Made by a program: the position numbers and the translations under genes
Notes under the pieces: model-generated
The model's database searches: none
The model's input: the letters and a program-made list of their open reading frames with translations, nothing else
What the model was told of the DNA's origin: nothing
From: Archaeoglobus sp. JdFR-37
GTDB taxonomy: Archaea > Halobacteriota > Archaeoglobi > Archaeoglobales > Archaeoglobaceae
DNA length: 59,324 bases
NCBI GenBank assembly: GCA_002010215.1
Contig: MTMY01000030.1
Location: forward strand, 1 to 59,324
Direction of reading: 5' to 3'
Shown here: in pieces, positions 1-59,324 of the stretch
Layout of the letters: every line of letters starts with the position of its first letter
Numbering within the stretch: position 1 is the stretch's first letter

Positions 1-65
1 TACAGCTGAAGCTTCTTAGCGAAGGCGGCAATCACGTTGTATTCGACGAAGTGGCGGTATATTAA
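1..65 (+). CDS. 3' end of an unidentified gene entering the window (partial)
   Basis: Open frame from 3 reading QLKLLSEGGNHVVFDEVAVY* (TAA 63-65), followed by a T-rich tract and an AT-rich intergenic region. Confidence 0.5.
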   Translation, partial: QLKLLSEGGNHVVFDEVAVY

Positions 66-291
66 AATTTTTATTAATTTTAATTTTTTTGTTAATTTAT
101 TCTTGTTATTCTTGCATTACTCAATTGGTTATATTAATCATATATTATATTGGTCAACTAAGTTAATTAATTAAAATTGATTAGATTGAATTGTAATCAA
201 AATAACTAAAGCTCACGTCACTAGAAGGTGAGAGCGTCTTGAGTTAATTTTCCATTAAACTTTTATATTTTTTAAAATTTTATCAGTATTA

Positions 292-1440
292 ATGCCCACC
301 AATACGCGCATCAACCTCCTAATTCTAGGCACTCTCTTCGGAATAACGGCCTTCGACACCCTCCTTCTTGGATTTGCAATACCCAAGTTGATAGTGGAAT
401 ATGGCTTAACCCGTTCTCAGGCCGGATTCCTTGGCACATCTCTCATGATAGGTGTTGGTATTGGAGCTCTCGTCTTAGGAGCTGTCTCAGACATTGTGGG
501 AAGAAAAAGAGTAATTTTCCTATCTGTTGCCATGTTTACTATATCCACGGGCTTGATGGGTTTTGTTAAGAGTTACATTTTTTTTGCAGTTCTCCTTCTC
601 GCATCTGGCTTTGGACTAGGTGGCGGACTGACTATGAGCATAGCTTACCTCCCCGACATCATAGATAAACCTCTGGACAGATACATGTGTTATCTGGAGT
701 CGTTCTGGGGAATTGGGGCTTTTTTGATTGTTACCACTTCATACATTCTTACCACAAGACCTCTGACAGAGCTCTTTCTTGTAGGAGCTATTCCTTTACT
801 CCTGCTACCACTCTTCTGCCTGCTCCCCGACGTCAGATCCTCTGAAAAGGAAAGCATGACAGGGAACGTTAAAAACCTATTACTTGAGTATGGCAAAGTT
901 ACGGTGATTCTCTGGGTTATATGGTTCTGCGGAGTCTACACGTACTATGGAGTATTTTTGTGGCTCCCCGATGTTATGGTTACTCAGCAAGGATATGAAA
1001 TTGGAAGCTCAGTACTCATTCCCATCTATGCTGTTCAGATATTCTCTCCTCTCATTCTTTCTTTTATTGTTCGGGAAGGCAATACAGAGAAATTACTAGC
1101 AGTCTATTCCTTTATGGCTGCTGTATCAACTCTAGTTTTCGTGTATGCTGGAAGTTACACGATAATGGTGCTATCTATACTCGTAACATCCTTTTTCAGC
1201 ATTGGGGGCTGGGTTTTGCTGATTCTGGCAACTCAGAAAAGTTATCCTCAGAGGATAAGGGGGCTTGGAGTGGGATCTGCGGCAAGTATAGGCAGGCTTG
1301 GCGGGATTCTTGCTCCATACCTTACCGGATACTTTATGGATGTCTATGGAACCTTTGAAGTTCCCTTTGGAATATTTGTAGCTCTCTTTCTGATTATGGC
1401 TGTTTTTGCTCTGCCTGTTTCAGCTATGCGTAATGGTTGA
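292..1440 (+). CDS. Major facilitator superfamily transporter
   Basis: About 12 hydrophobic segments, MFS motif A (GAVSDIVGRK) and C-terminal YPQRIRGLGVG...GRLGG motif; TATA-like TTTTATA near 261-267. Confidence 0.9.
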   Translation: MPTNTRINLLILGTLFGITAFDTLLLGFAIPKLIVEYGLTRSQAGFLGTSLMIGVGIGALVLGAVSDIVGRKRVIFLSVAMFTISTGLMGFVKSYIFFAVLLLASGFGLGGGLTMSIAYLPDIIDKPLDRYMCYLESFWGIGAFLIVTTSYILTTRPLTELFLVGAIPLLLLPLFCLLPDVRSSEKESMTGNVKNLLLEYGKVTVILWVIWFCGVYTYYGVFLWLPDVMVTQQGYEIGSSVLIPIYAVQIFSPLILSFIVREGNTEKLLAVYSFMAAVSTLVFVYAGSYTIMVLSILVTSFFSIGGWVLLILATQKSYPQRIRGLGVGSAASIGRLGGILAPYLTGYFMDVYGTFEVPFGIFVALFLIMAVFALPVSAMRNG

Positions 1441-1656
1441 GTCATATTTTAGAGATAGACGTATCAATAGGAGTTCCAATATTTCTTACCCTGCTACTTT
1501 TCACTCGAACCTTTTAAATGGAGTGTATAATTTTGAGTTTTACCTGCATTCTCACATTCTCACATCTCTCGTAAAGTCAGGAATTGCGAAATTCAGAAAC
1601 TCTAAAAAATTGAAAGCGTGAAAATATTTTTAAAACTTCTTCACGCCTCTTCTGCG

Positions 1657-3156
1657 ATGAACGATACCATTCACTGGGCCGATGTGGTTGCCAGCGAGTT
1701 GCTGAAGAGGGGAGGGAAGCACAGAATCGCCACAGGCATCACGCCAAGCGGCCACATCCATCTTGGTAATTTGCGAGAGATGCTGACGGCAGATGCAGTC
1801 AGAAGGGCAGTAATAGATGATGGTGGGAAGGCTGAGCTCATTTATATAGCTGACACCTTCGATCCGCTGAGAAAACGCTACCCCTTCCTGCCAGAAAAAT
1901 ATGAGGAATACGTGGGAATGCCCCTGAGCAATATCCCTGATCCGGAAGGCTGCCACGAGAACTATTCAGAGCACTTCCTCCAGCCGTTCCTCGAGAGTCT
2001 GGAGATACTCGGCATACCAGTCAGGGTTGAAAAGGCTCACGAAATGTACAGAGATGGGCGCTATGAGGAGCAAATAAAGGTGGCACTGAAGAAGCGCGAT
2101 GTAATTGCCCGTATAATTCATGACGTCACAGGAAGGGAGCTTGAGTCTGATTGGACACCCTTCATGCCCTTCTGCGAAAACTGTGGGAGGATAAATTCTG
2201 CAAAGGTGACTGGTTTCGATGAAAACTGGATATACTATGCATGCCAGTGCGGTCACGAGGGTAAGGCCAGCTATAGTGGTGGAGGAAAGCTCACATGGCG
2301 TGTTGACTGGGCGGCCAGATGGAAAATTCTCGGTATAACGTGTGAACCCTTTGGGAAGGATCACGCTGCTGCTGGCGGTAGCTATGACACTGGCGTCAGG
2401 CTGGCAAGAGAGGTTTTTAAAATCGAACCACCTTTCCCGGTGGTGTATGAGTGGATTCATCTAAAGGGCAAGGGAGCCATGAAGAGCTCTAAGGGGATTG
2501 TTGTTCCTGTGAGGGAGATTGTAGAAATTCTTCCGCCCGAAATTATAAGATATCTTATCATACGGGTAAAGCCCGAAAGGCACATCGAGTTTGACCCATC
2601 CATGATTCTCGATGTTATCGACGATTTTGAGGATGAGTTCAGGCATAAAACCAGAAATGTGGAACTTTCTCTAGTGGAGGATGTGAGCTATTCTGAGGTA
2701 CCATTCAGACACCTCATTGTGGTTGGCCAGATAGCCAACTGGGAGCTGGAAAAGGTGCTTGAAATTCTGCAAAGAACCTATGAAGTTGACGATGAAGTCA
2801 AGAAAGATGTTGAAAGAAGGCTGATATATGCCAAAAAATGGCTAGAGAAGCTTGCACCTGAGGCGATTAAATTCGAGATAAAGGAGGAGATAGCTGATAT
2901 AACGGCAGAATTCAATGAAGATGAAAAGAGGTTTTTAAGTGCCTATGCAGAGAAACTTTCAGAGGATATGAGTCCCGAGAGAATTCATCAGCTCGTTTAT
3001 GAGGTGGCAAAGGAAATAGGTATCAAACCGGCAAAGGCTTTTCAGGCAATTTATAAGGCAATCCTTGATAGATCGCACGGCCCCAGGGCAGGATACTTTA
3101 TTAAATCTCTGGGTGTAAACTGGATTAAGGAGAGGTTCAGGAAGGTTGCTGGCTAA
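1657..3156 (+). CDS. lysS: Class I lysyl-tRNA synthetase
   Basis: HWAD N-terminus, GITPSGHIHLGN (HIGH), Zn-knuckles, WRVDW, EPFGKDH, AMKSSKG (KMSKS-like). ATG 1657 preferred over ORF start 1618. Confidence 0.97.
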   Translation: MNDTIHWADVVASELLKRGGKHRIATGITPSGHIHLGNLREMLTADAVRRAVIDDGGKAELIYIADTFDPLRKRYPFLPEKYEEYVGMPLSNIPDPEGCHENYSEHFLQPFLESLEILGIPVRVEKAHEMYRDGRYEEQIKVALKKRDVIARIIHDVTGRELESDWTPFMPFCENCGRINSAKVTGFDENWIYYACQCGHEGKASYSGGGKLTWRVDWAARWKILGITCEPFGKDHAAAGGSYDTGVRLAREVFKIEPPFPVVYEWIHLKGKGAMKSSKGIVVPVREIVEILPPEIIRYLIIRVKPERHIEFDPSMILDVIDDFEDEFRHKTRNVELSLVEDVSYSEVPFRHLIVVGQIANWELEKVLEILQRTYEVDDEVKKDVERRLIYAKKWLEKLAPEAIKFEIKEEIADITAEFNEDEKRFLSAYAEKLSEDMSPERIHQLVYEVAKEIGIKPAKAFQAIYKAILDRSHGPRAGYFIKSLGVNWIKERFRKVAG

Positions 3157-3163
3157 GGGGAAT

Positions 3164-4213
3164 ATGGAGTATATGAGACGAATAAGACGTATAGAAGCTG
3201 GAAGCTATTACAGTTATCTGACTGAGGGGTGCAGACTCTGTAGGAAAGGTGCTAAACTGGTTTTATTTGTTACTGGTGAATGTCCAAACACATGCTTCTA
3301 CTGCCCCATCAGCGAGGACAGGCAGCGGAAAGATGTCATCTTTGCCAACGAAAGGCCTGTAAGAGACATTGAAGACATTGTAGAGGAAGTCCTCCTCATG
3401 GATGCAGAAGGAGCGGCGATTACAGGAGGTGAACCTCTGATCAAGCTCGAAAGGGTTGAGGAATTCATCAGCCTTTTCAGCAAAGCAAACATGCATACGC
3501 ACCTTTACACCAGCATCCCTGCCAGTCAGAGAGTCATTGAAAGACTTGCAAAAGCCGGACTTGATGAGTTAAGATTTCATCCCCCATTGCTTGAGAATTC
3601 ACAAGTATATGAGGAGCCGCTAAAGCTTGCAATTAAAGCTGGAATTGAAGCAGGTTTCGAAATCCCTGCTCTGAAATTTGAGGAAAGGCTTGTTGAGATA
3701 GCCAACAGGTACGGAGCTTTCTTTAACGTGAATGAGCTGGAGTTTTCTGCCAGCAATTTTGATGAAATGCAGCGTGAGGGCTTTGAAATAGGGGATTTCT
3801 ATGAGGCAAAAGGAAGCAGAGAAATTGCAGAAAAGTATGCAGAGGTGGTAGATAAATTTCACTTCTGCAGCGTCCTATTTAAGGACAAAGCCCAGATGCG
3901 TCGCAGACTCATAAGAATGGCCTTCAACCACCCGGATTTCTACAAGGTTACAAACGAGGGAACAATTATATGTGGTGTGGCCGAAGGGGACGAAAGAGCT
4001 TTACGCAAAGTTTTAAATCTGCTGGATTATATGGGTGAGGAATACGTGAAAATGGACGGCAGGGTTGAATTCTCCGCAAATCTTGCAGAATATCTGGTGG
4101 AGAGAATACGTAAAATTCGTCAAGATTTAAAAGACCTTGATGTAGAGATAGGCATAGTGGAGAGATACCCGACGTATACACGGATAGTTGTGGAAAAGAC
4201 CGTGCTGGAGTAA
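3164..4213 (+). CDS. Radical SAM protein (conserved archaeal family)
   Basis: CPNTCFYC (CxxxCxxC), ITGGEP, N-terminal GCRLC. Start is uncertain (3146/3164/3173). Confidence 0.85.
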   Translation: MEYMRRIRRIEAGSYYSYLTEGCRLCRKGAKLVLFVTGECPNTCFYCPISEDRQRKDVIFANERPVRDIEDIVEEVLLMDAEGAAITGGEPLIKLERVEEFISLFSKANMHTHLYTSIPASQRVIERLAKAGLDELRFHPPLLENSQVYEEPLKLAIKAGIEAGFEIPALKFEERLVEIANRYGAFFNVNELEFSASNFDEMQREGFEIGDFYEAKGSREIAEKYAEVVDKFHFCSVLFKDKAQMRRRLIRMAFNHPDFYKVTNEGTIICGVAEGDERALRKVLNLLDYMGEEYVKMDGRVEFSANLAEYLVERIRKIRQDLKDLDVEIGIVERYPTYTRIVVEKTVLE

Positions 4214-4249
4214 TGGCGGATAATGACGAGGTAATAGTGAGGTGAGGTC

Positions 4250-4549
4250 GTGAAGAGGAATGAAATAGAACAGAGGCTCAGGAAGTATCTCGAGAGGGAT
4301 AGGACTGGTGTAAGAAAGGAACTCATCAAACTGCTTCTCGATGGAAAGAAGTACACGACTGAGGATATACACCGATTTCTGGTGGAAAAGGGCTACCAGC
4401 TAAATTTGAGAGGAGTATCGGCTATGATAGGTTTGATGAGTGCAAGGCTGGGCATAGTGAAGATGGAGTTGGGGGAGAAGAACAAGTATTACCTCAAGAA
4501 AGAATATGAAGACCTTGTAAGGTCAATTCTGGTTAATTTTGAAACATGA
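4250..4549 (+). CDS. DUF2551-like small winged-helix protein
   Basis: RLRKYLERDRTGVRK...VSAMIGLMSARLG pattern of the conserved archaeal gene upstream of uppS; RBS GAGGTGA before the GTG start. Confidence 0.75.
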   Translation: MKRNEIEQRLRKYLERDRTGVRKELIKLLLDGKKYTTEDIHRFLVEKGYQLNLRGVSAMIGLMSARLGIVKMELGEKNKYYLKKEYEDLVRSILVNFET

Positions 4550-5382
4550 ACCCGATTCTGAAATTATACGAATCCTTATTAATGAAAGAAGTAAAAAGGG
4601 GAAAAATTCCGAAGCATTTAGCCATTATTATGGATGGAAACAGGCGTTATGCTAAGCGTAGGGGCCTGCCGGTTTATGTTGGACACATGATGGGCTCCAG
4701 AAAGGTTGAGGAAGTTCTCAACTGGTGCTGGGAGATAGGTATCAGAAATGTCACCCTCTATGCATTCTCAACTGAAAATTTCAGGAGGAGTGAAGAGGAG
4801 AAAACGAAGCTCTTTCAGCTCCTCGAGAAAGAACTGAGAAGAATCGCCAGAGATAGAAGAATTCATAGGAATAAAGTCAAGATTAATGTAGTCGGAAAGC
4901 TCGAACTGCTGCCAGAAAATGTCAGAGAGGCTATAAAGATTGCTGAGGAGTCAACGAAAAACTACTCCAATTTCCATCTAAACGTCGCCGTAGCATATGG
5001 GGGAAGGCAGGAGATACTTGATGCGGTGAGAGAAGTGCTGAAAAGGGTTGAGAGGGGAGAAATTGATCCAGAAGAGATATCGGAGGAGCACATTAACAGC
5101 TTTCTCTATGGAGGTGGGGACTATTCCAAAGTCGATCTTGTCATCAGGACTGGTGGGGAACAAAGACTTTCCAACTTTCTCCCTTGGCAGGCTGCTAACA
5201 GCACAGCTTATTTCTGCGATGTTTATTGGCCTCAGTTCAGAAAAGTGGATCTGCTCAGAGCCATAAGGACATGGCAGTGGAGGCAGAGGGCTGGTGGTAG
5301 TAATGGGAATATTGATGGGGGAATAAATCCTAACGACTTAAAGGGGGCAAAAGTTTCAAAAAATGCAGCGTCAGAGGGGTGA
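4546..5382 (+). CDS. uppS: cis-prenyltransferase (undecaprenyl/polyprenyl diphosphate synthase)
   Basis: HLAIIMDGNRR, YAFSTENFRR, YGGRQEI and IRTGGEQRLSNFLPWQ motifs. Confidence 0.96.
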   Translation: MNPILKLYESLLMKEVKRGKIPKHLAIIMDGNRRYAKRRGLPVYVGHMMGSRKVEEVLNWCWEIGIRNVTLYAFSTENFRRSEEEKTKLFQLLEKELRRIARDRRIHRNKVKINVVGKLELLPENVREAIKIAEESTKNYSNFHLNVAVAYGGRQEILDAVREVLKRVERGEIDPEEISEEHINSFLYGGGDYSKVDLVIRTGGEQRLSNFLPWQAANSTAYFCDVYWPQFRKVDLLRAIRTWQWRQRAGGSNGNIDGGINPNDLKGAKVSKNAASEG

Positions 5383-5385
5383 TGT

Positions 5386-6615
5386 ATGAATTCAAATTCA
5401 AAGTTGATGTATGAGTTCAGGAGGAAACTGGAAGAACTGGAAAAGATGAAGGGTAGAGGAACGGAGCTCATCACTCTTTACATTCCTCCGGATAAGAATA
5501 TAGCGGATATTGCCTCTCAGCTCCGTAACGAGCTCAGCCAAGCTTCAAACATCAAGTCCAAGCAGACCAGAACAAATGTGATGGCGGGGCTTGATGCAAT
5601 ACTCCAGCGTTTGAAGCATTATAAGAAACCCCCTGAGAATGGAATGGTCATAATCAGCGGTGTGATCGACCTTGGAGGAGGCAGAGAGAAGCATATTACT
5701 GAGATAATCGAGCCTCCTGAACCTGTACCTCTCTACAAGTACCATTGCGACTCCACGTTTTATCTGGAACCTCTCAAAGAGATGCTGAGAGAAAAGAAGA
5801 TTTACGGTCTTATAGTTATAGACAGAAGAGAAGCAACGATAGGTATTCTTAGGGGTAAGAGGATCGAGGCGCTGAGTTACGTAACTTCAACAGTCCCGGG
5901 GAAGCACAGGCAGGGCGGTCAGAGCAGCGTCCGTTTTGAGAGGCTCAGACAGATAGCAATTCACGAGTTTTATAAGAGAGTTGGCGAAAGAGCTAACGAA
6001 GCTCTCCTCCCGCATCTTGAAGACCTACAGGGAATTCTGATAGGCGGGCCATCGCCAACGAAAGAGGAGTTTTATGAGGGGGAGTATCTACATCATGAAC
6101 TTCAGAAAAGGGTAATTGGTCTGTTTGACATTAGCTATACAGATGAGAGCGGCCTATATGAGCTTGTGGAAAAGGCTCAGGATGCTCTGCAAGAACTTGA
6201 CATAATGAGGGAAAAGAGGCTGATGAAGAAGTTCCTTGGCGAGATTGTGAAGGATGGCCTTGCTGCTTATGGTGAGGAAGAGGTCAGGAAGTACCTTGAA
6301 ATGGGTGCAGTGGACACGTTGCTGCTGAGCGAAGACCTGCGTCTTGAAAGAGTTCGCTACCGCTGTCCCATGTGTGGCAAGGAGGAGGAATTAACGGTTA
6401 AGGAAAACGGGAAGAAACCACCGGTTTGTCGGGAAGATGGCATCAACATGGAGGAAGTTGAGAGGAAGGACGTGATTCTTGAGCTTTCAGAGCTTGCTGA
6501 GAATGTCGGAACTAATGTAGAGTTCCTCTCCACAGAGAGTGAAGAAGGAGCAATGCTGCTGAATGCTTTTGGCGGGATTGCTGCTTTGCTGAGGTATAGG
6601 CCAGGGAATAAGTGA
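5386..6615 (+). CDS. prf1: Archaeal peptide chain release factor aRF1
   Basis: NIKS motif, YHCD, GGQS catalytic motif, C-terminal AFGGIAALLRY. Confidence 0.98.
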   Translation: MNSNSKLMYEFRRKLEELEKMKGRGTELITLYIPPDKNIADIASQLRNELSQASNIKSKQTRTNVMAGLDAILQRLKHYKKPPENGMVIISGVIDLGGGREKHITEIIEPPEPVPLYKYHCDSTFYLEPLKEMLREKKIYGLIVIDRREATIGILRGKRIEALSYVTSTVPGKHRQGGQSSVRFERLRQIAIHEFYKRVGERANEALLPHLEDLQGILIGGPSPTKEEFYEGEYLHHELQKRVIGLFDISYTDESGLYELVEKAQDALQELDIMREKRLMKKFLGEIVKDGLAAYGEEEVRKYLEMGAVDTLLLSEDLRLERVRYRCPMCGKEEELTVKENGKKPPVCREDGINMEEVERKDVILELSELAENVGTNVEFLSTESEEGAMLLNAFGGIAALLRYRPGNK

Positions 6616-6761
6616 TGATTGTCAAATTTTACTTTTCTGGGTTTCAGTTCTGCTATTCGTTGTGTCCTTGTTACTTATCCTCCTACCTTTGATTTTATCC
6701 CACCAACATCTCCAACATCCCTAAGCTTCAAATCAACAAGATAGTAGAACTACTAAAAATG

Positions 6762-6796
6762 AACCTATGGGACAGGGGAGGAGCAGGGTGGACAGG
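6762..6796 (+). repeat. Degenerate copy of the G-rich intergenic element
   Basis: GGGACAGGGGAGGAGCAGGGTGGACAGG matches the core of the 34894 and 39835 copies at 19/28 and 20/28 positions, ungapped. Confidence 0.4.
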
Positions 6797-6850
6797 CCTA
6801 GGCATAGTTTAATTGAAAACTAGTGCTTAATCAGTCTAACTATCCCTTCA

Positions 6851-7603
6851 TCACTCTATTCTTGCATTTATATTATAGTTTGCTAACACAAGCCGGTTGA
6901 AGTACATGGAAACGTTCAGCATATTGCCTGTCAGGTCTGTTTGCAGCACAGTGTTGTTGGAGTAACCTCTCAGCTCATCGAAGTATCTTTTCCAAGCATC
7001 CACATAGCTCGAATTTATATTCATTTCAATGTATCCACTTTGGTTAAACACATTCACTTCTGCTGAACTCAGATCGAAAACAAGAGTCACCATACCTTCT
7101 CCTCCCGCTGAACCGCTGCCGTTGATGGATGTCAGGGCGATGAAGACAATTGTCTCGTTGTTGACATTTTTCTTGTAAATGAATATCCTAGGTTGGGAGA
7201 TCATTGTTGTCCTATCTCGGGATTTCAACCATACACCACCATTCTCGAAGGATATGGTGTAGTCGGGGTAGCTGTACTCCACTCCACCCATTATACTCGA
7301 TTTCAACAGGGCTGTGGAATTGTTGATGGTAACCTTTATAGTAATGCTGTTATCACGAATTGTATGCACTTCTCCACCGCTAAGGAGAACTCTTATTTCC
7401 TTTTTAGAACTCTTTCCGTAAACAACACTTTCCACTGCATCCTGTATCTTTCTGAAACCCTGAACCATGCTCTCAAATCTAACATCTTCTTTTGATTCAT
7501 CTACCATTGAATATGCATAACTGAAAACCATGGCAGTGGCTACTATCACTATTCCGAAGATCAAGGCAAATCCGACTATCTCTGAAACGCCTTTACTGTT
7601 CAT
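6851..7603 (-). CDS. Class III signal-peptide (pilin-like) protein
   Basis: MNSKG/VSEIVGFALIFG prepilin-peptidase site followed by a hydrophobic helix; paralog of 7600-8304 (shared ENGGV motif). Confidence 0.85.
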   Translation of the reverse strand: MNSKGVSEIVGFALIFGIVIVATAMVFSYAYSMVDESKEDVRFESMVQGFRKIQDAVESVVYGKSSKKEIRVLLSGGEVHTIRDNSITIKVTINNSTALLKSSIMGGVEYSYPDYTISFENGGVWLKSRDRTTMISQPRIFIYKKNVNNETIVFIALTSINGSGSAGGEGMVTLVFDLSSAEVNVFNQSGYIEMNINSSYVDAWKRYFDELRGYSNNTVLQTDLTGNMLNVSMYFNRLVLANYNINARIE

Positions 7604-8304
7604 ATCATCCTCACATCCACCACGTACTTATTGAGGGTCAGGCGGTTAAATGGAATGATTACTTCTACCTCGTTCTGTTCATCCTCAACTGTTCCGAACT
7701 TAGTAAGAAACTGTTTCCAAGATTTTGCGTACCTCGTCCTGATTTCGATGGTTATATTTCCAGATTCATTGAAAGTGTAACTCTTTGTGGAGTTGAATTT
7801 AAGGATGAGGTTTACAACACCTCCCCCTAGTCCGCCTGCTGCCGAACCACTTCCGACGATTTTGAATAGGGCTATACTCAGGTTTCCATCCTGTATGTAC
7901 ATCTTGGGAGACGAGATGATGGTATCTCCAAAGACTCCACCGTTCTCTATTGCCATAGAGAAATCTGAGCTGGAGTATTCTATGGCTCCTAAGTCATCAC
8001 TCAACTGTAGCACGATTCCGGTTGAGTTCCTAACCGTTATATCCACGTGAACTCCACCTGAAATTGAGAGAGACCCACCAGAAAGGGCAATTTTGGTGGT
8101 TGCAACAGGGAAAACATCTGTTGACACCTTTGAGAGCTGCTCACTCAGATATACAAGCTGGGAAATAACGTTTCTCTCTCTGATAACCTTCTGATGTGAG
8201 TCTATAAGCGGGAAACCATAAATAAGTATAATTGAGATGGTTATGGATATCATTGCCACTATCAGTATGTTGTCTAGGACTTCCGAAACACCTTTCTCTC
8301 TCAT
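7600..8304 (-). CDS. Class III signal-peptide (pilin-like) protein
   Basis: MREKG/VSEVLDNILIVAMII cleavage motif; ENGGV and GSGSA-GG motifs shared with the neighbour. Confidence 0.85.
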   Translation of the reverse strand: MREKGVSEVLDNILIVAMISITISIILIYGFPLIDSHQKVIRERNVISQLVYLSEQLSKVSTDVFPVATTKIALSGGSLSISGGVHVDITVRNSTGIVLQLSDDLGAIEYSSSDFSMAIENGGVFGDTIISSPKMYIQDGNLSIALFKIVGSGSAAGGLGGGVVNLILKFNSTKSYTFNESGNITIEIRTRYAKSWKQFLTKFGTVEDEQNEVEVIIPFNRLTLNKYVVDVRMI

Positions 8305-10712
8305 TTTAACACAACCTTTTCGGGACTGAGGCGGGTTACATTCAGTTCTGGCACAGGCAAGTAGATTGTGGTGAAGTTAACTCCTGTGAACGGCCAGGGG
8401 ATGAAGGTGACATTCGATACTCCATAGGCATTGGTCAATATCAACCCCTCTGTGTTTGGTACCACTTCAAAGCTACCTATCCAAGTCTCATTTATCCTGA
8501 TGCTGCTTATATTCCACTGAATGACCGTCTGATTGCCCACATAACTCACGTTGGCATTTGATGGGGTTTCAGAGAGGGTGACGTCAGATGTCAGCACGTC
8601 AGTGATGGTGATGTTTATCGCAGCCCTTTCCTTCAGCTCCCTGGCAATCTGCTCATAGATGTTCTGAAGTTCTTCTGATGTGGCGGCGAAAAAATAATAG
8701 TCGGGAGATGTGGCAATTTCTTGGAGCAATGTAGCATTGGCATCGCTCCCGAATCCGATTGTATATATCAGTATAGATTCGTTGTTTACTTGAGTTTGCT
8801 TCGTGATCTCTGCTTCGCTCAGAGCTTCCTGAATTGCCAGGGTTTCAGAGGCTTGACCGTCTGAAGTTATTGTTGGGTTTCCGTCTGACAGGATTATCAT
8901 AACCGGGATATTCCCTGTGGTGGTATTCGCCACCAGTTCTTCTCTTGCTTTCTTTATTCCACCTCCTAGGGGAGTTCCGCCATATGCATACAGTCCATCA
9001 ATACTGGTGTTGGCTTGATCAGTATTGTTGGTTAAAGGCTGATCCAGCGTTATTCTAGGAGTTGCACCGCCGCTTCCCTGACCGCCAAAGGAAACAACTC
9101 CTACCTGGTCAGTCCCTCTCAAAAAGCTGTTGAATGTTTTTGCAGTTATCTTGGCAGCATCAATTTTGGCAATGTCTGCCGTAATGTAAAATTCTTGGGT
9201 TCCATACGGAAAGTCCCCCACCACATATGCTGTGTAAGTTCCGCTGGCAGCATTTGAGTCTGAATAGTAAGTACCTGATGAGGAGGAATAAGGACCCTTC
9301 AGAGCTCCACCGGGCTCTTCTACCCATAAATGCAATTCCTTGCTACCATTTACCGGAGTTACCTCTATTTTCAGGTTTTCTACTATTGGGATCTGGAATG
9401 TGATGATTGATGCGTTGGCATCCAGTGCGAAGTTCCAGGATGAAACAAGGGTTCCAGAAAAATACCACCACCAAAAATATCCGTTTTTCTCAACCTCGAC
9501 TGTGACAGTATCGCTACCAGTGGGATAGTCAGCAACAACGCTGATAGTCCAGTTACCCTCCACGGGATTTTGCACGAAATACATCTCACCGTTTGTTATA
9601 CCGTACTGGGCGCGGGCAAAATCACCGTCAGGAGATTTAACCCACAGGTCTATATCCTTTCCGCTTGAAGAGTATGCCATGACGGTCAGACTGGAAAAAC
9701 TGCTATCTACATTGACGTAATTCTCCCACTTAGATGGAGACGCTGTACCACTGCTTGAGTTGTACAGCGTGTAACCATTGGTTCCATAATAGTCTGGGTC
9801 CATGCTTCCCGAAACGTCAATTACGTGCATCACACTTATATTTCTGGCCTGCTCGATTATTCCCCCGCCTCTGAGGTAAATTACGATCTGAACAGGATTA
9901 TCCGGCTCGGTAACCTCTGGTATTACGTATTTGGTGGCGAAGAGGTATGGATCGAGTTCTTGACTTTGCGGGATGACTGTTATGTTTATTGTGCTGCTGT
10001 CAGAATATCCGTAGCTGTCCCACACCGTAAGGGTTGCCGTGTACGTGCCATCAGCAGAATATGAGTGTTCAACCAAGGACTGGGATGGATTATTGGGGTT
10101 GTACTTTGCCTCATAGCTGCTACCATCTCCGAAATCCCACCTGAACCATAGGTCTCCTTCTCCTGTCGAGAGGGTCATGTCAAATGTCACATTACTTCCA
10201 ACCTCTACGGTGGTTGGATATGCCAGTGCCACTGCTGTGGGCATCATGTGGCTGTATTTCGTGTATTCTATTTCATGGACAGGAGTAATGCTGAAAGTTG
10301 AGCCTACTGGTAAGACTTTCAGTGCGATGTTATTGATGGGGATGTATTCACTCTTTCCAGCTCTTTCAGAGGAGATTTTCAGGACATATTCTCCACCTAC
10401 CTGCGTAAATTCTGCTTTGAAATCGTAGTCTCCGATAGTATAAGGCATGAATATTTTGGCCTTAACATAACCGTTCTCCGGTGCTATTATAGAGATGTCT
10501 GTGAGTTTGACGGCAATCTGGTTTCCCACATCCTGAAACTGATTTTTCATTGTTGTGGAGAGGGGAGTTTTACCCAACACATCATTGAACTGTAAAACAA
10601 TGAAAGCGAAGAAAATCATGAGTATGCCTGATAGAATCAAATATTCTATGAGGATTGAAACTCCTCTTTCTGAGTCATGTGAGCTGAACAAGAACGGTTT
10701 CCTCATACTCAA
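8301..10712 (-). CDS. Large pilin-like adhesin with PKD domain, PPC-like repeats and vWA domain
   Basis: RG/VSILIEY class III signal; WDFGDG...HSY...GTYTATLTV (PKD); MIDAS DVSGS, GGTPLGGGI, ILSDGNP, IYTIGFG (vWA). Confidence 0.85.
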   Translation of the reverse strand: MSMRKPFLFSSHDSERGVSILIEYLILSGILMIFFAFIVLQFNDVLGKTPLSTTMKNQFQDVGNQIAVKLTDISIIAPENGYVKAKIFMPYTIGDYDFKAEFTQVGGEYVLKISSERAGKSEYIPINNIALKVLPVGSTFSITPVHEIEYTKYSHMMPTAVALAYPTTVEVGSNVTFDMTLSTGEGDLWFRWDFGDGSSYEAKYNPNNPSQSLVEHSYSADGTYTATLTVWDSYGYSDSSTINITVIPQSQELDPYLFATKYVIPEVTEPDNPVQIVIYLRGGGIIEQARNISVMHVIDVSGSMDPDYYGTNGYTLYNSSSGTASPSKWENYVNVDSSFSSLTVMAYSSSGKDIDLWVKSPDGDFARAQYGITNGEMYFVQNPVEGNWTISVVADYPTGSDTVTVEVEKNGYFWWWYFSGTLVSSWNFALDANASIITFQIPIVENLKIEVTPVNGSKELHLWVEEPGGALKGPYSSSSGTYYSDSNAASGTYTAYVVGDFPYGTQEFYITADIAKIDAAKITAKTFNSFLRGTDQVGVVSFGGQGSGGATPRITLDQPLTNNTDQANTSIDGLYAYGGTPLGGGIKKAREELVANTTTGNIPVMIILSDGNPTITSDGQASETLAIQEALSEAEITKQTQVNNESILIYTIGFGSDANATLLQEIATSPDYYFFAATSEELQNIYEQIARELKERAAINITITDVLTSDVTLSETPSNANVSYVGNQTVIQWNISSIRINETWIGSFEVVPNTEGLILTNAYGVSNVTFIPWPFTGVNFTTIYLPVPELNVTRLSPEKVVLK

Positions 10713-11091
10713 CCTCCGTATTGCTGAAAACGATCCTAATCATAAACGATGTAATCGTTTCCTGCCCTCCCACAACGCTCTTTTTAATGTCGAACACATC
10801 TATGCTTGCATAGGCACCATGGAGGGCGTAAAGAGTGGTTATCTGTCTGTCGAGCTCTTTGGCACGATCCAGGAAAGAAGAGGGTTCGCTTGCGTAATCT
10901 GTGAGTTCTTCAATGGCAATCCTCCTCAAATCTCTGATTTCATTCTTTGGGAAATTCAGCTGGGTTATTGAAGTCTCTGTTCCTGCCAGCAGGTTCTGGG
11001 AGTAGACGTAGGAAAGCCCGGCAAGCAGTATTGAGATCATTAAGGCCATAGTTATGATTATCTGACCCCTTGTATCTTTTAGACCCTCCAT
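10675..11091 (-). CDS. Class III signal-peptide (minor pilin-like) protein
   Basis: TRG/QIIITMALMISILLAGL; overlaps both neighbours in an operon. Confidence 0.75.
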   Translation of the reverse strand: MEGLKDTRGQIIITMALMISILLAGLSYVYSQNLLAGTETSITQLNFPKNEIRDLRRIAIEELTDYASEPSSFLDRAKELDRQITTLYALHGAYASIDVFDIKKSVVGGQETITSFMIRIVFSNTEVEYEETVLVQLT

Positions 11092-11624
11092 AACGTCAGC
11101 CTCACCTCCAGCAGAATCGGGACATTATTATTAGGCCCCTCAATACCTGAGGAATTGAGTTTGAAGGGAGAATCGTCAACGAATGCTCCATTCCTGATGA
11201 CAAGATATGTGGAGGCAGTAACGGTTGTTGAAGTGGGGATGCGGTTTGTAATGTTGTAAACCTCTATTTTATTGGTTGTCAAGTTCACATAATATACTTG
11301 GAGGTTGAAGTCAGTGTAGTCTGGAAGCAATTTTTCCAGACTGCTGAGGAGTTTATCTGGAACATAAGTGCTGTTTATACGCTTCAAAACATACTGAAGA
11401 GTATCTTCTGCTCCGGATTCATTGTTGAGGATTGTAAGAGCATCCTGTCCGTACTGTCTCATCTGAACGTAGACAACTTCATCTGATACGGGAGAGATTA
11501 TCATTGTACTCTGGAAGAGGAAATAGGCTACGCTGAGTATGAGCACAGCAGCAATTACGCCTTCCAGTGTCATCATCTGTCCTTTATTCTGTCCTTTACC
11601 ACACCGCAACAACGAGTTTGGCAA
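11079..11624 (-). CDS. Class III signal-peptide (minor pilin-like) protein
   Basis: NKG/QMMTLEGVIAAVLIL with Glu in the N-terminal helix; C-terminal EVRLTLW strand. Confidence 0.8.
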   Translation of the reverse strand: MPNSLLRCGKGQNKGQMMTLEGVIAAVLILSVAYFLFQSTMIISPVSDEVVYVQMRQYGQDALTILNNESGAEDTLQYVLKRINSTYVPDKLLSSLEKLLPDYTDFNLQVYYVNLTTNKIEVYNITNRIPTSTTVTASTYLVIRNGAFVDDSPFKLNSSGIEGPNNNVPILLEVRLTLWRV

Positions 11625-12498
11625 CTATTCTCCCTCCTATATACTCCCCAGCGTTAGTTGAGATTACGTAGCCCCTCACGTTGTGCACCTGTACGTCCAC
11701 ATTAACAGTCCCGCTTCTCTGGTTGATGATGTTGGTGAGGTCGAACGTGCCTATTGTATCATTTCCAGAAACGTCTATGACTCGATTACCATCTACGTCA
11801 ACCCTCATCCAAGGATCTGTTGCAGACTGATTGTCATTTCTATCCAGAATTACTATGACAAAGGAACCGACAGGAGGTGTGACAATAAAGTTGTAGTTAA
11901 CAGTGTTGGGCGTATCAACCCGGCTGGAAATGTTTGATACGCTTGAAGTATTCTCAAAAGCTATTATCCTTTCATATTTCGCCACATCTTTCCAGTCAGG
12001 TATGGGGTTGCCAATCAGTAGCAGAGGCTGGCTACCATTCGTGGAATGTGCTGGATTTGAAGAATTACTTGACAGAAGCTGAAGGGAAATGTTAAATCCG
12101 AACTTTCTATCGGGCGTTTCCAGTCCTAGAGCTCTCCTCAGCTCATCCTCTCCGGCCGAAAGGTAGAAGTTCTTTAGCGCATCTATCTTATCCGAATCAA
12201 GTACGTTTGCCTCAGGGCCCATTAAGCCGGGTCTCACCTCCACATCCGGTAAAGAATAGTAATTTTCCCAATCAGTTCCGTTAACACTTCCATTGCTCCA
12301 GTATCCCGGGTCTTCTACAAGAAGGGCTGAAATTCTGTAGGCTAGAGGATAAAGAGCAATTTCACTTCTTTCTGAAGCGAAGATTGTGGGAATGTACTGA
12401 ATGATGAAGACGAAACTGAGAAGGAAAATAGTAAGGCCTACTATAATGTCTAAGCTGAGCTTTCCCTCGACACTTCTGTGACTTTTGTAATTCATCAT
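11596..12498 (-). CDS. Class III signal-peptide-like (minor pilin-like) protein
   Basis: EG/KLSLDIIVGLTIFLLSF resembles the G/QxSxD minor-pilin N-terminus; LVEDPG and C-terminal LVVAVW; first gene of the cluster. Confidence 0.75.
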   Translation of the reverse strand: MMNYKSHRSVEGKLSLDIIVGLTIFLLSFVFIIQYIPTIFASERSEIALYPLAYRISALLVEDPGYWSNGSVNGTDWENYYSLPDVEVRPGLMGPEANVLDSDKIDALKNFYLSAGEDELRRALGLETPDRKFGFNISLQLLSSNSSNPAHSTNGSQPLLLIGNPIPDWKDVAKYERIIAFENTSSVSNISSRVDTPNTVNYNFIVTPPVGSFVIVILDRNDNQSATDPWMRVDVDGNRVIDVSGNDTIGTFDLTNIINQRSGTVNVDVQVHNVRGYVISTNAGEYIGGRIVAKLVVAVW

Positions 12499-12551
12499 TA
12501 TTGTAATAATCGTTAGATGATTTTAGCTTTTCGGTTGTCGAACTCAACGCT

Positions 12552-13592
12552 TCAACCGACTTTAACCTCCTTCAACAAGTTCTCGTCTATAAATTTGCAA
12601 ATATAGGCGTAAACTCCTGGAGAAACCCACACAACTCTCTTCCAGCCACCCCCTCCTTTCAGAAATTTTTCACTCTTCATGTATGCAAAGCTGATACCAA
12701 CAAAACCCTCCACCTGCTGGCCAGCGATTATTCTCTCCATCTCATCGAAGGTCAACCCTATGGGTGTTTTCTTTTTGTAACCCCTGTCAACTATTCCGAA
12801 TCCATCTTTTTCAGGTATGTAAAACACTATTGCTTCACTGTACAATCCTGTCAGAGGTGGAAAAGCTAGAACGCTATGAAGCTTAATTTTCTCAACTTTG
12901 CCTTCTGTCATCTTTTTTACAGCGTCATCCACTCCTGTAAATTCGTCGTTTCCTGCTTTCTTTCCTTTTTCAACCCTAGAGTAGTAATGGACAGCTTCCA
13001 GCTCCTCTGCAGCCTTTGCTTCAGGCCAGGCTGTCCCACACGGTGAAGGACGGTCAGGAGATATTATGCAGACGTGATTTAGAAGATAGTACTGGCATGA
13101 TGTGCAGGCGTAGAAGTCTGTAACTTCATCTTCACTCACTCTATATTCTTCTCTCTGTCTGTGAATCTTCGCTGCCTCCTCTCTAGCTCTTTCAAATTCG
13201 TCCTCATCCAATATCAGCCTGATTTTGACACTCTTAACTCCGGGGATTGAGGTAAAACTATCGTGCAGAACCTTCGCAAGACAATCTGGCGTGAAACGAT
13301 GCATTGATTCGTCAGAAACGATTATTTCCACATTTTCTTTTCTGAATTTGTACTCCACTCCCCCGAATCTATTCACAGTCTCGCCTATAAGGGCTTCAAG
13401 AGCCATTGCTGCTTCATCACTGACACCACCAGCTTCAATCCAGATCCCGATAACGTTGGTAAGCTCGCCTATCACTTCGATGCCCTGATCATCTCCGGGT
13501 GTTACAACTTCAAAGCCCCTGAATACCCTTCCTTTGACTCTCTCTCCGAGGTAAATATCATCGAACTCCAGACACTCAGACTTGATGTCCAT
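12552..13592 (-). CDS. Acetyl-CoA synthase (ACDS) beta-subunit-like paralog, divergent, lacking the Ni-binding CGC motif
   Basis: FYACTSCQ...NHVCIISPDRPSPCG, EAIVFYIPEKDGFGIVDR, GGGWKRVVW match CdhC; PPLTGLYSE replaces PHTSCGCFE. ATG 13592 preferred over ORF start 13622. Confidence 0.85.
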   Translation of the reverse strand: MDIKSECLEFDDIYLGERVKGRVFRGFEVVTPGDDQGIEVIGELTNVIGIWIEAGGVSDEAAMALEALIGETVNRFGGVEYKFRKENVEIIVSDESMHRFTPDCLAKVLHDSFTSIPGVKSVKIRLILDEDEFERAREEAAKIHRQREEYRVSEDEVTDFYACTSCQYYLLNHVCIISPDRPSPCGTAWPEAKAAEELEAVHYYSRVEKGKKAGNDEFTGVDDAVKKMTEGKVEKIKLHSVLAFPPLTGLYSEAIVFYIPEKDGFGIVDRGYKKKTPIGLTFDEMERIIAGQQVEGFVGISFAYMKSEKFLKGGGGWKRVVWVSPGVYAYICKFIDENLLKEVKVG

Positions 13593-13669
13593 CTTGCTAG
13601 GATCAACGTAGCGGTGGAGCATGCGGGATGTGGGGTAGCTATATTTATCATCTTACTGTACTTTTGTTC

Positions 13670-14125
13670 ATGAAGCAAATAGCCGTTGTTGGAGCATCTC
13701 AATGCAATGAGGAAATTTATTCTATTGCTGAGAAGATTGGGGAACTTATAGCTGAAAAAGGATGGATTCTGATCAACGGTGGGCTTGGCGGTGTGATGGA
13801 GGCCAGTGCTAGGGGAGCAAGGAAAAAAGGTGGTGTTGTGGTAGGAATAATTCCACACTCAGACAAGACGTATGCAAATCCTTATTGCAGCATCATCATC
13901 GCTACGAATATGGGACATGCAAGGAACATGGTAATAGTCCATTCCAGCGACGCCATTATTGCGGTTGATGGGGAATACGGCACGATTTCCGAAATAGCGA
14001 TAGCATTGAAGGAGAAGAAGCCCGTGGTGGTAATAAATCCTCCTGTAAGGTTGAAGGATATGATAATTGTCGAAAGCCCTGAAGAGGCTATTAAAATGCT
14101 TGAGGATTCGTTAGGGAGTAGTTAA
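13670..14125 (+). CDS. TIGR00725 / LOG-like Rossmann-fold protein
   Basis: GGLGGVMEASARGA, GHARN, GEYGTISEIAIAL motifs; ATG at 13670. Confidence 0.9.
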   Translation: MKQIAVVGASQCNEEIYSIAEKIGELIAEKGWILINGGLGGVMEASARGARKKGGVVVGIIPHSDKTYANPYCSIIIATNMGHARNMVIVHSSDAIIAVDGEYGTISEIAIALKEKKPVVVINPPVRLKDMIIVESPEEAIKMLEDSLGSS

Positions 14126-14254
14126 AGCTACTTACAAGTTGCTCACAAGCTATTATCCTGTAGTTTACAAGCTATCCAAGAGAATATGCAGGGAGTATTC
14201 CTCGCAATTCCCCAACAATATTACATTGCGACCAAAAAAGGCAATTGAGTTATT

Positions 14255-14617
14255 TCACCCAATACTTGTGCGTCTTAAAAACCACACCTCCAGTTTTATG
14301 CATCCATTGGCATCGCATTCAAAAGCCATACAGCCGAAGCATGGTGGAAGCCCGGCGAGCTCGTCCATAGTCTCCATTAGTTCTATCAGGCTAAGCTCTC
14401 TGCCCTCTTCTTCGATTTCAGCATCCGCTGGGACAATCTTGAAGGTCTTTACGCCATCTACAACAACTTCCACTCTTCTGATCAGACCCTCTTTTTCCAG
14501 CTTCCTGAGTATTCTTGAACATTTACTGCTATCTATGTTCAGCTCCTTCCACAAATCCTTCTGGAGAATAGATCCTTTCTCTTCAAGGATCTGAAGAATC
14601 TGGTCTCTGGTTTCCAT
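14255..14617 (-). CDS. Winged-helix protein with C-terminal 4-Cys motif; TFE-beta / RPC34-like
   Basis: ILQKDLWKEL...SRILRKLEKEGLIRR wHTH plus PPCFGCMAFECDANGC; directly downstream of an Sm gene, the known context of archaeal RPC34/TFE-beta homologs. Confidence 0.7.
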   Translation of the reverse strand: METRDQILQILEEKGSILQKDLWKELNIDSSKCSRILRKLEKEGLIRRVEVVVDGVKTFKIVPADAEIEEEGRELSLIELMETMDELAGLPPCFGCMAFECDANGCIKLEVWFLRRTSIG

Positions 14618-14628
14618 CCTATTTCCTC

Positions 14629-14853
14629 TTATTCCTCAAACGGCTGGATGAGAATTATGTTGTTACCCCTCAATACTATGTTTCCAAGGTTTCTAACCTT
14701 CTCACCATTCTTATACTCCATAGCGTTGCTCATATACACGTTCATGTAGTCGTCAACGCTTTCCAGCTTGCCAACTAAGTCGCTCTCCTCACCTTTCATC
14801 TCTATTCTCACGACCTTGCCAACAAGTGACTTAACTTTCTGGTTCGGAAGCAC
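14629..14853 (-). CDS. Sm-like (LSm) protein, Sm2 type
   Basis: GKLESVDDYMN (Sm1) and LRGNNII (Sm2) motifs; closely resembles Archaeoglobus Sm2; GGAGGTGA RBS. Confidence 0.95.
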   Translation of the reverse strand: MLPNQKVKSLVGKVVRIEMKGEESDLVGKLESVDDYMNVYMSNAMEYKNGEKVRNLGNIVLRGNNIILIQPFEE

Positions 14854-14970
14854 TCTATCACCTCCATCTAAGTCTTGTGAGATTATATTTTAGCATTGTG
14901 GTGTATTCCGGAATCTGGGTAAGCACAAGAACAAAAATCGTATATATACCTTACTGGTTGCTGATAAACC

Positions 14971-15882
14971 ATGATAGTTGTAACTGGAGGCGCAGGATTC
15001 ATTGGAAGCCATGTTACTGATAAGCTCATTGAAATGGGTGAGGAGGTTCTTGTCATAGATAATCTCTCTTCTGGGAGAGCTGAATATATCAATCCTCAGG
15101 CTGAACTGGTAAAACTGGATCTTACTCATCACGAATCACTTGTAGAAGCCATCAAGGGTGCTGAGGTTGTGTGGCACATCGCTGCCAACCCGGATGTAAG
15201 GATGGGGTTGGAGAAACCTGATGAAATATACAGGAATAATATCGAAGCTACTTACAGTCTGCTGGAAGCTATGAGGAAGCTCAAAATCGATAAGGTGGTT
15301 TTTACGAGCACCTCTACGGTTTATGGAGAAGCAGAGATAATCCCAACTCCTGAAGACTATGCTGGCGTGCCCATTTCAATCTATGGTGCCTCAAAGCTGG
15401 CATGCGAGGCCCTAATTGCATCTTATTGCCACACGTTTGATATGCAGAGCTGGATTTACCGGTTTGCCAATGTGATAGGCAAAAGGAGCAACCATGGCGT
15501 CATCTATGATTTCATCCAAAAGATTAGGAGAAATCCAGAGGTGCTGGAGATTTTAGGAGATGGTCAGCAGAACAAATCCTACATCTACATTTCAGACTGT
15601 GTGGAAGGGATGTTCGCCGGATTGAAGGCAGATGAGGCGGTTAACATCTTTAACATAGGTAGCGAGGACCAGGTGAAGGTAAGAAGGATTGCTGAAATAG
15701 TGTGCGAGGAGATGGGAGTTGAGCCGGAATTTGTTTTTACTGGCGGTGATAGAGGGTGGAAGGGAGATGTCCCTGTAATGCTTCTTTCCATAGAAAAGCT
15801 GAAGTCTCTTGGCTGGAAACCAAAGTACTCCTCTGAGGAAGCAGTCAGAATGGCTGTAAAGGATCTTCTCTCTGAAATGTAG
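14971..15882 (+). CDS. galE: NAD-dependent epimerase/dehydratase (UDP-glucose 4-epimerase-like)
   Basis: TGGAGFIG, STSTVYG, YGASK extended-SDR motifs. Confidence 0.88.
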   Translation: MIVVTGGAGFIGSHVTDKLIEMGEEVLVIDNLSSGRAEYINPQAELVKLDLTHHESLVEAIKGAEVVWHIAANPDVRMGLEKPDEIYRNNIEATYSLLEAMRKLKIDKVVFTSTSTVYGEAEIIPTPEDYAGVPISIYGASKLACEALIASYCHTFDMQSWIYRFANVIGKRSNHGVIYDFIQKIRRNPEVLEILGDGQQNKSYIYISDCVEGMFAGLKADEAVNIFNIGSEDQVKVRRIAEIVCEEMGVEPEFVFTGGDRGWKGDVPVMLLSIEKLKSLGWKPKYSSEEAVRMAVKDLLSEM

Positions 15883-15918
15883 TTAGTCTGGTAGGATTCG
15901 GGGCTACTCGATAACGGC

Positions 15919-18429
<2,511 letters not shown>

Positions 18430-18511
18430 ATACTTCACCTCCTACTTAATAGTGAATTCTATAATTCACTGAAAGCGAAAGTGATATATCAAGATTTCGA
18501 AGTCAAGATTT

Positions 18512-19051
18512 ATGATAGAACTCCTAACACTCACCATATGGCTTCTTCTCCCTTCATATACTCCAAATAACTTCGCAGTGATTTTTGGTGGAGGCACTCC
18601 TATAGATATGGGTAAGAAGTTTCGTGATGGAAGGAGGATACTGGGTGATGGAAAAACGTTCAGAGGGTTCTTATTTGGGGTTTTGGGGGGTGTGTTTACG
18701 GGAATCATTCAATATGGTGTTGAGAATATTTTCGGATTTTCTATATTCTCGACTCTTCCGCTTCCGTCTTTTCTCATTCTTAGCTCTCTTCTATCATTTG
18801 GTGCCTTAACGGGTGATATTTTCGGCAGCTTTGTAAAGAGGAGAGTTGGTTTTGAAAGGGGTAGAAGCTTTCCTGTACTAGATCAACTCGGCTTCTTGGT
18901 TTTTGCTTTTCTGTTTGCCAGCATCCATCCAGCCTTCGGAACTCTTTATACTCCCGACGTGATTCTGACGGGAATTATTATAACTCCAATACTCCATGTG
19001 GTCACAAACATAATAGCATACAAGCTTGGATTGAAGGAGGTTCCATGGTGA
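18512..19051 (+). CDS. carS: CDP-archaeol synthase
   Basis: GGGTPIDMG...DGRRILGDGKT, GDIFGSFVKRR, LDQL, C-terminal LKEVPW. Confidence 0.94.
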   Translation: MIELLTLTIWLLLPSYTPNNFAVIFGGGTPIDMGKKFRDGRRILGDGKTFRGFLFGVLGGVFTGIIQYGVENIFGFSIFSTLPLPSFLILSSLLSFGALTGDIFGSFVKRRVGFERGRSFPVLDQLGFLVFAFLFASIHPAFGTLYTPDVILTGIIITPILHVVTNIIAYKLGLKEVPW

Positions 19052-19058
19052 TGCGAGT

Positions 19059-19574
19059 ATGTCAGTGAGGAAGCTAATTCAAAAATTTAAGGAAGTTGGA
19101 GCGCTTCGTTTTGGTGAATTCACACTTTCTTCTGGTAAAAAGAGTAATGTGTATGTAGATGTCAAGCATGCCTGCACCTTTCCAGATGTGCTTGAGGAAA
19201 TAGCAAACCAGATGGCTGAAAAACTCAGAAACGTGGAATTCCACAGAATAGCATGTGTTGAACTTGGTGGAGTCCCTCTTGCAGTTGCTTTGAGCCTGAA
19301 AACCCGAAAGCCCTACCTTATATTCAGAAAGGCCAAAAAAGATTATGGAGTTGAAAGCGACGCTGTTGGAGATATCAGGGCTGGGGAAAAGATAGTTGTG
19401 GTGGAGGATGTAACAACAACTGGTACTTCCGCAGCATCTGTTGTGGAGAGAGTTGAGAAGAAAGGAGGCAGAGTTGTTGCTGTTTTGACAGTTGTCGACA
19501 GAATGGAGGGGGCTGAGGAGAGGCTGAGAAATCTTATTGCCCTTATGAGACTGGATGAGCTTATGAAAGAATAA
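19059..19574 (+). CDS. pyrE: Orotate phosphoribosyltransferase
   Basis: FTLSSGKKS.VYVD, RKAKKDYG, VVVEDVTTTG PRPP-binding motif. Confidence 0.95.
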   Translation: MSVRKLIQKFKEVGALRFGEFTLSSGKKSNVYVDVKHACTFPDVLEEIANQMAEKLRNVEFHRIACVELGGVPLAVALSLKTRKPYLIFRKAKKDYGVESDAVGDIRAGEKIVVVEDVTTTGTSAASVVERVEKKGGRVVAVLTVVDRMEGAEERLRNLIALMRLDELMKE

Positions 19575-20562
19575 TCTTTTTAAGACTCTCCACGCTGATA
19601 TTCATATCCCATTTTCTAAGGAATTCGGCTACTTCCTCAGCACTGAGCTTCCCGTTGAATCTGTATCTTCTGAAAGATTCTCCCACCAGATCTGTTTTCA
19701 CACATAAGGTTTCTGCTATGTCTGCTGCGTATTTTTCCACATCTTCATATTGATCATATTGAAGTTCTGACATTTCACTTACAATGGAATCGTAGCATGA
19801 GAGGAAATCATCAATAAGCTCTGAATTGATCCGCAGAACATCCACATTTGCAGTGAGGCTGCAACATGGAAAACTTCCTATGAGCTGGCTGAATGGTATC
19901 ACCTTGTATCCCTTTTTTTCAAGCCAAGTGAGGTGAGGCTCCCAGATTGCAATTCCTTCAAGCTCACCTTCAGTAAAGCTCTTAACCATGCTCTCTGGAG
20001 AACGGAAGTATCTCAGCTCCCTGATATTGAAAATTTCCCTCACTCTTTTGATGTTCATCTCCATTGTGGACATCTCTGTTGTTCCGAACACTCCATTTGA
20101 TATGTTGCTGTGAGCTATTCCACTACCACCCTCTGCAACCTTTCTCAGCAATCTCAGGTTTTTGTGGAGGACACCAAAAAGGGTCTGAGTCACTAAAGGA
20201 CTTGCTGCGACATCAACACGGCTGTACACAACGTCTTTTGTAAGTGAGATGGCATCACCATATAGTCTTATCTCCGCATCAACCTCCTTTGCAGCTTTTA
20301 CAACGGCTGCATATTCTGTGGATTTGAGTATTCCGATTCTGAGATATCCTTCAACCGGGAACGGAGTATAGCTCTTAAGCCATACTCTCATGGACTTCCC
20401 GGAAATAATGCTCCGAAAGATTACTCCCTCTTTTTCCAGATGAGAGAGTATTTCAGATACTGTTGACTTCGATAGATGGAGTTTGTGACTTATCTCACTC
20501 TGAAGCACACCATCTTCTCCACTTCTCTCAAGCAATTCCATAATTCTCTCTTTTGCTCGCAT
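19561..20562 (-). CDS. wHTH regulator fused to a type-2 periplasmic-binding-fold (SsuA/NlpA-like) domain
   Basis: GVLQSEI...LSKSTVSEILSHLE wHTH; LRIGILKSTEY, IWEP and FPCC typical of the PBP2 fold. ATG 20562 preferred. Confidence 0.75.
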   Translation of the reverse strand: MRAKERIMELLERSGEDGVLQSEISHKLHLSKSTVSEILSHLEKEGVIFRSIISGKSMRVWLKSYTPFPVEGYLRIGILKSTEYAAVVKAAKEVDAEIRLYGDAISLTKDVVYSRVDVAASPLVTQTLFGVLHKNLRLLRKVAEGGSGIAHSNISNGVFGTTEMSTMEMNIKRVREIFNIRELRYFRSPESMVKSFTEGELEGIAIWEPHLTWLEKKGYKVIPFSQLIGSFPCCSLTANVDVLRINSELIDDFLSCYDSIVSEMSELQYDQYEDVEKYAADIAETLCVKTDLVGESFRRYRFNGKLSAEEVAEFLRKWDMNISVESLKKIILS

Positions 20563-20758
20563 TTTTGCTACTCTCCTGATTGGTTGTAAATATGTCATTA
20601 AAGGGTTCTTTAGTTTTTTCACGTGTCGACAAGAAACAAGGATAGGTCATGAAGGTCATAAACCGGATTAAAACTGGCGGAAAGCTTTTGAAAGTTGAAC
20701 CCTTATACGAACTGGCCAGCGTAGTATGTAGGTTAGTGTAGGCAAGGTGTAGAGAGGA

Positions 20759-22195
20759 ATGGGAATGAGGAGAACAAAAATTGTGTGTACTCTTGGACCT
20801 GCAACAGATTCGCAAGAAAAGATAGTGGAACTGATAAAAGCAGGAATGGATGTGGCAAGACTTAACCTCTCCTTTGGAACCAGAGATTACCACAACAGGT
20901 TGATAAATGTGGTGAGAGAGGCATCAAAACGTCTTGAGAAGCCTGTAGCTATACTTATGGATCTTTCTGGACCCAAAATTCGTATTGGTAAACTCTCATC
21001 TCCTGTTACTCTGCACAGGGGGGAGAAAGTGGTTCTTACGTCCGATTACTGCGGTGAGGGTGATAGGATTCCAATCAGCCATCCAGAAGTGCTGGGTTAT
21101 TTAGACGAGGGAGATGTCATTTACTTGGCTGATGGCTCTATAAAGCTTAAAGTAGTTGAAGTAAGGAAGAAAACAATTACGGAGGTAATTACAGAGGTTC
21201 TTGAAGGTGGCTTTCTCACTTCATATAAGGGGGTAAATTTTCCGAACGTTCCTCCCGACATCAGCCCAATAACAGATAAGGATTTGAAAGATTTAGAATT
21301 CGGCTTCAAAAAAGGTGTTGACTGGGTGGCATTGTCTTTTGTGAAATCTGAAAAGGATGTCAAGCGATTGAAAGAAATTATGAATGAAATGGGAGAACAA
21401 ATCCCAATTGTTGCTAAGATAGAGCGTCGTGAAGCCGTTGACGACCTACAAGGAATCTTAGAGGTAGCAGATGGAATAATGATTGCTAGGGGGGATTTAG
21501 GAGTTGAGTTGCCTTTAGAGGAGGTTCCTGTGGTTCAGAAAATGGCCATAAAAATGGCTAATAGACTTGGGAAAGTAGTGATAACTGCTACGCAAATGCT
21601 AAAATCAATGGTTGTCCAGCCTCAGCCTACACGAGCAGAGGTGACTGATGTAGCAAATGCTGTATTGGATGGAAGCGATGCGGTTATGCTCTCAGAGGAA
21701 ACTGCAGCAGGAAGTTATCCTGTAGAGGCCGTGAAGATGATGGATAAAATCATAAGAAAGGTGGAAACAATGTATCCGTATCTACCAGAACATCCAGTTA
21801 GAGGCGTAACAGAATCAATTGCGAGTTCTGCTGCCAGAATCTCAGCAGATTTGGATGCTGATGCCATAATTACCTTCACGCGTACAGGTATATCAGCCAT
21901 GCAGATATCCAGATTCCGCCCTCCTGTCCCAATCCTTGCCGCAGTACATGATGAAAAAACACTAAGGAGACTTTCTCTCGTTTGGGGATGTGTTCCGCTG
22001 ATATCAGTTCCACTGGGTGCAAGTTCTGAGGAACTGGTATACGATATTATATGTGAAGGATTCAAACAGGGACTTTTAAGGGAAAATGGGTGGGTTATTA
22101 TTACTTCGGGCTTTCCATTTGGTAAGCCCGGTACCACGAATACTCTTAAGGTTCTGAAGGTGGGAGATGTGCTCAGATCGGGAATAAAGGGATAA
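20759..22195 (+). CDS. pyk: Pyruvate kinase
   Basis: RRTKIVCTLGPAT, DLSGPKIR, AKIER, IARGDLGVE, ATQML, RAEVTDVANA, MLSEETA. Confidence 0.97.
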   Translation: MGMRRTKIVCTLGPATDSQEKIVELIKAGMDVARLNLSFGTRDYHNRLINVVREASKRLEKPVAILMDLSGPKIRIGKLSSPVTLHRGEKVVLTSDYCGEGDRIPISHPEVLGYLDEGDVIYLADGSIKLKVVEVRKKTITEVITEVLEGGFLTSYKGVNFPNVPPDISPITDKDLKDLEFGFKKGVDWVALSFVKSEKDVKRLKEIMNEMGEQIPIVAKIERREAVDDLQGILEVADGIMIARGDLGVELPLEEVPVVQKMAIKMANRLGKVVITATQMLKSMVVQPQPTRAEVTDVANAVLDGSDAVMLSEETAAGSYPVEAVKMMDKIIRKVETMYPYLPEHPVRGVTESIASSAARISADLDADAIITFTRTGISAMQISRFRPPVPILAAVHDEKTLRRLSLVWGCVPLISVPLGASSEELVYDIICEGFKQGLLRENGWVIITSGFPFGKPGTTNTLKVLKVGDVLRSGIKG

Positions 22196-22303
22196 AGTAA
22201 TGGGTAAAACCCCCTCTTGGATATCTCCAGATCTGCTATTGGGGTGTCATTGCTCTATCAGCACCGTCAGCGGACATAAATAGTACAAGATCAAACTTCA
22301 TTC

Positions 22304-23695
22304 ATGAGCAGAAAATATAACCTTGCAATTCTTGGAAGCGGATCTGCTGCGTTTGCTGCGGCTTTAAAAGCCTCTGAATATGGAGCAAAAGTTCTTCTCA
22401 CCGAATTCGACGAAATAGGCGGGACATGCGTTAACAGAGGCTGCATTCCAACAAAAAACCTCATTCACGCTTCACTCATCTACAGAAATGCTGTAAAGGG
22501 CTTTCCTGGAATAGACGCTATTGCATCCATCGACTTTGCCTCGCTGATTGCCCTGAAGGATGAGCTTGTAGCAGAGCTAAGGCATGCCAAGTACATCAGC
22601 GTTGCGGAGAGTGATGAGAACATAGACTTGATCAAGGGAAGAGCGTACTTCACATCTCCTTCAGAAATAAAGGTGAATGGCGAGAGATACCAGGCGGAGA
22701 AGTTCATAATAGCAACAGGCGCAAGGCCTGCTATTCCTCCAATAAAAGGGCTTGAAGAAGCTGGCTATCTAACATCCAGAACAATACTTCAGCTTGATGA
22801 GCTGCCAGAATCACTGATCATCATTGGCGGCGGCTACATAGCTCTCGAAATAGGCCAGCTCTTTTCCCGTTTTGGAAGCGACATCACAATAATTGAGAGA
22901 GGGCAGCGAATTCTGAGCAGGGCAGAGCCGGTCATCTCAGAACACCTGCAGAAATACATGGGGGAAGATGGAATAACTATCTATACATCTGCATCCATAT
23001 CTGAGGTCAGAAGGGGAGGAGAGGAGAAAGAGGTGGTTGTCAGGGTTGATGACCAGACATTAATGCTTAAAGCCCAGCATATCCTTGTTGCAACAGGCAG
23101 AAGGGCGAACACAGAAAACCTCGGTCTGGAAAAGGCAGGAGTGGAAACGGATGGGAGGGGCTTCATAAAGGTTGATGAAGAGCTCAAAGCCGCTGCCAAC
23201 GTCTGGGCAGCTGGAGATGTGATAGGAGAGCCGATGGCAACACCTGTTGCTGCAAAGGAGGGCATCGCTGCTGCAGAGAATGCAATAGCTGGGAAGCGTA
23301 AGACAGTGGATTACAATGCAATTCCGAGAGCAATATTCACCCATCCCGAGGTGGGAATGGTGGGGATGACTGAGGAGGAGGCTGAAAAAAGCTTCACCTG
23401 TGCATGCAGAACGCTCTTCATGAAGGATGTGCCGAAGGCGAGGGCGATAAGAGAGACGAGAGGAGTGGTAAAGATGGTCGCCGATGCCCGAACAAAAAGG
23501 ATCATCGGAGTCCACATGCTCGGCGAGAGGGCTGCTGACGTGATACACGAAGCTGCTTTAGCGATAAAACACGGGATGACTGTTGACGACATCATGGACA
23601 TGGTGCACGTCTATCCAACAATGAGCGAAGCCATCAAGATGGTGGCGCAGACTTTCTACAAAGACGTCACTAAGCTGAGCTGCTGTGCTGAATGA
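22304..23695 (+). CDS. merA: Mercuric reductase (no N-terminal NmerA domain)
   Basis: GSGSAAFAAA, GGTCVNRGCIP redox disulfide, HVYPTMSE and diagnostic C-terminal vicinal Cys pair LSCCAE. Confidence 0.93.
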   Translation: MSRKYNLAILGSGSAAFAAALKASEYGAKVLLTEFDEIGGTCVNRGCIPTKNLIHASLIYRNAVKGFPGIDAIASIDFASLIALKDELVAELRHAKYISVAESDENIDLIKGRAYFTSPSEIKVNGERYQAEKFIIATGARPAIPPIKGLEEAGYLTSRTILQLDELPESLIIIGGGYIALEIGQLFSRFGSDITIIERGQRILSRAEPVISEHLQKYMGEDGITIYTSASISEVRRGGEEKEVVVRVDDQTLMLKAQHILVATGRRANTENLGLEKAGVETDGRGFIKVDEELKAAANVWAAGDVIGEPMATPVAAKEGIAAAENAIAGKRKTVDYNAIPRAIFTHPEVGMVGMTEEEAEKSFTCACRTLFMKDVPKARAIRETRGVVKMVADARTKRIIGVHMLGERAADVIHEAALAIKHGMTVDDIMDMVHVYPTMSEAIKMVAQTFYKDVTKLSCCAE

Positions 23696-23746
23696 TTGTC
23701 AGCGCTGAGCAACAACTTTTTATACATCAAGTGTAAAAGAAAAGAC

Positions 23747-23812
23747 ATGAAAGTTGTGAAGGTAAGTAGAGTTAAAAAAGGAGTATGCAAATGTCACATC
23801 TCATGTAACTAA
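23747..23812 (+). CDS. Putative 21-aa Cys/His-rich micropeptide MKVVKVSRVKKGVCKCHISCN
   Basis: ATG 23747 to TAA 23812, read by hand; TATA-like TTTTTATA about 23-30 nt upstream, consistent with a leaderless transcript. Confidence 0.4.
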   Translation: MKVVKVSRVKKGVCKCHISCN

Positions 23813-23841
23813 ACCCAAAACTTTTTTAATTTTTACAAGAG

Positions 23842-24246
23842 GTGAAAAACATGAATTCCCGCACCATCACGGCTATTGCTATAGGGGTTGTTATAATTTT
23901 CATTGCCTATAATAGTTACGTGCTTTTTCCGAAAGAAAAGGCCTATGAAAGTGTCTCACCTCAGGAGTTTTATAAACTGATGCAGAGAGACGATGTTTTT
24001 GTGATAGATGTTCATGTACCGGAGCAGAAACATCTGACTGGAACTGATGTCTGGATACCATACGACAGAATAGAAGAAATGCAGGATGTTCTACCAAAAG
24101 ATAAAGACACCATCATTCTTGTTTACTGCAGAAGTGGACATATGAGCAAGATTGCTGCTTCAAAACTTGCTCAGATGGGCTATAAAATTATATATGACCT
24201 TGATGGAGGAATAATTGCATGGCAGAAAGCAGGATTACCTATCTAA
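23842..24246 (+). CDS. Membrane-anchored rhodanese-domain protein
   Basis: N-terminal TM helix; VYCRSG active-site loop; LDGGIIAW. Confidence 0.88.
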   Translation: MKNMNSRTITAIAIGVVIIFIAYNSYVLFPKEKAYESVSPQEFYKLMQRDDVFVIDVHVPEQKHLTGTDVWIPYDRIEEMQDVLPKDKDTIILVYCRSGHMSKIAASKLAQMGYKIIYDLDGGIIAWQKAGLPI

Positions 24247-25091
24247 TTGCTTTAATTCTGATTGCAACAGGAGCTTTTCTGGTCATTTACTCAAAACCTG
24301 CCGACACAGATAACGAGTCACCTATAAAATTCTACAGCTATGAGGAAGGACTTAGGCTGGCAAAAGAACAGGGGAAGCTTGCTGTGCTCGTCGTTCACTC
24401 TGACACCTGTTATGTTTGCAGAATTTTCATGGAAGACCTTGCAAAGTATCCTGATTTACAGCAGGCGTTCTCCAATTTTATACCCATAAAGATCGATTTC
24501 AACAAAGATAGGACAATTGCTGCCAAATATGGTGTTACCGGTACGCCCGAGTTCCACATATTGGATGCGAACGGGAATGTGATTGAGCTACAGGGCCAGA
24601 AAATGGTTTATCTTGGCTATTCTACTGTCCCAGATAATCCAAATGCAAGAAAGAACCTTATTGCCTTCCTCAATTATGCTCTAAAATATACTGGATATGC
24701 TGATTCCACCGAACTCAAAGTTCTGAGTATTGTTAAGGGAGACGAAGCAGTAAAACAGGTTAAAGGAATACATATGGGTAGTTTTGAGATAGTGGATGCA
24801 GAGATACGAGAGTATCAAAGTATCGGAAAAATCAAGGTTTGGATTGCTTACGCTGAAACTCCTGAACTTGCAGGACAATATGTACAGATGATGGCTGGGA
24901 AAGTTTCACAATACTTCTCCGAACCCGAAAACGTTGAAAAACCATTCAAAGCCTACAGGGTTTACGGAATGGGCAAAACACACTACTTTTTCTCTATGGA
25001 CAATGCCGTGATATGGGTGGAATTTGAAAACCCGGACAAAGCATACCATGAAAAAATTCTGGAGAAGTTATTTATCCAAAAGGGGGTATAG
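24219..25091 (+). CDS. Exported thioredoxin-fold protein with an additional C-terminal domain
   Basis: Signal/TM anchor; CYVC motif and GTP cis-Pro loop; second domain of unknown function. Confidence 0.75.
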   Translation: MAESRITYLIALILIATGAFLVIYSKPADTDNESPIKFYSYEEGLRLAKEQGKLAVLVVHSDTCYVCRIFMEDLAKYPDLQQAFSNFIPIKIDFNKDRTIAAKYGVTGTPEFHILDANGNVIELQGQKMVYLGYSTVPDNPNARKNLIAFLNYALKYTGYADSTELKVLSIVKGDEAVKQVKGIHMGSFEIVDAEIREYQSIGKIKVWIAYAETPELAGQYVQMMAGKVSQYFSEPENVEKPFKAYRVYGMGKTHYFFSMDNAVIWVEFENPDKAYHEKILEKLFIQKGV

Positions 25092-25099
25092 CCTACATC

Positions 25100-25948
25100 A
25101 TGGATCTCACCGCTGCACATACTTTCAATTCAAAAACCTCTGAGAAACTCCACAAACTAAAAGAATTCATAAAAACCTTCGACAGTGTCATCATAGCCTT
25201 CAGCGGCGGTGTTGATAGCTCGACGCTGGCAGCAGTAAGCTATGAAGTCCTCAAAGACAGAACCCTCGCCATAACAGCCCTCTCACCAACAACGCCCAGC
25301 AGGGAGATTGAGGAGGCGAAGCGCATAGCTCAGGAAATCGGAATTAGGCATGAATTCATCGAAATAAACGAGCTGGAAAGCGACGGCTTTGTGGAGAACA
25401 GTCCTGAGAGGTGCTACTTCTGCAAGAAGCACCTCCTTTCTGCAATGGTGAAGTATGCGAAGCAGAATGGTTACTCAGCAGTTTTCGAAGGCACAAATGC
25501 AAGCGAGCTGAAAGGCCACAGACCAGGCTACAAAGCCATCAAGGAGTTTAACATAGTCCACAGCCCCTGGGCAGAGTTCGGCTTTACAAAAGAGGAGATA
25601 AGGGAAGTGGCAAAGACCATGGGCTTTTCCTTCTACAACAAGCCGTCCCTTGCATGCTTAGCTTCCCGCATCCCCTTCGGCATAAAAATAGATGAGAGCA
25701 GGCTGAGGATGGTTGATGAGGCTGAAAATGCCATCATAGAAATAGCCAAAGTCAGGCAGGTGAGGGTCAGAAACTTCAACGGCATGGCAATCATAGAAGT
25801 TGATAGGGATGAGAGGCAGAAGTTTTTCAGCCAAGAAGTTATGGATGAGATAGCAGAAAGATTGAAAAAGATCGGCTTCAGCTACGTCTTGCTGGACATA
25901 GAGGGATACAGAACCGGGAAGCTGTCGGGGTTTGGTAGGTTTGGCTAG
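25100..25948 (+). CDS. larE: LarE-family ATP-dependent sulfur transferase (PP-loop)
   Basis: AFSGGVDS PP-loop, RCYFCK, HRPG, ACLASRIP, VRVR, GYRTG motifs. Confidence 0.88.
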   Translation: MDLTAAHTFNSKTSEKLHKLKEFIKTFDSVIIAFSGGVDSSTLAAVSYEVLKDRTLAITALSPTTPSREIEEAKRIAQEIGIRHEFIEINELESDGFVENSPERCYFCKKHLLSAMVKYAKQNGYSAVFEGTNASELKGHRPGYKAIKEFNIVHSPWAEFGFTKEEIREVAKTMGFSFYNKPSLACLASRIPFGIKIDESRLRMVDEAENAIIEIAKVRQVRVRNFNGMAIIEVDRDERQKFFSQEVMDEIAERLKKIGFSYVLLDIEGYRTGKLSGFGRFG

Positions 25949-26061
25949 GGCTTTAATTGGGTAAAGTGAGTGGACAGATAAAAAAGTGTATTTAAAGAAT
26001 TAAAAGAATATACGGGGATAATCGAATCTTACTAAGCCCCCCTCAACCTATAAGACCTTCA

Positions 26062-26337
26062 TTAACGCTTCTTTATAACAACTCTCCACAGATTATCCCC
26101 AATCTCCTCAATACTCAGTACTTCATGGCCTTCAGTCTTCACACTTCTTGGAACGTCCTCTACAGCTGGCTGATGATCAAAGATTACCTCCAGAACCTCA
26201 CCACTATCTATTTCTTCCAGCTTCAGCTTGGTCTTAACGAAGGTAAAGGGGCACACCTCTCCTCTGAGGTCTAGGGTATGGGTGGGCCTATCGCTATTCT
26301 TGTTATTCCTATTGTTGTCAATATTAGCAGCAGTCAT
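26062..26337 (-). CDS. TusA-family sulfur carrier
   Basis: LDLRGEVCPFT motif; ATG 26337 preferred. Confidence 0.9.
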   Translation of the reverse strand: MTAANIDNNRNNKNSDRPTHTLDLRGEVCPFTFVKTKLKLEEIDSGEVLEVIFDHQPAVEDVPRSVKTEGHEVLSIEEIGDNLWRVVIKKR

Positions 26338-26360
26338 AATGCTCTCAGTATTGCCGTTAT

Positions 26361-27152
26361 TCAAAGCTGACAGCTCTCCACGTATTTCTCCGGAATTATC
26401 TCCGTGACTCTCCCGCTGCACACTGGGCAATTCTCATCCCTCCTGATTTTCAGTTCGGTAAAGTCCATGGTGAGTAGATCAACATGAAGCATTCTGTTTG
26501 CCAGAGTTTCTCCAATCCCGAGAATAATTTTTACGGCCTCAGCAGCTTGCAAGGTTCCCAGCACTCCTGTGGTGACGCCGAGGACGCCGGCTTCCTGACA
26601 GCTCGGCACGCTTCCCGGCGGAGGAGCGTGTCTGAAGACACAGCGATAGCAGGCAGTTTCTGGTGGAATGATAGTCATCATCTCTCCCTCAAATCGCAGC
26701 ACTGCAGCGTGCACAAAGGGCTTTCTTTCTATAACACAGGCATCATTGATGAGAAATCGAGCAACAAAGTTATCTGTGCAGTCCAGAATCACGTCATACT
26801 CTCTTATAACCTCACGGATGTTCTCAGCGCTCAGATGGTAGGGGTATGTGACTACTTCAACGTCTGGATTGAGCTTCTCAACGAAGAGCTTTGCAGATTC
26901 TGCCTTGTTAATACCCAGATTGCCTGCGTGGATCGTCTGCCTTTGAAGATTTGATATATCAACATTATCGCCATCTGCTATCCCCAGTTTCCCGACTCCA
27001 GCAGCAGCTAAAAACTGAATGGCTGGGCTTCCAAGGCCGCCAGCTCCCACTACCAGCACTTTCGCCTCTAGAAGCTTTTTCTGTCCTACTCCACCAACTT
27101 CCGGCAGTATTATCTGTCTGGCGTATCTCTTGATCTGCTCCTCAGTGAACAT
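26361..27152 (-). CDS. ThiF/MoeB/UbaA-family E1-like adenylyltransferase
   Basis: RYARQIILPEVG, GAGGLG, SNLQRQ, CYRC, SCQEAGVLG, CPVC. Confidence 0.95.
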   Translation of the reverse strand: MFTEEQIKRYARQIILPEVGGVGQKKLLEAKVLVVGAGGLGSPAIQFLAAAGVGKLGIADGDNVDISNLQRQTIHAGNLGINKAESAKLFVEKLNPDVEVVTYPYHLSAENIREVIREYDVILDCTDNFVARFLINDACVIERKPFVHAAVLRFEGEMMTIIPPETACYRCVFRHAPPPGSVPSCQEAGVLGVTTGVLGTLQAAEAVKIILGIGETLANRMLHVDLLTMDFTELKIRRDENCPVCSGRVTEIIPEKYVESCQL

Positions 27153-27154
27153 GT

Positions 27155-27427
27155 TCAGCCTCCTGATATGGCGGGGATGAATGTGACTTCATCCCCATCT
27201 TTGAGCTGCGTTTCCAGCCCATCAAGATATCTTATGTCCTCACCATTTACAAATATATTGATGAAGGGTGTTAGCTCACCATCCTTTATCAACCTTGCCT
27301 CCAGTTCACTGTACTTCTCAAACAATATGTCCAGAAGCTCTTTTACCGTTTTGCCGTCAGCATCTACCTCTATTTTCCTCTCCTTGGTAATGGATACAAA
27401 AACTGATGGAAATTTTACACGTATCAC
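27155..27427 (-). CDS. Ubiquitin-like sulfur carrier (SAMP1/CysO/MoaD family)
   Basis: Beta-grasp pattern NIFVNGEDIR...LKDGDEVTFIPAISGG with free C-terminal Gly-Gly. Confidence 0.93.
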   Translation of the reverse strand: MIRVKFPSVFVSITKERKIEVDADGKTVKELLDILFEKYSELEARLIKDGELTPFINIFVNGEDIRYLDGLETQLKDGDEVTFIPAISGG

Positions 27428-27471
27428 GCCATCACCTCACTTCAACCTCACTTACTTTCTACGCTATTTTC

Positions 27472-28689
27472 TTAGGCTATTACTTTCTCGAACTCCTCAA
27501 GTCTTGGCTTTATTTTGACAGTTCCGGGCAGATGATCAACTATGCCCTCTGTTGTTTTCAACCCATTACCTGTCAGATATGCAACAACCACATCGCTGCT
27601 GTCGATTCTACCGTCTTCTACAAGTCTCTTCAATGCTGCAATTGTTACGCCTCCAGCAAGTTCTGTGAAAATCCCTTCAGTCTTTGCAAGCAATTTTACA
27701 GCTTCGATGCTCTCTTCATCTACTGGATCCTCTGCAAAGCCACTACTTTTTTCAATAATTTCTTTGGCGAAAATTCCATCTGCAGGATTACCTATTGCAA
27801 GACTGTGGACAATTGTTTCCAACCTCCTAACTGGCTCTATTCCTTTACCATACTTTACAGCCTTGGATATGGGCAGACCGTAGGGTTGTGCACCGTTAAA
27901 CACAACATCATTCTCCTCTATCAGGTCAACTCTTTCCAAATCCTCGAAGCCTCTGTGTATTGCACAGAGCAACGCACCTGAGGCCATGGGGACAATAACT
28001 TGATCAGGGGTCGCCCAGCCTAGATGCTCGACAGTTTCATAGGCAAGCGTTTTGCTACCTTCAGCATAGTAAGGCCGGAGATTTATGTTGACAAAGCCCC
28101 AGTCTGGGTTCTCTTCGGCAATCTCTGTGGCGAGTCTGTTGGCATCATCATATGTGCCCTCTACCTCGATTATCTTGGCTCCGTGTACCAGTGCTTGAAC
28201 TATCTTGTTCCTCTCAATTCCCTCTGGGACGAAGATGTAGGCTGGCAGCTTAGCTTTTGCTGCGTGGGCTGCAAGGCTTCCGGCAAGATTGCCGGTTGAA
28301 GCGCAACCAACTGCCTTCATCCCGAATTCAACGGCCTTTGTAACGGCAACACTCACAACCCTGTCCTTAAAGGAATATGTGGGGTTGGTGGAGTCGTCTA
28401 TTAAGTAAAGGTTCTTAAGCCCAAGCTCTTCTCCCAGATTCTCAGCTTTGATGAACCTTGTGAATCCCGCTCCTAGGTCAATGGGTTCAACGTTTTCAAC
28501 CGGTAAGAAGTCTGCGTATCTCCAGATGCTTCTTGGCCCGTTCTCAATCTTCTCCCTGCTGACGTTTTCCGCTATAAAATCCCAGTTGTAAAGGACTTCG
28601 AGTGGACCGAAACAATTATCGCAAGTGTATACGGGCTCCGCAGGGAACTCCTTACCACAAATTCTGCACTTCAAACCTGCAATCTTCAT
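27472..28689 (-). CDS. Threonine synthase-like PLP enzyme (fold type II)
   Basis: N-terminal CRIC/CDNC Zn ribbon, NPTYSFKDR PLP lysine, ASTGN, EGSKT, TGNGLK. The exact reaction is uncertain given its context. Confidence 0.85.
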   Translation of the reverse strand: MKIAGLKCRICGKEFPAEPVYTCDNCFGPLEVLYNWDFIAENVSREKIENGPRSIWRYADFLPVENVEPIDLGAGFTRFIKAENLGEELGLKNLYLIDDSTNPTYSFKDRVVSVAVTKAVEFGMKAVGCASTGNLAGSLAAHAAKAKLPAYIFVPEGIERNKIVQALVHGAKIIEVEGTYDDANRLATEIAEENPDWGFVNINLRPYYAEGSKTLAYETVEHLGWATPDQVIVPMASGALLCAIHRGFEDLERVDLIEENDVVFNGAQPYGLPISKAVKYGKGIEPVRRLETIVHSLAIGNPADGIFAKEIIEKSSGFAEDPVDEESIEAVKLLAKTEGIFTELAGGVTIAALKRLVEDGRIDSSDVVVAYLTGNGLKTTEGIVDHLPGTVKIKPRLEEFEKVIA

Positions 28690-28772
28690 GGAGCAGAATG
28701 ACAGCTTATGACTATATATAATTTTCCCCTGACGGATTATTACTTATTGTAATCAAGGTAAAAGAAGAAAGT

Positions 28773-29153
28773 TCAGATGAATATTACTTTTTCGGTGTTC
28801 ATCAGAAACTCTCCCAGTCCGGCAATCCTGTCAACCCATTCCGGCAAATCTGAAAGCTCGTACCTGAATATTTCCATGCTGCCGCTGCACGCTATTATCT
28901 CCATATTTCCGAAGGCCTTACCAAGTTCAACGATTTCAGTCAGTTCTTTTATCTTTCCCTCTTCCATGGCTTTTTTGAACACCTCATTCTTCTTTTCGTC
29001 CCCGCAATTCATTTTCCCGTTTGCCAGGCTTTCTATGCTCCAGTAGGTCAGAAAAACAGTTACTTTAGTCTCCAAGGCAGAGTACATGGACGCTAGGCTG
29101 AAAGCGTGATAGATCCTATCCCACTCACCGCTGTGAAGGATTATTCCGATCAT
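28773..29153 (-). CDS. DsrE/DsrF-like (DsrE2/peroxiredoxin-like) sulfur relay protein
   Basis: VFLTYW, IIACSGSM conserved Cys, terminal VIFI. Confidence 0.8.
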   Translation of the reverse strand: MIGIILHSGEWDRIYHAFSLASMYSALETKVTVFLTYWSIESLANGKMNCGDEKKNEVFKKAMEEGKIKELTEIVELGKAFGNMEIIACSGSMEIFRYELSDLPEWVDRIAGLGEFLMNTEKVIFI

Positions 29154-29165
29154 TACCCACACCCA

Positions 29166-29411
29166 TCACTTTTTTAGGATTATTATGAAGCGGTTTTTGT
29201 GCTGGCAGTATGCATATACTTTATCCCTGAACTCTGCACCTATGTTCTCAGCCGACTTCTTTGAGGTAAGTATTACTTTGATTAATTCCCCCTCTTTTGC
29301 CTTATTCAGGGCAGCTTTGGTTTTTAGGGTGGGAACAGGGCACACTTCTCCACTTAGATCAAGAGTTTGGCTGACATCAAGCTTTTCAATTTGCTCTAAG
29401 CTCAATTTCAT
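29166..29411 (-). CDS. TusA-family sulfur carrier
   Basis: LDLSGEVCPVP motif; ATG 29411 overlaps the sat 3' end. Confidence 0.85.
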   Translation of the reverse strand: MKLSLEQIEKLDVSQTLDLSGEVCPVPTLKTKAALNKAKEGELIKVILTSKKSAENIGAEFRDKVYAYCQHKNRFIIILKK

Positions 29412-30546
29412 ACTCTTCCTCCACGAAAGGCTTCTCGAATTTTGAGATAACATCTATAACTTCTTTTCGGAGCATCTCACATGGCATTGCCTCACTATTC
29501 TGGATGCAACTCCTCACACATGTTCCACTGAATTTAACACCATTGTGGGGGCATATTGAAACGCTGATAACTCCACCACAAATCTGGCAGCAATGAAAAT
29601 CTTTGAAGAAAAGGGGTCGTATCTCCAGTTCTGACTCATATTCTTTAAAGATTTCATGGGCTTCATAGGGCTTGTAGTAGCTCCCAACGCCAGCATGGTC
29701 TCTGCCGACGATGAAATGGGTGCAGCCGAAGTTCTGTCTGACAATAGCATGAAGAATCGCTTCTTTAGGTCCGGCGTAACGCATTTCAGTCTTCCATATC
29801 CCCAGAAACACTCTGTTCGGCCTGTAATAGTTATCAATCACGACTTTGTATGCTTCCAGTATTACTTCATCTCTGAAATCACCTTTCTTTTTCCTACCTA
29901 TTACTGGATTGATGAACAGTCCAACTTCTCCACCTGTAACAGCTTCAACCGCTAGCATCGCAGATTTCTGTACGAATTCATGACCGAGATGAGGAGCATT
30001 TCTTGTCTGAAATCCAACTACATAGTCCCATTTTCTGAAAATCTCTCTCGTCTCTTCAGGCTTCAAATCGTATTCCTGAAATCTCTTGTCCACGCTTTCG
30101 ATAAACGTTATTTTCCCACCAGCAAGCTTATCTTTCAGCATGAAAACCTTCCTGACACCGGGGTGTTGGATGTCTTCTGTTCCAAAGACTTGTCGAGCAT
30201 ACTCCTTTTTGTTGTAACGGTACAGTTCTTCGATCTCCATTACCGCAATACCTATACTTCTGTGTGTGAGGAGGACTTCTTCCCCCTCTCTGACTCCGTC
30301 ATCAACATCCAGAACAATAGGTATTGTCCAGGGCAAATCATTTGCGAGCCTACCCCGCCATATGACACTCTCGAAATCATCGCAACTCATGAAGCCCTCT
30401 AGGGGGCTGTAAATGCCAAATCCTATGTTCTCAATATCAAGGGCGGTATCCCTGGATATCTCAATCGTAGGAAGCTCTTTTGCCTCTTCCTTCAGCCTCT
30501 CATCAGCAACCCTCTTAATCAGCTTTCCACCGTGGGGCTTAATCAT
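29386..30546 (-). CDS. sat: Sulfate adenylyltransferase (ATP sulfurylase)
   Basis: PHGGKL, YSPLEGFM, FQTRNAPHLGHE, MRYAGPKEA, GRDHAGVG, C-terminal Zn site CQIC...CPH. Confidence 0.96.
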   Translation of the reverse strand: MIKPHGGKLIKRVADERLKEEAKELPTIEISRDTALDIENIGFGIYSPLEGFMSCDDFESVIWRGRLANDLPWTIPIVLDVDDGVREGEEVLLTHRSIGIAVMEIEELYRYNKKEYARQVFGTEDIQHPGVRKVFMLKDKLAGGKITFIESVDKRFQEYDLKPEETREIFRKWDYVVGFQTRNAPHLGHEFVQKSAMLAVEAVTGGEVGLFINPVIGRKKKGDFRDEVILEAYKVVIDNYYRPNRVFLGIWKTEMRYAGPKEAILHAIVRQNFGCTHFIVGRDHAGVGSYYKPYEAHEIFKEYESELEIRPLFFKDFHCCQICGGVISVSICPHNGVKFSGTCVRSCIQNSEAMPCEMLRKEVIDVISKFEKPFVEEEYEIELRAN

Positions 30547-30552
30547 AATCCA

Positions 30553-30846
30553 TCATCTCCTCACTTCGAAGGAATATTCAGCCTCAAGCTCTCCTGCTCT
30601 GAAAACCTGAAACACCACTCTATTTCCTTCATGATAAGAAAGCATTTCGTAACGCTGATCAGCTATGTGGGGTGGTAGGCGAAGCTTTATGGCTTTAACG
30701 GGACATTCTTTCACACATGCCAGGCAGTGCCAGCACTTATCAGGGTCCTCAATCGTGGGATGGTCTGTAAAGCCAATCACACTGCACGGGCAGATTTTCT
30801 CGCATTTACCGCAGTTAATGCATGCTTCGTAATCTATTATGATCAA
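30553..30846 (-). CDS. AprB-like 2[4Fe-4S] ferredoxin subunit
   Basis: CINCGKCEKICP and CWHCLACVKECPVKAI (AprB-like CW-C-CVK-CP); translationally coupled to the AprA-like gene. Confidence 0.85.
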   Translation of the reverse strand: MIIIDYEACINCGKCEKICPCSVIGFTDHPTIEDPDKCWHCLACVKECPVKAIKLRLPPHIADQRYEMLSYHEGNRVVFQVFRAGELEAEYSFEVRR

Positions 30847-32399
30847 GCAGCATCCCTCCTCAAGAGACTGATGGCACCATCAGTGGTTACAGAATTCAGG
30901 AAGTACTTTGAGTCACTGAACTCAGGATAGTCGCTCCGCATCTGGAATGGAGGCATCCTTGTCTCCCTTCTCTCCAGCATGTGATAGAGCATGACTCTGG
31001 CAACCTCAAGCCTGTCTGTAACTTCAAAGCACCTGATTGGCTTTCCTTTCAGGCTGATACTTCTCAACCTTTCGACTTCCAGAATGGCTCTCCTCACCGA
31101 TTGCTCGCTGTAGTAATAGAATCTGCTCATCCCTCCTGCGTAGCAGTCCAGTACATATTGCATTCGCTTCTCCACATCGCCGGCATCGCACTCACCATCG
31201 AAAGCCAGCTCAGGCTCATCTGGCTGGAAATCCAGAGAATTCTTCAGCATTGCAGCAGTCCTAGCAGCAATCACCCCTTCTGCCAGAGCTCCACCCACGT
31301 GCTTTAGTGGAACGCCGCCAGCAGCGTCGCCAGCAGCGAGCAGGTACGGCACGGTGGTCATTCTGCTCTCATCAACCCATATTCCCGCAATTGTGTGGCT
31401 GCCAGTAATGTAAGGCTCACACGGCTGGACTTCAAGAGGCTCTGCTGATGGGTCAATCTGCCTTGCTTTGAGGAATAGCAGAAATATGGGCCAGCCGTTG
31501 AGGTATAGTCTTATTAAGCTCTCAACCTGCTCTTGAGTCAGTCCTCTGGTGTCGATGTAGACTGGGAACCTTCCTTCCATTATCTCCTTCATAGGCCCAT
31601 AGGCTCTTATTGCAATGGGAGCACTTTCTCCTCCGAATTCTCCGTATTTTGTTTTCATAAACTCTTCTCCCTCTGCACTTCTGAGGGGAGCCTTAAATCC
31701 AACAGCGGTGACGCCTATCGGGCTATTGATGTCCTTTATTCTGATGGGAATAAAGCGAATCTCGAAGGACGTTATTTCTGCTCCAGCCCGTATTGCAAGA
31801 GCGTATCCCGTACCTGCGTTGCATGGAGGGTACCAAGGGACTGTGTAGGGTTTGTAGAGGCCGCTGCACCCGCCGGTGGCGATAAGCGTCGCTTTAGCTC
31901 TGACGAAGAAAACTTCATTATTTCTCAAATCGTAGGCATAGACTCCTTTAACTCCTGAGCTATCAGAGGCAAGCCTGAAAGCATAGCAGTGCTCAATGAT
32001 TTCTGCATTCTCTCTGGCAATGTCGGCCAGGATGGGTTTTATGCTCTCTCCCGTTATTCTCAGCCCGAACCTTCCCTGTCTCCCCCCATCAGCTATCAGT
32101 CCATAATTCTCTAGAACAGATACTGCATAACGGCTTTCAGAAATCATGGAGTGGGTAAGATCTCTCCTCAGCAACCCCATTCCCTGAAATTCCACCCATT
32201 TAACGTAATCCTCGGGACTGTCACCTTCATGTAGATAAGAGTATATCGCATTGACACCAGGAGCTAGGCAGCCACTCCGCTTTATTCCTGCCTTCTCTAG
32301 AATTACAACATCAAGCCCTGCCTTTTTCGCTTCGTATGCTGCGATGCAACCCGCTGTACCTCCGCCAATAACTGCAAGGTCGGTGTTAATTACTTCCAC
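30843..32399 (-). CDS. Adenylylsulfate reductase alpha-subunit-like flavoprotein (compact)
   Basis: IGGGTAG FAD site, EKAGIKRSGCLAPGVNAI (cf. AprA RSGAVAQGLSAIN), WYPPCNAG, EPYITGSH, RRETR, RSDYP; flanked by the ferredoxin gene and sat. Confidence 0.85.
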   Translation of the reverse strand: MEVINTDLAVIGGGTAGCIAAYEAKKAGLDVVILEKAGIKRSGCLAPGVNAIYSYLHEGDSPEDYVKWVEFQGMGLLRRDLTHSMISESRYAVSVLENYGLIADGGRQGRFGLRITGESIKPILADIARENAEIIEHCYAFRLASDSSGVKGVYAYDLRNNEVFFVRAKATLIATGGCSGLYKPYTVPWYPPCNAGTGYALAIRAGAEITSFEIRFIPIRIKDINSPIGVTAVGFKAPLRSAEGEEFMKTKYGEFGGESAPIAIRAYGPMKEIMEGRFPVYIDTRGLTQEQVESLIRLYLNGWPIFLLFLKARQIDPSAEPLEVQPCEPYITGSHTIAGIWVDESRMTTVPYLLAAGDAAGGVPLKHVGGALAEGVIAARTAAMLKNSLDFQPDEPELAFDGECDAGDVEKRMQYVLDCYAGGMSRFYYYSEQSVRRAILEVERLRSISLKGKPIRCFEVTDRLEVARVMLYHMLERRETRMPPFQMRSDYPEFSDSKYFLNSVTTDGAISLLRRDAA

Positions 32400-32649
32400 T
32401 TATAACCAACCTCCAGTATCCCTCTTCTTTTCTGCTTTCAACCTTGTATCCCTTCTTTTCCAGAATAATGGGGATGTCTCTGGCTGAAGGCGGATTATCG
32501 GTTATGACTTCCAGTGTTGCATTTCCAACCTTTTTTAAGGCAAGCTCGGTGAATATCTGGGGGAAGGGGCATGTATTGCCGCGAACATCCAGCTCATATC
32601 TTCCCTCATCCAGCTTTTTAAGCTTGAGGTCTGTTTTGAGATCCATCAT
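32386..32649 (-). CDS. TusA-family sulfur carrier
   Basis: LDVRGNTCPFP and DNPPS motifs. Confidence 0.9.
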   Translation of the reverse strand: MMDLKTDLKLKKLDEGRYELDVRGNTCPFPQIFTELALKKVGNATLEVITDNPPSARDIPIILEKKGYKVESRKEEGYWRLVISGSN

Positions 32650-34109
32650 AACACCTCCAGAAATTCGTTTAATGTATTTCCATTGAGTTGCTCCTTCTGC
32701 TCCCTAAACTGCTTATACCTCCTGAGAATATCATCCAGAACCTCTGCAGCCTCTTCAGGGGTGAGAGATTCCTTGTAAAGCTTTGCCATCTTCAGCCCTC
32801 TGAAATCTCCTCCAATGTAGAGGTCGTACCCCTGAACAACGCTCCCATTTCTCTTCATCAACTTCCCCATCAGACCGAAGTGGGCGACGTGATGGCATCC
32901 GCATGCATTGTGGCATCCTGAAATGTGGATGCGGACATCTTCTTTTATTCCATGCTTCTCAACAACTTCAAGCAGCTTTCTCAGCATGTCCTTTGCGTGG
33001 ACATCTCTGGTCTTACCGCAAAAATCGGATGCGCAGCCGATGGAGTTATAGAATACCTCACTGTCATAAAGCCTGAAATGCCTAGAGAGCTCGTTCTTGA
33101 GGGCTTCAACATCCTCAACATCAACAAAGGTAATGTTCTGGGTTGTGGTCAGCCTGATCTCTCCGCTGCCGTACTTCTCTGCCAGCTCTCCAATTACATC
33201 CAGCCTGTCAGCATCCAAAACTCCGCCAATCAGCGGGAGGGTGAAATAGTGCAGCCCATTTACCTGTTTTCCTGAGCCATTGTGAACATCATGCTTGAGG
33301 TCTGGAAGCTCCTTGAAGTCCTCGAGCTTTCCGATTTTCTCCTCTACCACTTCTCTTACCTTCTCAACCCCCCATGATGCAACCAAGTTCTTGAATCTGG
33401 CTTTAACCTTGCTCTCCCTGCTGGAGTAATCACGATGGACTTCAACCACTGCTTTGACGAACTCGAAAACGTCGTCTTCAGGCACAAATACAGGCATGTG
33501 CTTTGCCAGTGATGGGCCCGGAAAGCTTGCTCCAACACTACCACCTATAAGCGGAGTGAAACCTCTTTCGCCATCTTTCTCCACGCTTATCATGGCCAAA
33601 TCATTCACGCCGGCCCTTATGCAATCACTACCACATGCGGTAAAAGCAATCTTGAACTTCCTAGGCAGGTCGATATAATCGGGATTACCAGAAAAGAATT
33701 CAGTAAGGCTGACTGCATACTTTGCCACATCAAAATCGCTAACCTTACCGCTGAGGGGGCAAGCAATAATATTGCGGACATCACCATGGCATGCTCCGCT
33801 GAAGCCCTGACCACACAGATCAGTTGTGTAACCGAGTCTGTAAAGCCTTTCAAAGATTTCAAGGGATTTATCGCTGTCTATCCAGTGAAGCTGTATGTCC
33901 TGCCTGTCTGTAACCTCAACGTAACCTCTCCCATACTCTCTGGACATGCTTGCAATCTCAAAAATCCTTTCAGCGTTTATCTGCCCGGCAGGAATTTTGA
34001 TTCTGAGAAAGTGAAGGGAACCCATTCCATTATCTCTGCCGAGGGAGTATTTTCCTATGAACTTCCCAATCTCACCGAGATCGATACTTATTTCTTCCAA
34101 GACACTCAC
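32646..34109 (-). CDS. Ferredoxin-type siroheme sulfite/nitrite reductase (Sir/NirA family)
   Basis: TDRQDIQLHW, LPRKFKIA, RLTTTQN; siroheme/[4Fe-4S] ligands GCASDFC and SGCHNACG; first gene of the sat/apr operon. Confidence 0.9.
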   Translation of the reverse strand: MSVLEEISIDLGEIGKFIGKYSLGRDNGMGSLHFLRIKIPAGQINAERIFEIASMSREYGRGYVEVTDRQDIQLHWIDSDKSLEIFERLYRLGYTTDLCGQGFSGACHGDVRNIIACPLSGKVSDFDVAKYAVSLTEFFSGNPDYIDLPRKFKIAFTACGSDCIRAGVNDLAMISVEKDGERGFTPLIGGSVGASFPGPSLAKHMPVFVPEDDVFEFVKAVVEVHRDYSSRESKVKARFKNLVASWGVEKVREVVEEKIGKLEDFKELPDLKHDVHNGSGKQVNGLHYFTLPLIGGVLDADRLDVIGELAEKYGSGEIRLTTTQNITFVDVEDVEALKNELSRHFRLYDSEVFYNSIGCASDFCGKTRDVHAKDMLRKLLEVVEKHGIKEDVRIHISGCHNACGCHHVAHFGLMGKLMKRNGSVVQGYDLYIGGDFRGLKMAKLYKESLTPEEAAEVLDDILRRYKQFREQKEQLNGNTLNEFLEVL

Positions 34110-34150
34110 CTCTCTACCTCTAATGGCCTCTTTATTAGAGTTATAAAAAG

Positions 34151-34163
34151 TTAACGGTGTTAA
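34151..34163. promoter_or_regulatory. Palindromic operator TTAACGGTGTTAA next to the sir-operon TATA box
   Basis: Perfect TTAAC-N3-GTTAA immediately upstream (minus-strand sense) of TTTTTATAA at 34141-34149. Confidence 0.65.
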
Positions 34164-34243
34164 GTATTACTGGCTGTCATATCACGCTGAAACTTCAATT
34201 TTTCTTTCACAACATTTAAGTTTCAGAATATATACATGCATGC

Positions 34244-34465
34244 ATGACAAAGACGATAAGTATATCGGACGATGTTTATGAGCAGCTGGTAAAAATAAAA
34301 GGGAAAAAAAGCTTCTCAGAAGTAATTAGAGAGCTCATCAGAAAAAAGGGCAATGCAGAATTGATTATGACAGCTTTTGGTACAAGAAGCGAAAAAGAGG
34401 CTGAAGAACTGGAAAAAGAAATAAAGGAGGTTGAAAAATGGATGCAATCCTTGATACAAGCTTAG
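34244..34465 (+). CDS. vapB: VapB-type antitoxin
   Basis: [32 protein letters not shown], archaeal antitoxin signature; overlaps vapC. Confidence 0.9.
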
Positions 34466-34818
34466 TAATAGAAATCTTCAAGGGAAATGCCAGTGTTGTT
34501 AAAATACTGCTGTCAAATGACACCTTGACTTATGGAATCTCTGCCATAACACTGTTTGAATTGCATTGTGGTACGCTGAAGGAAAAGGAAGAGTTATTTC
34601 TGGATAGCATCCCCAAGCTAAATTTTGACGATAAAAGCGCAAAATTTGCCGGAAGAATCTACAGAGATTTGAAAAACAAGGGAAAAATACCCAAAGTAAA
34701 GGATTTACTGATAGCTTCCTCAGCCATAGCCAATTCAAAGATACTCTTCACAGCCGATATAGATTTTGAGGTCTTTAGAGATTACGGGCTTAAGCTTGAA
34801 ATGGTTGGTGAAAGTTGA
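34438..34818 (+). CDS. vapC: VapC PIN-domain toxin
   Basis: [27 protein letters not shown] acidic PIN residues. Confidence 0.92.
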
Positions 34819-34893
34819 CATTTTCGAAGTAGAGTATTCTTAAGAGTGAGGTCGTCCAGCAGAAGTGCAACACTCCATTAAATCCAAAAACTT

Positions 34894-34944
34894 AAGCTCT
34901 GGGACGGTGACGGGGTCGGGTGGGCGGGATAAATATTGAGAAAA
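34894..34944 (+). repeat. G-rich dispersed intergenic repeat, copy A
   Basis: 42/51 ungapped identity to 39835-39885; contains GGGG-TC-GGG-T-GGG-C-GGG. Confidence 0.75.
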
Positions 34945-35015
34945 GCATTAATCCGATAAAGATAACGGTTCATGAGACTTGCCAAATTAAACAACCACTC
35001 AAAAAACTTATATAC

Positions 35016-35042
35016 TAAACGCTGTTAACTTAACAGCGTTAA
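35016..35042. promoter_or_regulatory. Tandem palindromic operator upstream of tauE
   Basis: TAAACGCTGTTAA-C-TTAACAGCGTTAA; 35018-35040 is a perfect 11-1-11 inverted repeat; directly downstream of TATA TTATATA (35008-35014). Confidence 0.7.
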
Positions 35043-35051
35043 GGTGATGGG

Positions 35052-35831
35052 ATGGAGATTTTCTTAGGTGCACTGGTGGGCTTCTTAGTGGGGCTGACAG
35101 GGATGGGCGGTGGAGCTTTGATGACTCCTGCTCTGATTCTGCTTGGCTATCCACCATTGACTGCTGTAGGGACTGATTTAATCTATGCTGGAGGTGTCAA
35201 GGGAGTTGCAAGCCTCCTTCACAGAAAACAGAGGAATGTTGATGTAGATCTGCTGAAAGTTACAGTCCCTCCAGGGATTCTGGGGATTTTCGGCGGATAC
35301 ATGATTCTAGAAGCATTTGAATCTGAGGCTTCAAGACTCATAACCGTTCTGCTGGCAGTAGTGCTTCTGACTTCCAGCATTCTGATGATAATCTCTCATT
35401 TCAGGAAGAGATATCTGAAAGTGGAATGCTTTGTTTGCGAACGCTATTGTGTGAAGTTCAGCGAGAGCAATGGGAGGAAGGGGGTTATAGCTGCTGTTGC
35501 CTTCATAGTTGGTTTGCTTGTTGCAATTACATCTGTTGGCAGCGGAACCCTTATGACATTCGCTCTAATAACCATTACTAACTTGAAACCCCACAGAATT
35601 GTTGGCACCGACATCGTGAACGGACTGCTGTTCACAGTGGTGGCTGCATCGCTCCACGGCTTCAGTGGCAACGTCAATTTCCCACTTGCAGCAGAACTCA
35701 TTGCTGGCGGGTTAATAGGGGTCTATTTCGGAGTCCATGCTTCGAGCAGGTGCTCATCTGAACTCCTCAAAATAGCTCTCACATCCACAGTGGGCGTAAC
35801 GGCTTTGGTTGTGGCTGTCAATCTGTGGTAA
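35052..35831 (+). CDS. TauE/SafE-family sulfite/sulfonate exporter
   Basis: GLTGMGGGALMTP, AVGTDL, TSVGSG, IVGTD repeated TSUP motifs; about 8 TM segments. Confidence 0.92.
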   Translation: MEIFLGALVGFLVGLTGMGGGALMTPALILLGYPPLTAVGTDLIYAGGVKGVASLLHRKQRNVDVDLLKVTVPPGILGIFGGYMILEAFESEASRLITVLLAVVLLTSSILMIISHFRKRYLKVECFVCERYCVKFSESNGRKGVIAAVAFIVGLLVAITSVGSGTLMTFALITITNLKPHRIVGTDIVNGLLFTVVAASLHGFSGNVNFPLAAELIAGGLIGVYFGVHASSRCSSELLKIALTSTVGVTALVVAVNLW

Positions 35832-35842
35832 AACTTAAATAA

Positions 35843-35855
35843 TTAACGTCGTTAA
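35843..35855. promoter_or_regulatory. Palindromic operator TTAACGTCGTTAA upstream of pscS
   Basis: Perfect TTAAC-N3-GTTAA between a TATA-like TTAAATA (35835-35841) and ATG 35864. Confidence 0.65.
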
Positions 35856-35863
35856 GCTTTCCG

Positions 35864-37048
35864 ATGAATCTCGACAGATACAGGCCAGAGAACCTCAGAA
35901 GACCCTCCAATGGGATGATAAACATTCATCCCATCCAGAGAGGAGGAATACTGACAGATGAGGCGAGAAGGATAATTAATGAATGGGCTGATGGTTATTC
36001 TGTCTGTGACCTCTGTTTTGAAGGTAGAGTAGACCTTATAAGAAACCCCCCTATTGAGGAATTCAAAAGAGATGTTGCCGAGTTCCTCAACATGGATGAT
36101 GTTCGTTTCACCGCTGGAGCCAGACATGCCAAGTTCGTGATAATGGCTGGCTACGCTGGGGGTAGCGTGGTTCTGGATTCCCTCGCCCACTATACCTCAT
36201 ACATTGCTGCTGAGCTCAACGGGCTGAAGGTGTTTGAGGTTCCGAATTCCGGGTATCCTGAGTTCAAGATTCATCCGGAAGGTTACGCAGAGACTTTTGA
36301 AAGGATCAAGGAGGAAACCGGCAGTTATCCATCCCTTGCACTCCTCACCCATGTGGATTACAGGTATGGAAACGTTGCCGATGCAAAGGAGATTGGAAAG
36401 GTCTGCAGAGATTACGGAGTCCCTCTCATTCTAAACACTGCTTACAGCTCGGGAATAATGGAAATTGATGGAAAGGGGATGTATGTGGACTTTATTGTAG
36501 GGAGTGGACATAAAAGCTGGGCTGCGACCGCTCCGATAGGCATCCTTGCCACAAACTTCGAAAATACCGATAAGATTTTCAGAAAATCGAAGCTGAGGGG
36601 AGACTGGAGCGGCAGGGCATTCACCAAGAAAGAAGTAGCCTTTTTCGGATGCTCTCCAGTTTATGGTTTACCAGTGATGACACTGATGGCATCATTTCCG
36701 GCTGTGGTGAAAAGAGTTAAGGAGTGGGACAAAGAGATTGAGAAGGCCAGATGGTTTGTGAGGGAGATGGAAAAGATAGAGGGGGTTCAGCTCATCGGCG
36801 AGAGGCCGAAAGCACACACCCTGATGCACTTCGAAACTCCCACCTTTCACATGATTGCCAAGAGACACAAGAAGAGGGGCTATTTCCTGTATCACGAGCT
36901 GAAGAAGCGTGGTATTGTTGGAATTCACCCTGGAATGACAAAGAACTTCAAGATAAACGTTTACGGGCTGAGCTGGGAGGAGCTTGAGAAAGTTGCCAAT
37001 GCATTTAAGGAGATTGCCGAAGAGCACGGAGTGGAGGTGGAGGATTGA
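35864..37048 (+). CDS. pscS: O-phosphoseryl-tRNA:Cys-tRNA synthase (SepCysS)
   Basis: PIQRGGIL, GYSVCDLC, LAHYTS, SGHKSW PLP lysine, FGCS, RGYFLYHELKKRGIVGI. Confidence 0.95.
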   Translation: MNLDRYRPENLRRPSNGMINIHPIQRGGILTDEARRIINEWADGYSVCDLCFEGRVDLIRNPPIEEFKRDVAEFLNMDDVRFTAGARHAKFVIMAGYAGGSVVLDSLAHYTSYIAAELNGLKVFEVPNSGYPEFKIHPEGYAETFERIKEETGSYPSLALLTHVDYRYGNVADAKEIGKVCRDYGVPLILNTAYSSGIMEIDGKGMYVDFIVGSGHKSWAATAPIGILATNFENTDKIFRKSKLRGDWSGRAFTKKEVAFFGCSPVYGLPVMTLMASFPAVVKRVKEWDKEIEKARWFVREMEKIEGVQLIGERPKAHTLMHFETPTFHMIAKRHKKRGYFLYHELKKRGIVGIHPGMTKNFKINVYGLSWEELEKVANAFKEIAEEHGVEVED

Positions 37049-38013
37049 AGGGCGACGCATTTAGAAGGCACTTCGAAATTCCGGGAAGGCCTGTTGCAGT
37101 TAAGCTCCTGAAGGAGGAAATTAATGTCGGCGAGGCTACTGAAGGAAGCTTCAGGTACTGTGAGGCAGTAAAGCTCGCATCTGCTGGTCAGAGAATAGTC
37201 CTGAATGAAATCAATCTGTCGTGCAGCGGAGCTGAGGTCTCTCTCGGCCTGATCGAGCCACTGTTTGAGGAGGAGGGAGAAGAAAGCGGGGAAATTATAA
37301 AGACGGTGATCATAGAGCCCTATACCGGACAAGACTGCGATGCAGTTCTTGTGGTGGTAACTCCAGAAAAGGCCATGAAGATAGGCTCAACCTATGCACA
37401 GCTTTTCAACGAGCCCGTGTCTGCTAGATTCTCCGGAGAGAATGCAGTGTGCGGTGAGGCAACCCGAGAGGTCATAGACAGTGGTAAACCCAATGTCTCC
37501 TTCTTGTGTGAGGGTGCCAGAGAGTACGGCGGGTATGCGAAGGATGAAATCGTAATCGGATTTCCAGCGGAGATATTCAGGAAGATGGATGAGGCCATAG
37601 CCAAGGAACAGATAAGAGCCCTTTGTGGGTGCCTTATGGACGACCTGCCAAAGAGGGTTATCGAGAAATTTGAAGAGATGGGATTTGATAAGGCAACAGA
37701 CCACTTCATGGGAATGCATAACGGAAAGGTGGTGAAACTCTACGTCATGAAGGGAGAGAAGCTCAGCGGTGTGGCAGTTTTCACCTCTGTTAAGTTTAAG
37801 AGCGAGGATGAGGCAGAGAAGGTGGTTGGAAGTTATTCGGGAAGCGGTTTGCTTTACCGCAGAGAAAACTGGGTTGATGTTTCAAAAATCATCGAGTTTG
37901 ACGACCTTGAGAGGGCTATCAGAGAGCCGGACTTTGAAAGAAGGCTTTTGGATGTTATCAAAGAGGTCATCAGGGAGGCAAAAGATTTAAAGGCTTTAAC
38001 AAAAATAGTTTAA
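37045..38013 (+). CDS. DUF169-like Cys-rich protein with C-terminal extension
   Basis: PVAVK, RYCEAV, SCSGA..LG, VCGE, SFLCEGAR..G...DEIVIGFP; TTG start overlapping the pscS stop. Confidence 0.75.
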   Translation: MKGDAFRRHFEIPGRPVAVKLLKEEINVGEATEGSFRYCEAVKLASAGQRIVLNEINLSCSGAEVSLGLIEPLFEEEGEESGEIIKTVIIEPYTGQDCDAVLVVVTPEKAMKIGSTYAQLFNEPVSARFSGENAVCGEATREVIDSGKPNVSFLCEGAREYGGYAKDEIVIGFPAEIFRKMDEAIAKEQIRALCGCLMDDLPKRVIEKFEEMGFDKATDHFMGMHNGKVVKLYVMKGEKLSGVAVFTSVKFKSEDEAEKVVGSYSGSGLLYRRENWVDVSKIIEFDDLERAIREPDFERRLLDVIKEVIREAKDLKALTKIV

Positions 38014-38022
38014 CGGTGTTTA
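38010..38022. promoter_or_regulatory. One-mismatch operator copy TTAACGGTGTTTA upstream of the HTH regulator gene
   Basis: 12/13 identical to the 34151 site; overlaps the DUF169 stop codon, 4 nt before ATG 38027. Confidence 0.45.
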
Positions 38023-38026
38023 TAAA

Positions 38027-38326
38027 ATGAAGGTACCGTGTGAGGTAATGGCCTCAAAGGTAATCCCTATGATAAGGGGTGAATTGGCCAGAGAGCTTGT
38101 AGCAAGAGGCCACTCAAAGAAGGAGGTAGCTGAAATTCTCGGCGTCACAATTGCTGCCGTTTCCCAGTATACCAGCAGAAAAAGGGGAGATACAAGCGAT
38201 GAAGAGATAAAGAAGATTGTTAAGGAAATAGTTGATGATTTTGAGGCCGGAAGAATTAGCAAGGATGATTTAAACGTCAAGCTCTGCTTTGTGTGCAGCA
38301 CGGTAGGTAGACAGGGTATTGAGTAG
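38027..38326 (+). CDS. XRE/HTH transcriptional regulator (COG2522-like)
   Basis: PCE...IPMIRGELARELV, KKEVAEILGVTIAAVSQY HTH, KRG, C-terminal CFVC. Confidence 0.85.
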   Translation: MKVPCEVMASKVIPMIRGELARELVARGHSKKEVAEILGVTIAAVSQYTSRKRGDTSDEEIKKIVKEIVDDFEAGRISKDDLNVKLCFVCSTVGRQGIE

Positions 38327-38498
38327 TTGGATAGAGTTGTCTGTTATTCACTGTTATTTACAAATCCTAATGACTTAAATAATTCAAAGTAGTCGGATTC
38401 TTCGCCCATTATTCATTCAATTCGTGTTCAACTTCTGATTTTTCCAGACTCTTCAAACTGGAATATCAACTTCATATGGTCTTACTTCCAAACAGCCA

Positions 38499-39680
38499 TT
38501 ATCCCTTTATCTTACTGGAAAGCTGTTTTCCTATCTCCACAATTTTCTGGAAATCTTCATTTGATGGTGGACCATTTATCTCAAAGGAACCAACGAGCTC
38601 TATTTTCGTAGGCCCAAGAACTTCCAGTGCCTGTTTAATTGCTCCCCCACTCCACCCGTAGGAGCTCAAAACAACACCGTATTTCAGGGGTGGACGTAAT
38701 GCTCTAACCAGATATGACGCGTATATGGCAAGTGGGTGCATCCCACCCAGAACCGTTGGCGTGCCAAGAACGATTGCCCGAGAATCTACAAGATCTCTAG
38801 CAATCTCGCCTATGTCTGCCCTTGACAAGTCATGCAGGCTTACTTCGATACTCTCAGACATCAGTGTCTCAACCATTGTTTTTATCATGGCTTCTGTGGA
38901 ATTCCACATGCTAATATAAACCACAATTGCTTTCTCTTCCGTCTCTCCTGCAGTCCATTTCCGGTAGGCCTCTAAAACCCTATCAGGATTTTTATAGATG
39001 GGGCCATGGCTCGGTGCAATGATTTCAATCTCCAGCTCCTTTATCTTATCAAGAGCTTTCCTACCCATATTTCTGAAGGGCATCATTATTTCCCCGAAAT
39101 ATCTCTTTGCAGAGGAGAGGATTTCCTCAACATCCTCATCGTAGAGTCCAAAGGCAGTATGGGTTCCAAAGAAATCGCAGGAGAACAGAACTCTGTTCTC
39201 CACAAGATACGTGAACATCGTTTCAGGCCAGTGAAGCCAAGGAGCTTCGATGAATTTCAGGGTTTTACCACCGAGTTCAATTGTGTCTCCATCATTGACC
39301 GTCTTTATTCTATCCTCCGGCACGTTATAGTAAACCTGTGCCATTTTTGCGCCCTTCTCTGTGGTTACAAGCGTCACATTTTCGCCCATCTGCATTATGT
39401 GTGGAATTGCAGCCGCATGATCTGGTTCAGCGTGATTCATTATAACATAATCCAGACTAGCTAAATCTGTAATCTGACTGATTTTATCTACTAGTTCTTT
39501 CTCAAATCCCGGGTTTACGGTATCGATGAGTGCAATTTTTTCCTTACCCTTTACAAGGTAGGCGTTGTACGTTGTTCCGTAAGGGAGCGGGATTAAGGCG
39601 TCAAAAATTCTACGATTCCAGTCTTTTGCACCTACCCAGAATACGCCTTCGGATACTTCGGGCACATAATACATTCCCAT
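38499..39680 (-). CDS. fprA: Flavodiiron protein (FprA family)
   Basis: GTTYNAYL, NHAEPDH, HWPE, SCDFFG, PSHG metallo-beta-lactamase diiron motifs plus flavodoxin domain (SYGWSG). Confidence 0.93.
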   Translation of the reverse strand: MGMYYVPEVSEGVFWVGAKDWNRRIFDALIPLPYGTTYNAYLVKGKEKIALIDTVNPGFEKELVDKISQITDLASLDYVIMNHAEPDHAAAIPHIMQMGENVTLVTTEKGAKMAQVYYNVPEDRIKTVNDGDTIELGGKTLKFIEAPWLHWPETMFTYLVENRVLFSCDFFGTHTAFGLYDEDVEEILSSAKRYFGEIMMPFRNMGRKALDKIKELEIEIIAPSHGPIYKNPDRVLEAYRKWTAGETEEKAIVVYISMWNSTEAMIKTMVETLMSESIEVSLHDLSRADIGEIARDLVDSRAIVLGTPTVLGGMHPLAIYASYLVRALRPPLKYGVVLSSYGWSGGAIKQALEVLGPTKIELVGSFEINGPPSNEDFQKIVEIGKQLSSKIKG

Positions 39681-39834
39681 TTTTTATCATCTCCTGTTAG
39701 AACTACATGGCGCTGCATGGCTATAACTGCATCGGAATTGTATTTATGAAATTATTTTTGGCTATCTGGGTATCTCTCTAAATGCACCTGTTACAGCAAA
39801 AAACATTAAACTATAACTAAAAAACCTTATTCTA

Positions 39835-39885
39835 AAGCTCAGGGAAGGAGAAGGGGCCGGGTGGGTAGGACAAAAATTGAGAAAA
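39835..39885 (+). repeat. G-rich dispersed intergenic repeat, copy B
   Basis: AAGCTCAGGGAAGGAGAAGGGGCCGGGTGGGTAGGACAAAAATTGAGAAAA; 42/51 identity to copy A. Confidence 0.75.
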
Positions 39886-39955
39886 TAATTTCTTAAAATG
39901 CCAGTTCCAAACAATCACCGAAAGGTTATTTAGTTGGGTTAATTCTGCTTAACTC

Positions 39956-41221
39956 ATGAAATCCTCCAGAATACCTGGCTTTTATAAGATGACTGTTGAG
40001 GAAAGGCTGGAGAAAGTGGCTGAATTTGCAGGGCTTGATGAAGAGGATAAGGGGCTGATACTCGGGAAGGCTTTGCAGCTTGATGTTGCTGACAGGATGA
40101 TCGAGAACGTTATCGGCACCTTTGAGCTTCCCATGGGAATAGCAACTAACTTCCTGATTGATGGTAAGGATTATCTGATCCCTATGGTTATTGAGGAGGC
40201 AAGCGTGGTTGCTGCTGCCAGCAATGCAGCCAAGATGGCCCGTGCCAAAGGCGGGTTTTTTACTTCTGCCACCCCACCAATAATGATTGCTCAGGTTCAG
40301 GTTACAAAGCTGAACGACCCTTATGGGGCAAAAATGGAAATTCTCAGGCACAAAGATGAGATAATTGCTAAGGCCAATGAACAAGACCCCGTTCTAGTGG
40401 AGTTGGGAGGAGGATGTAGGGATATTGAGGTGAGGGTAATAGATACTTTCAGGGGGCCCAATGTTATCGTCCACCTTCTCGTAGATGTGAGAGATGCTAT
40501 GGGGGCCAATGCTGTTAACACCATGGCAGAGGCTGTGGCACCCCTGATTGAGAGAATAACAGGTGGTAAGGTTTACCTCAGGATAATCTCCAACTTGGCC
40601 GTTTACAGACTTGCCAGAGCCAAAGCTGTGTTTGACAAGGAGGCAATTGGTGGAGAAGAAGTTGTGGAAGGAATAATGGAAGCATACGCCTTCGCCAAAG
40701 CTGATCCATTCAGATGTGCAACCCACAACAAGGGTATAATGAATGGCGTGTCTGCAGTTGTTATAGCAACGGGGAATGATTTCAGGGCAGTGGAAGCAGG
40801 AGCCCATGCGTATGCGGCGATGGGCGGATACAAGCCTCTGACCACATATGAGGTCAATAAGGAAGGTGATCTAGTTGGCACTATTGAGCTTCCTGTTGCC
40901 GTAGGCGTTATCGGTGGAGCCACCCGCGTCAATCCGCTTGCGAAAATTGCCCTAAAGATCCTAGGGGTCAAGACAGCTGAAGAGCTTTCAAGGGTTATAG
41001 CTGCCGTCGGTCTTGCCCAGAACTTCGCCGCTTTAAGGGCTCTAGCAACCGAAGGCATACAGCGGGGCCACATGGAGCTTCATGCAAGAAACATCGCCAT
41101 GATGGTGGGAGCTGTGGGAGAGGAAGTTGATAAGGTGGCTGAAGTTCTCGTGAAGGAGAGAAAGGTCAGAATGGACAGAGCAAAGGAAGTGCTTGTAGAG
41201 ATAAGGGCAGGGAAGAGATAA
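39956..41221 (+). CDS. hmgA: Class II HMG-CoA reductase
   Basis: [41 protein letters not shown]. Confidence 0.96.
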
Positions 41222-41269
41222 CTCAGACGAGCTGAATAGCTCTGATTGTATCTCTAAATTTCCAAGATA

Positions 41270-42406
41270 ATGCCCTCTTTTTATTCTACTTCCGCTCCTG
41301 GTCTTGAAGATGTTGCAGCGAAGGAGATAGAGGAGCTTGGAGGTAAGATAACCAGGCTGAGTAGAGGCAGAGTCTATTTTGAAGGGGATATAGGGCTTGT
41401 AGCAACCCTCAACTACTGGGGGAGAACTATTGAGAGAGCTGTTCTCCTCTTGAAAGAGTGTAAAGTGGAAGGGTTGGAGGAGATATATCGGGAGGTCAGA
41501 GAGCTTGATTTCTCAATCATAAAACCTCATCAGAGCTTTGCCGTTAGAAGCAAGAGGGTCGGTTTCCATGACTTTACTTCCATAGATATTGCAAGAGTTG
41601 CTGGTCAAGCAGTGATAGACAGCTATCTTGCATCTAAGGCAGTAAGGCTGAAGGTGAATCTGAACGAGCCGGATGTAATTGTGAGGGTGGAGCTGATAGA
41701 CCATACTCTTCTCGTAGGCATAGACACAACCGGTGATGAGGGACTTCACAAAAGGGGGTATAGAGTTTACCAACATCCCGCTCCACTGAACGCCACCATT
41801 GCAGCATCGATGATAAGATTGTCTGCTTGGAGATGCCATCAGGTTTTGGTAGACCCCATGTGTGGGAGCGGAACGATACTGGTGGAAGCAGCCATGATGG
41901 CAAGAAATGTGCCGCCTGGGAAATTCAGGAAGGATTTTGCCTTCACGAGAATCTTTGGGGATGAGTTGCTGGAAGAGGTAAGATATCATCAAGAAAAAGG
42001 ATGTACTCCCACGTTAATTGGTATCGAGAGGTTTGAGAAGCATATAAGAGGGGCTAGGCAAATCCTGGAGTTTACAGGCTTTGATTTTATAAAATTAATA
42101 AGGGGTGATGCCACAAGACTCGATGAATATTTGGAACTGGATAGAGTGGACGTTCTCATCACCAACCCTCCTTATGGTCTCAGAATTGGTAAAAAAGGAA
42201 TAATTCATGACTTGTATTCAGGATTTATCTGCTCCGCTTACAAAGTTTTGAGAAATGGAGGCAGAATAGTCATGATCACACCGGAAAAAGAGCTTGTAAG
42301 AAGTTTAGCTGAGAATGCTGGTTATTCTGTTGAAGAGCGACCGGTATCTTATGGTGGGATAGATGCCGGTATCTTCATTTTGCGAAAGGTTTATTATCGC
42401 ACTTAG
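41270..42406 (+). CDS. trm14: THUMP-domain tRNA (guanine-N2) methyltransferase, Trm14-like
   Basis: PGLED, THUMP region, LHKRGYRVYQHPAPL, DPMCGSGT, NPPYG. Confidence 0.85.
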   Translation: MPSFYSTSAPGLEDVAAKEIEELGGKITRLSRGRVYFEGDIGLVATLNYWGRTIERAVLLLKECKVEGLEEIYREVRELDFSIIKPHQSFAVRSKRVGFHDFTSIDIARVAGQAVIDSYLASKAVRLKVNLNEPDVIVRVELIDHTLLVGIDTTGDEGLHKRGYRVYQHPAPLNATIAASMIRLSAWRCHQVLVDPMCGSGTILVEAAMMARNVPPGKFRKDFAFTRIFGDELLEEVRYHQEKGCTPTLIGIERFEKHIRGARQILEFTGFDFIKLIRGDATRLDEYLELDRVDVLITNPPYGLRIGKKGIIHDLYSGFICSAYKVLRNGGRIVMITPEKELVRSLAENAGYSVEERPVSYGGIDAGIFILRKVYYRT

Positions 42407-42420
42407 GCACTTGGGCAAGG

Positions 42421-42711
42421 ATGCTTCAAGAGCTCGAATTTGGGTTGTACATAACAGCAGTTGGTATGGGTGGTGTATTCACAATACTCTCTCTGCTCGC
42501 TCTGTTCATGTATTTGATGGGGAGGGTAGATCGCAGGAATATGGAAGTTAAGATTGAACAAACAGAGATGGAGATTATTAACAGAAATGAGGAGATCGCC
42601 ATCATTTCTGCTGCTCTTGCATACCATGTGGAAGGGGAAGCAGACGTAGTTCCGCTTATTGGTTCAGATAGCTGGAAGAAATTCGCGAGAGAATATTCTC
42701 TGAGGAGATAA
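42421..42711 (+). CDS. Na+-transporting decarboxylase OadG-family subunit
   Basis: GMGGVFTILSLL TM helix, EIAIISAAL, C-terminal SWKKFAR. Confidence 0.85.
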   Translation: MLQELEFGLYITAVGMGGVFTILSLLALFMYLMGRVDRRNMEVKIEQTEMEIINRNEEIAIISAALAYHVEGEADVVPLIGSDSWKKFAREYSLRR

Positions 42712-42713
42712 CT

Positions 42714-43139
42714 ATGAAAAGGTTTAGGATAGTTGTTGGCAATAGCGTGTATAGCGCAGCAGTAGAAAGGCTGGGGGTGGGGAGGTACAGAGTCAAGCTG
42801 GGAGATAAAGTAGCTGAAGTGAGTGTTGAAGAAGAGACGCCAAAAATAACTTCTGTCAGGAAGGAGACTGCCCCAGCCACTCCTGCTCTCAAGGTTGAAA
42901 AAGAGCTGCAAAAGCCTGTTGCAGTCTCTGGTGCCGTCACAGCAATGCTTCCGGGAGTTGTTCTGAAAATTCTGGTGTCTCTTGGAGATACTGTAAAAGC
43001 TGGCCAGCCAATTATGGTGCTTGAAGCAATGAAGATGGAGAATGAGATTGTCAGCCCGGTGGACGGCGTCGTTCAGGAGATTATGGTTAAAGAAGGGGAT
43101 AAGGTTGAAACAGGAGATTTGCTTGCGGTGGTTCAATGA
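42714..43139 (+). CDS. Biotin carboxyl carrier subunit
   Basis: EAMKMENEI biotinylation motif after an Ala/Pro-rich linker. Confidence 0.93.
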
Positions 43140-44227
43140 TCGGGCTTACGGCTATCCCCTACCTGACTCCCGGCAACGTGATAATGATTTTAATCGGTTT
43201 AATTTTGATTTATCTCGGTATTCACAGGCAGATGGAGCCATTGTTGCTGGTGCCCATAGGAATTGGGGCAATTCTGGCCAACATTCCTGGTGGAGACATT
43301 GCTGGGGATGGAGTGTTTGGCCTCTTCCTCAAGCACCTTATCTCCACTGAAATAGTTCCTCTACTGATATTTCTTGGCCTTGGTGCACTGACAGATTTCG
43401 GCCCTCTGCTGGCAAACCCCATCACATTTCTACTTGGTGCAGCAGCTCAGCTTGGAATATTCATAGCTTTTCTCGGAGCCCTTTTCCTTGGCTTTACAGC
43501 TCAGGAGGCGGCCAGCATAGGCATAATTGGTGGTGCTGATGGTCCTACAACCATCTACACCACTACGATTCTCGCTCCACACCTTCTCGCAGCGACTGCG
43601 GTGGCAGCATATAGCTACATGTCTCTGGTTCCACTCATCCAGCCTCCAATAATTAAGGCACTGACGACTAAAGAGGAGAGAAGAATTAAGATGAAGCAAC
43701 TCAGAACGGTAAGCAAGACTACGCGAATTATATTTCCAATAGCGACGATAATTATAACTGGGCTTCTTGCTCCCAAGGCGTTGCCCTTAATCGGCATGCT
43801 GATGACCGGCAATCTCTTCAGGGAGAGTGGCGTGACTGAAAGGCTGGCTAAAGGCGCGAGAGACGAGCTTCTGAACATAATGACTATATTGCTTGGCCTG
43901 ACAGTTGGAAGCACCATGACTGCTGAAAGCTTCCTACATCCAAAGACTCTGTTGGTTCTTTTACTGGGCGTTATAGCCTTTGCAAGCGCTACTGCAGGGG
44001 GGGTTTTGCTGGCCAAACTCATGAACTTGTTCCTGAAGGACAAAATCAACCCCATGATTGGTGCTGCAGGCGTTTCAGCGGTTCCCATGTCTGCAAGGGT
44101 TGTTCAGAAACTTGCTCTGCAGGAGGACCCATCCAACCACATATTGATGCACGCTATGGGCCCCAATGTGGCAGGCGTCATAGGTTCTGCTGCTGCTGCT
44201 GGGATTCTAATATATTTACTTGGTTGA
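43136..44227 (+). CDS. Na+-transporting decarboxylase beta subunit (OadB/MmdB family)
   Basis: [50 protein letters not shown]. Confidence 0.95.
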
Positions 44228-44658
44228 ATCTTCTTTTTAGATATTTTTAGCTTTATGTTGTCTCTGAGGATTTATGCAGAAACTTCGTAAAGCTTTTTAG
44301 TGACCTGATTAATGGATTAATTGGGCATAGGTCCGGAAATTTGAAAAATTAGAAGCAAAATCAGTTATTTAGGATAAATGAAGCTTGTTGAGAGAGATAT
44401 TTGGGAAGGGAGATTTAGGGGGAGAAGCTCTAGGAAAGCTTAGGAGATATGGCATTTTCACATTATAGCAACTTTAAATGTAAATTAAAGTAAAAAAATT
44501 TTGAATATTGGTTGAAACTATTCGATTTGGATGAAAAAGCAGTAACTCTGGCCATTTTATTTCTCGGTTGTCCAAATGTATGGTCAATTATATAACTTTG
44601 TCAGGTATAACTTTCGCCCCAACCACAAACCTTCTATTTGTGTTACACTTTCTAAAAT

Positions 44659-46761
44659 TTGATGCTCAGCAGCCCTGAAATCTGGCGTGAATTTTTCGAG
44701 ACTTACTACAGGGACGAGATAAACAAGCTTGCAAGCCGTATATTGAGCGGAGACGGGAAAAACCGCTCAATCTACGTTAACTATCTCAACGATTTGGCCA
44801 TTTACAAGGAAGGCAGGCTTGGGGAGGAATTGGTTGAGCATCCTGATATCGTTTTGAAGCATGCCGACGAAGGTTTGAGGCTTGCCGAGAACATTCATGG
44901 TGTTGAACTCGATGGGTGCAGAACTCGGGTTGTAAACTTACCCTCACTTAAAAAAGTCCTGATTCGTGACCTCAGGAGTGACCACATTGCCAAGTTCATA
45001 GCGATTGAGGGAATAGTCCGGAAAGTAACGGAAGTCAGGCCAAGAATTGTTACTGCTGTTTTCATCTGCGGCATATGTGGTAAAAGAATTGAGGTAGAGC
45101 AGGAGGATGTTACCGTAAAGTACCCCTACGAGTGTAAGGCATGCAAATCAAAGAGATTCATCCTCGTGCCTGAGGAATGTAAGTCGGTTGACAGCCAGCG
45201 AATAAAGATTCAGGAGTATCCTGAGAATCTCAGAGGAGGGGAGCAGCCCCAGAGCATAGATGTTTATCTGGAGGGCGACGTAGCAGGAAAGGTAAATCCA
45301 GGAGATAGAGTGATTATCAACGGTATTGTGAGAGCTAAACCCAGAGCTGCAGGCTCAAAAAAACTCCTCCACATGGACATCCACATCGAAGGCAACAGCA
45401 TAGAGGTTCTCCAGCAGGAATACGAGGAGTTCGAGATTACAGAGGAGGATAGGGAGGAGATAATGCGGCTCGGAGAGGACCCAGAGCTCTATACCAAAAT
45501 TGTGAAGAGCATAGCACCCACCATTTACGGCTACGACGACATCAAGCTTGCCATAGCCCTTCAGCTTTTTGGAGGCATTCCCAAGAAGCTTCCGGATGGC
45601 ACCGAAATCCGCGGCGACATCCACATCCTGCTTGTGGGTGATCCAGGAGTTGCAAAGAGTCAGCTTCTCAGGTACGTTCACAGGGTTGCTCCCAGAAGCG
45701 TCTATACTACGGGTAAAGGAACAACCACAGCAGGTTTGACCGCAACTGCTGTAAGGGATGAGGTGGATGGCAGGTGGACATTGGAAGCCGGAGCCTTAGT
45801 TTTGGCAGATAAAGGTATTGCACTGGTTGACGAGATTGACAAGATGAGGAGCGAAGACCGCTCAGCTCTGCACGAGGCAATGGAGCAGCAGACTGTAACA
45901 GTGGCGAAGGCAGGTATAAATGCCATTCTAAGAGCCAGATGCGCGTTGCTTGGTGCTGCAAATCCGAAATACGGCAGATTTGATCGTTATCTGCCCATTG
46001 CTGAGCAGATTGAACTTTCTCCTACCCTTCTCTCTAGGTTCGATCTAATATTCGTTATGACTGACGATCCCGATGAAGAAAGAGATGCTATTCTGGCAAA
46101 GCATGTGCTTGACACTCATCAGTTAGGGGAGAAGCTGGAGAGGATGAAGAATGTTGCTACTTCGGAATATGCGAGGGAAGCTCTAGAGATTGAAGCAAAG
46201 AGGGTTGAGCCGGTAATAGACCCTGAGCTCCTGAGAAAATATATAGCCTATGCCAAGCGAACAGTTTTCCCTGTTCTGACAGAGGAGGCAAAAGAGCGAA
46301 TCATCGAATTTTATCTCAGTCTCAGGGGAAGGGTGAAGGAAAACTCTCCCGTTCCCATAACTGCAAGACAACTTGAGGCGCTCATAAGGCTAGCTGAGGC
46401 TTCTGCAAGGCTGAGGCTAAGTGATCGCATAACTGTCGAGGATGTGGACAGGGTGATAAGTATAGTCCGGAGAAGTTTAGAGCAGATTGCCGTGGATCCT
46501 GAAACGGGCCAGATAGACATAGATTATGCGTATTCCGGCACCTCCAAGAGTCAGAGAGACAAGATAGTGGTAATTAAGAGGATTGTAGAGGAGCTTGAAA
46601 AATCAACTGATAAGGGTGCACCAGAGGAGATGATTTTGGAGAGGGCTGAGGAGCACGGAATCGATAGAGAAAAATCCAGGGAGATTCTGTATAAGATGAA
46701 GCAAAGAGGAGAACTTTACTGCCCCAAGCCCAATCATTACAGGGTTGTGCATAACGACTGA
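44659..46761 (+). CDS. mcm: MCM replicative helicase
   Basis: CGIC/CKAC Zn finger, GDPGVAKSQ Walker A, VDEIDKM Walker B, LLSRFDL arginine finger; no intein. Start TTG 44659 or ATG 44662. Confidence 0.97.
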
Positions 46762-46823
46762 AATGTGGATTGGGGGAAAGTAACGCAACTGGTTGAAACT
46801 ACTAGTTTAAGCAATCATCCCCA

Positions 46824-47348
46824 TCAAATTATCATAAATTCTCCTTTTTCGCTCTCTGAGACATAATATATTCTGAAAGGTTCAGTCTTGTTACCACCCA
46901 TTCCCGGAGAACCTGGAGGCATCTTGGGTAGTGCAATCCCCTTTATGTTTGGTTTTTCAATCATGAGCTTCTGTATAGCTTCAACAGGAACATGACCTTC
47001 TATGAAATAGTCTTCCGCTTTAATTGTGTGGCAACTCCAGAGATCTCGGGGTACACCAAAACTATTCTTGATTTCCGCAACTTCAGATGTCTCAATTTGC
47101 TTTACGGTATAATTCAGCCCTCTCAGATAAGCAATGTATCTCTTGCAGCAGTTGCATGCTGGAGAATAGTAGATCTCGAACTCAATGGCCTTAACCTTCA
47201 TTACTTCAGTATTCTCCACCATTCCTGCTTTTTCTACTTCTTCAGTCTCCCCCATTTTATTTCCTTCAAAGCCGGGAGCCATAATTAATGCAAGAACTGC
47301 GAGAACAACAACAGCAATTCCGCCCAAAACAACCAATACTTTCTTAAT
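46824..47348 (-). CDS. DUF411-family exported metal-binding protein
   Basis: SPACNCC, SCHT, EGHVP, MPPGSPGM motifs; N-terminal signal helix. Start either TTG 47336 or ATT 47348. Confidence 0.85.
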   Translation of the reverse strand: MKKVLVVLGGIAVVVLAVLALIMAPGFEGNKMGETEEVEKAGMVENTEVMKVKAIEFEIYYSPACNCCKRYIAYLRGLNYTVKQIETSEVAEIKNSFGVPRDLWSCHTIKAEDYFIEGHVPVEAIQKLMIEKPNIKGIALPKMPPGSPGMGGNKTEPFRIYYVSESEKGEFMII

Positions 47349-47470
47349 TCTAGCACCTCCGACTCATTAGTATTTGGTTTACATCAGATATAAATATTTT
47401 TTAGACAATATTGTTTTATAAAATAAGATTAAAAATAAAATTGGGTACTAACTCTCAAATTATTCTCAAG

Positions 47471-47827
<357 letters not shown>

Positions 47828-47834
47828 TTAGCCC

Positions 47835-49034
47835 TCAAGCGTAGGCCTTCTCACCGTGCTGGGAGATGTCTAGACCTATGTATTCCTCCTCCTCTGTAAC
47901 CCTCAATCCAATTGTTGTGTCAATCACTTTGGCAAGAATGAAGGTCACAGCGAAGGCGTACACGACGGCGGCTCCAGCACCTATTGCTTGGGCAATGAAT
48001 TGCTGAACGTCTCCATATATTAAACCAGAGTATCCACCAATGGCTTCACTTGCAAATATGCCCGTTGCCAGTGCACCCCAAACTCCTCCTACACCATGGA
48101 CAGCCCATGAGTCGAGGCTCTCGTCCAGTCCCTTTCTGACTCTGAATAGCATGGCTTTGTAACAGATTACTCCTGCTACTGCTCCGATTACTATAGAGGA
48201 AAGCGGGTCCACAAAGCCAGCTGCTGGCGTAATTGCTACTAACCCTGCAACTGCACCACTTACCATACCAAGAGAGCTTGGCTTCCCTCTGAGCCATTCA
48301 GCCAGTAACCAGGAAAGAGCTCCAGCTGCAGCAGCAGTGTTGGTTACCACCAGTGCATTAGCTGCAATTCCATCTGCTGCGAGAGCACTCCCTCCGTTAA
48401 ACCCGAACCACCCGAACCACAGCAGTGCGGCACCTAGCAATGTCATTGGTATGTTGTGGGGCTCCATGCTATATTCGCCAAATCCAGCCCTTTTACCTAT
48501 CACAAGCGCAAGGGCGAGGGCTGAGAAGCCGGAGCTTATATGAACTACAGTGCCACCTGCGAAATCCAGGGCCCCAATGCTGGCAGCCCAGCCACCACCC
48601 CACACCCAGTGTGCTAGCGGATCGTAAACCATAGTTGTCCAGAGCAGTCCAAATATGATAAACGAACTCAGTCTTACCCTTTCTGCGATTGCACTCGTCA
48701 ATATTGCTAGAGTTACCGCTGCAAATGTAAGCTGGAAGATCATAAAGACCAGATGAGGTATTGTTCCATTGGCCTCCATTCCTACGCCTTCCAACCCAAA
48801 GTATTCCATACTGCCAATGAAGCCTGCTATATCCGAACCGAAAGAGAGGGTGTAGCCGAAGAGTACCCACTGTATGCTGACCAGTGCGAAAGCTATGAAT
48901 GAGAGTGAAATCATTGAAACTGCGTTCTTTCTCCTTACCATCCCTCCGTAAAACAACCCCACCCCTGGTGTCATCAACATAACTAATGCCGTTGCCACCA
49001 GGATCCACGCCGTATCTCCACTATCTAAATTCAC
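47835..49034 (-). CDS. amt: Ammonium transporter
   Basis: [50 protein letters not shown] 49034 sits behind a GAGGTGA RBS. Confidence 0.97.
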
Positions 49035-49305
49035 TTGCAATCACCTCTAACCCCTGTAACAAGTTCCCTTTTTTAAAAGTTTTTAATGAATTGGATTAAC
49101 ATTTCATACTAATTCATATTTTAACAGATTTTTGTAAAGAATATTTAGAATATGGATTTAAATCTGAAGAATATTCAATTTATGATTTACTCTCGAATGT
49201 GAGAGACAAATTTTTTCAAAATTTTAACGATAAGCCCTTTTTTCTGATTAAATTTCATAAAAGTTGTGATTACATCATAAAATTTTTAAAGTTGGCGCAG
49301 ATAAT

Positions 49306-49842
49306 GTGAGCATGAGGAACCCTGTAAGGGTAACAATCGCATTTGATGAGGAAAGCTATGGAATATTCAGGAAGCTTAAGGAAAGGTTGAGACAGTCTCA
49401 GAGTGAGATAATCAGAAATGCTCTCAGGTTCTATTATGCACATCAGGACTTAGAGGATTATGATATCGGGAAAGTAAAAATTTACGTCGAAATGCTCAGC
49501 GAGGGTGAACACATAATCCTTGATATAGATCACTGGATTGCCTTTTTGCGCTTTATAGATACACATCCTGACAAGGAAAAATTCTGGGAGTTTCACAAAG
49601 ATGTAGCAAGAAGTCATGCTGAGCAGTTCAGAGGTAAGACACCAGAATATATTCTCGAAAGATTGGAGGCATGTAACTTCTTCAGGATAAATAGAACTTC
49701 AGAGAATGAGTTTACATTGATTCTGGGAAATGAAACTGGAAGATATTTCATAAAAACCTTCCTGGAGGAGGTTTTTGAAGGGGTTGGAATAGATGCAGAG
49801 ATAAAGGAGGATTTAACGAAGATAAGGGTCAAAGTTCATTAG
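49306..49842 (+). CDS. Ribbon-helix-helix (CopG-like) regulator with C-terminal domain
   Basis: RVTIAFDEE...SQSEIIRNALRFY RHH; divergent from amt-glnK. Confidence 0.8.
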   Translation: MSMRNPVRVTIAFDEESYGIFRKLKERLRQSQSEIIRNALRFYYAHQDLEDYDIGKVKIYVEMLSEGEHIILDIDHWIAFLRFIDTHPDKEKFWEFHKDVARSHAEQFRGKTPEYILERLEACNFFRINRTSENEFTLILGNETGRYFIKTFLEEVFEGVGIDAEIKEDLTKIRVKVH

Positions 49843-50048
49843 TTTTGAAGTTTATGCGAGTTTATTTTTTCAGTAATTTTTTCGGCAATTCTACACCTCC
49901 TCACAATTCTAGAGTCTCATTCATGAAGGTCTTGGGCTATTATGTGTAACGAACTGTATTGGCATCAATAATAGGGGGAGAAGAGTACTGAAGCTCAGAA
50001 ATCACGCCACAACAAAGTTAATAAACTTCATTAAATGAGTAGAGACGA

Positions 50049-50408
50049 ATGTTTGGCTGGGGAGAACTGGGACTGATAGTGATACTTGCTGTGATACTGC
50101 TTGGACCCGACAAGCTTCCAGAGGTTGCTAGGCAACTTGGGAAAATTTATGCCGAATATCAGAAAGCAAAAAGGAGGCTTGAGCTGGAGATACTGTACAG
50201 TGTGGAGCCACCAAACAAAGAATTTCTGGATAAGATCTACGAGAAGAACCTGAGCGAGGCAATTAAAAAGGAAGTTGAGGTGGCAATGGCAGGGGAGTCT
50301 GAGGATACAAAGGAAGTGACGGGAGAAATGACCGGGGAAAATAATTTAAACATCCAAGATGAGAGCCATTTAAAGGAAGATAGCGGGGAAGAAAAGGAAG
50401 AGGAATGA
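50049..50408 (+). CDS. TatA/TatB-family translocase subunit
   Basis: ELGLIVILAVILLGPDKLPEVARQLGK; acidic tail. Confidence 0.85.
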   Translation: MFGWGELGLIVILAVILLGPDKLPEVARQLGKIYAEYQKAKRRLELEILYSVEPPNKEFLDKIYEKNLSEAIKKEVEVAMAGESEDTKEVTGEMTGENNLNIQDESHLKEDSGEEKEEE

Positions 50409-50455
50409 AAGGAAAAGAAAGAAAAGTAGTAAAAGGAGGAGAGAGGGGATAAAGT

Positions 50456-50779
50456 ATGATTGGTGGGATCGGGCCAAATGAACTCATGGCAATACTGATA
50501 ATCGCATTTTTGCTTTTTGGAGCAAGTAAGCTGCCAGAGCTGGCAAGGAGCCTAGGGAAGAGCATGGGGGAATTCAAGAAGGCTCAGAGAGAGGCTGAAC
50601 TAGAGCTGAGAAGATTTGAGCAGGAGCTGAAAGAGGGCAAAATTGAATCAGCAGCAGAAAAGAGAGAGAAGCTGGAGAGTATCGCAAAAACCCTTGGAAT
50701 TGAGACCGAAGGTAAGAGCGACGAGGAGCTTCTAGAAGAGATAAACAAAGCTCTGCCCAAGGAAAAGGCTGAACCTTAA
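50456..50779 (+). CDS. tatA: TatA-family translocase subunit
   Basis: IGPNEL...LLFGASKLPELARSLGKSMGEFKK. Confidence 0.92.
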   Translation: MIGGIGPNELMAILIIAFLLFGASKLPELARSLGKSMGEFKKAQREAELELRRFEQELKEGKIESAAEKREKLESIAKTLGIETEGKSDEELLEEINKALPKEKAEP

Positions 50780-50798
50780 ATTAACCCCTGATTACTGA

Positions 50799-51431
50799 TT
50801 ATCTTATTTTCCTGCCTCTGACGAAGTTATATATCTTTCTCGCCTGCTTCTCTCCGATGCCTTCTATCGTCATCAGCTCCGCAATGCTGGCATTGACAAT
50901 TCCGTAAACACTTCCAAATTTTTCCAGCAACCTCCTGGCTTTCTCTTCCCCTATCCCGGGTATGGCCATCAGCATAGCTGTAGCATCGCTTCCCTTTTTC
51001 CCCCTGGGCACAGCCTTCAGCTTTCCCGCTTCCACTTGGGAATTCAGGTATTTTAAAGCCAAACAGAACTCTTCATCATCCTTTAGCTGAATTGGTGTAA
51101 CAGTTCCACCTCCTTTCCTCAAAGCTACTGAGATCAGGCTGCCTATGTATGCTCTCCTGTCCACTCTCTCGGTAACAAGACTGAAATCTCCTATGATGAA
51201 CAAGAAGGACTTCTCGAAGCTGGAGGATAGGCTGTAAAGCTGGTTGAACAGCCTGCCGTCCACAAGCGAAGATACATAGTCTCTTATATCCTTTCTCTCT
51301 ACGGCAACTTCAAAGCTGCCGTGTTTTATCAGATAATCACCAATTTCAAGCCTTTTCCTCTCAAAAGGCACATCAAGGCGTTCAAGGATTCTGCATATCT
51401 CCTGTGGCTCTCTATCGTCAACATAGATCAT
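50799..51431 (-). CDS. ERCC4/XPF-type nuclease (short form with HhH2)
   Basis: VDDRE, GDY, VERKDIRD nuclease motif; IPGIG and IEGIG HhH pair. Confidence 0.92.
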   Translation of the reverse strand: MIYVDDREPQEICRILERLDVPFERKRLEIGDYLIKHGSFEVAVERKDIRDYVSSLVDGRLFNQLYSLSSSFEKSFLFIIGDFSLVTERVDRRAYIGSLISVALRKGGGTVTPIQLKDDEEFCLALKYLNSQVEAGKLKAVPRGKKGSDATAMLMAIPGIGEEKARRLLEKFGSVYGIVNASIAELMTIEGIGEKQARKIYNFVRGRKIR

Positions 51432-51433
51432 TT

Positions 51434-53179
51434 CTAGCCCCTCTTATCGTCTACTTCTACAACCTCTTCAGCTTCTTGACCTTTATCTAGTCTTCTTACT
51501 GCCTCCAGCAACTCCTTGAAAATGGATCTTATCTCTCCTTTGGATTTTCTGTAAAGCCTCTCCACTATTAGCTCAGGGGTGCTCCTGCCTACTACGCCAA
51601 ACTTAGGCTGCCTATCAACTATCAGGTTCAAATCGTCGTCCAGCCCTTCTGCCTCGATACCATCAACCCTCACGAAATCGAATTTCAGGTGTTCGCCAAG
51701 ATGCGAAACCAGCACGAAATAGTGACCTTTTCTGTGGGCAATCTCCAGTATCTTAGAAACGATTCTTATGGCAGCTCCCGGTTCTGTTATGGCTTCGAAT
51801 TCATCTACTAGAATTAGTTTTTTGCCATCTCCCTGGAGTATTCTGGAAAGGGTTTTTACGGCATTTTCAAAGGCTCCTGCCCCGTATACACTCTTCTTTC
51901 TCCTGAAAAGAAACAGCTCATCCACCACATCGATATGGCATCTGCTGGCATTTACTGGCAACCCCATCTGGGCCAGAATCTGTATCTGGGTGATCAGTTC
52001 TAGTAGTGAAGTTTTACCACCGCTGTTGGCTCCTGTTAGGACTATGACGTTGTAATTCCCGATTTCTGGAATGGGAGCGGTGTGAATCTGATCTGACTGG
52101 CCGAGGAAGTATGATATAGGTTGCGGATTTTCTATGAACAGATTTTTGCCTTCAAGGAATCCAATGCCTTTATGACTGATCTCGGGGAACGTGAAGTCCT
52201 GACAAAATTCCTTTATTCCTCTTATAAGCTCTATACTGTAAACTTCCTGTATCTCCCTTTCAAGCTCTGGCAGCATTGCTTTAATCCTTCTGGCCACTTT
52301 TCTGGACTCGAGGTAGAATTCAAGGTTCAAATCTCTCTCAATCTCCTCTCTAAGCTTTTCAACAGCTCCAACATCAGCTCTCACAGGAATCTTAAGGTTT
52401 CTTGGGAATATTTCCACATAACTGCCCAGCTTTTCCGAGATGTTCTTCTCGGTTTCAAAAATTTCCTCGAGTATTATCTCTTCTAGCTCATCCATCGGGA
52501 AGCTTCCGGTTTTAAGAAATTCAAGCAACGCATCTCCTTCAAGCCTAAGGCTTTTCTCTCTGACCTTTTTCTCTATTCTCTCGTTAAGTTTCGCCTCTTC
52601 CTGTGATATAAGCTCGAATATAGATTCAATCTGCTTCTTTTTGTTGTATATTTCTTCCAGAAGTTTAACTGAGTCCAGAAGCTGTCCTGCAACGCTCTTA
52701 CCACGGCCTTTAAATGACTCCATAACCTTGGCAACAGACTCAAGAACATCTCTTTGCTCAATAACCGATTCCACGTACATTTCCGGAGCCAGTTCAACAT
52801 CGCTTATTTCATCAACCTCTATTCCAACGCTCGCAGACCTTGATAGAATGAGGGGGGCATTGATGGGTTCTAGTTCAACCGTGCAGACCGAGAGCGATGA
52901 AGCTTCTTCAAACTCATCCTCGGTGGCAATAAAAACCCTGTCAGAAAAATACGATCTCTTAAGCCTGAAAGGCCGAACCTTTGACGTTTCGCTTTTAAGA
53001 TTGACATCAATCTTTTCGAAAGCTTCTTTCAGTTTTTTCTGTCTAGCGAGTATTTCTGACGGCTCTGAGGTGGGTTTGAAGCCTGACAGCAGTTTTCTGC
53101 TTTCTTCAAGGGCGATTCTGGAGTTTATGAGAGCTGTTATTCTTCTGTATATTTCCTTGGCGTCTCCGGAAAGTTTCAC
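51434..53179 (-). CDS. Archaeal MutS-family ATPase (MutS5/MutS2-like, no mismatch-binding domain)
   Basis: LTGANSGGKT Walker A, AGAFE, LVDEFEAITEPGAA, VSHL, RSTPE. Confidence 0.88.
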   Translation of the reverse strand: MKLSGDAKEIYRRITALINSRIALEESRKLLSGFKPTSEPSEILARQKKLKEAFEKIDVNLKSETSKVRPFRLKRSYFSDRVFIATEDEFEEASSLSVCTVELEPINAPLILSRSASVGIEVDEISDVELAPEMYVESVIEQRDVLESVAKVMESFKGRGKSVAGQLLDSVKLLEEIYNKKKQIESIFELISQEEAKLNERIEKKVREKSLRLEGDALLEFLKTGSFPMDELEEIILEEIFETEKNISEKLGSYVEIFPRNLKIPVRADVGAVEKLREEIERDLNLEFYLESRKVARRIKAMLPELEREIQEVYSIELIRGIKEFCQDFTFPEISHKGIGFLEGKNLFIENPQPISYFLGQSDQIHTAPIPEIGNYNVIVLTGANSGGKTSLLELITQIQILAQMGLPVNASRCHIDVVDELFLFRRKKSVYGAGAFENAVKTLSRILQGDGKKLILVDEFEAITEPGAAIRIVSKILEIAHRKGHYFVLVSHLGEHLKFDFVRVDGIEAEGLDDDLNLIVDRQPKFGVVGRSTPELIVERLYRKSKGEIRSIFKELLEAVRRLDKGQEAEEVVEVDDKRG

Positions 53180-53291
53180 GATTACACTTCGACACGATTA
53201 TTTAAAGAATTTCTATGGATTTCTGGATTTTGTCTGCGATGGTACTTCACGTGTCGGAGGTGAGAGAGGGTGAGGGGTGGGGCATACTATA

Positions 53292-53317
53292 GTACTTAAT
53301 ACTTGTACTTAATACTT
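53292..53317. repeat. 13-bp tandem duplication GTACTTAATACTT x2
   Basis: Exact direct repeat in the divergent intergenic region upstream of the MutS-like gene. Confidence 0.6.
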
Positions 53318-53604
53318 TAAGAATTCCAAAATCGTCTAAAAGACGTTTAATTAGAAAGTTTCAGCCTGGAAAATTTAAAAGAACGATAATTGGAGTTTCT
53401 GTTACTATCAGCTACTACCTCTATAATTCTCACATCCACCTCCATTTGAACGAACCTATTGTTTATCCGGCATATATATTGGGGTTTGGGGTATGTTGAT
53501 ATTGTTGAGTCTGAGGTTCCGTTCCTGACGCCTAAAAGCTGGATGTGGTATTATCCAGCCTAGAACAAAAGATATTTGAAATACTGAACCTACGCAATTC
53601 GAGC

Positions 53605-54303
53605 ATGGCGGACAGCACAAGGCTGATAGAATCGGTACACTCTCACATGAGGAGAGTTCCATGGCTCAGGAAGTACTGTAATCGCTGCCTGAAAACAGAG
53701 CGCTACGGCGGAAATGTGGCTCTCATGGTTATTGATGCTTCATTCATGTCCCTTGGACTGAATTACTTCACTGCCGTTGTACCTGCAGTCCTCAAAATTA
53801 AGGATTTGATTCCTGGAGTCGATCTTGAGAAACTTAGAGATATAGAGGTTGAAGAAATGAGGAAGATGTGGAAAAATAGAAGAAGCTGGAACGTTGCCAA
53901 AAGCGTTGCAGATTTCCTCTGCCAGTTAAAGGAAGATGAAGGCTGCGACGATCGCAGAGCTTTGAGGCTATGGGCGTCAAGGTCTCGAGTGGAGGAGTGG
54001 AAAGAAGACCCCATCGGTAGCATCAAGGGGGTTGGCATAAATACCTACCAGTATCTTCGCATGATGGGTGGAATTGATACGGTTATGCCTGACAGGATAG
54101 TTAAGAGGGTGATAAATGACATTCTGACGAGAAGCGGTTATGAGGCTGTGGAGGACGATATGGCCTTCATACGAAAGGTACATGAAATTGCTGAGATTAC
54201 TGGCTACAGAGCCATTGAGCTGTGCTGGATGACGTGGCTGGTGCAGTATGAGGGGAAGAACTTGAGGGCTGAGAAATACCGGAGTGTAATGGATCTGATT
54301 TAG
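53605..54303 (+). CDS. Conserved hypothetical protein with HhH-like motif (DNA glycosylase-like fold?)
   Basis: IKGVGINTYQYLRMMGGIDTVMPD resembles the HhH-GPD core. Start uncertain (53545/53605/53647). Confidence 0.6.
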   Translation: MADSTRLIESVHSHMRRVPWLRKYCNRCLKTERYGGNVALMVIDASFMSLGLNYFTAVVPAVLKIKDLIPGVDLEKLRDIEVEEMRKMWKNRRSWNVAKSVADFLCQLKEDEGCDDRRALRLWASRSRVEEWKEDPIGSIKGVGINTYQYLRMMGGIDTVMPDRIVKRVINDILTRSGYEAVEDDMAFIRKVHEIAEITGYRAIELCWMTWLVQYEGKNLRAEKYRSVMDLI

Positions 54304-54329
54304 CGTTGAGAGGTAAAAATTAACAAAAA

Positions 54330-55166
54330 TTACAGACGTTTCAAATACTCAATAACACTCTCAAAAATAGCTCTACCATCTCCAGCCCCTTCAGGTTTTG
54401 TTCCCCTGTTCCAGTCAGAATGCTGGTATCTCCAGAATACTCTCTCTGGATGGGGCATCAGACCGAAGACATTGCCTTTAACATTGCAGATGCCAGCAAT
54501 GTTGAACATGCTGCCATTAGGGTTCCAGGGGTAGCCAGCGTAGTTACCCTCTGCGTCAACATACCTAAACACCAGCTGATCGTTTTCTGTTAGCATATCA
54601 AAGTACTCATCCTCTTTTCCTTTTGGAAAGATAACTTTGCCCTCAGCATGGGCAACCGGGAAAGATACAATCTCCTTCTCAAGCTTTGTGGTGAAAATAC
54701 AATTTCCTCTGTTCTCATGTCTCAGAAAGGTGGGCCGGCACTCAAATCTGCTGGAATCGTTTATGCCCAAAGCCATCTCCGGCTTATCACTTATTGGTCT
54801 ATCTTCGTCAAATCCTGGAAGCACACCCAACTCGGTGAGAATTTGAAAGCCGTTGCAAATGCCAAGAACTGGAAAATCCATTTTTATGAACTCTTCCAGA
54901 TCTCGTCTCAAAACACTCTTTAGTCTGGCGGAGAATATGGCTCCAGCTCTGACATAATCCCCTGCTGAGAAGCCTCCCGGAAAAACAAGGCAGTTGTAAT
55001 CCCAGATACTCCTTCTATCTCTATCGGGGACACTATCACTGTAAAACTGCTTGAGGTGGACTGCTTCAGCTTCAACACCTAAGTGTTTGAATGCAAGGAC
55101 TGTTTCGTCTTCACAGTTCGTCCCTTCAATTCTCAGAACTGCAACCCTTATTTCATCCGGTTTCAT
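54330..55166 (-). CDS. purQ: FGAM synthase glutaminase subunit
   Basis: GTNCE, PGGFSAGD, GICNGFQ, AHAEG, NPNGS, MPHPER. Confidence 0.97.
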   Translation of the reverse strand: MKPDEIRVAVLRIEGTNCEDETVLAFKHLGVEAEAVHLKQFYSDSVPDRDRRSIWDYNCLVFPGGFSAGDYVRAGAIFSARLKSVLRRDLEEFIKMDFPVLGICNGFQILTELGVLPGFDEDRPISDKPEMALGINDSSRFECRPTFLRHENRGNCIFTTKLEKEIVSFPVAHAEGKVIFPKGKEDEYFDMLTENDQLVFRYVDAEGNYAGYPWNPNGSMFNIAGICNVKGNVFGLMPHPERVFWRYQHSDWNRGTKPEGAGDGRAIFESVIEYLKRL

Positions 55167-55211
55167 CTCACCACCTCACCGCACCTCACGCATTTCATAG
55201 CATTCACATTT

Positions 55212-57560
55212 TCACCCCAGAAACCTCGCCAGGCCGTTTCTCCATGCGCTGTCAAGCTTTTCAATCTCAACGTCAATAAACTTCCTTCCATCCTTCCCAT
55301 CCTTCACCCTCAGCTCATGACCAGACACGAATCCGATAATTTCCGCCTTAAGCTGCCCCTCTCTGAAAAACTCCACCAGCTTCTCAGCATCTCCGCTTCC
55401 AACCTCCACCAGCCACCTGGTGTTGGATTCAGAAAACAGCTTCACGAAGCTTTGCGAGTCCAGTGATGAGAGGTCGAGATCAGCTCCCAAGCCAGAGGCG
55501 ATGCACATCTCGGCAACAGCAACTGCAAGACCTCCTTCAGCCAAATCATGGCAGGCGTGGATTTTGAAGGAGCTGAAAGCCTCAAGCATCGCCTTCACAT
55601 AAGCTTTTAGCCTCTCTGGAGACGTGCGGGGCACATAACTACTCTTCATCCCAGTTACCTTAGAATATAGGCTACCTCCGAATTCTGGCTGAGTTTCTCC
55701 TATCAGAACAATCGCATTCCCATCCTTCTTGAAGTCGGCCGTTACAGCTCTCCTAACATCCTCAACAATTCCGATGCCCATGAGGGTGGGCGTTGGGGCA
55801 ACTGAAGCGTGTGGTGTCTCGTTGTAAAGGCTGACGTTTCCGCTTACACACGGCAAAGCAAAACCCCTTGCCATCCATCCCAGAGCTTTAACGCTCTCAA
55901 CGAATTCTCCCATCCTTTCTGGCTTCTCAGGATTGCCAAAGTTGAGGCAGTCAGCAAAGCTGTGTGGTATGCTTCCTACCGCCACAAGATTTCTCACCAT
56001 CTCATCGAAGCTGCTGGCAGTGCCCCAGTACGGGTCGATTTTTGCCATCCAGGGATTAACGTCTGCTGTTAAAGCCAACCCTCTCCACGAATTGGGCAGG
56101 GGTTTGATTACGGCAGCATCGCCATGCCCTTCCCTGTTCACCATTCCCTGCAAGGGTTTGATTACTGTTGCAGCCCTCACCTCGTGGTCATATTGCCTCA
56201 CAATCCACTCCCTGCTGGCAACGTTTGGATGGCCAAGCATGGCCAGAAGAAGCTCCTCATACTTTCCGATATCTCTGATCTCCTCTCTACCTTCTACCTC
56301 CGGTTTTTTCGAGACATAAGGTCTGCAGTACTCAACCCCTCCAGAGACGAATTCAATATCCATCTCGTAAATCTTGTGGCCATTGTAGAATACTCTGAGC
56401 ACTTTTTCATCCATCACTCTGCCAACCACAACAGCAGGGACATCCCATTTGGCGAAGATTGAGAGCACTTCGTCAACATGTTTAGGATGTACGGTAAGCA
56501 TCATCCTCTCCTGACTCTCGCTCACCCATATCTCCCAAGGAGACATGCCCACCTCTTTCAGATGGACCTTCTCCAGCCAGACCTCAGCACCGAAGCCTGC
56601 CGCTAAGGCCATTTCTCCAACGACACAGCTCAGTCCGCCACCGCCAAGATCTTTCATCCCTGTCAGCAGACTTTTCTCAACTATCTCCAGACAGGCATGG
56701 ATCAGGGGCTCCTTCATTATGGGGTTGCCAAGCTGGACTGCGCTCCTAGCCTCCTCCTCACTGCTCTCATCCAGCTCCGCTGAAGCGAATGTCACGCCGT
56801 GGATTCCATCTCTTCCTGTTGCTCCTCCAGCCAGCACGAAGAGGTCTCCAGCATTCCCGGCTCTGCTGTGGATGATCCTATCCTTTCTGACTATTCCAAC
56901 GCATCCAACGTTAACCAGGCAGTTTGTGATGTAAGCTTCGTCAAAAAAAACCATTCCTGCAACTGTTGGAATGCCAACGCGGTTCCCGTAGTCTCTTATC
57001 CCGGCAACAACTCCAGAGAGTAGATACAGGGGATGTTTGGTCCCCTTCGGAAGCTTTTCAAATGAGGTATCAGGCTCTCCGAAAAAAAGTGGATCAAGCA
57101 ATGCAACTGGCTGAGCCCCCATGCACAGAACATCTCTCAAAATACCTCCTATGCCCGTTGCAGCCCCACCATAGGGTTCGATGGCTGAAGGATGGTTGTG
57201 GGATTCTAGAGCAACAACATAAGCATAATTCTCGTCGAACTCAACAACTCCAGCATCCTCCTTTATGGCAGAAATCACGTATTCAGCATCAACACCGAAG
57301 AGGAACTGCTTTAAATAATATTTTGAGCTCTTATAGCAGCAGTGCTCACTCCAGGCCTGAGCTAGGCTTTGAAGCTCAATATCGTATGGATTTCTGCCCT
57401 GTTTCTCAAAGTAAGCTTTTATCCTCCGCATTTCGTCAAGGCTGAGTGCAAGACCAAGCTCTCTGCTTATCTCCTCCAGTTCCTCATCGCTGGCATCGAG
57501 AATTTCTATCTCATAGAGCTCAAAGGGAACGTCAACCTTTCTGAACCTCATAAGCATCAA
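55212..57560 (-). CDS. purL: FGAM synthase subunit
   Basis: [54 protein letters not shown]. Confidence 0.98.
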
Positions 57561-57572
57561 CCCATCAGCTCC

Positions 57573-57818
57573 TCAATCAACCCATCTGATAGAGTACCTC
57601 TGGATAACAGGGTTAGCAAGGAGCCTTTCACACATCTCAGCTATCTTCTTTTCGGCTTCTTCTCTGCTCTTCGCATCAAGTTCTATCCTAAAAACTTTCC
57701 TGGTTGAAACGTTCCTAACGTTAAACCCAAGAAGCCTGAGAGCTTTCTTCGTCGCTTCACCCTCGGGGTCTACAACACCCTCTTTGAGCTCAATATAAAC
57801 ATCAGCAATCATGTCCAT
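57573..57818 (-). CDS. purS: FGAM synthase small subunit
   Basis: LKEGVVDPEG and LLANPVI motifs. Confidence 0.96.
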   Translation of the reverse strand: MDMIADVYIELKEGVVDPEGEATKKALRLLGFNVRNVSTRKVFRIELDAKSREEAEKKIAEMCERLLANPVIQRYSIRWVD

Positions 57819-57970
57819 GCCTTGAAAAGTGGAATATAAAACGGTTTTGAAACCCCTTGCATGTTGATTTTACAGATAAATAAACAAGTTATGGATTTCA
57901 GAGTTTAAGGGCGGCTGAATGAATATATTCGAGAAATTACACGCTCCTGAGAATTGTTCTAGATCAATTT

Positions 57971-58489
57971 TCATTTATTTTCATTCAGCCTACAGTATGA
58001 ATTTGACATGACATATACGCCTACGAGCATCACCACAACGCTCAACGTAAAAAAGACTCCTGCATAGGGTTGCAGGTACAGGAGTGAAAAGAGCAGACCT
58101 CCACCCAACAATCCAACAGATGACAGGATAGCAAGCAGCCCAAAAAGACATGGGGGACATCCGAGGATTGTAAAAAACACTGCTGAAACTCCGCCGAAAA
58201 TTCCTGCTGTCCCGGTTCTCTTTGATATAATTCCTATTGAATTTCTGAGCACCGTGAAATATGTGGCAAAAAGAATGGAAAGGGGTAGATATAGGAAAAA
58301 ACGCCATAAAGCCACAATCAGTGCGACATGAAGGGGCAACCCCAGTGAAATGTAAAGATAAGCGTCAAGCAAGGTTAGAAATGCGAATGTTATTCCGGTT
58401 ACTGCCAGAAAGAATTTTCTGTGGGTGAATACAGTTTCTCGGATAAATCCAAGCACCATGGAATATTTGACAAACATAGCTGCTGGCAT
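57971..58489 (-). CDS. Membrane protein with intramembrane GCPPC motif
   Basis: About 4-5 hydrophobic helices; ILGCPPCLFG. Start uncertain (58573/58489/58459). Confidence 0.6.
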   Translation of the reverse strand: MPAAMFVKYSMVLGFIRETVFTHRKFFLAVTGITFAFLTLLDAYLYISLGLPLHVALIVALWRFFLYLPLSILFATYFTVLRNSIGIISKRTGTAGIFGGVSAVFFTILGCPPCLFGLLAILSSVGLLGGGLLFSLLYLQPYAGVFFTLSVVVMLVGVYVMSNSYCRLNENK

Positions 58490-58523
58490 ATTTTGAAATG
58501 TACAAAAAAGTTTTGAAGACATC

Positions 58524-58937
58524 TTAACTACCGCCACGCCTAAAACTGTATGGCCAAGGCTCTGGAATTGCAAGGAACATCAGCGAAGAACCTATGAGAG
58601 CTAAGTTCTTCATGAAGTTAATCATTTCCATCGTTTGCAATTGAGCATTTTCTACGCTCCAAAAGTTGTGCATTATAAATGTAGTTGGAATTAGGAAAAT
58701 TAACAGTGTAGCTATGCCTATGGTTACCCGATATCCCAGCAATATACTGACTCCACCAGTCAGTAGAAGCAATCCTGTTAAAACGACAATAAGTTCACCC
58801 ATTGGGACGCCTTTCGATGCAACGTACCCGCTCAGAAACTCTATTTTGGTAAAATGATTTAAGGCATTAAAAAGGTAAAATACTCCTACAACCATGCGAC
58901 CGATAAGGAACAGCGCATTTTTGGAGGGATTATTCAT
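58524..58937 (-). CDS. DoxX-family membrane protein
   Basis: GR...FYLFNALNHF, TTFIMHNFW, FMKNLALIG. Confidence 0.9.
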   Translation of the reverse strand: MNNPSKNALFLIGRMVVGVFYLFNALNHFTKIEFLSGYVASKGVPMGELIVVLTGLLLLTGGVSILLGYRVTIGIATLLIFLIPTTFIMHNFWSVENAQLQTMEMINFMKNLALIGSSLMFLAIPEPWPYSFRRGGS

Positions 58938-58980
58938 GTTTTACCTCCATTAAAAAGTGAAAAAATTTATACTCTTCTCA

Positions 58981-59139
58981 CTACCCCTTAAGCCTGGCAA
59001 CCTCCTCTCTTGCCACCGAAAACACACAGTTATCTGAATGCAGTTCTCCACATCCAAAGCAGATATTTTTCAGGGCCTCTTCGACTCTCTCTACCTCCTC
59101 CATGCTTACCTCCTTCCCCGAATACTTCCAGACTGGCAC
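58981..59139 (-). CDS. 52-aa small protein with CxxC-x3-H-x3-C motif (absent from ORF track)
   Basis: GTG 59139 preceded by GGAGGTG; MPVWKYSGKEVSMEEVERVEEALKNICFGCGELHSDNCVFSVAREEVARLKG*; alternative ATG 59103 with GGAGGT. Confidence 0.7.
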   Translation of the reverse strand: MPVWKYSGKEVSMEEVERVEEALKNICFGCGELHSDNCVFSVAREEVARLKG

Positions 59140-59223
59140 GTTAACACCTCCTATCTTTTTGATAGCTGGTTACCAGAGGGAAGCTTTATATATATTGTTG
59201 ACCAACTGGAAAGTGGGTATCCC

Positions 59224-59324
59224 ATGAGAAAGGAGAAGTCCTGCCCTCTCACAGCAGCCTCAGAGGTTCTTGCAAAGAAGTGGAGTCTTGTTATTGTTTA
59301 CCATCTGCTTAGCGGTGAGAGAAG
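59224..59324 (+). CDS. HxlR-family winged-helix regulator (5' partial)
   Basis: MRKEKSCPLTAASEVLAKKWSLVIVYHLLSGER..., matching the CP...KW HxlR N-terminus; divergent from the doxX unit. Confidence 0.85.
   Translation, partial: MRKEKSCPLTAASEVLAKKWSLVIVYHLLSGER

What the first reader, a model, noticed from the sequence alone, without database searches (positions are those of the whole stretch)
26062..38326. Self-contained sulfate-assimilation island linking Sat / compact AprAB / siroheme Sir to SepCysS
Seen: a tightly coupled minus-strand operon sir-tusA-aprA'-aprB'-sat-tusA-dsrE, then thrC-like/SAMP/E1/tusA, and on the opposite strand tauE-pscS-DUF169-HTH. Established: Archaeoglobus respires sulfate with Sat, full-length AprAB, Qmo and DsrAB, and SepCysS makes Cys-tRNA from Sep-tRNA plus a sulfur donor. 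Here the AprA-like protein is only 518 aa, the reductase is a monomeric Sir/NirA type rather than DsrAB, and no qmo/dsr, APS kinase or PAPS reductase genes are present. Inference: this is an assimilatory route (sulfate to APS to sulfite to sulfide/persulfide) that hands sulfur through TusA/DsrE carriers to tRNA-dependent cysteine synthesis. Related Apr-type assimilatory clusters exist in Clostridia and Methanothermococcus, but I do not know of this combination coupled to SepCysS.
Basis: partly seen in the sequence, partly recalled or inferred. Interest (0 to 1): 0.88.

Follow-up and report, generated by a model that had tools for sequence, protein, structure and literature searches.

The report
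Archaeal sulfate-to-cysteine gene island
A non-sulfate-breathing relative of Archaeoglobus keeps its genes for reducing sulfate, carrying sulfur on small proteins and making cysteine on tRNA side by side, which points to a protein-bound sulfur supply for tRNA-dependent cysteine synthesis.

Summary

The assimilatory reading is well supported:
- The 94.5%-complete genome has no DsrA, DsrC or canonical AprA.
- AprA' belongs to the Apr family, not to fumarate reductase or aspartate oxidase. It forms a compact clade inside the group that holds the Methanothermococcus PAPS reductase.

APS versus PAPS stays open. The closest studied enzyme is PAPS-specific, yet this genome lacks APS kinase and a whole PAPS module that its sister genome carries.

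The island is three modules:
- a reduction module, sir-tusA-aprA'B'-sat-tusA-dsrE;
- a thrC-like/SAMP/E1/TusA module that also occurs in sulfate respirers and resembles the MetM/MetO thiocarboxylate homocysteine route;
- SepCysS with a long, cysteine-rich DUF169 protein.

SepCysS and DUF169 are a tight pair: adjacent in 21 of 22 class genomes and 46 of 59 metagenome loci. They recur beside the SAMP/E1/TusA/thrC-like genes in several gene orders.

The sat/aprA-like/sir cluster was already noted in Geoglobus and proposed as assimilatory in Ferroglobus. My literature searches did not find its coupling to SepCysS-DUF169. All biochemical steps are inferred.

The parts
32646..34109 (-). sir: monomeric siroheme-type sulfite/nitrite reductase, 487 aa
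   Evidence: PF01077 (160 bits) and PF03460 (119 bits), two stretches each. Best PDB matches are plant NirA and M. tuberculosis NirA/SirA 1zj8, E 6e-46. No NCBIfam equivalog cut-off is reached. Single copy by tblastn.
32386..32649 (-). tusA1: TusA-type sulfur carrier, 87 aa, with a Cys-Pro motif
   Evidence: PF01206, 66.8 bits. The sequence reads ...RGNTCPFP.... It follows sir in every locus that reaches this spot: L022-L024, L026-L029, L047 and L070.
30843..32399 (-). aprA': compact FAD subunit of an assimilatory-type APS/PAPS reductase, 518 aa
   Evidence: Best PDB match is 8a8o_A, the MtPAPSR alpha subunit, at 1.4e-111; A. fulgidus AprA scores 2e-70. NF005331 gives 461 bits against a cut-off of 557; TIGR02061 gives 262 against 642. 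See the tree and the residue table.
30553..30846 (-). aprB': 2x[4Fe-4S] ferredoxin-like subunit, 97 aa
   Evidence: Fer4 families match. TIGR02060 aprB gives 31 bits against a cut-off of 136. The sequence holds two CX2CX2CX3CP motifs.
29386..30546 (-). sat: ATP sulfurylase, 386 aa
   Evidence: PF01747 and PF14306 match. NF003166 gives 465 bits against 387, and TIGR00339 gives 351 against 323.
29166..29453 (-). tusA2: TusA-type carrier; the true start is probably later than the longest ORF
   Evidence: PF01206, 54 bits. The sequence reads ...SGEVCPVP....
28773..29162 (-). dsrE-like: DsrE/DsrF-like sulfur-carrier protein, 129 aa
   Evidence: PF13686, 44.7 bits against a cut-off of 25. The DsrE2 equivalog NF047629 gives only 25 against 210. 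Conserved at 36-92% identity in L021, L022, L024-L026, L028, L029 and L047.
27472..28689 (-). thrC-like: PLP enzyme and paralogue of threonine synthase, 405 aa; proposed thiocarboxylate-dependent homocysteine (or cysteine) synthase
   Evidence: TIGR00260, 304 bits. The paralogue on contig C17 is much nearer to solved ThrCs (2zsj: 2e-107 against 5e-57). Orthologues occur in 22 of 96 class genomes. SAMP follows it in the loci inspected, except L106, where it lies apart.
27155..27427 (-). SAMP: ubiquitin-like sulfur carrier ending in Gly-Gly, 90 aa
   Evidence: NF041918 SAMP1 gives 75 bits against 60; TIGR01687 gives 74 against 49.5. The C-terminus reads ...PAISGG, then the stop codon.
26361..27152 (-). 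E1: MoeB/UbaA-type adenylyltransferase without a rhodanese domain, 263 aa; the only E1 found in the genome
   Evidence: PF00899, 284 bits. NF004281 gives 276 against 266. The UbaA model NF047750 gives 318 against 450. tblastn finds no second copy.
26062..26430 (-). tusA3: TusA-type carrier following E1
   Evidence: PF01206, 88 bits. The sequence reads ...RGEVCPFT.... The E1-TusA adjacency is also seen in L039, L043, L048, L049, L068, L069, L070, L100, L105 and L110.
35052..35831 (+). tauE: TauE/SafE (TSUP) membrane transporter, 259 aa; candidate sulfate or sulfite carrier
   Evidence: PF01925, 154 bits. Conserved upstream of SepCysS in L024, L026, L028 and L062-L064. The genome has no SulP family gene.
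35864..37048 (+). SepCysS (window type, here called W): Sep-tRNA:Cys-tRNA synthase, 394 aa; the only copy in the genome
   Evidence: TIGR02539 gives 510 bits against 365. PDB matches: 3wkr/5x6b at 2.3e-115 and 2e7i at 9.6e-103. Single copy. C48, C51 and C263 are invariant in alignment A3.
37045..38013 (+). Long-form DUF169, 322 aa, translationally coupled to SepCysS; six invariant Cys plus a chaperone-like C-terminal domain
   Evidence: PF02596, 99.7 bits. The invariant cysteines are C39, C60, C136, C155, C194 and C196. AlphaFold2 model, pLDDT 87.7. The C-terminal domain matches 3cxj at Z 10.0. Adjacent to SepCysS in 21 of 22 class genomes and 46 of 59 metagenome loci.
38027..38326 (+). Small HTH protein, 99 aa; possible regulator
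   Evidence: PF01381, 26 bits. Homologues at 41-44% lie near SepCysS-DUF169 in L044 and L049. None was found in the Geoglobus/Ferroglobus-type loci.
25100..25948 (+). LarE-family PP-loop sulfur transferase, 282 aa; a recurrent neighbour whose membership of the system is uncertain
   Evidence: TIGR00268 gives 287 bits against 150. Homologues lie within a few kb of E1 or SepCysS in L022, L039, L040, L062, L105 and L116.

Best explanation
This is a sulfur-assimilation gene neighbourhood of an uncultured Archaeoglobi archaeon that does not respire sulfate. It consists of three modules, each also found apart from the others in some related genomes or loci.

1. Reduction module (sir-tusA-aprA'-aprB'-sat-tusA-dsrE-like).
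- Sat activates sulfate to APS.
- The compact AprA'B' reduces the activated sulfate to sulfite. It is an FAD plus 2x[4Fe-4S] enzyme from a branch of the Apr group that holds the Methanothermococcus PAPS reductase. I favour APS as substrate at about 60:40 over PAPS.
- The monomeric siroheme Sir reduces sulfite.
- The product is trapped as persulfide on the TusA and DsrE-like carriers instead of being released as free sulfide.

2. Carrier module (thrC-like-SAMP-E1-tusA).
- The genome's only E1 adenylates the Gly-Gly end of the SAMP.
- The adjacent TusA stands in for the missing rhodanese domain and converts the SAMP to a thiocarboxylate.
- The diverged threonine-synthase paralogue uses that thiocarboxylate with O-phospho-homoserine to make homocysteine, as MetM/MetO do. 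Less likely, it uses O-phosphoserine to make free cysteine.

3. tRNA module (tauE-SepCysS-DUF169-HTH).
- The only SepCysS of the genome converts Sep-tRNACys to Cys-tRNACys.
- Its constant partner, a long DUF169 protein with six invariant cysteines and a chaperone-like C-terminal domain, is proposed to take sulfur from the carriers and pass it to the SepCysS persulfide cysteines.

Shown here: gene content, family membership, phylogenetic placement, phyletic patterns and conserved neighbourhoods. Inferred: every chemical step, the direction of sulfur flow, and any contact between the proteins.
For: Assimilatory rather than respiratory:
- The own genome (1.97 Mb, 94.5% complete) gives no DsrA beyond a weak hit to sir itself, no DsrC and no AprA over its cut-off.
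- It has no CysK/CysM over cut-off. It has SepRS and CysRS and a single SepCysS.

Apr family membership:
- In a quick IQ-TREE of 53 rows, the 21 compact sequences form one clade (SH-aLRT 100). They sit inside the ~570-aa group. That whole group is sister to five canonical Archaeoglobi AprA (97-98), with three other flavoproteins outside.
- The residues aligned to Af W234, R265, R317 and H398 are invariant in all 125 sequences compared.

Distribution:
- The compact AprA' occurs in 14 of 96 class genomes. Of the other 82, 60 show the canonical long AprA and 22 gave no match at E 1e-30.

APS favoured:
- The own genome has no APS kinase, only two P-loop hits of about 21 bits.
- The same-genus genome G054 carries the module sat2-DHH-phosphodiesterase-APS kinase-tauE2. 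All eight genes of that stretch are absent from the window's genome, while the flanking nadC and hisF are 91% identical and lie mid-contig.
- G038 (98% complete) and G043 (92%) also have AprA' without an APS kinase.
- The PAPS module brings its own Sat, so each module looks complete in itself.

Synteny of the island: sir-tusA-aprA'-aprB'-sat-(tusA)-dsrE-thrC-like-SAMP-E1 is kept in L021-L029 at 36-96% identity.

thrC-like is not the housekeeping ThrC:
- The C17 paralogue matches solved ThrCs far better.
- Apart from the 22 thrC-like orthologues, the matches (93 of 96 genomes) are 30-44% identical, like the C17 copy, so a C17-like copy is near-universal in the class.
- G043, G044, G045 and G056 lack both COG1900 HcyBio and PF01053 enzymes, yet keep thrC-like.
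- The MetM/MetO/MoeZ pathway is summarised in GapMind 2026 (passages).

SepCysS-DUF169 link:
- Window-type SepCysS occurs in 25 of 96 genomes.
- Long DUF169 occurs in 22 genomes, all among those 25 and in none of the other 71. It is adjacent to SepCysS in 21.
- In 59 non-self metagenome loci found with DUF169, SepCysS is directly adjacent in 46.

Link of that pair to the carriers, in different gene orders:
- L048, L066, L069: thrC-like-SAMP-E1-(tusA)-SepCysS-DUF169.
- L105: larE-thrC-like-SAMP-E1-tusA-DUF169-SepCysS.
- L106: SAMP-E1-DUF169-SepCysS-tusA-thrC-like.
- L070: the whole island, convergent with SepCysS-DUF169.
- L047: the island without aprA'B'/sat.

All three TusA copies carry the Cys-Pro motif.
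Against: Against APS:
- The closest characterised enzyme is PAPS-specific.
- The compact clade lacks the Gln that would clash with a 3'-phosphate: Gly in 21 of 21.
- It keeps basic residues at the positions of Mt K120 and K124.
- Ten of its 14 genomes have a full APS kinase.
- In L023 an APS kinase lies on the same contig, about 7.5 kb from aprA'.

Against assuming unchanged Apr chemistry: Asn at Af position 74 is invariant in 104 of 104 canonical and mid-group sequences, but is Tyr in 21 of 21 compact ones. Its catalytic role is recalled by me, not taken from a call.

Against thrC-like as the homocysteine route:
- The own genome, and 87 of 96 in the class, already have the COG1900 homocysteine route.
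- G065, G072 and G079 lack all three routes, so absences are noisy.
- I could not compare thrC-like with Streptomyces MetM itself.

Against a dedicated carrier module: E1 is the only E1 in the genome, so it must also serve other SAMP/MoaD proteins (three paralogues on C1).

Against a necessary link to SepCysS:
- In G036 SepCysS-DUF169 lies 170 kb from the island, and in G001 about 340 kb from thrC-like.
- Eight of the 19 metagenome loci with at least 4 kb on both sides show SepCysS-DUF169 with none of the other island genes.

No expression data or biochemical data exist for any part.
Confidence: 0.55

Rival explanations
1. PAPS route, as in Methanothermococcus. AprA'B' is a PAPS reductase that needs the separate sat2-DHH(PAP phosphatase)-APS kinase module. 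In this genome that module is missing, either lost or unassembled, so the island would be idle or limited to sulfite.
For: - Best PDB match is MtPAPSR, which reduced PAPS about 16 times faster than APS (section 9).
- Gly stands at the Gln145 clash position, and Arg at the positions of Mt K120 and K124.
- APS kinase is present in 10 of the 14 AprA' genomes, plus one fragment.
- The PAPS module is conserved in G054, G036 and G094.
- It lies next to the island in L023.
Against: - The own genome, G038 (98% complete) and G043 (92%) keep intact AprA'B' and Sat without an APS kinase.
- The module is absent at a conserved mid-contig site, not at a contig break.
- APS kinase is just as common in genomes with canonical AprA (61 of 96 overall), so it does not track AprA'.
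- The Arg that is invariant in the ~570-aa group (99 of 99, Mt R118) is Gln in 20 of 21 compact sequences.
- The island carries its own Sat directly beside aprB'.
Confidence: 0.3
2. Co-regulation only. The modules sit together because they respond to the same sulfur status. SepCysS-DUF169 takes free sulfide, and the carriers serve other ends such as tRNA thiolation, molybdopterin and Fe-S assembly.
For: - Sulfide suffices for SepCysS in vitro (PMC2330236, passage).
- E1 is the only E1 and so is a housekeeping enzyme.
- SepCysS-DUF169 stands alone in 8 of the 19 well-flanked metagenome loci, and far from the island in G036 and G001.
Against: - The same six gene kinds (thrC-like, SAMP, E1, TusA, DUF169, SepCysS) are kept together in at least four different orders, at DUF169 identities down to 31%.
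- The long DUF169 occurs only with this SepCysS type.
- Carriers of the island are non-sulfate-respiring lineages. Relatives named are Geoglobus and Ferroglobus, described as iron reducers in PMC4600277.
Confidence: 0.3
3. Sulfite supply. The main task of Sat-AprA'B' is to make sulfite for sulfonate synthesis (cysteate synthase plus sulfopyruvate decarboxylase, on contig C21). Sir removes the toxic excess.
For: - The own genome encodes a cysteate synthase (TIGR03844, 350 bits against 325) next to a fused sulfopyruvate decarboxylase.
- Cysteate-synthase-like genes occur in 12 of 96 class genomes, and 11 of those 12 carry the compact AprA'.
- G044, which keeps sir but lacks aprA'B'/sat, also lacks the cysteate-synthase-like gene.
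Against: - Only 4 of the 12 hits reach the family cut-off.
- The association is confounded by kinship, since it involves few genera.
- sir leads the operon and is directly followed by TusA.
- The cysteate genes lie on another contig.
- No McrA was found, so a need for coenzyme M is unclear.
Confidence: 0.15
4. Energy metabolism. The cluster works in dissimilatory sulfite or thiosulfate reduction, or in reverse as a sulfur-oxidising Apr/Sat pathway fed by TusA and DsrE.
For: - Sulfur oxidisers use TusA and DsrE-type carriers together with Apr and Sat (recalled, not from a call).
- The G. ahangari genome paper left a dissimilatory role open (passage).
Against: - The genome gives no DsrAB, DsrC or canonical AprA.
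- AprB' is truncated to 97 aa.
- Sir is of the assimilatory monomeric type.
- The operon continues into amino-acid-forming PLP enzymes.
- G. ahangari does not respire sulfate, sulfite or thiosulfate.
Confidence: 0.05

Closest known systems
Assimilatory sulfate reduction of Methanothermococcus thermolithotrophicus (ATPS, APSK, PAPP, MtPAPSR alpha/beta, Fsr; PMC10322725)
   Same: An ATP sulfurylase is clustered with an Apr-like FAD/2x[4Fe-4S] reductase used for assimilation. AprA' has MtPAPSR as its best solved relative (E 1.4e-111) and branches inside the same ~570-aa group.
   Different: - The window and its genome have no APS kinase or PAP phosphatase.
- The final reductase is a monomeric NirA/Sir type, not F420-dependent Fsr.
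- AprA' is about 50 aa shorter.
- AprA' has Tyr for the otherwise invariant Asn (Af 74) and Gln for the group's invariant Arg.
- TusA and DsrE carriers are interleaved with the enzymes.
sir/aprAB/sat cluster of Geoglobus ahangari (GAH_02063-02067) and Ferroglobus placidus (PMC4600277; PMC10504309)
   Same: This is the same cluster. G. ahangari AprA' is 68% identical. Geoglobus- and Ferroglobus-labelled loci show the same gene order.
   Different: The passages I saw list the genes and leave the function open (2015), or suggest assimilation in one sentence (2023). They do not mention TusA/DsrE, thrC-like/SAMP/E1 or SepCysS-DUF169.
MetM/MetO/MoeZ thiocarboxylate route to homocysteine in Streptomyces (Hasebe 2024; seen only through citing papers)
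   Same: A threonine-synthase homologue that is annotated as ThrC sits next to a ThiS/MoaD-type carrier and an E1.
   Different: - The host is archaeal.
- The carrier already ends in Gly-Gly, so no Mec maturation is needed.
- E1 has no rhodanese domain, and a TusA follows it.
- The substrate is untested.
CysO/CysM/MoeZ cysteine synthesis of Mycobacterium tuberculosis (recalled)
   Same: A protein thiocarboxylate acts as sulfide donor to a PLP enzyme that acts on an O-phospho amino acid.
   Different: The PLP enzyme here belongs to the ThrC branch, not the CysM branch; cysKM TIGR01136 gives only 34 bits.
SepRS-SepCysE-SepCysS transsulfursome of class I methanogens (PMC5688128)
   Same: SepCysS works with a dedicated small partner protein. 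The window's SepCysS is nearer to the M. jannaschii enzyme (3wkr, 2.3e-115) than to A. fulgidus AF0028-type 2e7i (9.6e-103).
   Different: - Archaeoglobi lack SepCysE (PMC8762117, passage).
- The partner here is an unrelated cysteine-rich DUF169 with a YbjN/chaperone-like C-terminal domain.
- Binding between DUF169 and SepCysS has not been shown.

Membership tests
Dissimilatory APS reductase AprA (TIGR02061) | Score over the curated equivalog cut-off | tested here: not met
   261.7 bits against a cut-off of 641.75. Only 38-43% identical over the N-terminal ~390 residues to the 643-aa AprA of class relatives.
Dissimilatory APS reductase AprA (TIGR02061) | Occurs with DsrAB/DsrC in the genome | tested here: not met
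   No DsrA and no DsrC in a 94.5%-complete genome. Qmo was not searched for.
MtPAPSR-like assimilatory Apr group | Closest relative by sequence and tree placement | tested here: met
   8a8o_A scores E 1.4e-111. The compact clade is nested in the ~570-aa group with support 100 (quick tree; MtPAPSR itself was not a row).
MtPAPSR-like assimilatory Apr group | Residues invariant in the group (Asn at Af 74, Arg at Af 141) | tested here: not met
   Tyr in 21 of 21 and Gln in 20 of 21 compact sequences, against Asn in 99 of 99 and Arg in 99 of 99.
MtPAPSR-like assimilatory Apr group | Core residues shared with AprA (Af W234, R265, R317, H398) | tested here: met
   Invariant in all 125 sequences. Their roles are recalled by me, not taken from a call.
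MtPAPSR-like assimilatory Apr group | PAPS rather than APS as substrate | not testable with these tools
   Sequence signs are mixed. The genome context lacks an APS kinase.
Assimilatory siroheme sulfite/nitrite reductase (NirA/Sir/CysI) | Two NIR_SIR domains, each with a ferredoxin-like half domain | tested here: met
   PF01077 and PF03460, two stretches each.
Assimilatory siroheme sulfite/nitrite reductase (NirA/Sir/CysI) | Curated equivalog score, which would tell sulfite from nitrite | tested here: inconclusive
   Best is NF007125 nitrite reductase at 238 bits against 594; sir TIGR02042 gives 146 against 731. Only the gene context argues for sulfite.
SepCysS (TIGR02539) | Score over the cut-off and the conserved cysteines | tested here: met
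   509.7 bits against 365.25. C48, C51 and C263 are invariant in 9 sequences. Their persulfide role is recalled.
MetM/MetO thiocarboxylate homocysteine synthase | A ThrC homologue distinct from the housekeeping ThrC, beside a Gly-Gly carrier and an E1 | tested here: met
   Searches show the paralogy. Searches show the adjacency. One search shows the Gly-Gly end.
MetM/MetO thiocarboxylate homocysteine synthase | Orthology to Streptomyces MetM; use of O-phospho-homoserine | not tested
SAMP / UbaA system | Curated scores | tested here: inconclusive
   SAMP1 NF041918 gives 75 bits against 60 (met). UbaA NF047750 gives 318 against 450 (not reached). The MoeB subfamily model NF004281 gives 276 against 266 (reached).
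TusA (PF01206) | Domain score and the Cys-Pro motif | tested here: met
   The three copies score 88, 54 and 67 bits against a cut-off of 28.6. Each sequence holds a CP motif.
DsrE2 sulfur carrier (NF047629) | Equivalog score | tested here: not met
   25.5 bits against 210. Only the broad PF13686 family is matched, at 44.7 against 25.
DUF169 (PF02596) | Domain score | tested here: met
   99.7 bits against 27, covering the N-terminal ~180 residues. The C-terminal ~120 residues form an added domain.

The most novel reading that the evidence does not exclude
The long DUF169 protein is the missing partner of this SepCysS type. It would be a cysteine- or Fe-S-based acceptor that takes sulfur from protein carriers (TusA/DsrE persulfide, or the SAMP thiocarboxylate made by the adjacent E1) and delivers it to SepCysS. 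On this reading, tRNA-dependent cysteine synthesis in these archaea runs on protein-bound rather than free sulfide. The same carrier would feed a thrC-like homocysteine synthase. That would name the physiological sulfur donor of SepCysS, which a 2008 review still called open (PMC2330236).
Probability: 0.3. Interest if true: 0.8.

Novelty: new variant of a known kind. Interest (0 to 1): 0.62.

Why it matters
The in vivo sulfur donor of SepCysS was still described as awaiting investigation in a 2008 review (PMC2330236, passage). My search for 'SepCysS' with 'sulfur donor' returned 3 papers. I read only that review; the listed titles and abstract openings of the other two did not concern a donor.

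This neighbourhood supplies concrete, clonable candidates: three TusA copies, a DsrE-like protein, a SAMP with its E1, and above all a DUF169 protein that travels with SepCysS.

It would also explain how iron-reducing Archaeoglobi obtain reduced sulfur. Free sulfide is likely scarce where they live. That scarcity is my inference.

The compact AprA' clade also offers natural variants for working out APS versus PAPS specificity in the Apr family: Asn to Tyr, Arg to Gln, and Gly at the clash site.

Finally, it flags that genes annotated as 'threonine synthase' and 'dissimilatory adenylylsulfate reductase' in these genomes are probably misnamed.

Tried and rejected
- **Complex prediction:** Complex prediction of SepCysS (alignment A3) with DUF169 (alignment A2) gave no verdict, ipSAE 0.00 in both runs. 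It counts neither for nor against binding.
- **Fold of DUF169:**
  - Foldseek against PDB gave nothing clear for the whole model.
  - The N-terminal domain folded alone (pLDDT 83.8) had a best VIA Z of 4.3, so no solved relative was found.
  - Only the C-terminal domain matched: YbjN/type III chaperone-like, Z 10.0 to 3cxj and 9.8 to 4h5b.
- **Expression:** no RNA holder was listed for 29386-34109, so no reads were laid.
- **APS kinase as a phyletic test:** not informative, because it occurs in 61 of 96 genomes whatever their AprA type.
- **Complementary distribution of thrC-like and COG1900:** only weakly seen. Six of the 9 genomes lacking COG1900 have thrC-like, but two of those six have PF01053 instead.
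- **In-frame TGA in some DUF169 matches:** I suspected selenocysteine. In the one case I translated (L023) it is the ordinary stop codon. The other three were not translated.
- **McrA:** not found, so the cysteate synthase is not explained by methane metabolism.
- **tRNA genes:** none in the window.
- **Papers not held:**
  - Hasebe 2024 on MetM/MetO and Smith 2015 on the Ferroglobus transcriptome.
  - Their content is known to me only through citing papers.
  - The Smith data or its supplements may bear on expression of the Ferroglobus cluster.
- **Promoter and terminator scan:** not run, because the tool models bacterial signals only.
- **Not searched:** Qmo, sulfate ABC transporters, CysZ and PiT.

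Full report
**1. What is there**

The window is contig C10 of a 1.97-Mb, 52-contig genome judged 94.5% complete.

- Minus strand, eleven genes from 34109 to 26062: sir, tusA, aprA' (518 aa), aprB' (97 aa), sat, tusA, dsrE-like, thrC-like, SAMP, E1, tusA.
  - They run with 4-14 nt overlaps or gaps of a few bases.
  - The exceptions are 83 nt before thrC-like and 44 nt before SAMP.
- Plus strand: tauE, SepCysS, DUF169 (overlapping SepCysS by 4 nt) and a small HTH.
In relatives that spacer is only about 130 bp (L024, L026, L028).
- All three TusA copies have the Cys-Pro motif. The SAMP ends in Gly-Gly. AprB' has two CX2CX2CX3CP motifs.

**2. Assimilatory or dissimilatory**

Family searches of the own genome gave these results:

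- No DsrA apart from a weak hit on sir itself.
- No DsrC.
- No AprA over its cut-off.
- No CysK/CysM over cut-off.
- One weak PAPS_reduct-family protein.
- SepRS and CysRS are present.

By tblastn, Sat, AprA', Sir, E1, TauE, SepCysS and DUF169 are single-copy. So this SepCysS is the only recognisable way to make cysteine.

Relatives named by the collection are 'Candidatus Mnemosynella biddleae' (82% AprA'), Ferroglobus sp. and Geoglobus sp. MAGs (65-70%). G. ahangari stands at 68%.

**3. What AprA' is**

- Its best solved relative is the alpha subunit of the Methanothermococcus PAPS reductase (8a8o, E 1.4e-111). A. fulgidus AprA follows at 2e-70 and succinate dehydrogenase at 8e-13.
- A quick maximum-likelihood tree of 53 rows was built: 21 compact, 24 of the ~570-aa group, 5 canonical Archaeoglobi AprA and 3 other flavoproteins.
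  - The compact sequences form one clade (SH-aLRT 100), nested in the ~570-aa group.
  - That group is sister to canonical AprA (97-98).
  - The other flavoproteins lie outside.
  - The careful search did not finish, and MtPAPSR itself was not a row.
- Across the class, 14 of 96 genomes have the compact form. Of the other 82, 60 show the canonical long form and 22 gave no match.

**4. APS or PAPS**

Jespersen and Wagner showed that MtPAPSR prefers PAPS. They ascribed this to loop 104-123 and to the loss of A. fulgidus Gln145, which would clash with the 3'-phosphate (section 9 read).

I aligned 5 canonical, 99 mid-group and 21 compact sequences:

| A. fulgidus position | Canonical (5) | ~570-aa group (99) | Compact (21) |
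|---|---|---|---|
| Gln145 (clash site) | Gln 5/5 | Asn 86, Asp 8, Ser 3, Gly 2 | Gly 21/21 |
| 143 (Mt K120) | Gln 2, Pro 2, Arg 1 | Arg 64, Asn 24, Lys 8 | Arg 20, Lys 1 |
| Met147 (Mt K124) | Met 5/5 | mostly Lys (78) | Arg 20, Lys 1 |
| Glu141 (Mt R118) | Glu 5/5 | Arg 99/99 | Gln 20/21 |
| Asn74 | Asn 5/5 | Asn 99/99 | Tyr 21/21 |
| W234, R265, R317, H398 | invariant | invariant | invariant |

The first three rows resemble the PAPS enzyme. The next two set the compact clade apart from it.

Genome context leans the other way:

- The own genome has no APS kinase.
- The same-genus genome G054 has a separate operon: sat2, a DHH protein, a phosphodiesterase-family protein, APS kinase and tauE2, followed by sugar-nucleotide genes.
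  - None of these eight genes has an orthologue in the window's genome.
  - The flanking nadC and hisF are 91% identical and lie in the middle of contig C9.
- G038 (98% complete) and G043 (92%) also combine AprA' with no APS kinase.
- Against this, 10 of the 14 do have one. APS kinase is also common in canonical-AprA genomes (61 of 96 overall).

I put APS at roughly 60%.

**5. The thrC-like/SAMP/E1/TusA module**

- The genome has a second ThrC on contig C17 that matches solved threonine synthases far better (2zsj: 2e-107 against 5e-57; TIGR00260: 358 against 304 bits).
- In the class, a C17-like copy is near-universal. Orthologues of the window's thrC-like (66% identity or more) occur in 22 of 96 genomes.
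- Seven of the 22 lack the compact AprA' and instead gave a match only 30-41% identical to it (G001, G003, G012, G013, G055 and G093) or none (G009).
  - I inspected five of them: G001, G003, G012, G013 and G055.
  - In each, thrC-like is still followed by SAMP and E1. TusA comes directly after E1 in four of the five; in G003 the nearest TusA hit lies about 2.5 kb downstream.
- The module is therefore independent of the sulfate genes.
- Its make-up matches the MetM/MetO/MoeZ route from O-phospho-homoserine to homocysteine. I know that route only from citing papers, which note that MetM is often misannotated as threonine synthase.
- Phyletic support is modest.
  - COG1900 HcyBio is present in the own genome and in 87 of 96.
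  - PF01053 enzymes occur only in G092 and G093.
  - G043, G044, G045 and G056 lack both but keep thrC-like.
  - G065, G072 and G079 lack all three.
- A cysteine-forming reaction from O-phosphoserine, as with CysO/CysM, remains possible.
- Two JAMM proteases are encoded elsewhere in the genome.

**6. SepCysS and DUF169**

- The class holds two SepCysS types.
  - The window type (65% identity or more) occurs in 25 genomes.
  - A common type (45-54%) occurs elsewhere.
  - Seven genomes have both.
- The long DUF169 occurs in 22 genomes. All are among those 25, and none among the other 71. It is directly adjacent to SepCysS in 21; in G093 the two genes lie on different contigs.
- A word-indexed search of 5.8 billion proteins found only 29 relatives.
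- A metagenome scan with the DUF169 alignment gave 59 non-self loci. SepCysS is directly adjacent in 46: upstream in 40 and downstream in 6.
  - Ten of the remaining 13 have under 300 bp upstream.
  - One ends 1 bp after the gene.
  - Only L074 and L117 have room and lack SepCysS.
- DUF169 has six invariant cysteines.
- Its model (pLDDT 87.7) has a C-terminal domain of the YbjN/type III chaperone kind, with Z 10.0 to 3cxj over 114 residues at rmsd 3.8. The N-terminal domain has no solved match.
- Mukai and co-workers noted DUF169 occasionally beside SepRS, and that Archaeoglobi lack SepCysE (passages).

**7. The link between the modules**

- In Geoglobus/Ferroglobus-type loci, DUF169-SepCysS-tauE lies divergently upstream of sir. 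This holds in 4 of the 6 loci that reach that side.
- Other arrangements keep the same genes together:

| Locus | Arrangement |
|---|---|
| L048, L066, L069 | thrC-like-SAMP-E1-(tusA)-SepCysS-DUF169 on one strand |
| L049, L068 | SepCysS-DUF169 about 2.8 kb from thrC-like-SAMP-E1-tusA |
| L105 | larE-thrC-like-SAMP-E1-tusA-DUF169-SepCysS |
| L106 | SAMP-E1-DUF169-SepCysS-tusA-thrC-like |
| L070 | whole island convergent with SepCysS-DUF169 |
| L047 (G044) | island with sir-tusA but without aprA'B'/sat |

- Counter-examples exist.
  - G036 has the pair 170 kb from the island, and G001 about 340 kb from thrC-like.
  - Eight of 19 well-flanked metagenome loci show the pair alone, and another 8 of the 19 hold E1, SAMP or thrC-like.
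- The pattern fits a functional partnership of SepCysS-DUF169 with the SAMP/E1/TusA carriers. Sulfate or sulfite reduction then looks like an add-on in lineages that do not make sulfide by respiration.

**8. Mechanism proposed, and its status**

The proposed flow runs as follows:

- Sulfate enters, perhaps through TauE. No SulP gene exists; other transporter families were not searched.
- Sat makes APS.
- AprA'B' makes sulfite.
- Sir reduces sulfite.
- The product is held on TusA or the DsrE-like protein.
- E1 and TusA charge the SAMP as a thiocarboxylate.
- thrC-like makes homocysteine.
- DUF169 passes sulfur to SepCysS for Cys-tRNA.

A 2026 paper reports that assimilatory sulfite reductases release zero-valent sulfur (abstract seen). 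That would suit capture by TusA. Every chemical step here is inference. The electron donors of AprB' and Sir are unknown.

**9. Novelty**

- The sir/aprAB/sat cluster and the lack of dsrAB were described for G. ahangari, with F. placidus said to have the same genes.
- An assimilatory role in F. placidus was suggested.
- Apr-type assimilatory reduction is established in Methanothermococcus.
- Mukai 2017 mentions 'a few sulfur metabolism genes' near clade VII SepCysS.
- My full-text searches found no description of the SepCysS-DUF169 pair or of its coupling to SAMP/E1/TusA/thrC-like and the sulfate genes. The searches were:
  - SepCysS with DUF169;
  - COG2043 or PF02596;
  - Ferroglobus, Geoglobus, sulfate assimilation, SepCysS, sulfite reductase;
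  - SepCysS with sulfur donor;
  - thiocarboxylate and MetM terms.
- The library lacks most subscription journals.

**10. Verdict**

The finding is real and conserved. It is a new variant of known kinds of system, and it has one truly open and testable element: DUF169 and protein-bound sulfur supply to SepCysS.

Noticed in passing
window 34244-34818 (+): A vapB/vapC toxin-antitoxin pair sits in the divergent promoter region between sir and tauE. Relatives have only about 130 bp there (L024, L026, L028). A paralogous pair lies on contig C8 (54% and 38% identity).
   Followed up: partly
G000 contig C21:8246-14204 (L060): A cysteate synthase (TIGR03844, 350 bits against 325) lies next to a fused sulfopyruvate decarboxylase, CobB, a ferredoxin and COG1900 HcyBio. 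The genome shows no McrA. Cysteate-synthase-like genes occur in 12 of 96 class genomes, and 11 of those carry the compact AprA'. This may be a second sink for sulfite.
   Followed up: partly
L036 (G054:C51:1-8933); also L038 and L037: A conserved separate operon, sat2-DHH-type I phosphodiesterase-APS kinase-tauE2, lies beside sugar-nucleotide genes in the sister genome and other relatives. All of it is missing from the window's genome, although the flanks (nadC, hisF) are conserved.
   Followed up: yes
window 30843-32399 (aprA' residue Y53): The Asn aligned to A. fulgidus AprA Asn74 is invariant in 104 of 104 canonical and ~570-aa group sequences, but is Tyr in 21 of 21 compact-clade sequences. 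This is unexplained and could mean altered chemistry.
   Followed up: partly
window 24219-25948 (+): A thioredoxin-like protein and a LarE-family PP-loop sulfur transferase lie just beyond the third tusA. LarE homologues recur near E1 or SepCysS in L022, L039, L040, L062, L105 and L116.
   Followed up: partly
class genomes: The class holds two SepCysS types. Seven genomes (G001, G003, G009, G012, G041, G055, G085) carry both. Only the window type is paired with DUF169.
   Followed up: yes
L047 (G044:C37): A natural variant of the island keeps sir-tusA-dsrE-thrC-like-SAMP-E1 and the divergent SepCysS-DUF169, but lacks aprA', aprB', sat and the second tusA. This points to a sulfite-only form.
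   Followed up: partly
window 26337-26430 and 29411-29453: The longest ORFs of tusA3 and tusA2 overlap the preceding genes by about 70 nt, and their N-terminal extensions are not conserved. Internal Met codons are the likelier starts.
   Followed up: no
window 38499-41221: A flavodiiron FprA-like protein (minus strand) and a class II (NAD-type, TIGR00532) HMG-CoA reductase follow the island. No link to it was seen in related loci.
   Followed up: no
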